A DNA stretch of 41,642 nt, taken from a virus. Its lineage: Duplodnaviria; Caudoviricetes. The notes below the pieces were generated by a model, which saw nothing but the letters and a program-made list of their open reading frames with translations, made no database searches and was not told the origin of the DNA. Every line of letters starts with the position of its first letter. Position 1 is the stretch's first letter. Positions 1 through 41,642 of this stretch are shown piece after piece. A program made the position numbers and the translations under genes. The stretch spans positions 1 through 41,642 of the IMG/VR virus record IMGVR_UViG_3300039239_000005. One strand, 5' to 3'.

Positions 1-125
1 TGGTCGGTGGCGAAGGTCGGGTTGCGAACCTCCAGCGCGTGCCGCAGCCGCACTCCGTCCTTCTCCTTGGGCAACAGCTTCAGGAAGCCCTCGAAATCCT
101 CTGGGTCAAACTTCTTCGTGCCCAT
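1..125 (-). pseudogene. 3' part of interrupted host DUF72 (YecE-like) gene, continues beyond window start
   Basis: Minus strand from 125 reads MGTKKFDPEDFEGFLKLLPKEKDGVRLRHALEVRNPTFATD (ALEVR motif typical of DUF72). It joins in frame with the fragment at 41518..41642. Confidence 0.85.
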
Positions 126-160
126 ACCTTGCCCTACTAATGCACAAGCCCTGCATTAGG
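124..160. repeat. Left attachment junction (element-side arm)
   Basis: AT crossover then ACCTTGCCCTACTAATGCACAAGCCCTG, an imperfect inverted repeat of the right arm (reverse complement ACTTTGGGAGACTATTAAACAGCCTCTG). A 2-bp core with symmetric arms is typical of serine-integrase attP. Confidence 0.8.
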
Positions 161-207
161 GGTTCCCGCCGCCCTTAAGGGCAGGCCCTGCCTCGATAAA
201 TATCGAG

Positions 208-765
208 ATGGAAAATGAAATCTGCCGAAAATGCCAAACCCTCCTTATCAGCGGCTCCAACTGGTATGCGTCATCCGAACGCAATCGCACCCGCATTTGC
301 AAGGGCTGTCAGATTGCGAGGGTTCGAGAGAATCAAAAGGCGTCGGCCAGTTGGTCTGACTACGTTGTTCGCTACCGCAGCGAAAATCTCGATGAGATTC
401 GTAAGCATGGGAGAGAACGCCATCGCCGGGTCTACGTCGGCGAGGTCGCAGAGCGATCACGCGAGAGAAATCGAGCTTGGTATAGAGACAACAAGCCCGA
501 AGCATCTGCCATCAGGGCGCGACGACGAGCGCGACTTAAGGGGAGCGAACGCGGCGGCGCCCCGAGTGAGATCGCAAAGGTCTATGCACTGGCCTCGGCC
601 CTGACCGAACGGTTTGGTGTGCCCTATCACGTCGATCACTTGATGCCCTTGGCCAAGGGCGGGAGCCACCACCAAGACAACCTTGTTGTGATGCGTGCTG
701 ATTGGAACATTGCCAAAGGCAGCAGGGTCATAACGCCGCTCATTACATTTTTCGCCCCAAGATAA
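208..765 (+). CDS. HNH endonuclease
   Basis: YHVDHLMPLAKGGSHHQDNLVVMRADWNIAKG HNH motif; N-terminal CxxC...CxxC. Confidence 0.9.
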   Translation: MENEICRKCQTLLISGSNWYASSERNRTRICKGCQIARVRENQKASASWSDYVVRYRSENLDEIRKHGRERHRRVYVGEVAERSRERNRAWYRDNKPEASAIRARRRARLKGSERGGAPSEIAKVYALASALTERFGVPYHVDHLMPLAKGGSHHQDNLVVMRADWNIAKGSRVITPLITFFAPR

Positions 766-772
766 GTAATGG

Positions 773-3205
773 GTGAACACCGAAACATATCGACAGAAGG
801 TCGCTCGTCAGATCGACCTTGAGAACGAGTCACGCGCGCTCGGCGCAAGCCGCTATCGCGCGAGCCGCCCCATGCCGTGGCGCAACGAGACCCGCGCCGC
901 TGACGAAGAGGCGGACCTCCCGCCCGGCCGTCAACTTCTCAAGCTGGCGACCGAGCCGACCGCCGCTGCGATCCGTGAGTTCTGCGAGCGCGTGGATCAT
1001 GGCGGCGCGGCGCGTGGCGTGGACGCCCACTTGATCCTGTCGCAGATCGGAGCCGACGAGGCCGCTTATCTCACAGGCCGGGTCGCACTCGACGCCGCCG
1101 CGAGCGGCATGAAGTTCACCGCCACCTGTATCGCGGTCGCCAACGCCATCATCGAACACATCCAGATGGACGGCCTTCGCCAGAACCGGAAGGATGTCTT
1201 TAAGGGGCTGCTCAAGTCCCAACAGAACGCTTCCTCTCTGGTCACGAGCAAGAAGCGCAAGGCCATCAAGGACATCATGATCGAACACGGGGTGGACCGC
1301 GCGTTCACCCTGCAACAGCGCGTTCGTGCGGGGGCCAAGGCCCTCGAACTGTTCTGCGATGTGACCGGCCTGTTCGTTATCGAGAGCATCGCGCGCGGCA
1401 CGAAGGTCATTCGACCGACCGAGGCCGTTCACCGTTGGCTCGAACAACAGCACGCCCGGTGCGAACTGTTGGAGCCGATTCATCTTCCGATGATCGTCCC
1501 GCCGCGCCGGTGGACCACGCCGTTCCGTGGCGGATACGTCACCAAGACGCCGGGTGCGCGCCTCGTGAAGCAGACGAACGCCGCCTATCACGAACATCTC
1601 CGCACAGTCGAAATGTCCGCCGTTTACTCGGCCGTGAACGCAATCCAATCGACGGCATGGCGAATCAACCGGCCGATCCTCGATGTGATCCGTGAGGTTT
1701 GGGACGGGGGCGGCGTGTTGGGTGGTCTACCCAATCGACAACCGCTCGAACTCCCGCCTCGCCCGCCCGAGTTCGCTCGTGACGAACAGGTGAAAGCCCG
1801 CTGGAAGCGCGAGGCCGCCGACATCCACGACCTGAACTCGGCCAACCTATCGAAGCGACTGGCGATCAGTCAGCGTCTATGGGTCGCGGAAAAGTTCGCT
1901 GACGAAGAGGCGATCTTCTTCCCGCACAGCGTGGACTTCCGAGGCCGCGTCTATCCGATCCCGTCCGCCGGTCCCAATCCGCAGGGCGACGACATCTGCA
2001 AGGCTCTGCTGACCTTCGCCGAAGGCCATCCGATCACCGACGCCGGAGCGGGTGCGCTCGCCATCCACATCGCCGGATTGTTCGGGGTCGATAAGGTCTC
2101 GCACGACGAACGCATGGCTTGGTTCTGGGCGAACGAGCATCTGGTTCTCGACAGCGCGAACAACCCTCTCGACGGCGCCCGCTTCTGGGCCGAAGCGGAC
2201 AGCCCCTTCATGGCTCTGGCCGCTTGCATCGAATGGGCGGGCTACATCCGCGAGGGCGCCGACTTCATCAGCCACCTGCCGGTCAGCCTCGACGGTTCGA
2301 ACAGCGGGCTACAGCACTTCTCGGCCATGCTCCGCGACCCTGTAGGGGCCAAGGCCGTCAACCTTGTGCCGGATGACCGGCCGCAGGACATCTATTCGGA
2401 CGTGGCGGCGAAGGCTCAAGCCCTCGTCGATCAGGATGCCGACGAAAGGGCGGTCGCATGGCGAGGCGGATTGGTCACGCGCAAGGTCGCCAAGCGTCCC
2501 TGCATGACCTTCACCTACAGCGCGACCCGGTTCGGCATGACGGACATGATCTATCAGACGCTCCGCGAACTGGACGCCAACGGTCAGCCCCACCTTGGGA
2601 CGGCCGACAACTACGCCTCGTCGCTCTACCTTTCCTACACCCTCTGGGATGCGATCTCGGACACGGTAGTCGCCGCCTCGACCGCCATGGCGTGGCTGCG
2701 CGAAGCGGCCAAGGTGATGACCGCCGCTGGTCAGCCGATTTGGTGGACGACGCCCACCGGCCTTCCGGTCCTGCAAACCTATCCCCGCCGTCGCAAGGAC
2801 CGGATGACGGTCTTTCACAAGAACAAGCGGCTTCAGATCAACCTTCAGCACAGTGCGCCGGGTATCGACGGTCAGCGTCAGGTCAACGGTATCAGCCCGA
2901 ACTTCATCCACTCGATGGATGCGGCCCACCTCATGGCCGTCGCCAACGCCTGTCACTACGCGGGCATCTATGACCTGTCCGTGGTGCATGACAGTTTCGG
3001 GGTTCACGCCTGTCGTGTCTTCGAACTGCGCTCGATTCTGCGAGAGACGTTCGCCGATCAATACAGCGTGGATAGGCTGGCCATGCTGCGTGACGAACTG
3101 ATCGCACAGCTACCGGAAGCTTACGCCGACAAGCTCCCGCCACTTCCGGCAATGGGCGACTTCGACATCAACGAGGTCCGCCGGTCGGATTACCTCTTCC
3201 ACTAA
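773..3205 (+). CDS. T7-like single-subunit DNA-directed RNA polymerase
   Basis: DFRGRVYP, motif A DGSNSGLQHF, motif B RKVAKRPCMTFTY, PNFIHSMDAAHL, motif C VHDSFG; 810 aa. Confidence 0.98.
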   Translation: MNTETYRQKVARQIDLENESRALGASRYRASRPMPWRNETRAADEEADLPPGRQLLKLATEPTAAAIREFCERVDHGGAARGVDAHLILSQIGADEAAYLTGRVALDAAASGMKFTATCIAVANAIIEHIQMDGLRQNRKDVFKGLLKSQQNASSLVTSKKRKAIKDIMIEHGVDRAFTLQQRVRAGAKALELFCDVTGLFVIESIARGTKVIRPTEAVHRWLEQQHARCELLEPIHLPMIVPPRRWTTPFRGGYVTKTPGARLVKQTNAAYHEHLRTVEMSAVYSAVNAIQSTAWRINRPILDVIREVWDGGGVLGGLPNRQPLELPPRPPEFARDEQVKARWKREAADIHDLNSANLSKRLAISQRLWVAEKFADEEAIFFPHSVDFRGRVYPIPSAGPNPQGDDICKALLTFAEGHPITDAGAGALAIHIAGLFGVDKVSHDERMAWFWANEHLVLDSANNPLDGARFWAEADSPFMALAACIEWAGYIREGADFISHLPVSLDGSNSGLQHFSAMLRDPVGAKAVNLVPDDRPQDIYSDVAAKAQALVDQDADERAVAWRGGLVTRKVAKRPCMTFTYSATRFGMTDMIYQTLRELDANGQPHLGTADNYASSLYLSYTLWDAISDTVVAASTAMAWLREAAKVMTAAGQPIWWTTPTGLPVLQTYPRRRKDRMTVFHKNKRLQINLQHSAPGIDGQRQVNGISPNFIHSMDAAHLMAVANACHYAGIYDLSVVHDSFGVHACRVFELRSILRETFADQYSVDRLAMLRDELIAQLPEAYADKLPPLPAMGDFDINEVRRSDYLFH

Positions 3206-3250
3206 ATGCCTTGAGCCAATGAATGCATTCTAACTCCCTATTGAGAGACC
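3203..3250 (+). promoter_or_regulatory. Candidate operator plus candidate phage-RNAP promoter heading the late operon
   Basis: TAAATGCCTT motif, perfect palindrome GAATGCATTC (3221-3230), and TAACTCCCTATTGAGAGA loosely resembling T7 GACTCACTATAGGGAGA, directly after the RNAP stop. Confidence 0.4.
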
Positions 3251-3260
3251 GAAACATCCC

Positions 3261-3551
3261 ATGATTTTTTCAGACCCTAATCTCGGCGACCGAGTTCGAA
3301 GCGCATCGACCGTCGCCGTCCTGCGTGAACCCGCCTTCCTTGTTCTGGACCGTGTGTCGAACCTCGACCCGGCGGATCAGATTCGCGCCACGTTCCTCGC
3401 CGCTGTCGCTATGGCGTTGGGCGCCGGGATCAACCCACACGAAGAGGTCGCGCGCTCGCTCCGCATGATGTCGGATGCCGAAGCAGACCATACCGTCCAC
3501 GTTCAGGCGATCCGCGACTATGCGGAAAATGAACTGCGCCGTTTCGTTTGA
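3261..3551 (+). CDS. Hypothetical phage protein
   Basis: 96-aa ORF with phage-like codon usage, first in the late operon; no recognisable motif. Confidence 0.75.
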   Translation: MIFSDPNLGDRVRSASTVAVLREPAFLVLDRVSNLDPADQIRATFLAAVAMALGAGINPHEEVARSLRMMSDAEADHTVHVQAIRDYAENELRRFV

Positions 3552-3866
3552 TCCCCGATGTCGGTGTGATCGTCGGATTTGTGCGGCTGTTGCAGTCGCC
3601 GGTCTCGCACTTCCTCATGCCGACTGACTTGGCCGACGAAGCATCGGCATGGCTTCTGTCGCAGGGGATCGAGCATCATTGGAATGACCTCTATCTCATG
3701 GGTCTACGACCAGACCGGCGGGACAGTAATCTCTATCGCCGACGACTTCGGCGCCTTCGCATTCAGGATGTGGGGCGATGAGACGGTTATCGGACCCGTG
3801 ATTTTTTCCACGCCTTTGCCCGGCAAGTGGCCCCGCAATATTTCGGCGGACGACCCGCCTTGTTGA
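3548..3866 (+). pseudogene. Frameshifted small phage protein related to the 36764-37904 paralogs
   Basis: Frame 3548 gives ...DLADEASAWLLSQGIEHHW and frame 3579 gives ...TVISIADDFGAFAFRMWGDE. Removing one base near 3683 (TGGAATG) fuses them. Confidence 0.5.
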
Positions 3867-4137
3867 CGGTGATAGCCCCCTGACATTGGCCGCAGTGCAC
3901 GGGCGTCGGCTTCACCTCTGCTCGCATCGCTCGGTATCGAGCCTTTTCACGACAAAGCTGCGAGCAGAATTTCTTCGATGATCGGATGATCTGAAACGCT
4001 GTCCCGCAGACAGGACATGCGCCTTCCGCCTTGGCCAACTCTTTACGGGGCCGTGGCGTAGCAAACCCTCTGGATGCGTCACTCGCTGCCAGCAGTTCTT
4101 CGATCCTCTCGGCCCATCGGCCCTCACATTTCAGCAT
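3787..4137 (-). CDS. Double zinc-finger protein (antisense to late operon); ORF could extend to 4188
   Basis: CPVC...KKFCSQLC and HCGQC...PPKYCGATC, two CxxC..CxxxC units; basic. Confidence 0.65.
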   Translation of the reverse strand: MLKCEGRWAERIEELLAASDASRGFATPRPRKELAKAEGACPVCGTAFQIIRSSKKFCSQLCREKARYRAMRAEVKPTPVHCGQCQGAITVNKAGRPPKYCGATCRAKAWKKSRVR

Positions 4138-4186
4138 CGCGTATTTACCGCGAACGCTCCCCAACCTCATTTCGAAAGGGCCTCGC

Positions 4187-4399
4187 ATGAGCCGACCGAA
4201 GCCCTCTGCCTACGCGCAGACCCGACCGTTCCCCACCAACGTCGCCGAGTTCCTTGAATACCTCGACTTCAAGTTCCCCGAGCAGGAGCCACGGGCTGGC
4301 GACACCCTCGACGCCATCATGTTCAAGGCGGGCCAGCGCGCCGTCGCCCTCCAGATGCGCCGGGAGTTCGAAGCCTCCCTCAAACGCAAGGAGGTCTGA
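4187..4399 (+). CDS. Small conserved-position protein upstream of portal (T7 gp6.7-like slot)
   Basis: ATG 4187 after AAAGGG; MSRPKP...IMFKAGQRAV, similar to small pre-portal proteins of T7-like phages. Confidence 0.7.
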   Translation: MSRPKPSAYAQTRPFPTNVAEFLEYLDFKFPEQEPRAGDTLDAIMFKAGQRAVALQMRREFEASLKRKEV

Positions 4400-4401
4400 C
4401 C

Positions 4402-4713
4402 ATGTGCCTCGTCAAAAAGCCGAAGGTTGTCGCCGCACCGGCTGACAAAGAACCGGCGATCATCACCAACCCTTACCTCGACGGTCTGCCCGCGATTGAA
4501 CGCGCCCGTGCTGGCGGCGTCCGCTCGCTGACGATCCCCCGTGGGGCATCGGGATCAGCGTCGGTCGCGCCGACGACGCCGCGTTCGCCGACCATCCCCG
4601 CGCCTTCGACAGGCGGCGGATCGCCCACGGTTGATCCCGGCATGACCCTTTTGGCCAAGCTGCCCGGCACAGTCGGATCGCTCGCCCGCAAAGCCCTTTC
4701 GAAAGCGAAATAA
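4402..4713 (+). CDS. Putative virion assembly protein (T7 gp7.3-like slot)
   Basis: AAGGAGG RBS; MC..KKPK start; Pro/Ser-rich; immediately before portal. Confidence 0.65.
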   Translation: MCLVKKPKVVAAPADKEPAIITNPYLDGLPAIERARAGGVRSLTIPRGASGSASVAPTTPRSPTIPAPSTGGGSPTVDPGMTLLAKLPGTVGSLARKALSKAK

Positions 4714-4719
4714 TCCCGC

Positions 4720-6240
4720 ATGAAAACCGCAGCAGCGCGTTTCAGCGCGCTGTCTGCATCCCGTTCGACCGTCTTGGAGAACGCTCGCACCGCATCGCGC
4801 GTGACGATCCCCGGTCTGATCCCGCTTGAGGGTCAGAACGAACACTACACCCCGACCCAACCCTATCAGAGCGTCGGCGCCGATGGCGTCCGCAGCCTTT
4901 CGGCTCGGCTCCTGATGACGCTGTTCCCGACCAACGTCGGGTTCTTCCGCCTGAACGTGGACGCCGCCGTGGCGCAGTTCACCGGCGAGGAAAAGAACGC
5001 GGTCGATGTCCAACTGGCGCAGTTCGCACAGTCGGCGAACAACCTTCTGGATGACCGCCGCGCACGCGCTGTGTTGGCCGAAGTGCTTCGTCACCTCGTG
5101 ATCGCTGGCAATGTCCTCCTGCACATCCCGCTCAAGGATACGCCGCGCATCTATCGCCTCGACCAGTATGTGGTGAAGCGCGATAGCCGTGGCGTCCCGA
5201 CCCTCATCATCGCTCGCGAAAGCATCCACGTCTCGAACCTGTCGGTTGAGACCCGGACGGCTGTCGGGCTGACCCTCGACCCGGACAAGCAAGACCAGAC
5301 GGTCGATGTCTACACGGTCGTTGAGAAGCGCGGCGAGAACCACGCCCAATACCAAGAGATCAACGGCAAGCGCGTCCCCGGTTCGGAGAGCGAGACTCCG
5401 ATTGAGAAGTCGGGTTGGCTGGCTCTGCGTTGGCTGGCGATCCCTGCCAACGACTACGGTCGCTCGCACGTCACCGAATATATCGGCGACCTTCTGGCCC
5501 TTGAGGAACTGAACGAGTCGATGATCGCCTACACCGCGATCTCGTCGGACATTAAGTTCTTCGTCCAGCCCAACTCTGTCATCGACCTCGATGTGGTTGT
5601 GGGTTCGGAGCGCGGCTCCTTCCACACCGGCGACGCCGGTGACATCACGGTCTTGAGCCTCGACAAACAGGCAGACTTTGTGATCGCCGAGCGTCTGGCG
5701 TCCGCAATCGAAGCGCGCGTCGCCAAGGCATTCCTGATCCAGCAGTTCCGCAACGCCGAGCGCGTGACGGCCGAAGAGATTCGGATGTCGTCAGAGGAAT
5801 TGGAGAACACGCTGGGCGGCACCTACTCGGTGCTGTCGGCCGAACTGCAATACGCCGTCGCGACCCGCTACCTCTACATCGCAGAGCGCGAAAAGCTGAT
5901 CCCGAGCCTACCGGCTGGGATCAAGCCGAAGGTCGTCACCGGCCTCGCCGCGCTTGGCGCCGCAGCCGAAGTGAACCGCGTTCGGACGTGGGCTTCGGAT
6001 GTCATGGGATTGCTGGGCCAAGCCGAGTTCATCGCCAAGGTCGATACGACCGCGCTGATGAACAAGCTGGGCGTCGAGCATGGCGTGACAGACCTGCAAA
6101 GCCTTCTGAAATCACCAGAACAAATCGAAGCCGAGCAGCAACAGGCGATGATGGCGCAAGCCACTCAAGCCGCTGCACCGGGCTTCATGGACGCCGCGAT
6201 GAAAGCCGCGTCGCAAGACCCCAACCAAGGAACTGAATGA
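4720..6240 (+). CDS. Head-tail connector (portal), T7 gp8-like
   Basis: PYQSVGADGVRSLSARL..LFP, DYGRSHV.EY.GDL, RNAERVTAEEIR, ELENTLGGTYS.LS.ELQ. Confidence 0.96.
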   Translation: MKTAAARFSALSASRSTVLENARTASRVTIPGLIPLEGQNEHYTPTQPYQSVGADGVRSLSARLLMTLFPTNVGFFRLNVDAAVAQFTGEEKNAVDVQLAQFAQSANNLLDDRRARAVLAEVLRHLVIAGNVLLHIPLKDTPRIYRLDQYVVKRDSRGVPTLIIARESIHVSNLSVETRTAVGLTLDPDKQDQTVDVYTVVEKRGENHAQYQEINGKRVPGSESETPIEKSGWLALRWLAIPANDYGRSHVTEYIGDLLALEELNESMIAYTAISSDIKFFVQPNSVIDLDVVVGSERGSFHTGDAGDITVLSLDKQADFVIAERLASAIEARVAKAFLIQQFRNAERVTAEEIRMSSEELENTLGGTYSVLSAELQYAVATRYLYIAEREKLIPSLPAGIKPKVVTGLAALGAAAEVNRVRTWASDVMGLLGQAEFIAKVDTTALMNKLGVEHGVTDLQSLLKSPEQIEAEQQQAMMAQATQAAAPGFMDAAMKAASQDPNQGTE

Positions 6241-7082
6241 GCCTCGAACTCCCGGTCAATGAGACCGCTTCGGAAACTCCGAACGACTATTCCAACCTTC
6301 CGGCTTCGGCCTTCCCGGCGGGCGTTGACCCCGCCACCTACGCTCAATCGCTCAACAAGGCCGAGCCGGAAACCCCTTCGAAACCTGAACGCCCTGCACA
6401 CGTCCCCGAGAAATTCTGGGACGCCGACAAGGGCGAGGCCCGCTGGGAAGACATGGCCAAATCCTACGCCGAGCTTGAAGCCAAGCAGCGCGGGAAAGCC
6501 GAAGACCCGGCCAAGACCGACAGCCTGAAGATCGAACAGACCGAAGGCGAGACCCCGGCCGAAGACGCACCGAACCCGATCACGTCGGCGTTCGAAGGCT
6601 TCGCCAAGGTCTATGAAGAATCGCGAGGCCAGCCCGGCGCCGACGACATCCAGAAGATTGTCGATCTCGGAGTCCCGCAAGGCATCGTGCAAAACTATCT
6701 GGCTGGGCTTGAAGCCCTCGCCCGTGAGCAGTTCTCGAACGCCTACGCCGCCGCTGGCGGTGAGGATCAGTTCAACGCCGCGATTGATTGGGCCAAGACC
6801 GGCCTGACCCCTGCGGAACAGGACAGCTACAACACTCTCGTCGAAAGCCAAGCGACCGCCCGTCAGGGTGTCGAATGGCTGATGTCGAAGTTCAACGCCG
6901 CGCGCCCTGCCGAAGGCTCTCTGATCGAGGCCGAAGCAAGCCCGGCATCTGGCGATGTCTTCCGCTCCAAGGCGGAAATGACAGCCGCTATCCAAGACCC
7001 TCGCTACAAGACGGACCCGGCGTATCGAAACGACGTGGCCCAGAAACTGTGGCGTTCGAACGCAGCGGGTTCCCTGCTGTAA
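6237..7082 (+). CDS. Capsid scaffolding protein, T7 gp9-like
   Basis: MAKSYAELE, GGEDQFNAAIDWA, C-terminal FRSKAEMTAAIQDPRYKTDPAYR; lies between portal and capsid. Confidence 0.93.
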   Translation: MSLELPVNETASETPNDYSNLPASAFPAGVDPATYAQSLNKAEPETPSKPERPAHVPEKFWDADKGEARWEDMAKSYAELEAKQRGKAEDPAKTDSLKIEQTEGETPAEDAPNPITSAFEGFAKVYEESRGQPGADDIQKIVDLGVPQGIVQNYLAGLEALAREQFSNAYAAAGGEDQFNAAIDWAKTGLTPAEQDSYNTLVESQATARQGVEWLMSKFNAARPAEGSLIEAEASPASGDVFRSKAEMTAAIQDPRYKTDPAYRNDVAQKLWRSNAAGSLL

Positions 7083-7332
7083 TCCAACCGTAAGACCACG
7101 CCCGCTCGTCCTATCGGGACTTGCTTGGCGGGGCCGCACAGTTCCCCGCGCACACAGGGAACTGACCGCCTTCGGGCGGGCGGCCGGTGAAAGCCCGGCC
7201 TAACTCTTTCTCCCAAATCAAAGCGGAAACATCCGGCTGCGAAGAGGCCGGTTTCGACCGCACAACCTCATGCGCCAGCGGACTCCGATTGATCGACGGG
7301 AGCCAAAAACTCTCTCTCAATCAAGGAGCCTA
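7083..7332 (+). ncRNA. Putative structured RNA leader upstream of the major capsid gene
   Basis: 250-bp non-coding gap with consecutive hairpins: CAGTTCCC/GGGAACTG, CCGCC-TTCG-GGCGG, GGCCGG-TGAAAGC-CCGGCC, CCGGCT...GGCCGG. Confidence 0.4.
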
Positions 7333-8286
7333 ATGGCTAACTCCATCCCCTCGCGTCCCGGTTTCAAGACCGGCGGCGCCGTTGGCAATCTCGACCTCTT
7401 CCTCGACCTGTTCGCGGGCGAAGTCCTCTCCACCTACGAAGCCAAGACGATCATGCGCGGTCTGCACCGCATCGTGAATCTGAACGGCGGCAAGTCGTAT
7501 CGCTACCCGGTCATGGGTCAGGCGACCGGCGGCTACCACACCCCCGGCGTCGAGATCACCGGCGACCAGATCGCACACGACGAGATCGTCGTGACCCCGG
7601 ACGACAAGCTCGTCTCGTCGGTCTTCATCGCCGACATCGACGAAGCTCTGAACCACTACGAAGTTCGCTCGGCCTACGCTGACGAAATCGGTGGCTTCCT
7701 CGCCCGTCACTTCGACGCCAACGCAATCCGCGCCCTCATCAAGGCCGCTCGCGACGCGGGCAAGCTGGGCCAAGGCGGCGGCAACGTCACCGGCTCCACG
7801 CTCCTGACGGACGTGACGAAGCTGTTCGACGCTTTCTCGGAAGCGAAGAAGGTCATGGACCTGAAGAACGTCGATGTGGACACCAAGCCGATCTACGGCA
7901 TGGTCGCGACTCCGCAATGGTATGCCCTCAAGCAGTCCGATAAGAACCTGAACCGCGACTACAACGGCGGTTCGGCTGACGTTCGCAACATGGCTCTGAC
8001 GACCATCGACGGCGTTCAGATCATGAAGTCGAACCTCGCTCCGTTCGGCGTCAACCAATCCGCCACCCCCGGCGTGCTGGCTCGCTATCAGGGCGACTAT
8101 TCGAAGACTGTCGGCGTCGTCTGGACCCCGGACGCTCTCGTCACCGCACAGGTGCAAGACGTGTCGATCCAGCACGAAGAGCAGATCAGCAAGCAAGGCC
8201 ACCTGATCGTCGGTCGCTACATGAGCGGCACGAACGTCCTGCGCGCCACCGATGCGGTCGAACTCCGCACCGGCGCCCCGACCTAA
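7333..8286 (+). CDS. Major capsid protein, T7 gp10-like
   Basis: AAGGAG RBS then MANS...; LFLDLFAGEVL, GKSYRYPVMG, IADIDEALNHYEVRSAY. Confidence 0.96.
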   Translation: MANSIPSRPGFKTGGAVGNLDLFLDLFAGEVLSTYEAKTIMRGLHRIVNLNGGKSYRYPVMGQATGGYHTPGVEITGDQIAHDEIVVTPDDKLVSSVFIADIDEALNHYEVRSAYADEIGGFLARHFDANAIRALIKAARDAGKLGQGGGNVTGSTLLTDVTKLFDAFSEAKKVMDLKNVDVDTKPIYGMVATPQWYALKQSDKNLNRDYNGGSADVRNMALTTIDGVQIMKSNLAPFGVNQSATPGVLARYQGDYSKTVGVVWTPDALVTAQVQDVSIQHEEQISKQGHLIVGRYMSGTNVLRATDAVELRTGAPT

Positions 8287-8314
8287 TCCCGGTCAGGCAC
8301 ACACCGAACCAATG

Positions 8315-8352
8315 AAAGGGTCGCCCTCCGAAAGGGGGCGGCCCTTTTTTTC
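8315..8352 (+). terminator. Intrinsic terminator after capsid gene (T-phi position)
   Basis: AAAGGGTCGCCCTCC-GAAA-GGGGGCGGCCCTTT followed by a T-run. Confidence 0.88.
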
Positions 8353-8379
8353 ATCCTCGTTCCGAAAGGAGGCCGCGCC

Positions 8380-8988
8380 ATGATGGCTGCGCCGCTCACG
8401 GAACTTGAGGCCGTGAACTCCATGCTGGCCGCTACCGGCCAAGCACCAGTCAACAGCTTCTCCGGCACGATCAGCGATCAAAACATCGCTCGTGGCCATC
8501 TGGCCAACGTCGTCCGCGAGGTCTGCTCGCACGGCTTCTCGTTCAATACCGACGAGAACTACGTTCTCACGCCCGACTTCGAAGGCGTCATCGCCATTCC
8601 GGCCGGGGCCATGTCCGTCAATCCGATGGACCCGCGCCAAAACCTCGTGCAGCGGCGTCACCCGACCCGCGAGACAATGTGCCTTTGGGACAAGGCGAAC
8701 CTGACTTGGACGATCACCGAGCCGGTGAAGGTCCGCGTCCGTTGGTCCTATACCTACGAAGCTCTCCCCGAACTGGCGCGCGTCTTCGCCGCCGTTAAGG
8801 CCGGTCGCCTCTTCCTTGCAGACTACGTTGGCGACGCTCAACGCGAACGCTTCGCCCAAGAAGACGAGCAGCGCGCGTGGATCAACCTGCGCCGCGACCA
8901 GACCGCGATCTCCGACATCAACATCTTCGACAATCCGCGCGTCGGCCGAAAGCTGATCCGTGGCCGTCGTGTCTGGGGGTCTGAATGA
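8380..8988 (+). CDS. Tail tubular protein A, T7 gp11-like
   Basis: TELEAVNSMLAATGQAPVNS, GFSFNTDENYVLTPD. Confidence 0.93.
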   Translation: MMAAPLTELEAVNSMLAATGQAPVNSFSGTISDQNIARGHLANVVREVCSHGFSFNTDENYVLTPDFEGVIAIPAGAMSVNPMDPRQNLVQRRHPTRETMCLWDKANLTWTITEPVKVRVRWSYTYEALPELARVFAAVKAGRLFLADYVGDAQRERFAQEDEQRAWINLRRDQTAISDINIFDNPRVGRKLIRGRRVWGSE

Positions 8989-11174
8989 GCCTGATGACCG
9001 GGGCTATCCCGGCTCTCATCGGCGGCGTCTCCCAGCAATCCGACCTTGTTCGTTCGACCGATCAACTGGAAAGCCAACTCAACGGCTTCTCGTCTATCGC
9101 TGACGGTCTCGGCAAACGTCCGCCGACCGAGCGTGTCGCCCGGCTGATGGAGACGGCGCCGAACAACGTCTTCGTTCACACAATCAACCGCAACACCGAA
9201 GAGCAATACGTCGTCACGATCACCGACGAACGCATCCGTGTCTTCGATAGTCAGACCGGCCAAGAGCGTCAGGTAAACGCTCCCGGCGGTTGGGGCTATC
9301 TGCAAGGGATCGCCGATTATGCGGGCGACCTGTCGATGTTCACCGTGGCTGACTACAGCTTCCTCGTGAACCGCAAGAAGGTCTGCGCCATGGGCGCGGT
9401 TGGCGACGACCAACAGCCCGATCAAGCCTACCAAATCTGGGTCAATCGCCACTACGGCACGGACTCGAACGGCGTCGATTTCGGACCCGGCGTCCCTTAC
9501 CAGTATCAGCCTAACCCGTCTGGCGGCGTTCTGACTGGCACGGTTCAGCGTTCCGACAAGCTCCCCGAGACTGCACCGGAAGGCGCGATCTATCGCGTCC
9601 AAGGCGACGAAAGCTCCGGCTTCGTCAGCTACTATCTGCGTCGCAGCGGCGGCGTCTGGAAACAGTGCGTCATGCCGGGTCTGGTCAACGCCATCGACTA
9701 CCGCACCATGCCCCACGCCCTGATCTCGGAAGCGGACGGCACGTTCACATTCGCTCCCTTCTCGTGGGCGCCGCGTCGTCTCGGCGACGAGGCGACCAAC
9801 CCTACGCCGGGCTTCATCGGCCGCACGATCCAGAAGGTTTTCTTCTATCAGAACCGCCTGTCGTTCCTGTTCGACGAGGCCGTGGTCATGTCGGAATCCG
9901 GCATGTTCGGAAACTTCTGGCGAATGGATCAACTCGACTATCTGGACACCGACCGGATCGAAGTCGGGGCGACCTCGACGAAGGTGGCCAAGCTCTTCGA
10001 CGCCGTGGCCCACAACGACGGCATCTTCCTGACTTCGGATCAAACACAGTTCTCGTTGACCAACGGCGAGATGGGTTTGACGACCGCCTCAATCGCGATG
10101 CGCCCGACCACGAACTACACCGTCAACACGGCGGCTGGCCTCGCGGCTCTCGGCTCCGAAATCTACTTCGCAGTCGAACGCTCCGGCTTCGCCAGCATCC
10201 GCGAATATACCCGCCTGTCTGGCACTGACGCGACTTCGGCCGCCGACGTGACAGCGCACTGCCCGACCTACATCCCTGCCGGTGTGCATGGTCTGATCGC
10301 AGCCGACGACCTGAACTCATTGTTCGTTCTAACGCATGGATCGGCTCAAAGCATTTTCGCATATCAGTTCTACTGGACCTCTTCGGACGAGAAAGCGCAG
10401 TCGGCTTGGCATCGTTGGGACTTCGGGGCCGGGACGAAGATCGTCTCGGGGGCCTACCTCAAAGGCGTCTTGTTCCTCGTCTTGCAGCGGGCTGATGGCC
10501 TGTGGCTTGAGAAGATCAACCTTCAGTCGGGCGCGATCCCGGCCGAAACGTCGGCTCAAATCCACCTCGACCGTCGCACCGTCGCCACCGGCGAATTCAA
10601 CACGACCGAGAACCGGACCTACTTCACCCTCCCGTTCCGCCCGGCCAAAGACCGTTTTCAGATGGTCCGCACCACAGGGTTCGGAGGGCGCCGGGAAACG
10701 CTGATCGCCCCTTCAACCTACCAATGGCTCACGGACAACATCGTCTCTGTGCCGGGTCAGGAGATCATGGCGCCGGTCATCGTCGGCGAGGGCTACACCT
10801 TCGCCTTCCAGTTCTCGAAACAGTTCGTCCGTCGATCCGATGGCGTGGCCGTCACGACCGGCCGTCAGGTCATGCGGTCTTTCACGGTGAACTATGCAGA
10901 CACGGCCTACTTCAAGACATTCGTCGCGCCCTATGGGTCAGACGATACCGTCGATGAGGTCGTGCCGACGAAGCTCTCGGACATGACGGGTCGCACCATC
11001 GGGGCCGGATACTTCAAGCTGAACACGCCGACCTACGGGACCGGCGCCTACCGCTTCATGGTGTTCGGACAGAACCACTTGGCGCGCATCCGCATCGAGA
11101 ACGACACGCCGTTCGCCTCCACCTTCATCAGCGCAGAGTGGGAAGCGACCTACAACAACCGCGCACGAGTCTGA
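8985..11174 (+). CDS. Tail tubular protein B (nozzle), T7 gp12-like
   Basis: GGVSQQ, GLGKRPP, RRLGDEATNPTPGFIG, FFYQNRL, EKAQSAWHRW. Confidence 0.95.
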   Translation: MSLMTGAIPALIGGVSQQSDLVRSTDQLESQLNGFSSIADGLGKRPPTERVARLMETAPNNVFVHTINRNTEEQYVVTITDERIRVFDSQTGQERQVNAPGGWGYLQGIADYAGDLSMFTVADYSFLVNRKKVCAMGAVGDDQQPDQAYQIWVNRHYGTDSNGVDFGPGVPYQYQPNPSGGVLTGTVQRSDKLPETAPEGAIYRVQGDESSGFVSYYLRRSGGVWKQCVMPGLVNAIDYRTMPHALISEADGTFTFAPFSWAPRRLGDEATNPTPGFIGRTIQKVFFYQNRLSFLFDEAVVMSESGMFGNFWRMDQLDYLDTDRIEVGATSTKVAKLFDAVAHNDGIFLTSDQTQFSLTNGEMGLTTASIAMRPTTNYTVNTAAGLAALGSEIYFAVERSGFASIREYTRLSGTDATSAADVTAHCPTYIPAGVHGLIAADDLNSLFVLTHGSAQSIFAYQFYWTSSDEKAQSAWHRWDFGAGTKIVSGAYLKGVLFLVLQRADGLWLEKINLQSGAIPAETSAQIHLDRRTVATGEFNTTENRTYFTLPFRPAKDRFQMVRTTGFGGRRETLIAPSTYQWLTDNIVSVPGQEIMAPVIVGEGYTFAFQFSKQFVRRSDGVAVTTGRQVMRSFTVNYADTAYFKTFVAPYGSDDTVDEVVPTKLSDMTGRTIGAGYFKLNTPTYGTGAYRFMVFGQNHLARIRIENDTPFASTFISAEWEATYNNRARV

Positions 11175-11192
11175 CCGCCTTCGGGCGGTCAG
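11171..11192 (+). other. C(UUCG)G stem-loop between tail B and gp13-like genes
   Basis: CTGACCGCC-TTCG-GGCGGTCAG perfect 9-bp stem; the first 18 nt are identical to 7162..7179. Confidence 0.7.
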
Positions 11193-11207
11193 GCCCACCC
11201 TTTTCCC

Positions 11208-11711
11208 ATGATCGAATTCCACGACCTCGCCGACGTGTCGGCCGAGCAGACCATCGCATGGCTGGAAGATATCTGTTCCGACCTTCGCCCCGGCGATTGG
11301 GACGAGATGAAAGCCACCAATCCCATGCTCAAGATCGGCGATCCCGATCCGCTCCATTTGCTCACCGTCAGCGTCATGCAGTCCGTGGACGGTTGGATCA
11401 TCACCGACAACGACAAGGCCATTTGCGTCTTCGGCGCGGCCGATGGCGGGATCGTCTGGATGATCGGGGCGAACGGTATGGAGAAGCCGAGAGCCAAGCT
11501 GGCCATCGGCCGGGCCACCCCGAACTTCGTGGACCGCTGGCACCTCAACTGGCCCCACCTTTCCAACTACATCGACGCCCGCAATCACCAGTCGATCCAC
11601 TGGCTGCTCTGGGCCGGGTTCGAGATTGAGCAAGTCGATCTCACCCACGGGCGCGAACGCCGCCCTTTCTACCTCATGTCTCATACAAGGGAGGGACCAA
11701 CCCATCTGTGA
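11208..11711 (+). CDS. Internal virion protein A, T7 gp13-like
   Basis: LRPGDWDEM, CVFG, VWMIG, LSNYIDARNHQSIHWLLWAGF; position after gp12. Confidence 0.85.
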   Translation: MIEFHDLADVSAEQTIAWLEDICSDLRPGDWDEMKATNPMLKIGDPDPLHLLTVSVMQSVDGWIITDNDKAICVFGAADGGIVWMIGANGMEKPRAKLAIGRATPNFVDRWHLNWPHLSNYIDARNHQSIHWLLWAGFEIEQVDLTHGRERRPFYLMSHTREGPTHL

Positions 11712-12195
11712 TCCGATCACGGTCATGACGACCCTCGCAGTCGTCGGAACCGCCACCCAAGTCATCGGCGAAATCCAGTCCGCCAAAAACCAGACCCGCG
11801 CCATCGACCAACAGCTTGCGACACAGCAGCAGCAAATCGCGTCGCAGCAGGTCGCCGAACTCAACGACCGCCAGCGTCAGGCACGCCGTGAACAGGCCCG
11901 CATCAAGGTCGCCGCCGGTCAGGCAGGGCTAAATATCAGCGGAAGCGTGACCGACCTTCTGAACGATAGCGTCATGCAAAACGCGCTCGCCGCCGAGCGA
12001 ACCAACCAGAACGCTGACAACCAGCAGAAAGCGGCCGCAGCCGAAGCGAACTCCATGTATTCCCGCATCAACCGACCGACCATCCTCGGTGCTGGCCTCC
12101 GCATCGCCCAAGCTGGCGTCGGCGGCTACTACCAAGGCAAGGGTATCAAGCTGTCTCAGGACGCGGCGTCGAAAGGTCCGTCTCTGAATGGCTGA
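11704..12195 (+). CDS. Internal virion protein B, T7 gp14-like; apparent ATC start
   Basis: GGGAGG RBS at 11689-11694 then ATC-TGT-GAT-CCG, matching the usual MC(D/E)P N-terminus; Ala/Gln-rich helical body. Confidence 0.8.
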   Translation: MCDPITVMTTLAVVGTATQVIGEIQSAKNQTRAIDQQLATQQQQIASQQVAELNDRQRQARREQARIKVAAGQAGLNISGSVTDLLNDSVMQNALAAERTNQNADNQQKAAAAEANSMYSRINRPTILGAGLRIAQAGVGGYYQGKGIKLSQDAASKGPSLNG

Positions 12196-14392
12196 TCTTT
12201 CCCGCAACAGCATCCGCCGCACCGCACAGGACCGCATCACGAACAACCGTGACGCCATCCTGCCGGTCAACCGCGAGACCCGTTCAGCAGACGTGCGCGT
12301 CACCGCCGATCTCCGTTCCGCCTTCCGTGGCGACGGCGGTCAGTCTGACGCCATCCGCGACTTCTTCGGCCTCGCTCGCCAGAACGCAGCAGCCTTCTAC
12401 GAAAACGACATCGCCGAACGCCGCGTTCAGGCGGAAGACGACTTCGCACAGGGTCAGACCGACGCCGCTTCCGGCGGCGTGATGGACCCGGCCATGGCGC
12501 AGTCCGTCGCCTATGAGCGCGCCTATCACTCGACCACGGCGGCGGCTCGCCAGACCAAGTTCGAGACCGAGACCGCACAGGAAATCGAACGCCGCATCAA
12601 CAGCGGTGCGACGCCTGACGACATCGACGAATTCATGATGGAGCGGAACCGCGAGTTCATCGCCGAATCCGGCGATCTGTTCACTCAGCCCGACGTTCAG
12701 CGTCAGGTCGCGGGACGACTGATCCGATGGACCGGCGATCTCGACACGCGCGCCAACGCGATGATGAAAGAGAAGACCGACAAGGAACTGCTCGATCTCA
12801 CAGTCGGCAATGCGGTCTCCGGCCTACAGCGTGGCGAAGGTTTCGACCTTGCGGCCGAGCGCAGCCGTCTGACTGAAGCGGGCCTGAACGGTGACGCGGT
12901 GCAAGAAGCACTGGTCAACGGCGTCGTGGCCTACGCTCAAGAAACGGGCGACACGACCGCCCTGCAAAACCTCTTGGACGCTCGCGATCCGAGCGACCCG
13001 GATGTGGTCGCCTTCAACAACACGATTGAGGGTCAGCCCCTCCCACCGGTTCAAGCCCCGGCGCCCGCTGCACCTGCTCCGGCGCCGACGCGCCAGACTT
13101 ACGCTGCCCCGGTCACCAACATGGATCGCGTCACCTCCGGCATGGGCGCGCGTCGCGCACCTCTGCCCGGCGCCTCGACCAATCATGGCGGCATCGACAT
13201 CGCCGTTCCGGTTGGAACGCCGGTTTCGGCTCCGGCCGATGGCGTGGTCGAAGTGGCTGGCGTCCGTGGACGCGGCGGCAACACCCTGATCCTTCGTCAC
13301 TCTGACGGCTCGACGACCGGGTTCGCCCATCTCGACAGCATCGGCGTGAAGGTCGGGGATACCGTGACCCAAGGCCAGCAGGTCGCTGCGTCTGGCAACA
13401 CCGGCAACTCGACCGGCCCGCATCTGCACTGGACCTACCGCGACGCCAATGGCGAGCGAAAAGACCCGCGCACTATCGTCGGCTCCGAGACCCAAGCCAT
13501 GGCGGCTGCTCCCGCCGCCAACGTCGAGACGGCTTCGGCCGAGATCGAACCGGCGCGTCGTCCCCGACTGCCCGGCCGCTCACTTCTGAACCCGGCTCAA
13601 CAGGTCCGCATCCTCAATGCCATCGACAGCATCGAAGGCGACACGGAGCGCAAAACCGAACAGGCCCGTCAGGCGACGAAAGACGAACTGACGATGGACC
13701 TATGGGCGCGCGCCAGCCGTGGCGAGGATGTGTCCGACACCATCGAACAGGCCGTTCGCTCGAACGTGCTGGAACCCGGTGAAGGCATGACCATGAACAA
13801 CGCCTTCCGCTCGCTTCGCGACACCACGCTCGACGGTGAAGCCGACGATGATTTGGTGCTGCGCTACGGCGAACGCTTCGCGGCGAACAACCCGAACTAT
13901 GCCAGCATCGCCTCTCAGGCTGACTCCGATTATCGCGCCGGTCGCTTCGGAACGGGCCGCGCCGCTACCCGCGCCTACATCGAGGTTCGCACCCGTGCGG
14001 CCAGCGGTTCACGCGGCGATGCTGGTCGCGATCCGGCCCAACAGCAGATCGTCGGCAACGCCCGTGGCTACGTCTCTGGGTCTCTGCGATCCATGGTGAC
14101 GCAAGGCGTCGGCGGCGCCGTTCCACCGCACATGCTGCGGCTCGTGACCCAAGGGGAAAATGAGTTCGAACGCCGTCTCGCCAATGGGGAAGACCCCATG
14201 CAAGCCGCTGACGCCATCGTCCGAAGCTATGGCGGCTTCCTCCGAAATGGCGGCGGCACAACCACTATCGCTGCGGTTCCACCTCCGGGTGGAACGGGCA
14301 ATGCGCGCGTCCCCGGCCAGACCGGGACAACCACGCAAGCCCCCGCACAACTTCAATACATCCCCGGCCAAGGACTCGTCCCGGCCCGATGA
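12188..14392 (+). CDS. Internal virion protein C (gp15 slot) with embedded M23 peptidase domain
   Basis: HGGIDIAVPVGTPV...FAHLD...GNTGNSTGPHLHW (HxxxD, HxH) at about 13120-13470, flanked by Pro/Ala linkers. Confidence 0.88.
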   Translation: MADLSRNSIRRTAQDRITNNRDAILPVNRETRSADVRVTADLRSAFRGDGGQSDAIRDFFGLARQNAAAFYENDIAERRVQAEDDFAQGQTDAASGGVMDPAMAQSVAYERAYHSTTAAARQTKFETETAQEIERRINSGATPDDIDEFMMERNREFIAESGDLFTQPDVQRQVAGRLIRWTGDLDTRANAMMKEKTDKELLDLTVGNAVSGLQRGEGFDLAAERSRLTEAGLNGDAVQEALVNGVVAYAQETGDTTALQNLLDARDPSDPDVVAFNNTIEGQPLPPVQAPAPAAPAPAPTRQTYAAPVTNMDRVTSGMGARRAPLPGASTNHGGIDIAVPVGTPVSAPADGVVEVAGVRGRGGNTLILRHSDGSTTGFAHLDSIGVKVGDTVTQGQQVAASGNTGNSTGPHLHWTYRDANGERKDPRTIVGSETQAMAAAPAANVETASAEIEPARRPRLPGRSLLNPAQQVRILNAIDSIEGDTERKTEQARQATKDELTMDLWARASRGEDVSDTIEQAVRSNVLEPGEGMTMNNAFRSLRDTTLDGEADDDLVLRYGERFAANNPNYASIASQADSDYRAGRFGTGRAATRAYIEVRTRAASGSRGDAGRDPAQQQIVGNARGYVSGSLRSMVTQGVGGAVPPHMLRLVTQGENEFERRLANGEDPMQAADAIVRSYGGFLRNGGGTTTIAAVPPPGGTGNARVPGQTGTTTQAPAQLQYIPGQGLVPAR

Positions 14393-14401
14393 AAGGACTG
14401 A

Positions 14402-17400
14402 ATGAGCATCACTGTTAGAGGCCCTGATGGGGCTGTCATCACCTTCCCTGACAACACCCCGCACAGCGTCATCGAACGTGAAATGGCCCGCCATTACGGG
14501 CAAGCTCAAGAACAACAACGGGACCGTCGCTCGGCGGCGGTCTCGCTGTCCGCGCCCAAGGACAAACGCTCGCTGGGCGAACGTCTTGGCGACGTGTTCT
14601 CGGACACGTGGAATACCAACTTCATCGCCGAAGGTTGGCGAGCGGGTCTCGACGACACCGCCGATTACATCGACGCTTCGCAACGGGGCGACACGCGAGC
14701 GGCTACCGACATCGCGGGTCGCCAGACCCTGAACCCCATCCGCCTCGCCTCAAGGCTCTATAACTCGGTCGGCGTCCTGACGGATGTGACCGACAAGACC
14801 CGAGACACCCGTCGCGCCGCCGACACTGCGATCTCCAACGAGCGTCAACGCCGTCAGGAGTTCGCACGAGAGTCTGCCGCCGATCCCTTCTGGGAAGCTG
14901 AAGGCGGCTTGGTTGGCAAGGGTCTGCATGGCGGCGCCGCACTACTCGGCGTTCTCGGCGGCTCGGCCGTCGATCCAACGTCCTACATCACCGGCGGCTC
15001 TTCGCTCTGGATGAAGGTAGGCGTTCAAGGTCTGGTCGCCGGAGCGACGGATGTCCTATCGCAGACCGACGCCCTGTCGGCTGGCGTCCAAGACAACTAC
15101 AGCGGCCTCCGCACCCTCGCGAGTGCTGGCGCGGGCGCGGCTTTCACAGGCGCCTTTGAAGGCGCCGGATCGTTGATCCGCCGCATCCGCAACAATGAGC
15201 CTCGACCTTCCATGGTCGAACTCGACCAAGCGATGCGCGATGAACTCGACCTGTCTGACAGCGTAAACCTGCCGATGTTGTCACTCGACGACATGACATT
15301 CCGCCCGGTGCAAAAGGGGCCGGTGTCCGCATTGCCGATGCGTGTCGAAGAACCTCGCGCCAAGGGTCCGTCGTTCGAAGACCTTGAAGCCGAAGCCCGC
15401 ACCGCCGGAGCCGACACCAAGACCAAGGCAGACGAACGCTGGAACGGCGTCGATTGGGGACTGGCCGGTTCGCCGGAGCGCGCCAAAGCGGCGATGGCTC
15501 ACCTCGACAGTCTGAAAAAGTTCGTCAAACCCGAGCAGGTGGACGCCTTCGTTCGCTGGCTCGGCAAGCAGGGCGACGAGATCGCGGACGGCCCCAGCCA
15601 CTGGAACGCCGACGTGTTCGACTTCGACGAGTTGGTCAATGACCCGGACAGCTTCGAAGAACTGGCGAACGTCATGGGGCAAATCTTCAAGCCCCTATAC
15701 GACGCGGCCGGTGACGCGCCGAAGTCGTGGAAGTCGGTTCAGGATCGCCAGCAGACCTTCGGTCTGACGACCTCCGATGTCGTGAAGGCTCACGCCGACA
15801 TCACGTCAGAGTTCGGCGTCTCGTCCAAAATCCATGCGCTTGAAACGCTCGCTATGCAGCACGTCGATCACCTCGTGACGAAGGTCGCCGATGTCCGCGC
15901 CAAGATGGCCAACGGCAAGGCGACCGCGAACGACGTGTCCGATCTGGCCGCCCACCTACAGGCGACACAGATGTTCGACGCGATGGCGGGCGGCGCGAAG
16001 TCGGAAGTGGCTCGTGCGTTGAACATCATGAAGGCGACCAAGCATCGCGCACGAACCTTCAACGACCTTCAGCAGTCCATCAACGACCTGTCCGACGCCA
16101 TGGGCGGCGGGATGAAGGGCGATGAAATGGGCGATGCGCTGGACGCGCTGATGAAGGCGAACAAGACCGGCGGGGCCAAAGGCTTCAAGGACGAAGTTCG
16201 CAAGATGCGGGCGATGGGCTGGGAGGATTACCTCTCATATTACGTCGTCATGGGCTACCTCACGACGCCCGCGACTGCCGTCCGCAACGCCGTGGGTTCG
16301 GTGCTTCACGCCGGTCTGTCGGTCGGCGAACGCTACGTCGCCGCCGGTGTGACGACACCTCTGCGCCGGGCCTTCTCCGGTTCGAAGGCTTCGGTCGAGG
16401 GCGTCACCTTCCGCGAGGCCAACGCCTATGTGGCGGGCATCTACCAATCCTTCGCCGACGCCAGCCGTGCGGGCTTCCAAGCCTTCAAGACGGCGGCTCC
16501 TGTTCGAGACGGTGCATCGTCGCTCGGCGATGCGGCCTTCAATCAGCCGTTCCTCATCAACCCCCAACGAAAGGCGCGCTGGAAACAGAACCCTGTCCAG
16601 TCGATCCCCGACATGGCGGGCGCCGCGATCTTCTCAACCATTCGAACGCTGGGCCACCGCCCGTCTATCGCGATGGACGAGTTCGCCAAGGCGATGACCT
16701 ACAAGATGCAGTTGAACGCTCTGTCGGTGCGTGAGGCTTCGTATCGCTCGGCTCGCCTCAAGGGCGCCGATCAGGCCAAGGAGTTCAGCCGCGTCATGGA
16801 CGCAGTTGCCAACCGCCCGTCGTCGGCTGCGATCTACCGCGCCAAGTCGGTCTTCGAACTGTCTGGCGAGACCTATGATCCGGCCAAAAACTACGGCAAG
16901 GATCAGACCCTCTACCAAGCTGCCGATGTGCTGGCGGCTGTCGATCTCCATGCGATGGCCGACGACTACGCCCGACTGATGACCTTCCAGAACAGCGGCC
17001 CCACCCTCAAAAAGTGGGAACAGGCTTTGGGCCAACACCGTCTGTTCCGAGCTTTGTTTGTCCCGTTCCTGCGGACCCCGATCAATCTTGTTCGGGCTGG
17101 CATGTTCGACCGCAACCCGATCCTGTTCGCCGCCCTCGGCGAGAACCGGACGAAGTTCAAGAACTACACTGCCGCCCTTCGTGGGCTGGATCAGTCGCTT
17201 GAACGCGGCGGGGCCGAAGCCGATTTGGCGATGGCTCGCCTCGTGACCGGCATGGGTTTCATGGCGACGGCGGGCCTCCTGTTTGCGAACGGCGATCTCG
17301 TCGGCAAGCGATCAGCAGCGGAGGAAGAGGACGGCGTGAAGTCGTATTCGATCCGGCTCGGCGGTCGCTGGTTCCAGTATCAGCAACTCTCTCCGGTGGC

Positions 17401-18331
17401 CGAAATGCTCGGCATCGTCGCGGACATGAGCAGGGTCTTTAGGGACCACGACATCAACGACGACGACATGCTGCAAGGCATCGGCGGCGGCGTTCTCGCA
17501 GCCATCGTGAACAACATCGTCAACAAGGCGGCGTTGCAGGGTGTCGGTGATTTCTGGGACATGATCGACCCGTCATTCACGGCAGGTGACACCGACCGGG
17601 GCGAACGCTTCGGCAAGGAGGTCATGAAGAAAATCGGCTCGTCCGCTATTCCGGCTGTCGTCCGAAACCTCGCCCAAACCCAAGACCCGGTGATGCGCGA
17701 GGCGAGCGGTCTGCTCGAACATCTCGCGGCCAATATCCCGACCCTCTCGCAATCCCTGCCCGAGCGTCGTGACTGGCTCGGTCTCCCCGTCATCCGCAAG
17801 GATAAGGACGACGGCCTGTTCGAGGGATTGGTCCAGCCGACGCGCGTCAGCCAAACCGTTGACGACATCGTGCGCCGCGAGGTCTCGGCTCTCTCGACTG
17901 CCGACCCGGAACTCCGAATGGCGCAACGCCCACCGGAGCGGTTCAACGAGCAGAAGATCACGAAGCGCGAACACGCCTCGGTTCTGGAATATCAGGGCCA
18001 AGGCTATCGCCATCCCTACACCGGCCAGAACATGCACGAGGCTTTGGGATCGCTGATCCAGTCACGCGAATACGCCCTCATGGGCGATCCGCAACGAGCC
18101 GCCAGCATCAAGGAAACGGTCTCGCAATATCGCCGCTTGGCAAACGCCTCGATCCGCAACGGCGCCGTTCCCGAACTTCGGGAAATGGTGAACCGAACAG
18201 GCGGGGCAAAAGCCAACGAGCGGGCTGCTCAAGAGGGCTGGAATAGCTGGCAGACCCAAGCCAACGCCAGACGCTACGGCGTCAGCCAAGGCGACATGTC
18301 CGCCATCATGAACTTCCAACCCGGCCAATAA
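14402..18331 (+). CDS. Internal virion protein D (gp16 slot), large ejection protein
   Basis: 1309-aa helical protein in gp16 position; FVPFLRTPINL, YSIRLGGRWFQY motifs seen in large ejection proteins. Confidence 0.82.
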   Translation: MSITVRGPDGAVITFPDNTPHSVIEREMARHYGQAQEQQRDRRSAAVSLSAPKDKRSLGERLGDVFSDTWNTNFIAEGWRAGLDDTADYIDASQRGDTRAATDIAGRQTLNPIRLASRLYNSVGVLTDVTDKTRDTRRAADTAISNERQRRQEFARESAADPFWEAEGGLVGKGLHGGAALLGVLGGSAVDPTSYITGGSSLWMKVGVQGLVAGATDVLSQTDALSAGVQDNYSGLRTLASAGAGAAFTGAFEGAGSLIRRIRNNEPRPSMVELDQAMRDELDLSDSVNLPMLSLDDMTFRPVQKGPVSALPMRVEEPRAKGPSFEDLEAEARTAGADTKTKADERWNGVDWGLAGSPERAKAAMAHLDSLKKFVKPEQVDAFVRWLGKQGDEIADGPSHWNADVFDFDELVNDPDSFEELANVMGQIFKPLYDAAGDAPKSWKSVQDRQQTFGLTTSDVVKAHADITSEFGVSSKIHALETLAMQHVDHLVTKVADVRAKMANGKATANDVSDLAAHLQATQMFDAMAGGAKSEVARALNIMKATKHRARTFNDLQQSINDLSDAMGGGMKGDEMGDALDALMKANKTGGAKGFKDEVRKMRAMGWEDYLSYYVVMGYLTTPATAVRNAVGSVLHAGLSVGERYVAAGVTTPLRRAFSGSKASVEGVTFREANAYVAGIYQSFADASRAGFQAFKTAAPVRDGASSLGDAAFNQPFLINPQRKARWKQNPVQSIPDMAGAAIFSTIRTLGHRPSIAMDEFAKAMTYKMQLNALSVREASYRSARLKGADQAKEFSRVMDAVANRPSSAAIYRAKSVFELSGETYDPAKNYGKDQTLYQAADVLAAVDLHAMADDYARLMTFQNSGPTLKKWEQALGQHRLFRALFVPFLRTPINLVRAGMFDRNPILFAALGENRTKFKNYTAALRGLDQSLERGGAEADLAMARLVTGMGFMATAGLLFANGDLVGKRSAAEEEDGVKSYSIRLGGRWFQYQQLSPVAEMLGIVADMSRVFRDHDINDDDMLQGIGGGVLAAIVNNIVNKAALQGVGDFWDMIDPSFTAGDTDRGERFGKEVMKKIGSSAIPAVVRNLAQTQDPVMREASGLLEHLAANIPTLSQSLPERRDWLGLPVIRKDKDDGLFEGLVQPTRVSQTVDDIVRREVSALSTADPELRMAQRPPERFNEQKITKREHASVLEYQGQGYRHPYTGQNMHEALGSLIQSREYALMGDPQRAASIKETVSQYRRLANASIRNGAVPELREMVNRTGGAKANERAAQEGWNSWQTQANARRYGVSQGDMSAIMNFQPGQ

Positions 18332-18355
18332 CACCAACCACAATCCACCCGGATC

Positions 18356-18384
18356 GCCCGGTCGCTCACGCGGCCGGGCCTTTC
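18356..18384 (+). terminator. Weak terminator or stem-loop before tail fibre genes
   Basis: GCCCGGTCGC-TCAC-GCGGCCGGGC followed by a short TTT. Confidence 0.45.
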
Positions 18385-18407
18385 GTCGTGGGTGAACGAA
18401 AGGATCA

Positions 18408-20960
18408 ATGTCTCACCAGACCCGCGCCCAATACATCGTGACGGGAGGCCAGCAAGAGTTCGATCTTGCAGTCCCCTTCCTCGACCGGACCCACATTCGG
18501 GTCACGCTCAACGGCTCCATCCCGTTCTTCGAATGGGTCTCTGACAGCCGCATCCGTCTTCGTCAGCCTCCGGCCGAAAACAGCGTCCTGCAAATCCGTC
18601 GTGAGACGCCGATCAGCACTGCCCTCGTGGACTTCAAAAACGGGGCGAACCTCACAGCGGACGAACTGAACCGCGCCAATCTTCAGAACCTCTATCGCCT
18701 TCAGGAACTGGACGACCTCTACACCGGCTCACTCGACCGGGCGCAGGTTCGGCTTGGCGATCACCTCGGCGTCGTCACCACGCCTGACGCCATCATGGAC
18801 GAACTGATCCTGACCTCGGAAATGGGAGACGGTGCGCTCAACCGATTCCGAGACGCGCTGGCCAGCATCGACCTCTCGGCCGAACGCATCCTCGACCAAT
18901 CATTCGCCCTCGCCGATCAGGCATTCCGAACCGACACCCTCGACGGGATCGTGGCCAACACTACGGCCCGGACGACGGGCCTCGAACTCCGCGTCGATAC
19001 GATCACCGATCTGGTGGACTCCCTCGTCAACTTTGAAGACGGGACGGGCATTGCGACGGTCATCCAGAACGAAGCGCAACAGCGCGTCGAAGGAGATGTC
19101 GCGCTGGCTTCAACGCTGGCACTGATCGGCGCCAAGAATGGTTCGAACAACGCCTTCGTGCTGGACCTCAATACCGTCCGCGTCGGCACGAACGAAAGCC
19201 TTGGCCAACGCCTCTCGGCGATCACGGCCAAGGCTAACGACAACGCGGCGAAGATCATCTCCGAAGCGACGGCGAGAGCGGATGCCGTGTCGGCGCAAGC
19301 TGACCGCATCGACCTTCTGGTAGCTCGGGCAAATGGTTTCGACGCCAGCATCACCGCCGAGCAGATCGCCCGATCAAACGCGGATGGTGCGCTCGCTCAA
19401 ACCCTCTCGTTGCTGGGCGCCAAGAACGCCAACAACACGGCTTTCCTACTGGACCTGAACAAGGTTCTCGTCGGCCCCACGGAGTCCTTCACCCAACGCC
19501 TGAACCAGATGGTGGCGACGGCCGGGACCAACGCACAGGCCCTCGTCACGAGCGAGGCGACTACGCGGGCCAGCCAAGACCAATCTTTGTCTCAACGCAT
19601 TGATAGCGTCGGGGCGAAGACTGACGACAACACCGCTGCTATCGCAACAGAAGTCACGGCCCGCACCAACGCGGTGTCAGCAGAAGCGGCGCAGCGGACG
19701 GCTCTGGCGACGAAGATCGCCGGTGACATCGCAGCGGCGGTCCTGACCGAAACGAACGCTCGCGTGGCAGCCGATCAGGCGGAAGCTCAAGCCCGGCAAT
19801 CGCTGGCCGTTCAGGTCGGTCAGAACTCGACGGCCATCCAGAACGAGGCCACGGCTCGTGCAAACGCAAACGGGGCCATCGCCCAACAGTTCGCCGTCCT
19901 TGGCGCCTTCCGCAACAATCAGTCAGTCTTCACGCTGGACCTAAATCGGGTCGAAGTCGGTCCCGGCTACAGCCTTGGCACCCGACTGTCGGGGATTGAT
20001 GCCGCAGTCGGCTCCGTCTCGGCCTCCGTGGTCAACGAAGCGACGGCTCGCGCCAATGCCGACAGTGCGCTCTCACAGACCATCCAGAATGTGCAGAACA
20101 CGGTGGGCGGCAACACCGCGTCGATCACGACCCTGACGCAGGTGACGAACGGCCTGAACGCCCGGTGGAGCATCGCCCTTAATTCCAACGGCCACATCAC
20201 CGGGATCACAGCGAACAACAACGGCTCCTATGGGACACTCGCCTTTGTCGCCGATGAGATGTCGTTCGTGGCTCCGGGCGGGGGTGCGCCGGTCAAGATC
20301 ATGTCGCTGGTCAACGGCCGGGTCCGCTTCAACTCGAACGTCGAAATCTACGGCGACCTTCTCGTCAGTGGCTCGATCAATCACACCCGACTGGTCAACA
20401 ACACCGTCAGCAATACCGAAGTCGCCTACAACGCGGCGACGATCACGCTCAACAACACCACCCCGACCCGTATTCATGGCCTTTGGATCGGCGTCGAAAA
20501 GGCGGACAGCCCAATCGACATCGACTTTAACGCCTATGGGACTTTCACCCACAACGCGGGCGGATCATTCGTGGCCGTCGTGCAGCTTATTCGCTCGCGC
20601 GGAAACGACGGCGGCACGGTCCTTCAGTCCGTTCAACTGAACGGCTCCGGCATGGCGAACGACACATGGCAAGGCTCCCTTCCCATGAAGTTCCTCGACC
20701 GTCCGGGTGAAGGCGGGAACTGGCACTACTACGTCCAAGTCTACTTCACCTCGAACATGTCCACCCAGACTGTGACCGCCCGCTACGGCAAGGTCACAGA
20801 GATGAAGAACAACACCTCGACACTCGGCGGCGGCACTGGTTCCGGCGGCGGCGTCGGATCAGGTGGCGGTTCGTCAGGTGGTGGCGGCGGTGGCGGCTAC
20901 GACCCCTACGATCCGGGCGGCGGCGGTGGCGGCGGCGACCAACCAATCATTACGGCATGA
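18408..20960 (+). CDS. Tail fibre 1 with T7 gp17-type N-terminal adaptor
   Basis: F.LAVPFLDRTHIRV...IRRETP...VDFKNGANLTADELN..N.Q.LY..QE adaptor; coiled-coil ARANAD repeats; Gly-rich C-terminus. Confidence 0.9.
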   Translation: MSHQTRAQYIVTGGQQEFDLAVPFLDRTHIRVTLNGSIPFFEWVSDSRIRLRQPPAENSVLQIRRETPISTALVDFKNGANLTADELNRANLQNLYRLQELDDLYTGSLDRAQVRLGDHLGVVTTPDAIMDELILTSEMGDGALNRFRDALASIDLSAERILDQSFALADQAFRTDTLDGIVANTTARTTGLELRVDTITDLVDSLVNFEDGTGIATVIQNEAQQRVEGDVALASTLALIGAKNGSNNAFVLDLNTVRVGTNESLGQRLSAITAKANDNAAKIISEATARADAVSAQADRIDLLVARANGFDASITAEQIARSNADGALAQTLSLLGAKNANNTAFLLDLNKVLVGPTESFTQRLNQMVATAGTNAQALVTSEATTRASQDQSLSQRIDSVGAKTDDNTAAIATEVTARTNAVSAEAAQRTALATKIAGDIAAAVLTETNARVAADQAEAQARQSLAVQVGQNSTAIQNEATARANANGAIAQQFAVLGAFRNNQSVFTLDLNRVEVGPGYSLGTRLSGIDAAVGSVSASVVNEATARANADSALSQTIQNVQNTVGGNTASITTLTQVTNGLNARWSIALNSNGHITGITANNNGSYGTLAFVADEMSFVAPGGGAPVKIMSLVNGRVRFNSNVEIYGDLLVSGSINHTRLVNNTVSNTEVAYNAATITLNNTTPTRIHGLWIGVEKADSPIDIDFNAYGTFTHNAGGSFVAVVQLIRSRGNDGGTVLQSVQLNGSGMANDTWQGSLPMKFLDRPGEGGNWHYYVQVYFTSNMSTQTVTARYGKVTEMKNNTSTLGGGTGSGGGVGSGGGSSGGGGGGGYDPYDPGGGGGGGDQPIITA

Positions 20961-21032
20961 CCATGAGACCGGCCTTAACGGGCCGGTCGCACGGCTAAAT
21001 ATCACTACCCCACAAACCCATTCAGGAGACGC

Positions 21033-21260
21033 ATGTCCCAGACCCCTACCGCTGCGGAGCAGTATCAAACCCTCGTCAAGCAAGAAGCTGAACTTCTGAC
21101 CGGCAAGGCCCGCGCCCTCGAACAACTTGAGGCAATCAACTCCCAACTGACCGCCGTCCGGGCCGCGCTGCAAGGCGCACAACTCGGCTTCACGGTCGCG
21201 CAGCAATCGCTCGAAAAAGACGTCCCCTCCGAGGCCGAACCGGCTTCCGACAAGGAGTAA
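21033..21260 (+). CDS. Small coiled-coil protein between tail fibre genes (possible assembly factor)
   Basis: AGGAG RBS; heptad pattern; position. Confidence 0.7.
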   Translation: MSQTPTAAEQYQTLVKQEAELLTGKARALEQLEAINSQLTAVRAALQGAQLGFTVAQQSLEKDVPSEAEPASDKE

Positions 21261-21266
21261 GGTCGA

Positions 21267-24065
21267 ATGAGCGGGCTGACGATCACCACTCTCGCCCAGC
21301 AGATTGAAGACCTCATCGGAAAATCAGAGCAGCAGACGAAAGCCGTCACTGCTTGGCTGGGTGGGTCCGCCGATGGTGGACCCAACAATGACGGCCGCTA
21401 TCCCTTCGTGGATTTGGGCGGCCGTGAAATCCTCGTTCCTTCGCCCGCATCGTTCAGCGACATGACCTCCGGCCCGGCGGCGCAAGCCTCCGTTGCCAAG
21501 GTGGCGGCCGAACTGGCGCGCGATCTGGCGAAGGGTCACGCCGACCGCTCCGACGCCCAGCGCATCCTTTCGGAAGCGGCTCGCGGCGCGGCGGTCGATG
21601 CGCGCAACCTCGCGCAGGAACATCGAAATCACGCTGGCACCCACGAGGCCAACGCTCGCTATTGGGCCGAACTCGCCCAAGGCTCCGGGCAGTCCTCGTC
21701 GGAGGATCGGGAGATCGTCGAACAGCTTGCCGGAGAGGTAGCCGACAACGCCGCCCTCGTGGCTCAAGACGCTCTGGATGCAGCAGCGTCCGCAGCCTTG
21801 GCTGCGACGTTCGATCCGAACCTCTACGACAAGAAATCGGACACGCTCGCTTCGTCTCGCCTCGAAGGCATGATCGACCCGGCGCGCATCCCGGTTCTCG
21901 TCGGTCAGACCCCCGTCGTCTCGACTGGCGGCATCGCCAACCTGACGACAACCCAACAGAACGGCATCCGACCCGGAACACTGGTCGCGACCTTGGACGG
22001 TCGCCGCTGGGTCTACGGCGGATCGGGCGCCAAGAACATCGAAGCTAACTACATCGAGCAAGGCGACGTGACGCCGGTGTGGTCCGTCATCGCGGATAAG
22101 CCGTCGTTCTTCCCCTCGAACATCGTCAACGTCGCGGGGCTGCAATCGGCCTTGGACGGCAAGTCCAACGTCGGCCATGGCCACGTCATCGCCGATGTCG
22201 CCAACCTGCAATTGGCCCTCGACGCGCGGTCGCTAACTGGTCACGTCCATGCTTGGACCAGCATCACGGATCGTCCGACGATCTTCCCTTCCGACATCGC
22301 CAATGTCAGCGGCCTACAGGCTGCGCTTGAGAGCCGGGCGACGGCGGGTCACGTCCATGCTTGGGACACGATCACTGGCAAGCCTTCGACCTACCCGTCA
22401 ACGGCTCACCTACACAACATCACCGATGTTAACGGTCTGCTGGACGCGCTCAACGGGAAGATCGCCAGCGGTTCAGCGGCGACGGTGACCAACCTGAAAT
22501 TCAACACCGGCCTTCTCTACCCAGACGGCAACCATTCGGTTCTTAAGACGGGCGCGGCTGGCTCGGAACGCTACTGGCGGTTCGATCAGAACGGTTGGTT
22601 CTATGGTTTGAGCGGTGGTCTCTACATCGCGACGAATGCTCATATTGCGGGCGATCAACTGCGTGTTGGCCCGGCCGACAGCGGATCACGAACCGACGTG
22701 AACCGTGGTTGGGTCGAACTACGAAATGACAGCAACGGCTACGGCCCATACATTGACCTGTCTGCCGATAGCACGACTGACTATCACGCCCGTCTGGCAT
22801 GGGCTGGCGGTCGCTTCGATCTCCAATCCACGACCTCTCTTCACCTTACCGCACGGGGAACGAACAACCACGTTCGCGCCTACAGCGAGACCGGCAAACA
22901 GAACGGCGACGTTTTGACAGAGGGTGGCGCCGAGCAGACCCTTTCGAAGCAACTCACGTTCACATCAAGCCAGAATCCTACAGATGGCGGGGCTTTCGCC
23001 ACGCTGGAAGTTCGGGGCCAAGGTGCAGGCTATGGCGCGTGGATGAAGTTCCACCGGCCGGGCCAATACGGCACTTATTTCGGGATGCTGGATAGTGGTC
23101 GTTGGCTTTTTGGCGGATGGTCCACGGGCAACCAGTATTACGAGTTTTGGACGAGCAAGAACTTCGATCCGCTGTCGCGCATGGAGAGGTTCAACGACGG
23201 TTGGATTCCCACCCGTGACGGAAACGAACGGTTCTACTTCGCCAGCAATGGACGGTCGTATTATCGCTCGCGCGGCGGCCACGAGTTCCGAAACTCCGAC
23301 GATCAGAGGGTCGTGTCCATCGACAATGGCGGCTTCCTTGAAGCGACCAGCGGGCTTTCAACTCTGGGAAACTACCTCAAGATCAGAGGCGGTTCGCCGA
23401 CCATCTACTTCAAGGATACCGACAGCCGTTCGGCGATGATCCACGTCAACTCCAACGTCATGCATTTCCTGCGTGGCTCTGGCAACGACTCGGAGGCATG
23501 GGAGACCGTCAATGGCCGCTGGCCTTTGACGATCAATCTGGAAAACAACGAAGCCACGATGGGCGGCAGCATCAATGCCGAGAATGGCAACGTCTATACC
23601 CAGAGCTTCTATGCGACCTCACAGGTCTACTCGGGGTTCGGACACTGGTTTCGTGTCAGAGGCACCGGCTCGGGCATCTATTGGGAACAGCACGGCGGCG
23701 GCTTCCACATGTCCGACAATGACTGGGTTCGCGTCTACAACGGCAAGAACTTCTATTGCTCGGCACAAGTCCGCGCCAACACCGTCGTCGGTGAATCCGA
23801 TAGGCGCCTTAAGACGAACATCGCTCCGATCACCGACGCCATGTCCAAGGTCCGCGCCCTTGAAGGTGTGACGTTTGATTGGATCGCGTCGGGCATGGCC
23901 TCGCTGGGCTTCATCGCCCAAGACCTTGAGACTGTCCTACCCACCCTCGTCACCGAGGACGCGGACGGTATCAAGGGTGTCCAATACGGTCCCGTCGTGG
24001 CCTTGCTTGTCGAGGCTTTGAAAGACGCCGATGCCCGGATCGGTCGGCTGGAAGGGAGGGTCTAA
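21267..24065 (+). CDS. Tail fibre 2 with C-terminal peptidase S74-type intramolecular chaperone
   Basis: HxH tail-fibre repeats (HGHVIADVANLQLALD, GHVHAW.SI..RP); C-terminal SDRRLKTNI...LGFIAQDLE..LP..V...GVQYG. Confidence 0.9.
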   Translation: MSGLTITTLAQQIEDLIGKSEQQTKAVTAWLGGSADGGPNNDGRYPFVDLGGREILVPSPASFSDMTSGPAAQASVAKVAAELARDLAKGHADRSDAQRILSEAARGAAVDARNLAQEHRNHAGTHEANARYWAELAQGSGQSSSEDREIVEQLAGEVADNAALVAQDALDAAASAALAATFDPNLYDKKSDTLASSRLEGMIDPARIPVLVGQTPVVSTGGIANLTTTQQNGIRPGTLVATLDGRRWVYGGSGAKNIEANYIEQGDVTPVWSVIADKPSFFPSNIVNVAGLQSALDGKSNVGHGHVIADVANLQLALDARSLTGHVHAWTSITDRPTIFPSDIANVSGLQAALESRATAGHVHAWDTITGKPSTYPSTAHLHNITDVNGLLDALNGKIASGSAATVTNLKFNTGLLYPDGNHSVLKTGAAGSERYWRFDQNGWFYGLSGGLYIATNAHIAGDQLRVGPADSGSRTDVNRGWVELRNDSNGYGPYIDLSADSTTDYHARLAWAGGRFDLQSTTSLHLTARGTNNHVRAYSETGKQNGDVLTEGGAEQTLSKQLTFTSSQNPTDGGAFATLEVRGQGAGYGAWMKFHRPGQYGTYFGMLDSGRWLFGGWSTGNQYYEFWTSKNFDPLSRMERFNDGWIPTRDGNERFYFASNGRSYYRSRGGHEFRNSDDQRVVSIDNGGFLEATSGLSTLGNYLKIRGGSPTIYFKDTDSRSAMIHVNSNVMHFLRGSGNDSEAWETVNGRWPLTINLENNEATMGGSINAENGNVYTQSFYATSQVYSGFGHWFRVRGTGSGIYWEQHGGGFHMSDNDWVRVYNGKNFYCSAQVRANTVVGESDRRLKTNIAPITDAMSKVRALEGVTFDWIASGMASLGFIAQDLETVLPTLVTEDADGIKGVQYGPVVALLVEALKDADARIGRLEGRV

Positions 24066-24529
24066 TGACTCTCCCAACTTCCGGGTCAATCAGCATCGAC
24101 CAAATCAAAGCCGAACTCGGGATCACCGGCGAACTCTCGCTGACCGATCAACGTGTGCGAGACTTGGCTGGCATCCACTCCTCGTCGCTGATGATGCCGA
24201 ACGATTTCTGGGGCAAATCCTCCCGCACCGTCCGCCTCATCATCACCAGCTACGAGCAGGTGCAGATGGGGTTCGGCGACTGGAACCGTCAGCAATACGA
24301 CCGGATCACCTTCGGGATTTCGGTGACGCCCTATCTCGCCCCAACCTCCTACTCGTGGGGCGGGGATGCTTACAGCAGCGGGGCGTCTGCGACGTTCACC
24401 GGGCCGACCTATTCGCCGACGGGCTTCACCTACCAAGCCTTCGGGCAAGCCTACTGTTCGGTCGTCGTCGGCGGTCGCAGCTACGAACTCACGCTCGACT
24501 TCCAATACACGGCTGGCGACGCGATCTAA
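24065..24529 (+). CDS. Tail-fibre-associated protein, putative tip adhesin
   Basis: MTLPTSGSISIDQIKAELG...SL...VRDLAG...NDFWGKS N-terminus typical of genes following chaperone-capped fibres; beta-rich C-terminus. Confidence 0.65.
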   Translation: MTLPTSGSISIDQIKAELGITGELSLTDQRVRDLAGIHSSSLMMPNDFWGKSSRTVRLIITSYEQVQMGFGDWNRQQYDRITFGISVTPYLAPTSYSWGGDAYSSGASATFTGPTYSPTGFTYQAFGQAYCSVVVGGRSYELTLDFQYTAGDAI

Positions 24530-24556
24530 CCCTCATACCCACAATCGAAAGGTCTA

Positions 24557-24787
24557 ATGGACCCCACTCCAAATACATCGAACTCCGACCCAGCCTTGGT
24601 GCTGATCCTCGGGGAAATCAAAGGCCAGCTTGCCACCTACATCAGGTTCATGGAGACCTTGCAGGGTCGGCACGACACACTCGAAACCCGAACGCGCTCG
24701 CTTGAGAACGCCAAGTTCTGGGTCATGGGCGCCGCAGCAGCAATCGGCGGTCTGGCCGGTTTCCTTGTCGATCTGGTGAAGCCATGA
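24557..24787 (+). CDS. Small membrane protein, possible holin-like (coiled coil plus C-terminal TM helix)
   Basis: KFWVMGAAAAIGGLAGFLV hydrophobic segment; occupies the holin slot before the small terminase. Confidence 0.55.
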   Translation: MDPTPNTSNSDPALVLILGEIKGQLATYIRFMETLQGRHDTLETRTRSLENAKFWVMGAAAAIGGLAGFLVDLVKP

Positions 24788-25080
24788 TCGATCAGATCAA
24801 AACCCACGTCCGCGCGTCGGAAGGCGAACTCGACACCATGCACCGCCTCGTCGCGCTGCTGCTGTCGAACGAACTGGACCGTGCCAATCTCCGCGCAGAG
24901 ATGAATCCGAACGACCCGTCGTATGCGATCTCGCCACAGCTAATCAGTCAGGCCCTCAAGTTTCTCAAGGACAACGGCGTGAGCGCACCGGCTGGCTCCA
25001 AAGTCGTCGAGAACCTTGCCGCTCAACTGGCTGACATCGACCTCGACGCCGAGATTCTTTCGGGCATGACCCCGAACTAA
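24784..25080 (+). CDS. Terminase small subunit, T7 gp18-like
   Basis: ASEGELDTMH, ALKFLKDNGV motif; precedes large terminase. Confidence 0.85.
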   Translation: MIDQIKTHVRASEGELDTMHRLVALLLSNELDRANLRAEMNPNDPSYAISPQLISQALKFLKDNGVSAPAGSKVVENLAAQLADIDLDAEILSGMTPN

Positions 25081-25147
25081 AACCCAAGACCCCTCGCTTG
25101 CCGCCGCTCGCCTTCACCGGCGGGCGGCTGGGCGGCGCACCTCCTGT

Positions 25148-26875
25148 TTGATCCCAACCAACCTGACGCTCGCCGACGTTCTTCGGCAGTCCTTCATCGC
25201 GTTCGTCCGCTACGTCTGGAAACACGTTCTCGGCCTCCCCAAGCCGACCCGCATCCAAGAGGACATCGCCCGCTTCCTCGAAAGCGGCTCCACCCGCCGG
25301 GCCATCCAAGCCCTTCGCGGTATCGGCAAGTCCTTCCTGACATGCGCCTACGTCGTCTGGCGTCTTTGGAAGGACAACAACAAGACAGTCCTTATCGTCT
25401 CTGCTGGCGAGACAGGCGCGGCTGACAACGCCTCACTCATCAAAGGCATCATCTACCACGAGGCAGGGGACAAGCTGTGGGGTTCGCTGCGTCCCGGCCG
25501 CGACCAAAAATCCTCGACGCTCGCGTTCGACGTGGGCGGCAAGGGCGCCGACAAACAGCCCTCCGTGAAATGCATCGGCATCACGGGCCAGCTACCGGGC
25601 AACCGCGCCGACATCATCATCGGCGACGACGTTGAGAACCCACGAAACTCATGGACCGAGGATCAGCGCGACAAGCTCCGGCACCTGTTCGGCGAGTTCT
25701 CGAACATCATCAAGCCGCTCGACACGTCCGAGATCATCGTCCTCGGCACCCCTCAAACGGCAGAGTCGATTTACAACGGCCTTCCGCAGCGCGGCTACAC
25801 CGTCCGCATCTGGACCGCCCGCTATCCACTCGCCGACAAGCTGGCGAATTACGGGGCCGCATTGGCTCCGATGCTGCTCGCCGACATCGAGCGTGACCCC
25901 AAGCTTTGTGAGCCTGTCGGCCTGTCGAAGCTCGGAGGGGCGCCGACCGATCCCGACCGCTTCACCGACGCCAAGCTGATCGAAAACGAACTGGACGGCA
26001 CCGCCGCCGAGTTCATGCTTCAGATGATGCTCGACGTGACGTTGAGCGACGCGGAACGCTACCCGCTTAAGACCTCCGACCTCATCGTCATGGACGTTGA
26101 CCCACGACGCGGGCCGGTCTCCATGGCGTGGACCTCCGCGCCGGAATACCAGATCAAGGATGTCGAGAACGTCGGATGGTCAGGCGACCGTCTCTACCGG
26201 CCGTTCAATGTCTCGGAGCTTTGGTCCGACTTCACCGGCTCGGTGATGCACATCGACCCCTCCGGTTCCGGCAAGGATGAGACGGCCTACGTCGTCACCA
26301 AGTTCCTCGGGACACGCATCTACATTCGGAAGTGGGGCGGGTTCGTGGACGGCACGTCCACCGAGACCCTGACCAAGCTGGCCGAGATCGCACGAGACGA
26401 GAAGGTCAATCTCGTGATGGTCGAAGACAACTTCGGCGACGGCATGTTCCGCCAACTGCTGTCCCCGATCCTCGCTCGCAAGCACCCTTGCAAGCTGGAA
26501 GGCCACAAGGTCTCCAGCATGAAGGAGAAGCGGATCGTCGGCGCGCTTGAGCCGGTCATGAAGCAACACCGTCTGGTCATCGACCTTGCCGTGGTGCGTG
26601 AAGACCTCAAGGCAGACAGCCTACGCCGGGGCCTGTTCCAAATGACCAACATGACCGTCGTTCGCGGCGCCCTTCGCCATGACGACCGCATCGACGTGCT
26701 GGCCCAAGCCGCCGAATACTGGCGTCCATACCTCAACGCGGATGAGGAAAAGCACGAGCGTCAGCACCTCGACAGACTGGACCGGGAGTTCGAGAAGAAG
26801 TTCTTCGCCGGGACGAATGTCGGCTCTCTATTGAATGAGGGCAGGGTCCGCGCCCGTGGAAGACGGATGCGTTAG
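25148..26875 (+). CDS. Terminase large subunit, T7 gp19-like
   Basis: ALRGIGKS Walker A, GNRADIIIGDDVE Walker B, LGTPQT, IDPSGSGKDET, HDDRIDVLA. Confidence 0.97.
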   Translation: MIPTNLTLADVLRQSFIAFVRYVWKHVLGLPKPTRIQEDIARFLESGSTRRAIQALRGIGKSFLTCAYVVWRLWKDNNKTVLIVSAGETGAADNASLIKGIIYHEAGDKLWGSLRPGRDQKSSTLAFDVGGKGADKQPSVKCIGITGQLPGNRADIIIGDDVENPRNSWTEDQRDKLRHLFGEFSNIIKPLDTSEIIVLGTPQTAESIYNGLPQRGYTVRIWTARYPLADKLANYGAALAPMLLADIERDPKLCEPVGLSKLGGAPTDPDRFTDAKLIENELDGTAAEFMLQMMLDVTLSDAERYPLKTSDLIVMDVDPRRGPVSMAWTSAPEYQIKDVENVGWSGDRLYRPFNVSELWSDFTGSVMHIDPSGSGKDETAYVVTKFLGTRIYIRKWGGFVDGTSTETLTKLAEIARDEKVNLVMVEDNFGDGMFRQLLSPILARKHPCKLEGHKVSSMKEKRIVGALEPVMKQHRLVIDLAVVREDLKADSLRRGLFQMTNMTVVRGALRHDDRIDVLAQAAEYWRPYLNADEEKHERQHLDRLDREFEKKFFAGTNVGSLLNEGRVRARGRRMR

Positions 26876-28605
26876 GCGGCGGTCTTCGCCGCCTTCTCGC
26901 GCTCCTTGAATGCGCGATATTCGGCGCGCTTGCGCTCCATCACTTCGGCCAACAACGACGTGGTGGAACGCTCGATAGGGGCCGCGCCAACGCGGATGTC
27001 AAAGTCTGCATCAGGTGCAGCAGCACGAAGGCGCGCTTCCGTGTTCTCGAAGAACCGAGGGCTGATCTCAATGCCGATGAAGTGACGGCCAGCTTGCAGG
27101 GCGGCGACGCCCGTCGTGCCGCTCCCCATGGTGCAATCCAGCACCGTGTCGCCTTCGTTCGAAAAGGTGCGGATCAAGTAGTCCATAAGGGCGACGGGCT
27201 TTTGGGTCTGGGGCGCATTGCCCTTGCCCTTCACCTTTTCGCGCTGACCCACGCTCGGGAAGAACAGGATCGAAGTCGGCCAGTTCGTATGGGTTTGATT
27301 GCGACCCCGCTGCGCGGACGGCCCGCTCAACTTGTAGAACGTATCCTTGTTCAGGCTGTTTCGAGACGTGACCGGCTTGTCCAATTCAGTCAGACCCTGC
27401 GGGTTATAAGTCGGGTGGACCTTGGCGTTGTTCCCCATCCCGCCCTTGGCAAAGACCAAGACATCCTCATGCTGGGCGAGGACGCGATAGTCCTTATGCA
27501 GATGCTGCGTCTTGCGCGTCTTCGCCCAGATCATCGAGTAGCAGTAGAGGTCAGGAGCCGCCGCGATCAGCGCGGCCGAGAACCGGCCTTGTGCCGTCAT
27601 GACGATGTTGCCCGTGGGGGAAAGAGTGCGGCGGAACTCTCCGAACATCTTGTCCATCGGGACGATCTTATCCCACGCCTCGACCGACACCCCATACGGC
27701 AGGTCCACAGCGATCAGGTCCACGGACTCGTCGGCCAGCTTCGTCATGGCGACGAGGCAGTCAGCGTTGAAAAGCGTCGCCTTGACCGCCTGACGCTTCA
27801 CCGGCACCGGAGGCGCAAGCGTCTCGACGGTGCAGTTCAGACGCTCCGCAGCCTTGGCGTTATAGCCCGCGTCCAGTTCGATCCCGATGTAGTGGCGACC
27901 AGTCGCGCGCGCCGCGACACCCGTCGTCCCCGATCCGCTGAACACGTCACAGATGATGTCGTGTTCCGGCTTGAGGTGTTCGAAGATTTTCTGGGGAAGC
28001 TCGACCGGCATGGGCGCCGGATGGTTCGGGTCGATCTTCGCAGTCGGCCGGATCGACAGCACATCAAACAGCTTGCCCGACGTGGCGAACTTGAAGCTCG
28101 ACTTGGCCAGCAGATGGATGAATTCGAAGCTCGGGTTCAGGAAGTTCTTGTTGGGGGTGTAGGCCGCCTGACGATGCCAGATGATGCGCTGACGCAGATG
28201 GGCGAGAATGTCCGCAGGGATAAGTTCTTCCGGCGTCAGCAGACGGCCTTTGAACGGCTGATCCTTGTGCTGGAAAAAGATCGCACCGTCGTCTTTCAGG
28301 ACGCGCCAGCACTCGGCCAGCAGGTCGTGCATCCATCCGACATATTCGGCGTGGGTCAGGTTGTCGCCGAACGAGGCGTAGCCCTCGGCCAACTTGGCGT
28401 TCCACAGCGCACCCCCGCACTTATCGCCGCCGGGGCGACGCTTATTGTAGGGCGGCGAGAAGAAGAAAATCGGGATGGACTTGGAAGGTTGAGTCTTGAG
28501 CCATTGCAGCGAATGGCCCGTCACGAGACGCGCCGTGCTTCCCTCGGCAAATGCCGGGTCGGGGACAGCGGCGAAACCACCACGATTGTTCTTCTTGGTC
28601 GTCAA
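26872..28605 (-). CDS. Fused tandem beta-class DNA methyltransferase (two catalytic domains); ORF could extend to 28671
   Basis: Domain 1: FSPPY...HPAPMP...DVFSGSGTTG. Domain 2: VDLPYG...TQKPVALM...DCTMGSGTTG. Likely TTG start at 28605 after GGAG. Confidence 0.92.
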   Translation of the reverse strand: MTTKKNNRGGFAAVPDPAFAEGSTARLVTGHSLQWLKTQPSKSIPIFFFSPPYNKRRPGGDKCGGALWNAKLAEGYASFGDNLTHAEYVGWMHDLLAECWRVLKDDGAIFFQHKDQPFKGRLLTPEELIPADILAHLRQRIIWHRQAAYTPNKNFLNPSFEFIHLLAKSSFKFATSGKLFDVLSIRPTAKIDPNHPAPMPVELPQKIFEHLKPEHDIICDVFSGSGTTGVAARATGRHYIGIELDAGYNAKAAERLNCTVETLAPPVPVKRQAVKATLFNADCLVAMTKLADESVDLIAVDLPYGVSVEAWDKIVPMDKMFGEFRRTLSPTGNIVMTAQGRFSAALIAAAPDLYCYSMIWAKTRKTQHLHKDYRVLAQHEDVLVFAKGGMGNNAKVHPTYNPQGLTELDKPVTSRNSLNKDTFYKLSGPSAQRGRNQTHTNWPTSILFFPSVGQREKVKGKGNAPQTQKPVALMDYLIRTFSNEGDTVLDCTMGSGTTGVAALQAGRHFIGIEISPRFFENTEARLRAAAPDADFDIRVGAAPIERSTTSLLAEVMERKRAEYRAFKEREKAAKTAA

Positions 28606-28673
28606 ACTTGGGTCTCCGTAGCAGCGATAGATGTCTATCAAGCTGCCACAGGTCGCCGACTTGTCGAGCATAT

Positions 28674-28701
28674 TTGCCCAACATTTTCAGTATCTTATAA
28701 T
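28674..28701 (+). promoter_or_regulatory. Sigma70-like promoter, divergent from the methyltransferase
   Basis: TTGCCC-N16-TATAAT. Confidence 0.45.
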
Positions 28702-28776
28702 ACACACATCAAGCCGCGGCGCCGCCCTCACTCATGATCGCACGAGATCGGGAGGCGTCAACCAAATCGGCCTAAA

Positions 28777-29226
28777 TTACTTCTTCGCGGGAGCCTTGCG
28801 AGCCTTCACTTCCGACAGCTTCGCAGCCGTCAGGGCGTCGATCTTCACGGGCAGCCCGGCGACGGTGGCAGACAGACCGGCAACGGTCGCGCGGAGGGCT
28901 GCGATGTCCTCGTGATTGGCTTTGATCGTCGCGAGCTTCTGAATCGCATCGTGCAGTTCTGCACTGGTCGTGGCGTTGTCGTCATCGACGCGATCAAGCT
29001 TGAGGCGCAGCGTCTCGACATCTTGTGCGAAGGCGCGGCTTGCGACGAGGTTTTCCAGTGCGTCGATCCGACAGCGCATCCAGTAGATGACATCTGCGAC
29101 AGTCGCCGTTGGACCCAGATGGGGATGGCCTTTTTGTGCAGCGTGGACGATTGCTCTGCGAAGGTCAGCGACGTCCGCAGCAAGTTTCGGCAGGTCGATG
29201 CCGCCGGTCAGAAGGGAAAGGATCAT
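28777..29226 (-). CDS. Hypothetical coiled-coil protein
   Basis: 149-aa ORF with heptad pattern and basic tail, co-oriented with the methyltransferase. Confidence 0.6.
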   Translation of the reverse strand: MILSLLTGGIDLPKLAADVADLRRAIVHAAQKGHPHLGPTATVADVIYWMRCRIDALENLVASRAFAQDVETLRLKLDRVDDDNATTSAELHDAIQKLATIKANHEDIAALRATVAGLSATVAGLPVKIDALTAAKLSEVKARKAPAKK

Positions 29227-29271
29227 GCTGATATTTAGTCAGCGGCAATCCATGAGCCTCGAACTCCGACA

Positions 29272-29505
29272 TCAGAACGGTAGAACCACAGCCCGCTCAT
29301 AGCCGTTTGAGCCATTACTCGTCGGCAAAATCACAAACTCGCTTGGGAACCGACTAACGAGGTCGCGGACGAGGATCGTAAATTCGTCCGCATGACCCTC
29401 GCGACAAAAAAGGACGAAGCCGCCCTCACCTGTCGACTCCACGGTGTAAGCGGTCGAACCCGCTTTGAGGCGATCCAGCAGACATCCCATAACGTCGGTA
29501 TTCAA
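29272..29505 (-). CDS. Small hypothetical protein, paralog family A copy 1
   Basis: LKAGSTAYTVE..GEGGFVL..REGH..EF...ILPTSNG..GYERAVVLPF, aligns with copies 2 and 3. Confidence 0.75.
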   Translation of the reverse strand: MNTDVMGCLLDRLKAGSTAYTVESTGEGGFVLFCREGHADEFTILVRDLVSRFPSEFVILPTSNGSNGYERAVVLPF

Positions 29506-29720
29506 ACGCCATCATTCAACGAAAGTCCAGCCTGACGCCTTATTGAAAGCTCGACCACCATCCTACGCACTGCGAACCTATGGCGTCATGGACAGTTTGC
29601 CCGCGCCAACAAACACGGACGATCTAACGCAGCGGCAATCGAAACTGCCGGATCGAAGCAGGTCACCGCAACTTCTAAAACGCAGCTTCACAGTAGCAAA
29701 AATGGTCGTATATCGGAGAT

Positions 29721-30059
29721 ATGAGTCGAATCACCATTTCTCCAATCGATGGCCAAATCGGCAAAACGATACGCGAACGTCGAGTTGCTCTCGGACTTTC
29801 GCAAGCGGAGCTTGGAGCCGCGCTTGGTGTGACTTTTCAGCAAATCCAGAAATATGAAAAAGGTGCGAATCGCATTTCGGCTTCGACCCTCCTACGAGCT
29901 TCTCAGGCCCTTCAATGCAGTGTGGCTGATCTCTATTGCGATCCAGACCCCACCGGCCATTCCCCGTCTGAACGGGCGATCTTGAAGCTGTGGGCGCAAC
30001 TCGGTGAGCCTGAACGGAACGCAGTTGCGGCGATGATCCGGGAGTTCATCAAACGATAA
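29721..30059 (+). CDS. XRE-family HTH transcriptional regulator
   Basis: IRERRVALGLSQAELGAALGVTFQQIQKYEKGANRISAS. Confidence 0.93.
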   Translation: MSRITISPIDGQIGKTIRERRVALGLSQAELGAALGVTFQQIQKYEKGANRISASTLLRASQALQCSVADLYCDPDPTGHSPSERAILKLWAQLGEPERNAVAAMIREFIKR

Positions 30060-30445
30060 AAAGCACCACATAGCAGTTGAAACTAAAGCCAATGCCCCCG
30101 TCTGACTTTCAACAGTCAGCCATGGCTTGGCTTATTGGAACGGTCATTTCGCTTTATCTTTCATAAACAAAATGCATTTCACGCGCAGGAGCGAAGGTGT
30201 GAACTGTAAATCGTCCGAGCTTAAAATCCAGTATAATGCGAAAGTAAATGTATTTCTCCGCGAGGCACTCGGAGAAGAAAACCTTTTCCGAAAATCGAAA
30301 TTACTCGGTAAGGCCGTCTACTGGAACATGATGGCAATGAAGTCCGATCCCGACATCAAACTAAAGCGGGGAAAACCAATGCCACCGAATGATGGTTTTG
30401 ATCAGATGGGGCCTGATCAAGGTGCACACCCGCCGATCTCTGGCA

Positions 30446-30673
30446 TTATACCTGAACGTCAGAAGCCATGATTACCGCCCGAACAAATGCGCCCCGCTCG
30501 TCACTCACTGGGAGGACCACGACGGTTGATAGGTGCCCGAACGTCAGATCGCTAACCAACCTATCGAACGCCGTTTCCTGACCAGCCCTCGGGGAGATTA
30601 CCCAGCTATCGCCGAGGCGTTGAGTGTCAAATATCGCGGACCCGTTTTCAACGCTGGCGAATATCTCTTCCAT
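30446..30673 (-). CDS. Small hypothetical protein, paralog family A copy 2
   Basis: MEEIFASVENGSAIF...GDSWVISPRAGQETAF...VLPVSD..GAFVRAVIM. Confidence 0.7.
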   Translation of the reverse strand: MEEIFASVENGSAIFDTQRLGDSWVISPRAGQETAFDRLVSDLTFGHLSTVVVLPVSDERGAFVRAVIMASDVQV

Positions 30674-30920
30674 ACCGCTACCAAATGCCGTCACGCTCAA
30701 CGCTCTTGAAAACTGCGGACTGTTCGGTGGCTTTGGTTCACAACCTAAGTGCGGGCCCACACGCCGTCCTTAACTGTTTTGATAAGTATCGAAGCGGCGG
30801 TGGCTATGCCATGCAGAATGCACAATCGCAGAATGCCGCGATACTGCACCTAACGATTTGTCCTGCTTCAAACTCTAATGCAGTTCAGTTTGTCTCATCC
30901 GCTCACCGGATCGCACAAAA

Positions 30921-31136
30921 TCAGAACGGCATCACGGTCGCTCGCGAGTAGCCTACTTTCCCATCGGTAATCGGGAATATCGCGAACTCGTCGTTCGATT
31001 GGAAGGACAGTTCGTCAATCATTTTGGCAAATGCCGCTTCCTGTCCGGGTTTCGGGATAATTACGAACCCGTCGCCTACGGTTTCAACGCTGAAAATAGG
31101 CGACCCTGCACGGATATCAGCAAGTAAGTTTTTCAT
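30921..31136 (-). CDS. Small hypothetical protein, paralog family A copy 3
   Basis: MKNLLADIRAGSPIFSVE..GDGFVIIPKPGQEAAF...IFPITDG..GYSRATVMPF. Confidence 0.78.
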   Translation of the reverse strand: MKNLLADIRAGSPIFSVETVGDGFVIIPKPGQEAAFAKMIDELSFQSNDEFAIFPITDGKVGYSRATVMPF

Positions 31137-31526
31137 AAGCGTGACTATAGATTTTCAGGCGCAGACGTGTCGAGACCGGGACCGGACATAGAGGGAAAGC
31201 TGGGGCATTTAAATTTGGATCACTTGGCCGAAGACGGGAATATACGCGCGCCCGCTGGCTCTACCCCCCGTGGGGGTCCATCGTCCCTCGACCATTGGCC
31301 AGCACCCTGCACCCATGAGGGTCTAATAGGGATGTGCCGGGCGGTCGAAAGCGATGTTCGCACAAGTGATGCTCGCTAACGTCCTGACATCGCTGGCAAA
31401 CATTACCACTATAACCGGCAATCGACTGTCTGACGCATCGCGCGCGTGACGTTCAGATAGGACGTGTGCGGACGATTGCGCGCGCCCGCGTTCGCCGCGA
31501 CGTTTAGACCCTGCCTTTTTTCGAAA

Positions 31527-31604
31527 TAGATGCTTTGGACGAAAGAATGCGCTTGACAGGCTAACGGATAGAGATTCTAACGCCGGTTATTAGATGCTTT
31601 GGAG
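31527..31604 (+). promoter_or_regulatory. Putative early promoter flanked by two direct repeats
   Basis: TAGATGCTTTGGA at 31527-31539 and 31591-31603, flanking TTGACA (31553-31558); -10 box is poor. Confidence 0.55.
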
Positions 31605-31619
31605 CAAAGGATTTTGACC

Positions 31620-31784
31620 GTGCCTCAAGAGTTCACCCGCCTAATCGACCTGACCGCCGGTCACTGTGACCTGACGGTTTGGGTCCGCCCGGACACTGAC
31701 CTCGATAGCCGCTTTGAAGCGGTCTGCGACATCAGCGGCGAACGCCTCGCGATCAACGGCTGGATGTTCGTGGTCGTCGAATGA
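31620..31784 (+). CDS. Small hypothetical early protein
   Basis: AAAGGA RBS, GTG start; 54 aa; co-oriented with the ArdC-like gene. Confidence 0.6.
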   Translation: MPQEFTRLIDLTAGHCDLTVWVRPDTDLDSRFEAVCDISGERLAINGWMFVVVE

Positions 31785-31838
31785 TCCGCGCCTAACCGTC
31801 CTCAATAGATGCCTTAACTCAATCAATAGGTAAGCGAC

Positions 31839-33353
31839 ATGAAAGCTGACATCTATCAAACCGTCACGGATTCCATCATCGCCATGCTTGAGGCTGGCGT
31901 CCGCCCTTGGGCGCCCGGTCACAACGCGAAGGCTTGCGGTCTGCCTGTCATCCCGACCCGCGCCAACGGCGAGGCATATCGCGGCCTGAACGTCGCGCTC
32001 TTGTGGGGCGCGGCCGAAATGAAAGGCTATCGTCACCACACTTGGATGACGTTCAATCAGGCCAAGGCGTTAGGCGGATGCGTCCGCAGAGGCGAGAAGT
32101 CATCGCCCGTCGTCTATTGGGGAACCTTCAAGGCTCAAGCCGATGACGCGGACGAAGGCGACGACGGCAAGGCCCGTCTGTTCGCGAAGGGCTATGCGGT
32201 TTTCAACGTCGAACAAATCGACGGCTTGCCCGCCTCGGTTTATGAACCGGCGACGGTCGAACATTCCGAGACCCGGATCGCGAAGGCCGATGCATGGGCG
32301 GTCGCGACTGGCGCCGACATTCGCCACGGCGGTTCCCAAGCCTTCTATTCGCCCAAGGGTGACTTTGTGCAGGTTCCGCCCTTCGCGGCGTATGGCGAGC
32401 CGGAACGCTATTACTCGACCTTGTGCCATGAACTGACGCATTGGAGCGGCGCGAAGGCCCGGCTTGATCGCCAGTTTGGCAAACGGTTCGGCGACAAGGC
32501 TTATGCGTTTGAGGAATTGGTGGCCGAAATGGGCGCGGCCTTCTCTTGCGCCCGCCTTGGGATCGAGAACGAAACCCGCGAGGATCACGCCTCTTATCTG
32601 GCGTCATGGCTGAACGTCCTGAAAGCCGACAAGCGCGCGATTTTCACGGCGGCGAGCAAGGCTCAAGCCGCTTGTGACTACCTTTTCGAACTGGCCAGCA
32701 AGGCCGAAATCAAGCCCGTGGAGCGGCCTTCCGTCCCGACTGGCGTCATCTGCCTTCCTGACCTGTCTGGCCTATCCAGCGAGCCGGTTTCGGCCGTTGT
32801 GACCGATGACGGCGACGATGATCCGACGCCGCCTGTCGCGCCTTCGCCCGCGCCTGTCTCGACTGGCGTTGGGGCCGGCTTCCTGTCGCGTCTGTCAGCG
32901 TTCAAGGGAGGGCGTGTCCGCGCGCCTTCCCGCGTCGCGGCTCGCAAGGTCCGCACGGTCGATGACATCGTGCAGGACATCACCACGCCTGAACCTGTCG
33001 CCAAGCCCGCCCGCCCGTTCCATCCGCGCCGTGATCCTTCGCTATGCGAGTTTCTGTCTATCCGGGGCATCTGCGACGATGGCGGCGAACTTCGCGGACG
33101 TGACCTCGACCGGTGGCATCGCGAGGCGCCGTTCCGCCGTAAGCTTGTTCGGGCGGATGGCGTGTCCCTTGAGACGGCTGCACGTCAGGCATGGGAGGCG
33201 GGCTATTTCGATGATGTCGCCGTCCCGACGATGGATAGCAGCGACAACATGCACCCGGTCACGCCAGCGATGTTGATCGCGGAGATGGATCGCGAACTGC
33301 GCGACGACTACGCGCACGTTTGGGGTGCCCATGACGAAGAGTTCTTCGCGTGA
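31839..33353 (+). CDS. ardC: ArdC-like antirestriction/ssDNA-binding protein with zincin (MPTase) domain and C-terminal extension
   Basis: DIYQTVTDSII..LE.GVRPW, YRGLNV.LLW, WMTFNQAK..GG.VR.GEK, VFNVEQ, HELTHW, YAFEELVAE, HASYLASWL; extra ~200 aa after a Pro/acidic linker. Confidence 0.92.
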   Translation: MKADIYQTVTDSIIAMLEAGVRPWAPGHNAKACGLPVIPTRANGEAYRGLNVALLWGAAEMKGYRHHTWMTFNQAKALGGCVRRGEKSSPVVYWGTFKAQADDADEGDDGKARLFAKGYAVFNVEQIDGLPASVYEPATVEHSETRIAKADAWAVATGADIRHGGSQAFYSPKGDFVQVPPFAAYGEPERYYSTLCHELTHWSGAKARLDRQFGKRFGDKAYAFEELVAEMGAAFSCARLGIENETREDHASYLASWLNVLKADKRAIFTAASKAQAACDYLFELASKAEIKPVERPSVPTGVICLPDLSGLSSEPVSAVVTDDGDDDPTPPVAPSPAPVSTGVGAGFLSRLSAFKGGRVRAPSRVAARKVRTVDDIVQDITTPEPVAKPARPFHPRRDPSLCEFLSIRGICDDGGELRGRDLDRWHREAPFRRKLVRADGVSLETAARQAWEAGYFDDVAVPTMDSSDNMHPVTPAMLIAEMDRELRDDYAHVWGAHDEEFFA

Positions 33354-33586
33354 GGGGGCGGTGCAAGCGGGCGGCTGCATGGTCGCCCCTCTCGCCAGAG
33401 GCGCGAGCCTTGATCGAGAGCGAACCGGATCGCTGGGATTACGTCGAACTATGGGACGGCGCGGCGGCTCAATCCTGCGCCTTTGGCGCGACCCGCCGGG
33501 CGCCTGACCTGCTGTCGGTCTGCGATGGCGTTGAGCCTTCCGAACCGTCACGGGATCGTATGCAGGGAGTCCTGTTCCCGTCGTAG
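33350..33586 (+). CDS. Hypothetical protein
   Basis: GTGA start/stop overlap with the ArdC-like gene; 78 aa. Confidence 0.45.
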   Translation: MRGRCKRAAAWSPLSPEARALIESEPDRWDYVELWDGAAAQSCAFGATRRAPDLLSVCDGVEPSEPSRDRMQGVLFPS

Positions 33587-33680
33587 GCCGAAAGATATGG
33601 CGGCGATCCAGCATATCCGCCTAAATAGTTTTCATAACCTGTTTCGCGTGAGGAAGACGAGGAACAGGGCTTGAAAGATA

Positions 33681-33709
33681 TTGGATAAATATGTGTAGTA
33701 TCGTATACT
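33681..33709 (+). promoter_or_regulatory. Sigma70-like promoter
   Basis: TTGGAT-N17-TATACT in an AT-rich patch. Confidence 0.55.
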
Positions 33710-33736
33710 CGATTCTGTCATCAAATCCGAAAACTT

Positions 33737-33776
33737 AAGGCCCTGCGATCTTCCTCGTCGCGGGGCCTTTTGTTTT
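33737..33776 (+). terminator. Intrinsic terminator-like hairpin
   Basis: AAGGCCCTGCGAT-CTTCCTC-GTCGCGGGGCCTT then TTGTTTT. Confidence 0.75.
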
Positions 33777-33785
33777 GTGATTTTG

Positions 33786-34445
33786 ATGAACGACCCTTTT
33801 GCAGCCGTCGTGGCTGAACTTGATTTCCTCGGGCAGGACAACGCCCTTCTCAACGCCGCCCTCTACAAGAACCCTGACTTCGTTCGATGGTGTGAGACCA
33901 TCGCCAACCGTCAGCACAAGGTCCGCGCATCGGCCGTGACGCCCCTGCCCGCGCTGGAGACGATCTTGGCCCTTGAGGCGACGGTCTTCGACAATGGCGA
34001 GGGGCCGAAGTTCCGGCACAAAATCACGGTGCAAGCCTACCTCGGCGACTACCCGCAATGGACCCGGCCGAACTGGAAGGCGACGGCGACACTCTGGCCC
34101 CACGATGTCGCCGTGAAGACGGCGAAGAAATCGAAGGCAAAGTTCTCCGAAGCTACGCTGGCCGTGGTCGAGGCTCTGGCTGGTCAAGGCTCCGGCTTCG
34201 TCGGCGTCTGCATGCACACTGGCGCCGGGATGGGTTCGACCTACAACGACCAACACGTCGTCTGGATCGACATCGAGGCCAACTCGGCGATGGTCTACTC
34301 GCCGAACGCTCACTTCTGGCTGGCGCCGTTCGACAAGCTGGACGCCAACGGGAAAGCCCTCAAGGCGAACGGCATCCTGCACTCGCGTTCGTCTTCTGCC
34401 GACACTCTGGACCACTGGTCCACGGGCGAGCCGGTTTCGCTTTGA
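33786..34445 (+). CDS. Hypothetical protein (~219 aa) upstream of the inverted-repeat cluster
   Basis: Long ORF with strong GC3 bias; no recognised motif. Confidence 0.75.
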   Translation: MNDPFAAVVAELDFLGQDNALLNAALYKNPDFVRWCETIANRQHKVRASAVTPLPALETILALEATVFDNGEGPKFRHKITVQAYLGDYPQWTRPNWKATATLWPHDVAVKTAKKSKAKFSEATLAVVEALAGQGSGFVGVCMHTGAGMGSTYNDQHVVWIDIEANSAMVYSPNAHFWLAPFDKLDANGKALKANGILHSRSSSADTLDHWSTGEPVSL

Positions 34446-34462
34446 CTATTCGCCGGGAGCGA

Positions 34463-34649
34463 TGCTCCCTCTATTAATACCTACGAATACTAATATATTA
34501 ATAGAGGGAGCACCCCTCGGCCGAATACGGTTCTGATCGGTTCCCTCTAATAGAGAGCATCACCTGACGGTTCGCCCGACAATAGGGACATAGGCTTGTC
34601 CCCGCCTCGTTCCTCGTCGGCGCCAAACCTGTTCTCTAATAGAGGGAGC
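34463..34649. repeat. Perfect 17-bp inverted repeat plus related copies (AT-rich core)
   Basis: TGCTCCCTCTATTAATA (34463-34479) / TATTAATAGAGGGAGCA (34496-34512) with a 16-nt spacer; TAATAGAGAGCA at 34548; TAATAGAGGGAGC again at 34637-34649. Confidence 0.9.
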
Positions 34650-34826
34650 GGGGTTGCGGCGGCGCAGCACAAGCAGCGGGCAAACCTGCCGACATCTTAC
34701 ACCGATGAAACCAGTGGAACCCCTGCGGAAAATGCCGCAAAAAAAAAGAGCGGTGACCTCGATCACCGCCCCACAGAGTTGCTTCGCGCTCTCTCAACAC
34801 TGCCTGAAAGAGCGGGTTCCTAAAAC

Positions 34827-35327
34827 TTATGCAGATTTCTTCATAGCGTCAGCGTTCACAGCGGCGTCGGCAATGCTCGTGAGGTCTTCGTCGGTTTGCG
34901 ACTCTTCGTTCAAAGTCTCTTCGAGCAGCGCGGCAGCATCTTTTAGGCCCAGCACATTCGCCCAACGTCGCAGAGTGCCGTAGCGTGTAATCTCGTAATG
35001 TTCGACGGCTTGGGCTGCGGCCAGCAGACCGGCATCCAGAGCGGGATTATCCTTATATTCCTCCATGATCTCATCACCCTCGGCGAGAATGCCTTCGATG
35101 GCATCGCACGTCTTCCCTCGGGGGGCCTTGCCGATGATTTCGAAGACTTGTTGCAGCCGTTCAATTTGCCCTTCGGTTTGGTCTTTGTGCTTTTCAAACG
35201 CAGCCTTCAGTTCGGGTGACTGTGCGGCGCGCGCCATCTTTGGCAGCGACTTCAGAATTTTCCGTTCTGCGTAATAGATATCCTTCAGGGTGTCGTGGAA
35301 CAGGGTGTCGAGTGTTTTCTCGGCCAT
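34827..35327 (-). CDS. Ferritin-like DUF892 (YciE/YciF family) protein
   Basis: LKDIYYAERKILKSLPKMA, HKDQTEGQIERL, CDAIEGI, AAQAVEHYEITRYGTL; GGAG RBS before ATG 35327. Confidence 0.93.
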   Translation of the reverse strand: MAEKTLDTLFHDTLKDIYYAERKILKSLPKMARAAQSPELKAAFEKHKDQTEGQIERLQQVFEIIGKAPRGKTCDAIEGILAEGDEIMEEYKDNPALDAGLLAAAQAVEHYEITRYGTLRRWANVLGLKDAAALLEETLNEESQTDEDLTSIADAAVNADAMKKSA

Positions 35328-35550
35328 AACGATATCTCCGTTGGGTGAGACACATAAAAGCACAGCTACACAGGTCGGTTCCTTCCGCGAAAGGTGTGCA
35401 CCGGCGACAGGACGCGACTGAAGTTCCACCGCGTTTTGAGGGTCGCTGACTAAATACAAACATAGCCGCACCGACGAAGGTCAAGTCGTGGGTCGGGCCA
35501 ATGTTTGAGACGCACTTCCAGCCTGAACAGCTTGTTCGTCATCACTGAAG

Positions 35551-35588
35551 AGGCCCTGCCGATCTTGACCATCGGCGGGGCCTTTTTT
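35551..35588 (+). terminator. Intrinsic terminator-like hairpin homologous to 33737..33776
   Basis: AGGCCCTGCCGAT-CTTGACC-ATCGGCGGGGCCT then TTTTT. Confidence 0.78.
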
Positions 35589-35598
35589 GGTGACAACA

Positions 35599-36105
35599 AT
35601 GGAGTTTTGGAAGCCGATCCCCGGCTCAAAATATGAGGCTTCAAGCCTCGGGCGCATCCGCAGCCCGCGAGGAAACATCCTCAAGCCCTACAACCACGGC
35701 CTCGGCTATCATCTGGTCGGCATGAAGTTCGATCACGAACCGAAGGTCGTCACCCGCACTGTGCATCGCCTTGTCGCGTTGGCCTTCCACGGACCTCGGC
35801 CGGAGGGTTTGGACATTGCCCACGGCAACTGCATCAAGACCGACAACCGCCCGTCGAACCTGCGCTACGCCACGCGGTCCGAGAATCTTCAGGACAGCTT
35901 CGCCATGGGCGAGTTCCGAACGGGTCGCCCATTCGTCTACCCATGGGAGCTTCTGACTGTAGGCCAAAGCTTCACCTCGAACCCGATCAAACGACTGTCG
36001 ATCAGGCGCATGATCTTGGAGGCCAATAAGCAGTTCGGCCGCACCTTTGATGTCGGCAAAGCCGCGAACGACGACGGCTCTTGGACCGTCACGAGGGTCG
36101 CGTGA
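35599..36105 (+). CDS. NUMOD4-HNH homing endonuclease
   Basis: EFWKPIPG..YEASSLGRIRS (NUMOD4); VHRLVALAF...IAHGNCIKTDNRPSNLRYATRSEN (HNH). Confidence 0.92.
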   Translation: MEFWKPIPGSKYEASSLGRIRSPRGNILKPYNHGLGYHLVGMKFDHEPKVVTRTVHRLVALAFHGPRPEGLDIAHGNCIKTDNRPSNLRYATRSENLQDSFAMGEFRTGRPFVYPWELLTVGQSFTSNPIKRLSIRRMILEANKQFGRTFDVGKAANDDGSWTVTRVA

Positions 36106-36335
36106 TGGAAGACGCAACCTTCGAAGTCCGGTTCGCTGAACACATGCAGGAGCGTGTGGTCTGGCGCGGCGAGATTATGACCCGCGAACAGGTCCACGCC
36201 CACGCGGTGGCTCTTATCAAGGCGCGCATGGCCGAACTCTACGCGGAGCATGGCCCGCCGGTTTGGGACTTGCTCAAGCCCTACATCGATGAACTGCACG
36301 ACGAGACCGCCGCGCTGAAAGCGGAGGGCCAGTGA
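36105..36335 (+). CDS. Small hypothetical early protein
   Basis: TGATG coupling to the HNH gene; 76 aa. Confidence 0.7.
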   Translation: MEDATFEVRFAEHMQERVVWRGEIMTREQVHAHAVALIKARMAELYAEHGPPVWDLLKPYIDELHDETAALKAEGQ

Positions 36336-36505
36336 TGTCGCCCTTCCACTACCACGGCCAGCCGGTGTCTGCGGCCGACGCCATCGCCATGCTCAAGAAC
36401 CGCAAGGCACACCGTGCCTATCGCCTCAACGCCCTGCGCCGACGTGACGAACGCGCCTCGGGCATCCTTCGCCAACTCTGGGCGATGATCCGGGGGCGCG
36501 CATGA
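36335..36505 (+). CDS. Small basic hypothetical protein (56 aa, not in ORF track)
   Basis: MSPFHYHGQPVSAADAIAMLKNRK...; TGATG and ATGA couplings on either side. Confidence 0.65.
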   Translation: MSPFHYHGQPVSAADAIAMLKNRKAHRAYRLNALRRRDERASGILRQLWAMIRGRA

Positions 36506-36609
36506 ACCTCACCGAGAACTGGCCCTATCTCCTGCTGGGGATGCTGCTGGGCTTCGTCTTCCGCCTCTGGGCGGACCAAAACTACCTGAACAGAAAGGGC
36601 GCCAAATGA
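36502..36609 (+). CDS. 35-aa membrane peptide (not in ORF track)
   Basis: MNLTENWPYLLLGMLLGFVFRLWADQNYLNRKGAK; ATGA couplings. Confidence 0.65.
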   Translation: MNLTENWPYLLLGMLLGFVFRLWADQNYLNRKGAK

Positions 36610-36767
36610 CCGCCCGCAACACCTTCCGCACCACCATCGACAAGACTGCGCTGCTGATCCCCGTTGAGGACGGGGAGCCGGTAAATGCCATCCTGATCGG
36701 CGATTTCACCGACCACCACACCGGCGAACCTTACCGCCTCTGGACTATGCCGGAGGACGATCAATGA
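36606..36767 (+). CDS. 53-aa hypothetical protein (not in ORF track)
   Basis: MTARNTFRTTIDKTALLIPVEDGEPV...; ATGA couplings. Confidence 0.65.
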   Translation: MTARNTFRTTIDKTALLIPVEDGEPVNAILIGDFTDHHTGEPYRLWTMPEDDQ

Positions 36768-37156
36768 CCGCAACAATCCGCACCAACCGCACCCTCTTCG
36801 ATGTCTACGGCACTTTGCAGGAGGTCGCGCCGATCCTCGCTTGGATCGCTGACCAAGCCCCATCCGCGCACCTGAAGTTTGATGCTGACGGGGACGAGCA
36901 GCGCGTCACCCAATGGTTCGAATTCACTGTCTGGTTCGACGAAGACACCGACGAGGTGAACTTCAAGATGTTCCAGTCGGAGGCGTTCGAAGCACAGGCA
37001 CAGGCCGCGTCGCAACCCTCGCTCTTCGGACGGATCACAAGCTCGAACCTTCGTCCCGGCATGGTCTTCAATACATGGTCAGGAGGTCAGGCCACCGGCT
37101 CCCTGATCTTGGACGATCAAGGCTACGTCACCGGCATCAAGCGAGGTGGCAAATGA
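36764..37156 (+). CDS. Hypothetical protein, paralog family B
   Basis: LAWI...VWFDEDTDEVNFKMF motif; GGAGG RBS. Confidence 0.75.
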   Translation: MTATIRTNRTLFDVYGTLQEVAPILAWIADQAPSAHLKFDADGDEQRVTQWFEFTVWFDEDTDEVNFKMFQSEAFEAQAQAASQPSLFGRITSSNLRPGMVFNTWSGGQATGSLILDDQGYVTGIKRGGK

Positions 37157-37560
37157 GCTACCAGACCAGATCATGGGAACGGGATCGGCCGCCGATATTC
37201 ACGCCGAAGACCTACCTCTACGGTGATATCCCCGCGACGATCACACCGCCGCGCTACATGGTCGGAAGCCGTGTCGAGACGGAGGAAGAGTTCGACGAGA
37301 TGTCGGAATGGCTGACGGCGAACTGCCGTTGGACCTTCCGCATCATCGGCGAGCCTTTGCCGCCATTTGAACCCGGCTTGAAGGGCCTGTGCGATCTCGG
37401 CGATTTCCTCCGACATGCGATGCGAATCGCAGTGGCTCGCTCTTTGTCAGCCCGAGCGACGGGCGAAGTCCTCGAAATCCCGCCCAACCTCGTTTCAGTC
37501 GAGTTTCGCCGGAAGGAAGACGCGACCCTCTTCAAGATGTTCTGGGGGGCCGAAGGATGA
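37153..37560 (+). CDS. Hypothetical protein, paralog family B
   Basis: ATGA coupling at 37153; EMSEWL...VEFRRKEDATLFKMFWG. Confidence 0.75.
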   Translation: MSYQTRSWERDRPPIFTPKTYLYGDIPATITPPRYMVGSRVETEEEFDEMSEWLTANCRWTFRIIGEPLPPFEPGLKGLCDLGDFLRHAMRIAVARSLSARATGEVLEIPPNLVSVEFRRKEDATLFKMFWGAEG

Positions 37561-37904
37561 CCGTAATGACCCAGACCGACTTCGACCGGGCGATCCAGAA
37601 AGCCACCGCCCACAACACTCAATGGGTGCAGCGCACTCCCGGCAAGCATGTCGTCCAATGGCGCCGTGACCCGCCGGAGGAATTGTTCGACTGGCTAAAC
37701 GAACACGGGATCGCCCCGCATACCCGTGAACTGGTCAGCTATCGCGGTTTCAAATCCGTGCCGGATCAATCGCGCTCGTCGGGCTTCCGCGCCCAACTGA
37801 CCAACATCAACGAGATCGCATTCGACCATGCGAACGATGCGCTGCTGTGTTGGATGGCTTTCAGTGACGACGCGGCTCAGCCGTTTGAGGTGGATGAAGC
37901 ATGA
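37557..37904 (+). CDS. Hypothetical protein, paralog family B
   Basis: ATGA coupling; ELFDWL...IAFDHANDALLCWMAF. Confidence 0.72.
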   Translation: MTVMTQTDFDRAIQKATAHNTQWVQRTPGKHVVQWRRDPPEELFDWLNEHGIAPHTRELVSYRGFKSVPDQSRSSGFRAQLTNINEIAFDHANDALLCWMAFSDDAAQPFEVDEA

Positions 37905-38128
37905 GCCGCACCTACACCGACGCCGAACTGACGCCCCGGATGCTGGCACAGAAGCTCATGCTGTTCAGCCGGGCCGACGCCAACGCGCAGAACACCCGAT
38001 CCGAGATCAGCAAGACCCGGACCCGGCTGCACGAGCTTGAGAATCTGTTGGTCACGCTGGACGCCGAAGCCGTGGAAGCGGCCGAGTTCGCCGAAGCCTA
38101 CCTTCTGCGACACGGGCGGATGGATTGA
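37901..38128 (+). CDS. Small coiled-coil hypothetical protein
   Basis: ATGA coupling; 75 aa. Confidence 0.7.
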   Translation: MSRTYTDAELTPRMLAQKLMLFSRADANAQNTRSEISKTRTRLHELENLLVTLDAEAVEAAEFAEAYLLRHGRMD

Positions 38129-38182
38129 CCTAAAGAGTCATCGGCGCCATCATAACTCCAAAGCATCTAATGGGAGATTGCC

Positions 38183-38479
38183 TTGGACGTGCTGCTCTAC
38201 ATGATCCTGCCTTGGGTCGGGCTGTATTACGCGATGATGGCTCTCGTCGGCGTGTGCAATGGCCTCAAGCACGTCTGGATTCACATGCGCGGCGGTCAGG
38301 AGGCGGCTTCCCAGCGCGAAGACGCTTTCCGCCGGAGTGCGGCTTACAAAACCCACTTGAAGAACTACCGCGACGACGCGCGTCGTCAGGCTCGGCGCGC
38401 TGCTGACGCCGCCCGCGTGGCGTCTCAACGTGCTGCCGCCCAGCGCATCAAGTCCAACGCCGTGCGGCTGTTCCAATGA
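38183..38479 (+). CDS. Membrane-anchored hypothetical protein
   Basis: GGGAG RBS, TTG start, hydrophobic N-terminus then a basic helix. Confidence 0.65.
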   Translation: MDVLLYMILPWVGLYYAMMALVGVCNGLKHVWIHMRGGQEAASQREDAFRRSAAYKTHLKNYRDDARRQARRAADAARVASQRAAAQRIKSNAVRLFQ

Positions 38480-38577
38480 AGTCCGCCGCCCTGTCGTGTG
38501 ACGACACACTCGATATGTTCATTGAGCTTAAGGCCAAGCCGACGCATCCTTTGCGCCTCGTGCAAAAGGATTCGGCC

Positions 38578-38967
38578 ATGGCCTCGATCAAACCCCACGT
38601 CTGGACGTTCATGACGTTCGCTGCCGCCCTTCAAACCCTCGCGAAGGAACTGCCGACCCGTGTGACGGTGCGCCAACTGCTGACGTTCGCGATGATCGTC
38701 GAACAGGTAAGCCTTGGTCACAACATCACCATCGCGACCATCCGTGAGAAGGCTGGGAGCGATAAGCACGGTGATGAATTGCTCGGTCAGTCCATCGGCC
38801 GCAGCTACCAACTCTTCCTCAAGCCCACGAAGAAGGAACCTGACGCTCTGGGCTGGGCCTACGTCGAGGAAAACGAGGACGACCGACGCGAGAAATTCCT
38901 GCGCCTGACCCCGGAGGGCGAAGAGGTCGCCCTCAAGATCGCCAAGCTGCTGAAAGAGAAACCGTGA
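38578..38967 (+). CDS. MarR-like winged-helix regulator upstream of integrase (ORF could start at 38476)
   Basis: VTVRQLLTF...LGQSIGRSY..F...LGW..VEENEDDRREKFLRLTPEG wing motif; AAAGGA RBS before ATG 38578. Confidence 0.8.
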   Translation: MASIKPHVWTFMTFAAALQTLAKELPTRVTVRQLLTFAMIVEQVSLGHNITIATIREKAGSDKHGDELLGQSIGRSYQLFLKPTKKEPDALGWAYVEENEDDRREKFLRLTPEGEEVALKIAKLLKEKP

Positions 38968-39851
38968 AGGTCCGCGAACTCCTGCGCTACTGCGAAGTGC
39001 ACGAATGGCGGGGCGCCCGATCCAAGGCCACCCTCCGCACCAACATCAAGCAGCTTACCGCTCTGATCGGCGACGAGGACATCGCTGATCTGCATTACAC
39101 CCGGCTCAAGAAGCTGGCGTCCGACCTTGAGACTTACGGCCGGAAGGCGGCGGCGCCCGCGACCGTCAAGCGCAAGCTGGACACCCTGTCGAACGCGCTG
39201 ACCATCGCCACGCGGATGACGAACGACGATGGCTCACCGGTCCTGAAAGCCAAGCCGACTTTCCCGACGTTCGACATCAACAACATCCAAGAGCGCACGA
39301 TTTCCGACGCCGAACTGGCGGACATGTTCGAGGTCATCGCCGCCCGGCGCGAGGCCGAGCCGCACCGCGACTGGACGCGGTTCGACGCCTTCATGAGGTT
39401 CTTGCTGGCCACGGCCTGTCGGCGAGGCGAGGCGTTGCGGGTCTGGCCGGGACACATCGAGCAGCGCGACGCCCGGCACTTCGTGATCTTCGAACGCTAC
39501 ACGACCAAGAGTAAGAAGCCCCGGATCGTCCCGCTGTCGGCCGAGATTGTCAGGCTGCTTCCGGCACTGCGCCTACAGGCGGGCAATGGCCCGCTCTTTC
39601 CCTTCACCGCATCGGTTCTCTGGGGAATGTGGAAGGCGATCAGGCAGGACATGGCCGGGCGCGGTCATGATTTTTCGTTGGTCCGCTATCACTCCACCCG
39701 CCACACAACGCTGACCAAGGCGATGAAGCGATACCCTATCGCGCTCGTGTCCAAGCTCGCCGGTCACGCCAGCATCCAGATTACGGCTGATCGCTACGGC
39801 CACCTGTCGGCTGATGACCTCGTGGGTATGGTGGACGAGATCGCCGCCTAA
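38964..39851 (+). CDS. Tyrosine recombinase/integrase
   Basis: R (TACRRGEAL), K (TKSKKPR), HxxR (YHSTRHT), H (AGHASIQIT), Y (DRYGH) all present. Confidence 0.93.
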   Translation: MKVRELLRYCEVHEWRGARSKATLRTNIKQLTALIGDEDIADLHYTRLKKLASDLETYGRKAAAPATVKRKLDTLSNALTIATRMTNDDGSPVLKAKPTFPTFDINNIQERTISDAELADMFEVIAARREAEPHRDWTRFDAFMRFLLATACRRGEALRVWPGHIEQRDARHFVIFERYTTKSKKPRIVPLSAEIVRLLPALRLQAGNGPLFPFTASVLWGMWKAIRQDMAGRGHDFSLVRYHSTRHTTLTKAMKRYPIALVSKLAGHASIQITADRYGHLSADDLVGMVDEIAA

Positions 39852-41476
39852 TGGGTTTCGTCCGCGAACTCCAACGGCCCGCGATAATCACCCAACTCTT
39901 TGCCGGTGATCGTGCCTTCGATGTTCGGCATGGGGATGTCGAACGTCATCATGTCCTCGCCGATCCAGCGGAAGCGGTCGCCCATCCCGACGTAAATCCC
40001 GCCATCGGCTGGCATGATGAAGTCGAACAGGTCGTTGAGCATGGCGTTCGCCTTGGCGCGGGCCAGATAGACATCGGCATCCGGCGCCTCGCCCTCGACC
40101 ACGCTCAACCAATCAATGGTGTTGCGGATCGCCTCGTCGCCGCGCGTCTTGGTCCGCCGCTCAATCCCCATCCGCAGTTCGGCCGCTTCCTGTTCGAGGA
40201 TAGTCAGTTCATCCCGGCGACTGGCCAGACGTTCGGCGACGCCCGGCACCCTCTCTTCAAGCTGATCGAGTAGCGTTTCCATCCGACGCTTCACGTCGTC
40301 TATCTGGGCCAGCTTCACCACGAGAGCCGCCGTGTCGGGCGCCGAACGGTCCTCGTTCATGCGCGCGCGCATCAGGAAGAACATCAGCCGTTCCTCCACG
40401 TCGGTCGCGAGATAGCGGGTGGTGTTGTCGCAGTTGTGCTTCCGGCTCTGCTGGTAGCATCGGAAATGGCGGACGGCGGTCGAGTTCGCCCGCGATCCGA
40501 GGATCAGAGTTCCGCCACACTGCTCGCACAGGCCAAGGCCAAGCAGCAGATTGGCGAAGGTCTTGCCCCTACGGCCCTTGCCGCCGCCGCGCTTATTGCG
40601 CCGGGCCAGCATGTCTTGAGCGGTGTAGAACGTCGCGTCGTCGATCACGCGGGGATAGTAGTTCTCGATGATGTCGCCATCGGCCTCGCGTCCCATGCGC
40701 TGGCCCGGATTGTTGGTTGTGAGCGTCGGCTGATAGTAGCCGCAGACCGAAGGCGACCGCAGGATCGTCAACACATAGCCCTGATGCCAGCCGTCAGACC
40801 CTTTGACGAACGGCGGCACCTTCTCGGCGTTCAGCCTCGACGAAATGGCCGTGATCCCGAGGCCCTGATTACATTCGTCGAAGATGCGGCCGACGATCTT
40901 GGCCCGGTCGGCGATCAGCACGAATTTTTTGGACCGCTCGTCGAACTTGGTCCACGCCGGGCCGCGCCTCGACAGAACCTCGCCGGTCTCCCGCGCCCGC
41001 CGTTTCTTGTCCGCCCATGCAGCCCGCAATTTCTCGGCACGGGCTTTGTTCTCGTTGTGCGCCCGGCTCATGACGATGACCGCGCGCATGATGTCCATGG
41101 CGTCGGACCCGGCGTGATACTCGTGACCATCCACGAGGGTCACGACCTTGATCCCGGCCAGCGTGATCGACGTGAGCAGGTTGACCGCCACCATTTCTGT
41201 CTCACGGGACAGACGGTCGAAGCTCTCAATCAGGAAGTAGGAGCCGGTCGGGATGTCGCCTTGCTCGATCCTCTTGAGGAAGCTGGCCAGCGCGCCGCGC
41301 ACCCGGTGTTCGCCTTTGTAGGCAGAGACCCCAAGGTCGCGAGTGGTGGTGTCGAGTTCAACATCGGGCCGGGCCGCAGCCCAATCTTTAGCCGCCTGTA
41401 GCTGACGCCGGAGCGAGTCGCCCTCGCGCTGGGCCGCACTCGAAAAACGCATATAGGAGTAGGCTTTGACCGGCAT
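39848..41476 (-). CDS. Large serine recombinase (serine integrase)
   Basis: YMRFSS catalytic Ser, FDRLSR, recombinase domain, CEQCG...FRC...C zinc ribbon, coiled coil; start codon ~40 bp from the junction. Confidence 0.95.
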   Translation of the reverse strand: MPVKAYSYMRFSSAAQREGDSLRRQLQAAKDWAAARPDVELDTTTRDLGVSAYKGEHRVRGALASFLKRIEQGDIPTGSYFLIESFDRLSRETEMVAVNLLTSITLAGIKVVTLVDGHEYHAGSDAMDIMRAVIVMSRAHNENKARAEKLRAAWADKKRRARETGEVLSRRGPAWTKFDERSKKFVLIADRAKIVGRIFDECNQGLGITAISSRLNAEKVPPFVKGSDGWHQGYVLTILRSPSVCGYYQPTLTTNNPGQRMGREADGDIIENYYPRVIDDATFYTAQDMLARRNKRGGGKGRRGKTFANLLLGLGLCEQCGGTLILGSRANSTAVRHFRCYQQSRKHNCDNTTRYLATDVEERLMFFLMRARMNEDRSAPDTAALVVKLAQIDDVKRRMETLLDQLEERVPGVAERLASRRDELTILEQEAAELRMGIERRTKTRGDEAIRNTIDWLSVVEGEAPDADVYLARAKANAMLNDLFDFIMPADGGIYVGMGDRFRWIGEDMMTFDIPMPNIEGTITGKELGDYRGPLEFADETH

Positions 41477-41482
41477 ATCGGA

Positions 41483-41519
41483 CCAATATCAGAGGCTGTT
41501 TAATAGTCTCCCAAAGTAT
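41483..41519. repeat. Right attachment junction (element-side arm)
   Basis: ...CAGAGGCTGTTTAATAGTCTCCCAAAGT-AT; imperfect inverted repeat of the left arm; host-like coding starts at 41518. Confidence 0.8.
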
Positions 41520-41642
41520 GAACTGCCAGTTGATCGGACCCAGTTTGTCGCCCAGTTCGGTCAGGCCCTGGTTCAGGAACTTGTCGAAACTCTCGGCGCC
41601 ATCGGACAGCACCTTGCGATTGGTGCAATAGCGGCTGGCCTT
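41518..41642 (-). pseudogene. 5' part of interrupted host DUF72 gene, begins beyond window end
   Basis: Minus strand reads KASRYCTNRKVLSDGAESFDKFLNQGLTELGDKLGPINWQF (KLGP..WQ DUF72 motif), then switches to element sequence. Confidence 0.85.

Follow-up and report, generated by a model that had tools for sequence, protein, structure and literature searches.

A T7-like prophage with a complete virion module and no T7-type replisome or endolysin, possibly a satellite of T4-like phages

A T7-type replication block is typical of Autographiviridae, albeit not universal. The stretch of DNA analysed here (the window; 41,642 nucleotides) holds a 41.4-kb element, integrated in a Brevundimonas-type host, that encodes a T7-type RNA polymerase (RNAP) and a full virion, and raises the question of how such a prophage is copied and released when no such block can be recognized in it. 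The element splits a host DUF72 gene at an AT dinucleotide and carries two recombinases near its right end.

124..125, no strand: left attachment junction, AT crossover inside the host DUF72 gene
41518..41519, no strand: right attachment junction, AT, other side of the host DUF72 gene
38476..39851, plus strand: MarR-like regulator and shortened tyrosine recombinase, the ancestral lysogeny cassette
39848..41476, minus strand: large serine recombinase (PHROG 95)

The flanks are successive pieces of a single minus-strand DUF72 gene, covering Pfam model positions 52-89 and 94-124 and split at AT, so the gene inventory is complete, as an earlier, sequence-only reading had held on finding both junctions in the window. 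The crossover dinucleotide is symmetric and both orientations are found at attB in run X1; in G404, an identical left end is joined to the opposite half of the host gene. RNA runs X9 and X16-X20 contain the stretch as contigs, which says nothing about expression. The tyrosine recombinase has 295 aa, compared with 371 aa for the integrase of Caulobacter phage S2B, and the serine recombinase (dN/dS 0.07 versus G404) is likely the working integrase.

The genes for RNAP, particle and packaging are retained.

208..765, plus strand: HNH endonuclease (PHROG 1035, E 8.5e-15), inserted in this copy only
773..3205, plus strand: intact T7-type single-subunit RNAP (PHROG 414, E 1e-231)
3234..3247, plus strand: putative promoter read by the RNAP of the element itself, with a CTATTGA core (role inferred)
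4188..26875, plus strand: complete T7-like virion and packaging module (PHROGs, Pfam)
31205..31290, plus strand: predicted genome end or terminal repeat, whose CCCCC..GGGGG hairpin and upstream motif recur at the terminal repeat of S2B

The RNAP is 57% identical to that of S2B and 53% to that of jiawei, with catalytic motifs in place at 507, 570-582 and 739; G400a has no HNH gene at the corresponding place. The candidate promoter is kept 3' of the RNAP gene across the clade described below, with a second copy after terL in six of eight elements examined. The module encodes portal, scaffold, capsid, tail tube A/B and TerL, all of the core virion genes of Autographiviridae named in the available text of PMC12361551, together with internal proteins (one bearing an M23 domain), two fibres, a holin-like protein and TerS. 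The RNAP, the portal-to-terminase genes and both recombinases are open frames, in keeping with the earlier view that they are intact. The single-subunit RNAP also agrees with assignment to the family; its T7-type replication block is missing. The end signature, present in 16/19 elements (two records stop short of the site; in one it was not found), would suit a linear genome with direct terminal repeats.

The absence of a recognizable replication module was likewise borne out. The 284 ORFs of at least 50 aa were represented by 141 in a comparison with PHROGs (56 + 85, the 56 also against Pfam), those outside it being mostly shadows of virion genes; among the 141, no DNA polymerase, primase, helicase, SSB, exonuclease, resolvase or ligase was matched, nor any lysozyme or amidase. 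When the six S2B class II proteins were compared with all six frames of the element by tblastn, none matched at E<=1e-3, while all five control phages and prophages matched 5-6 of the six. These six (SSB, endonuclease, endolysin, primase-helicase, polymerase and exonuclease) are absent from 19/19 clade members examined, with S2B class II proteins matched by 0/19. Searches with PF03796 (DnaB_C) were discarded because they missed the positive control G420, which bears an S2B-type primase-helicase.

The sequence-only reading had assumed a phiKMV-like order, with the empty slot upstream of the RNAP gene. This argument was dropped, since in the nearest cultured relatives, S2B and jiawei, the block sits between RNAP and portal, as in T7, which places the loss at 3205-4190. 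The lost segment takes in the endolysin too, and two small genes mark the site.

3261..3551, plus strand: 96-aa gene, homolog of S2B gp52, bordering the lost class II block on its left
3787..4137, minus strand: zinc-finger protein at the deletion site, preceded by a TAAATA box at 4147

The gp52 homolog is kept in 19/19 clade members and 6/6 replisome-bearing relatives, the zinc-finger protein in 14/19 and 0/6, respectively.

The replisome-less elements are monophyletic in RNAP, TerL and portal trees (SH-aLRT 100), nested among S2B-like temperate phages that retain the block. Their RNAP and virion genes are under purifying selection (dN/dS 0.00-0.25 versus G002/G003). They therefore form an old, conserved family rather than a one-off deletion, and neither a unique loss nor neutral decay of virion genes, two of the outcomes that would have undone the proposal of a distinct lifestyle, was found; the search for polymerase-less relatives that it called for instead recovered a selected clade, with the packaging-end signature kept. 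A metagenome scan with P0097 gave no match. Cargo is variable, and in relatives includes SIR2-like and AIPR genes. This copy has a methyltransferase and a ferritin-like gene as cargo, and a further HNH endonuclease.

26872..28671, minus strand: double-domain DNA methyltransferase (PF01555), in 9/19 clade members
34827..35471, minus strand: DUF892 ferritin-like cargo gene (PF05974)
35587..36105, plus strand: NUMOD4-HNH endonuclease, preceded by a TAAATA box at 35451

What may have replaced the lost block lies past the predicted left genome end, behind an anti-restriction gene.

31599..31784, plus strand: conserved gene of about 55 aa before ArdC, in 16/19 clade members and 0/6 others
31839..33353, plus strand: ArdC-family anti-restriction protein with an extra C-terminal domain (PF08401 + PF18818)
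33786..34445, plus strand: orphan protein of 219 aa, a likely initiator of replication (ORF called at 33777)
34460..34660, no strand: predicted origin, an AT-rich inverted repeat plus two further TAATAGAG copies

ArdC, the second gene past that end, occurs in 17/19 clade members (the other two are incomplete records) and 0/6 others. The slot behind it holds exactly one of three families in 17/19 elements and 0/6 controls: the 219-aa protein followed by an AT-rich array, a likely primase-SF2 helicase of 963 aa, or an SF2-like protein of 460 aa. The inverted repeat here has 17-bp arms and a 16-nt spacer. The profile of the 219-aa family recovers 127 proteins, and lineage-dependent repeat arrays, judged without a shuffle control, lie 3' of the gene at 14/14 loci. 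The slot likely provides an initiator and its origin.

The 219-aa protein has no match in Pfam, Atlas, Foldseek PDB or cultured phages (best PDB profile E 1.2), and 0/92 family members have PHROG matches; BFVD returned uncharacterised proteins at TM about 0.45, and VIA generic barrels (best Z 5.8, rmsd 2.5, 78 aligned). As no functional match exists, the name initiator rests on association; the missing matches demonstrate neither a new fold nor a lack of function. The 963-aa family is predicted to adopt an SF2 helicase fold (Foldseek DinG/XPD, E 1e-9) and resembles primase-helicase fusions, with AEP-TOTE and RepB primase as Atlas look-alikes (0.91-0.92). Its invariant residues E-x-D, SGNK-H-H and D may correspond to AEP catalytic motifs. 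Pfam, PHROG and PDB profiles gave no match for a primase, and the likely primase assignment draws on these motifs and the Atlas look-alikes. This protein occupies the slot of four relatives, none with a polymerase. For the 460-aa family, neither PDB nor cultured phages gave a match, and its profile link to the 963-aa family is weak (probability 14%). Two other identities for the repeats were rejected: a type III toxin-antitoxin system (the repeats lie downstream and are inverted, with no Rfam match) and a protelomerase target (a spacer separates the arms). The earlier concern that a replication gene might lie among the unassigned ORFs was therefore partly justified: 33786-34445 is a likely initiator, and of the four relatives with a likely primase-helicase in its place none has a polymerase. 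The statement that there is no replication module holds only for recognizable genes, with 33786-34445 and 34460-34660 as likely initiator and origin.

A second distinguishing feature is a TAA(A/G)TA box.

197..202, plus strand: TAAATA box driving HNH and RNAP, ATG 5 nt behind (leaderless, inferred)
28777..29226, minus strand: 149-aa gene preceded by a TAAATA box at 29237
33622..33691, plus strand: two TAAATA boxes, then a terminator-like hairpin, upstream of the slot gene

In G400a, the same TAAATA box lies directly 5' of the RNAP gene. TAA(A/G)TA occurs at -60..+30 of the RNAP start in 29/29 replisome-less loci (near-copies counted) versus 2/45 others, and elements carry 3-9 copies of TAAATA each, versus 0-1 in six replisome-bearing relatives. 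In the G400 genome, 15 of 36 VMTAAATA sites fall in its two elements, about 3% of the DNA, and the remaining 21 in 3.1 Mb outside; host flanks contain six boxes in 210,500 bp. AT-rich hexamers are commoner in elements overall (permutations 8-42 versus 1-6 in controls), with TAAATA at 71 versus 2 and the overlapping AAATAT also at 71. With start codons as proxy for transcript starts, a start lies 4-5 nt behind the box in 33/119 contexts, versus 5/117 for TCAATA. There is no conserved -35. A short TAAATA core, no -35 and a start 5 nt behind together match a T4-type late promoter, and the spacing agrees with that of T4 late promoters, which lie at -13 to -6 in the available part of PMC1524935. 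In the T4-like Caulobacter phage Cr30, CTAAATA precedes the genes for capsid, prohead core and sheath, and TAAGTA is found in front of other genes; only 13 of 38 listed gene starts of Cr30 have a box. Sipho- and myo-type prophages without a T7-type RNAP are also box-rich (23 in G200, 21 in the second island of G326), so the element's own RNAP is an unlikely reader. No gene for gp55, the proposed reader, was found on the element; a gp55 scan detected Cr30 itself only, host genomes being negative at uncalibrated sensitivity, and no Brevundimonas T4-like phage was identified. The boxes are likely promoters for a gp55-type late sigma; they support a trigger and say nothing on whose polymerase copies the element.

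The loss of the block, the putative initiator and origin and the T4-late-type boxes together suggest that the element is likely quiescent until the cell is infected by a T4-like phage unrelated to it. On balance, then, this T7-like prophage, which has a full virion module but neither T7 replisome nor endolysin, probably lives as a satellite of T4-like lytic phages. This retains the earlier idea that a virion-encoding satellite exploits the replisome of a helper, but the helper would be T4-like, not T7-like. The lysogen would be silent until the late sigma of an infecting T4-like phage fired the TAA(A/G)TA boxes, yielding RNAP, initiator and small regulators. The serine recombinase would then excise the element, the initiator would open the repeat array, and a replisome, most likely the helper's, would be borrowed. 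The element's RNAP would transcribe the virion operon and the terminase package unit genomes with terminal repeats; helper lysis would release particles whose own tails mediate infection, with early delivery of ArdC and renewed integration. As in satellite viruses, encapsidation machinery is encoded and key replication genes are absent (no polymerase in 19/19); unlike PICI, PLE and P4-type elements, the full head, tail and terminase set requires no borrowed capsid.

An autonomous temperate phage, with a lambda- or plasmid-style initiator and origin, the host replisome and boxes read by a host sigma, is an unlikely but serious alternative. The anatomy of the slot would suit it, and GCTAAATA is near the Caulobacter housekeeping -10 consensus, GCTANAWC. 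Polymerase-less Autographiviridae are, moreover, thought to rely on the host polymerase in the available texts of PMC9860041 and PMC12361551. Against this, PHROGs, Pfam and tblastn revealed no endolysin, the box is scarce in host DNA, lacks a conserved -35 and has T4 late geometry, and replisome-bearing sisters from related hosts are without it.

It is rather improbable that the element is a lifeboat, triggered by a T4-like late sigma and released by lysis while copied by host enzymes, or acting mainly as a competing defence. This account shares the box evidence, which is silent on the source of polymerase, and the SIR2-like and AIPR cargo of relatives accords with it. T4-like phages, however, usually have host DNA silenced and broken down by the late stage of infection, as established for T4, which would favour the helper's replisome, and the PLE, as described in the available portion of PMC13595925, combine their own initiator with helper helicase and polymerase. 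Dependence on an S2B-like T7-type helper supplying class II proteins in trans has very little to recommend it: the lost block comprises precisely such a helper's products and S2B-like T7-type prophages occur in the same family, but the S2B-type promoter before RNAP was exchanged for a T4-type box, G400 carries two replisome-less elements and no third RNAP, and the new slot genes would be superfluous. A host-domesticated gene transfer agent, as the sequence-only reading had also suggested, or a decaying prophage is scarcely credible. Equal depth of element and host in run X1 (492.7 versus 486.5), which also accords with the satellite reading, and broken ArdC genes in G005 and G412 speak for it. 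The patchy distribution and the use of more than one integration site and integrase type contradict the fixed locus, vertical inheritance and lack of integrase of such agents, and the retained end signature, low dN/dS and both attB orientations also count against this reading.

The favoured reading, a satellite of T4-like phages, has partial parallels. The closest known systems are S2B (MN857473), 'Mycobacterium phage jiawei' (OR464703) and temperate T7-like phages such as LUZ100. S2B and jiawei share the virion order, the cassette of MarR-like regulator and tyrosine integrase and the terminal-repeat signature, but keep SSB, endonuclease I, endolysin, primase-helicase, DNA polymerase and exonuclease, and have no ArdC, slot genes or TAAATA boxes; S2B has its own RNAP-type promoter where the element has a box. 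According to the available parts of PMC9860041 and PMC12361551, cyanopodovirus MPP-C and marine AG-1.2 and AG-11 likewise combine T7-like RNAP and virion with no DNA polymerase, and those parts mention no helper; MPP-C retains SSB, primase-helicase and exonuclease (PMC9860041) and AG-11 primase and helicase (PMC12361551), whereas the element lacks the entire block, endolysin and primase-helicase included. The Streptomyces satellites MulchRoom and MiniFlayer (PMC10690885) also encode encapsidation, lack key replication genes and depend on a virulent helper, a dependence that is predicted here; the element differs as a 41-kb T7-lineage genome with its own RNAP, a complete podoviral tail and a trigger predicted to act at the promoter. 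Vibrio PLE, in the available text of PMC13595925, are integrated, woken by the lytic phage ICP1 and replicated with a RepA initiator, helper helicase and likely helper polymerase, but hijack virion parts that the element makes itself; Foldseek PDB and VIA gave no RepA-like fold match for the 219-aa protein. T4-type late promoters are similarly short, -10-only boxes, with CTAAATA as the Aeh1 consensus, as far as the available texts of PMC1524935 and PMC2988020 extend, whereas the boxes here sit on a prophage, often placed for leaderless messages. In the literature, subscription papers and supplements apart, no account of the clade or of T4-late-triggered T7-like prophages was found.

A wider proposal is made more tentatively, at a little under even confidence: that inverse satellites are widespread, with unrelated prophages (T7-like podo-, sipho- and myo-types) building their own particles and taking trigger, replisome and lysis from T4-like phages through shared gp55-read promoters, a new initiator family and co-evolving origins, and that this clade records the stepwise conversion of a T7-like phage to a parasite. 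If the satellite reading is right, the T7 lineage, a textbook case of self-sufficiency, would have given rise to a parasite of T4-like phages, inverting the usual satellite bargain by pairing its own particle with borrowed replication, and the clade would offer a tree-resolved route for the origin of satellites. The 219-aa family would represent a new type of replication initiator, and many prophages regarded as defective or uninducible might be awaiting a lytic phage, with a six-base box as a cheap detector.

Both junctions of the integrated T7-like prophage lie inside the window, a virus contig of 41,642 bp, as the sequence-only reading had proposed: the flanks, 41 codons each, are consecutive portions of a single DUF72 gene interrupted at an AT dinucleotide. 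Features of the window are as follows.

124-125 and 41518-41519: AT dinucleotides at which the DUF72 gene is interrupted
about 31,260: terminal-repeat start signature of Caulobacter phage S2B (MN857473), also present in 16/19 elements
32950-33353: conserved extra C-terminal domain of ArdC (about 120 aa, after a proline-rich linker), with no Pfam match
33590-33780: conserved motif at the cassette boundary, with stem-loop and terminator-like hairpin, ahead of the slot gene; a possible attenuator or small RNA
33786-34445: slot gene behind ArdC (219-aa family)
38964-39851: tyrosine recombinase (the S2B integrase is longer by about 75 aa); a length of 295-300 aa is kept in seven elements, and the gene is full-length and divergently placed in G326 and G411-G413

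Among 141 of the 284 ORFs, scanned with PHROG and Pfam, matches comprise a T7-type RNAP, complete T7-like head, tail and terminase genes, one tyrosine and one serine recombinase, a methyltransferase, ArdC, DUF892, a MarR-like gene and two HNH genes. The claim that replication genes are missing held for these ORFs, none of which matches a polymerase, primase, helicase, SSB, exonuclease, resolvase, ligase or endolysin. The sole wall-lytic domain is an M23 peptidase within an internal virion protein. Brevundimonas is the most likely host, judging partly from protein names.

The replication block had been expected upstream of the RNAP gene, in phiKMV-like order, which proved mistaken. The closest cultured phages by RNAP, S2B (57%) and jiawei (OR464703; 53%), both have SSB, endonuclease I, endolysin, primase-helicase, polymerase and exonuclease in the RNAP-portal interval; the loss therefore lies downstream of RNAP and includes the lysis gene. 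('Mycobacterium phage jiawei', L017, sits with Caulobacteraceae prophages in the RNAP, TerL and portal trees, and its stated host looks doubtful.) Among 84 mapped RNAP loci, 25, with RNAPs 61-98% identical, have an RNAP-portal gap of 1.2-2.3 kb with no match to this block. Remoter loci retain it wherever enough downstream DNA is available, except L123 and L086/L129, the latter keeping only endonuclease and amidase. The six S2B proteins of the block match in 0/19 whole or near-whole elements, so that a one-off deletion is not what the relatives show; five replisome-bearing controls match 5-6. The 24 distinct replisome-less RNAPs form a single clade (SH-aLRT 100; quick method, midpoint root), sister to L086 and nested among S2B-like phages, with concordant TerL and portal trees. 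RNAP matches occur in 12/401 genomes of the host family, one of which (G400) holds two replisome-less elements. The replisome loss is real and clade-wide.

The element is conserved rather than decaying, and the neutral decay of virion genes that would have undercut the sequence-only reading was not seen: compared with G002 and G003, RNAP and virion genes have dN/dS values of 0.00-0.25; the slot gene gives 0.13-0.16 in comparison with G326/G236, and the serine recombinase 0.07 with G404, all by a simple Nei-Gojobori method in which remote pairs are close to saturation. In sequencing run X1, which may be where the record comes from, the element is at host level (depth 492.7 versus 486.5). Junction contigs at 98-152 have depth 102-106 versus 324, indicating that the whole element is inverted at the AT crossover in about a quarter of molecules, and G404 holds it in the identical host gene in opposite orientation. 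The two orientations fit a serine recombinase that is active and has a symmetric crossover.

The clade has also gained genes. ArdC is present in 17/19 elements, the other two records stopping short of it, and 16/19 have a small gene ahead of it; both are absent from 6/6 controls. In 11 elements the slot behind ArdC is occupied by a 219-aa family (for G001, on a second contig), in four by a 963-aa protein and in two by a 460-aa protein; no element has two of these, two records are cut short, and the controls lack all three. The 219-aa protein (model pLDDT 83) has no known family or fold match, and an AT-rich array of inverted or direct repeats with lineage-dependent sequence lies directly 3' of its gene at 14/14 loci; together they probably constitute a replication initiator and origin. 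The 963-aa model (pLDDT 86.6) resembles SF2 helicases, its Atlas look-alikes include primase-helicase fusions, and its invariant residues resemble AEP primase motifs. In the 460-aa protein, Walker-like motifs were seen by eye, and it shows a weak link to the 963-aa C-terminus. The 11-mer CTATTAATACC is common to the window's predicted origin and an inverted repeat that precedes the 963-aa gene (L149/L153 region; G414 and G416). The prospect of a replication gene among unassigned ORFs is thus partly realized: the scanned window ORFs contain no recognisable one, but the 219-aa protein is a likely initiator and four relatives encode a likely primase-helicase.

T4 late promoters read TATAAATA at -13 to -6 without a -35 element, and that of Aeh1 reads CTAAATA, according to passages of PMC1524935 and PMC2988020. 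The window has eight TAAATA boxes, all co-oriented with a downstream gene; clade members have 3-9 and six controls 0-1, and the box is scarce in host DNA. TAA(A/G)TA precedes RNAP at 29/29 replisome-less loci versus 2/45 others; in S2B a repeated promoter-like motif of its own occupies this position. A start codon follows 4-5 nt behind the box in 33/119 contexts (controls, 5/117 and 0/84). The T4-like Caulobacter phage Cr30, with an annotated gp55, has TAAGTA ahead of 8/26 listed starts and a box ahead of 5/12 further starts, with CTAAATA upstream of capsid, core and sheath. Cr30 gp55 found no match in five genomes or records, in a search without a sensitivity control.

Similar wiring occurs outside the clade. 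A distant T7-like prophage (G031:C4:419000-463000; RNAP 33%) has the replisome-less layout, possibly of independent origin, with ArdC, the 219-aa family, iterons and 13 TAAATA boxes, one ahead of the capsid gene. A sipho-type prophage (G200:C4:98000-134000; L181-L183) combines a serine integrase, a 219-aa gene with repeat array and 23 boxes; a myo-type island (G326:C1:1502000-1552000; L178-L180), sharing its genome with a clade member, has a serine integrase and 21. No replication genes were found among their scanned ORFs (a non-exhaustive scan). Since neither carries a T7 RNAP, that enzyme is unlikely to read the boxes. The 20-kb provirus of G418 (L157; also L086, L129), sister to the clade, has a boxed RNAP, endonuclease I, amidase, portal, unrelated middle genes, TerS/TerL, ArdC and the 219-aa family, and may be an intermediate whose capsid module differs. 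Relatives also carry SIR2-like and AIPR-family cargo (L031:17477-18568, L155:7468-8538, L039:8460-10361, L149:1121-3022), which suggests defence functions.

A T4-like late sigma is probably the trigger and, given that trigger, there is a good likelihood that the helper's rather than the host's replisome is used. These two judgements together make a satellite woken by a T4-like late sigma and copied by its helper the modestly favoured reading. The virion-encoding satellite proposed from sequence thereby remains the best account, on the clade-wide loss and the boxes, with a T4-like rather than T7-like helper; we infer each of the mechanism's six steps. An autonomous phage replicated by its host is unlikely, a late-sigma-triggered element copied by the host slightly more so, and all remaining explanations together are improbable.

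Passages of the literature describe T7-like phages without a DNA polymerase that retain a primase-helicase (PMC9860041, PMC12361551), unlike the window, where neither primase nor helicase was matched. They also describe temperate T7-like phages with MarR and integrase (PMC10134795; the title of a reference in PMC11434605 calls S2B temperate), Streptomyces satellites that encode their own capsid and depend on others for replication (PMC10690885), and PLE, which combines its own RepA with a helper's helicase (PMC13595925). Literature searches found no account of this replisome-less clade. If helper dependence holds, the element would be a novel form of satellite virus; if it fails, the element would still be an unusual T7-like phage that has a new replicon.
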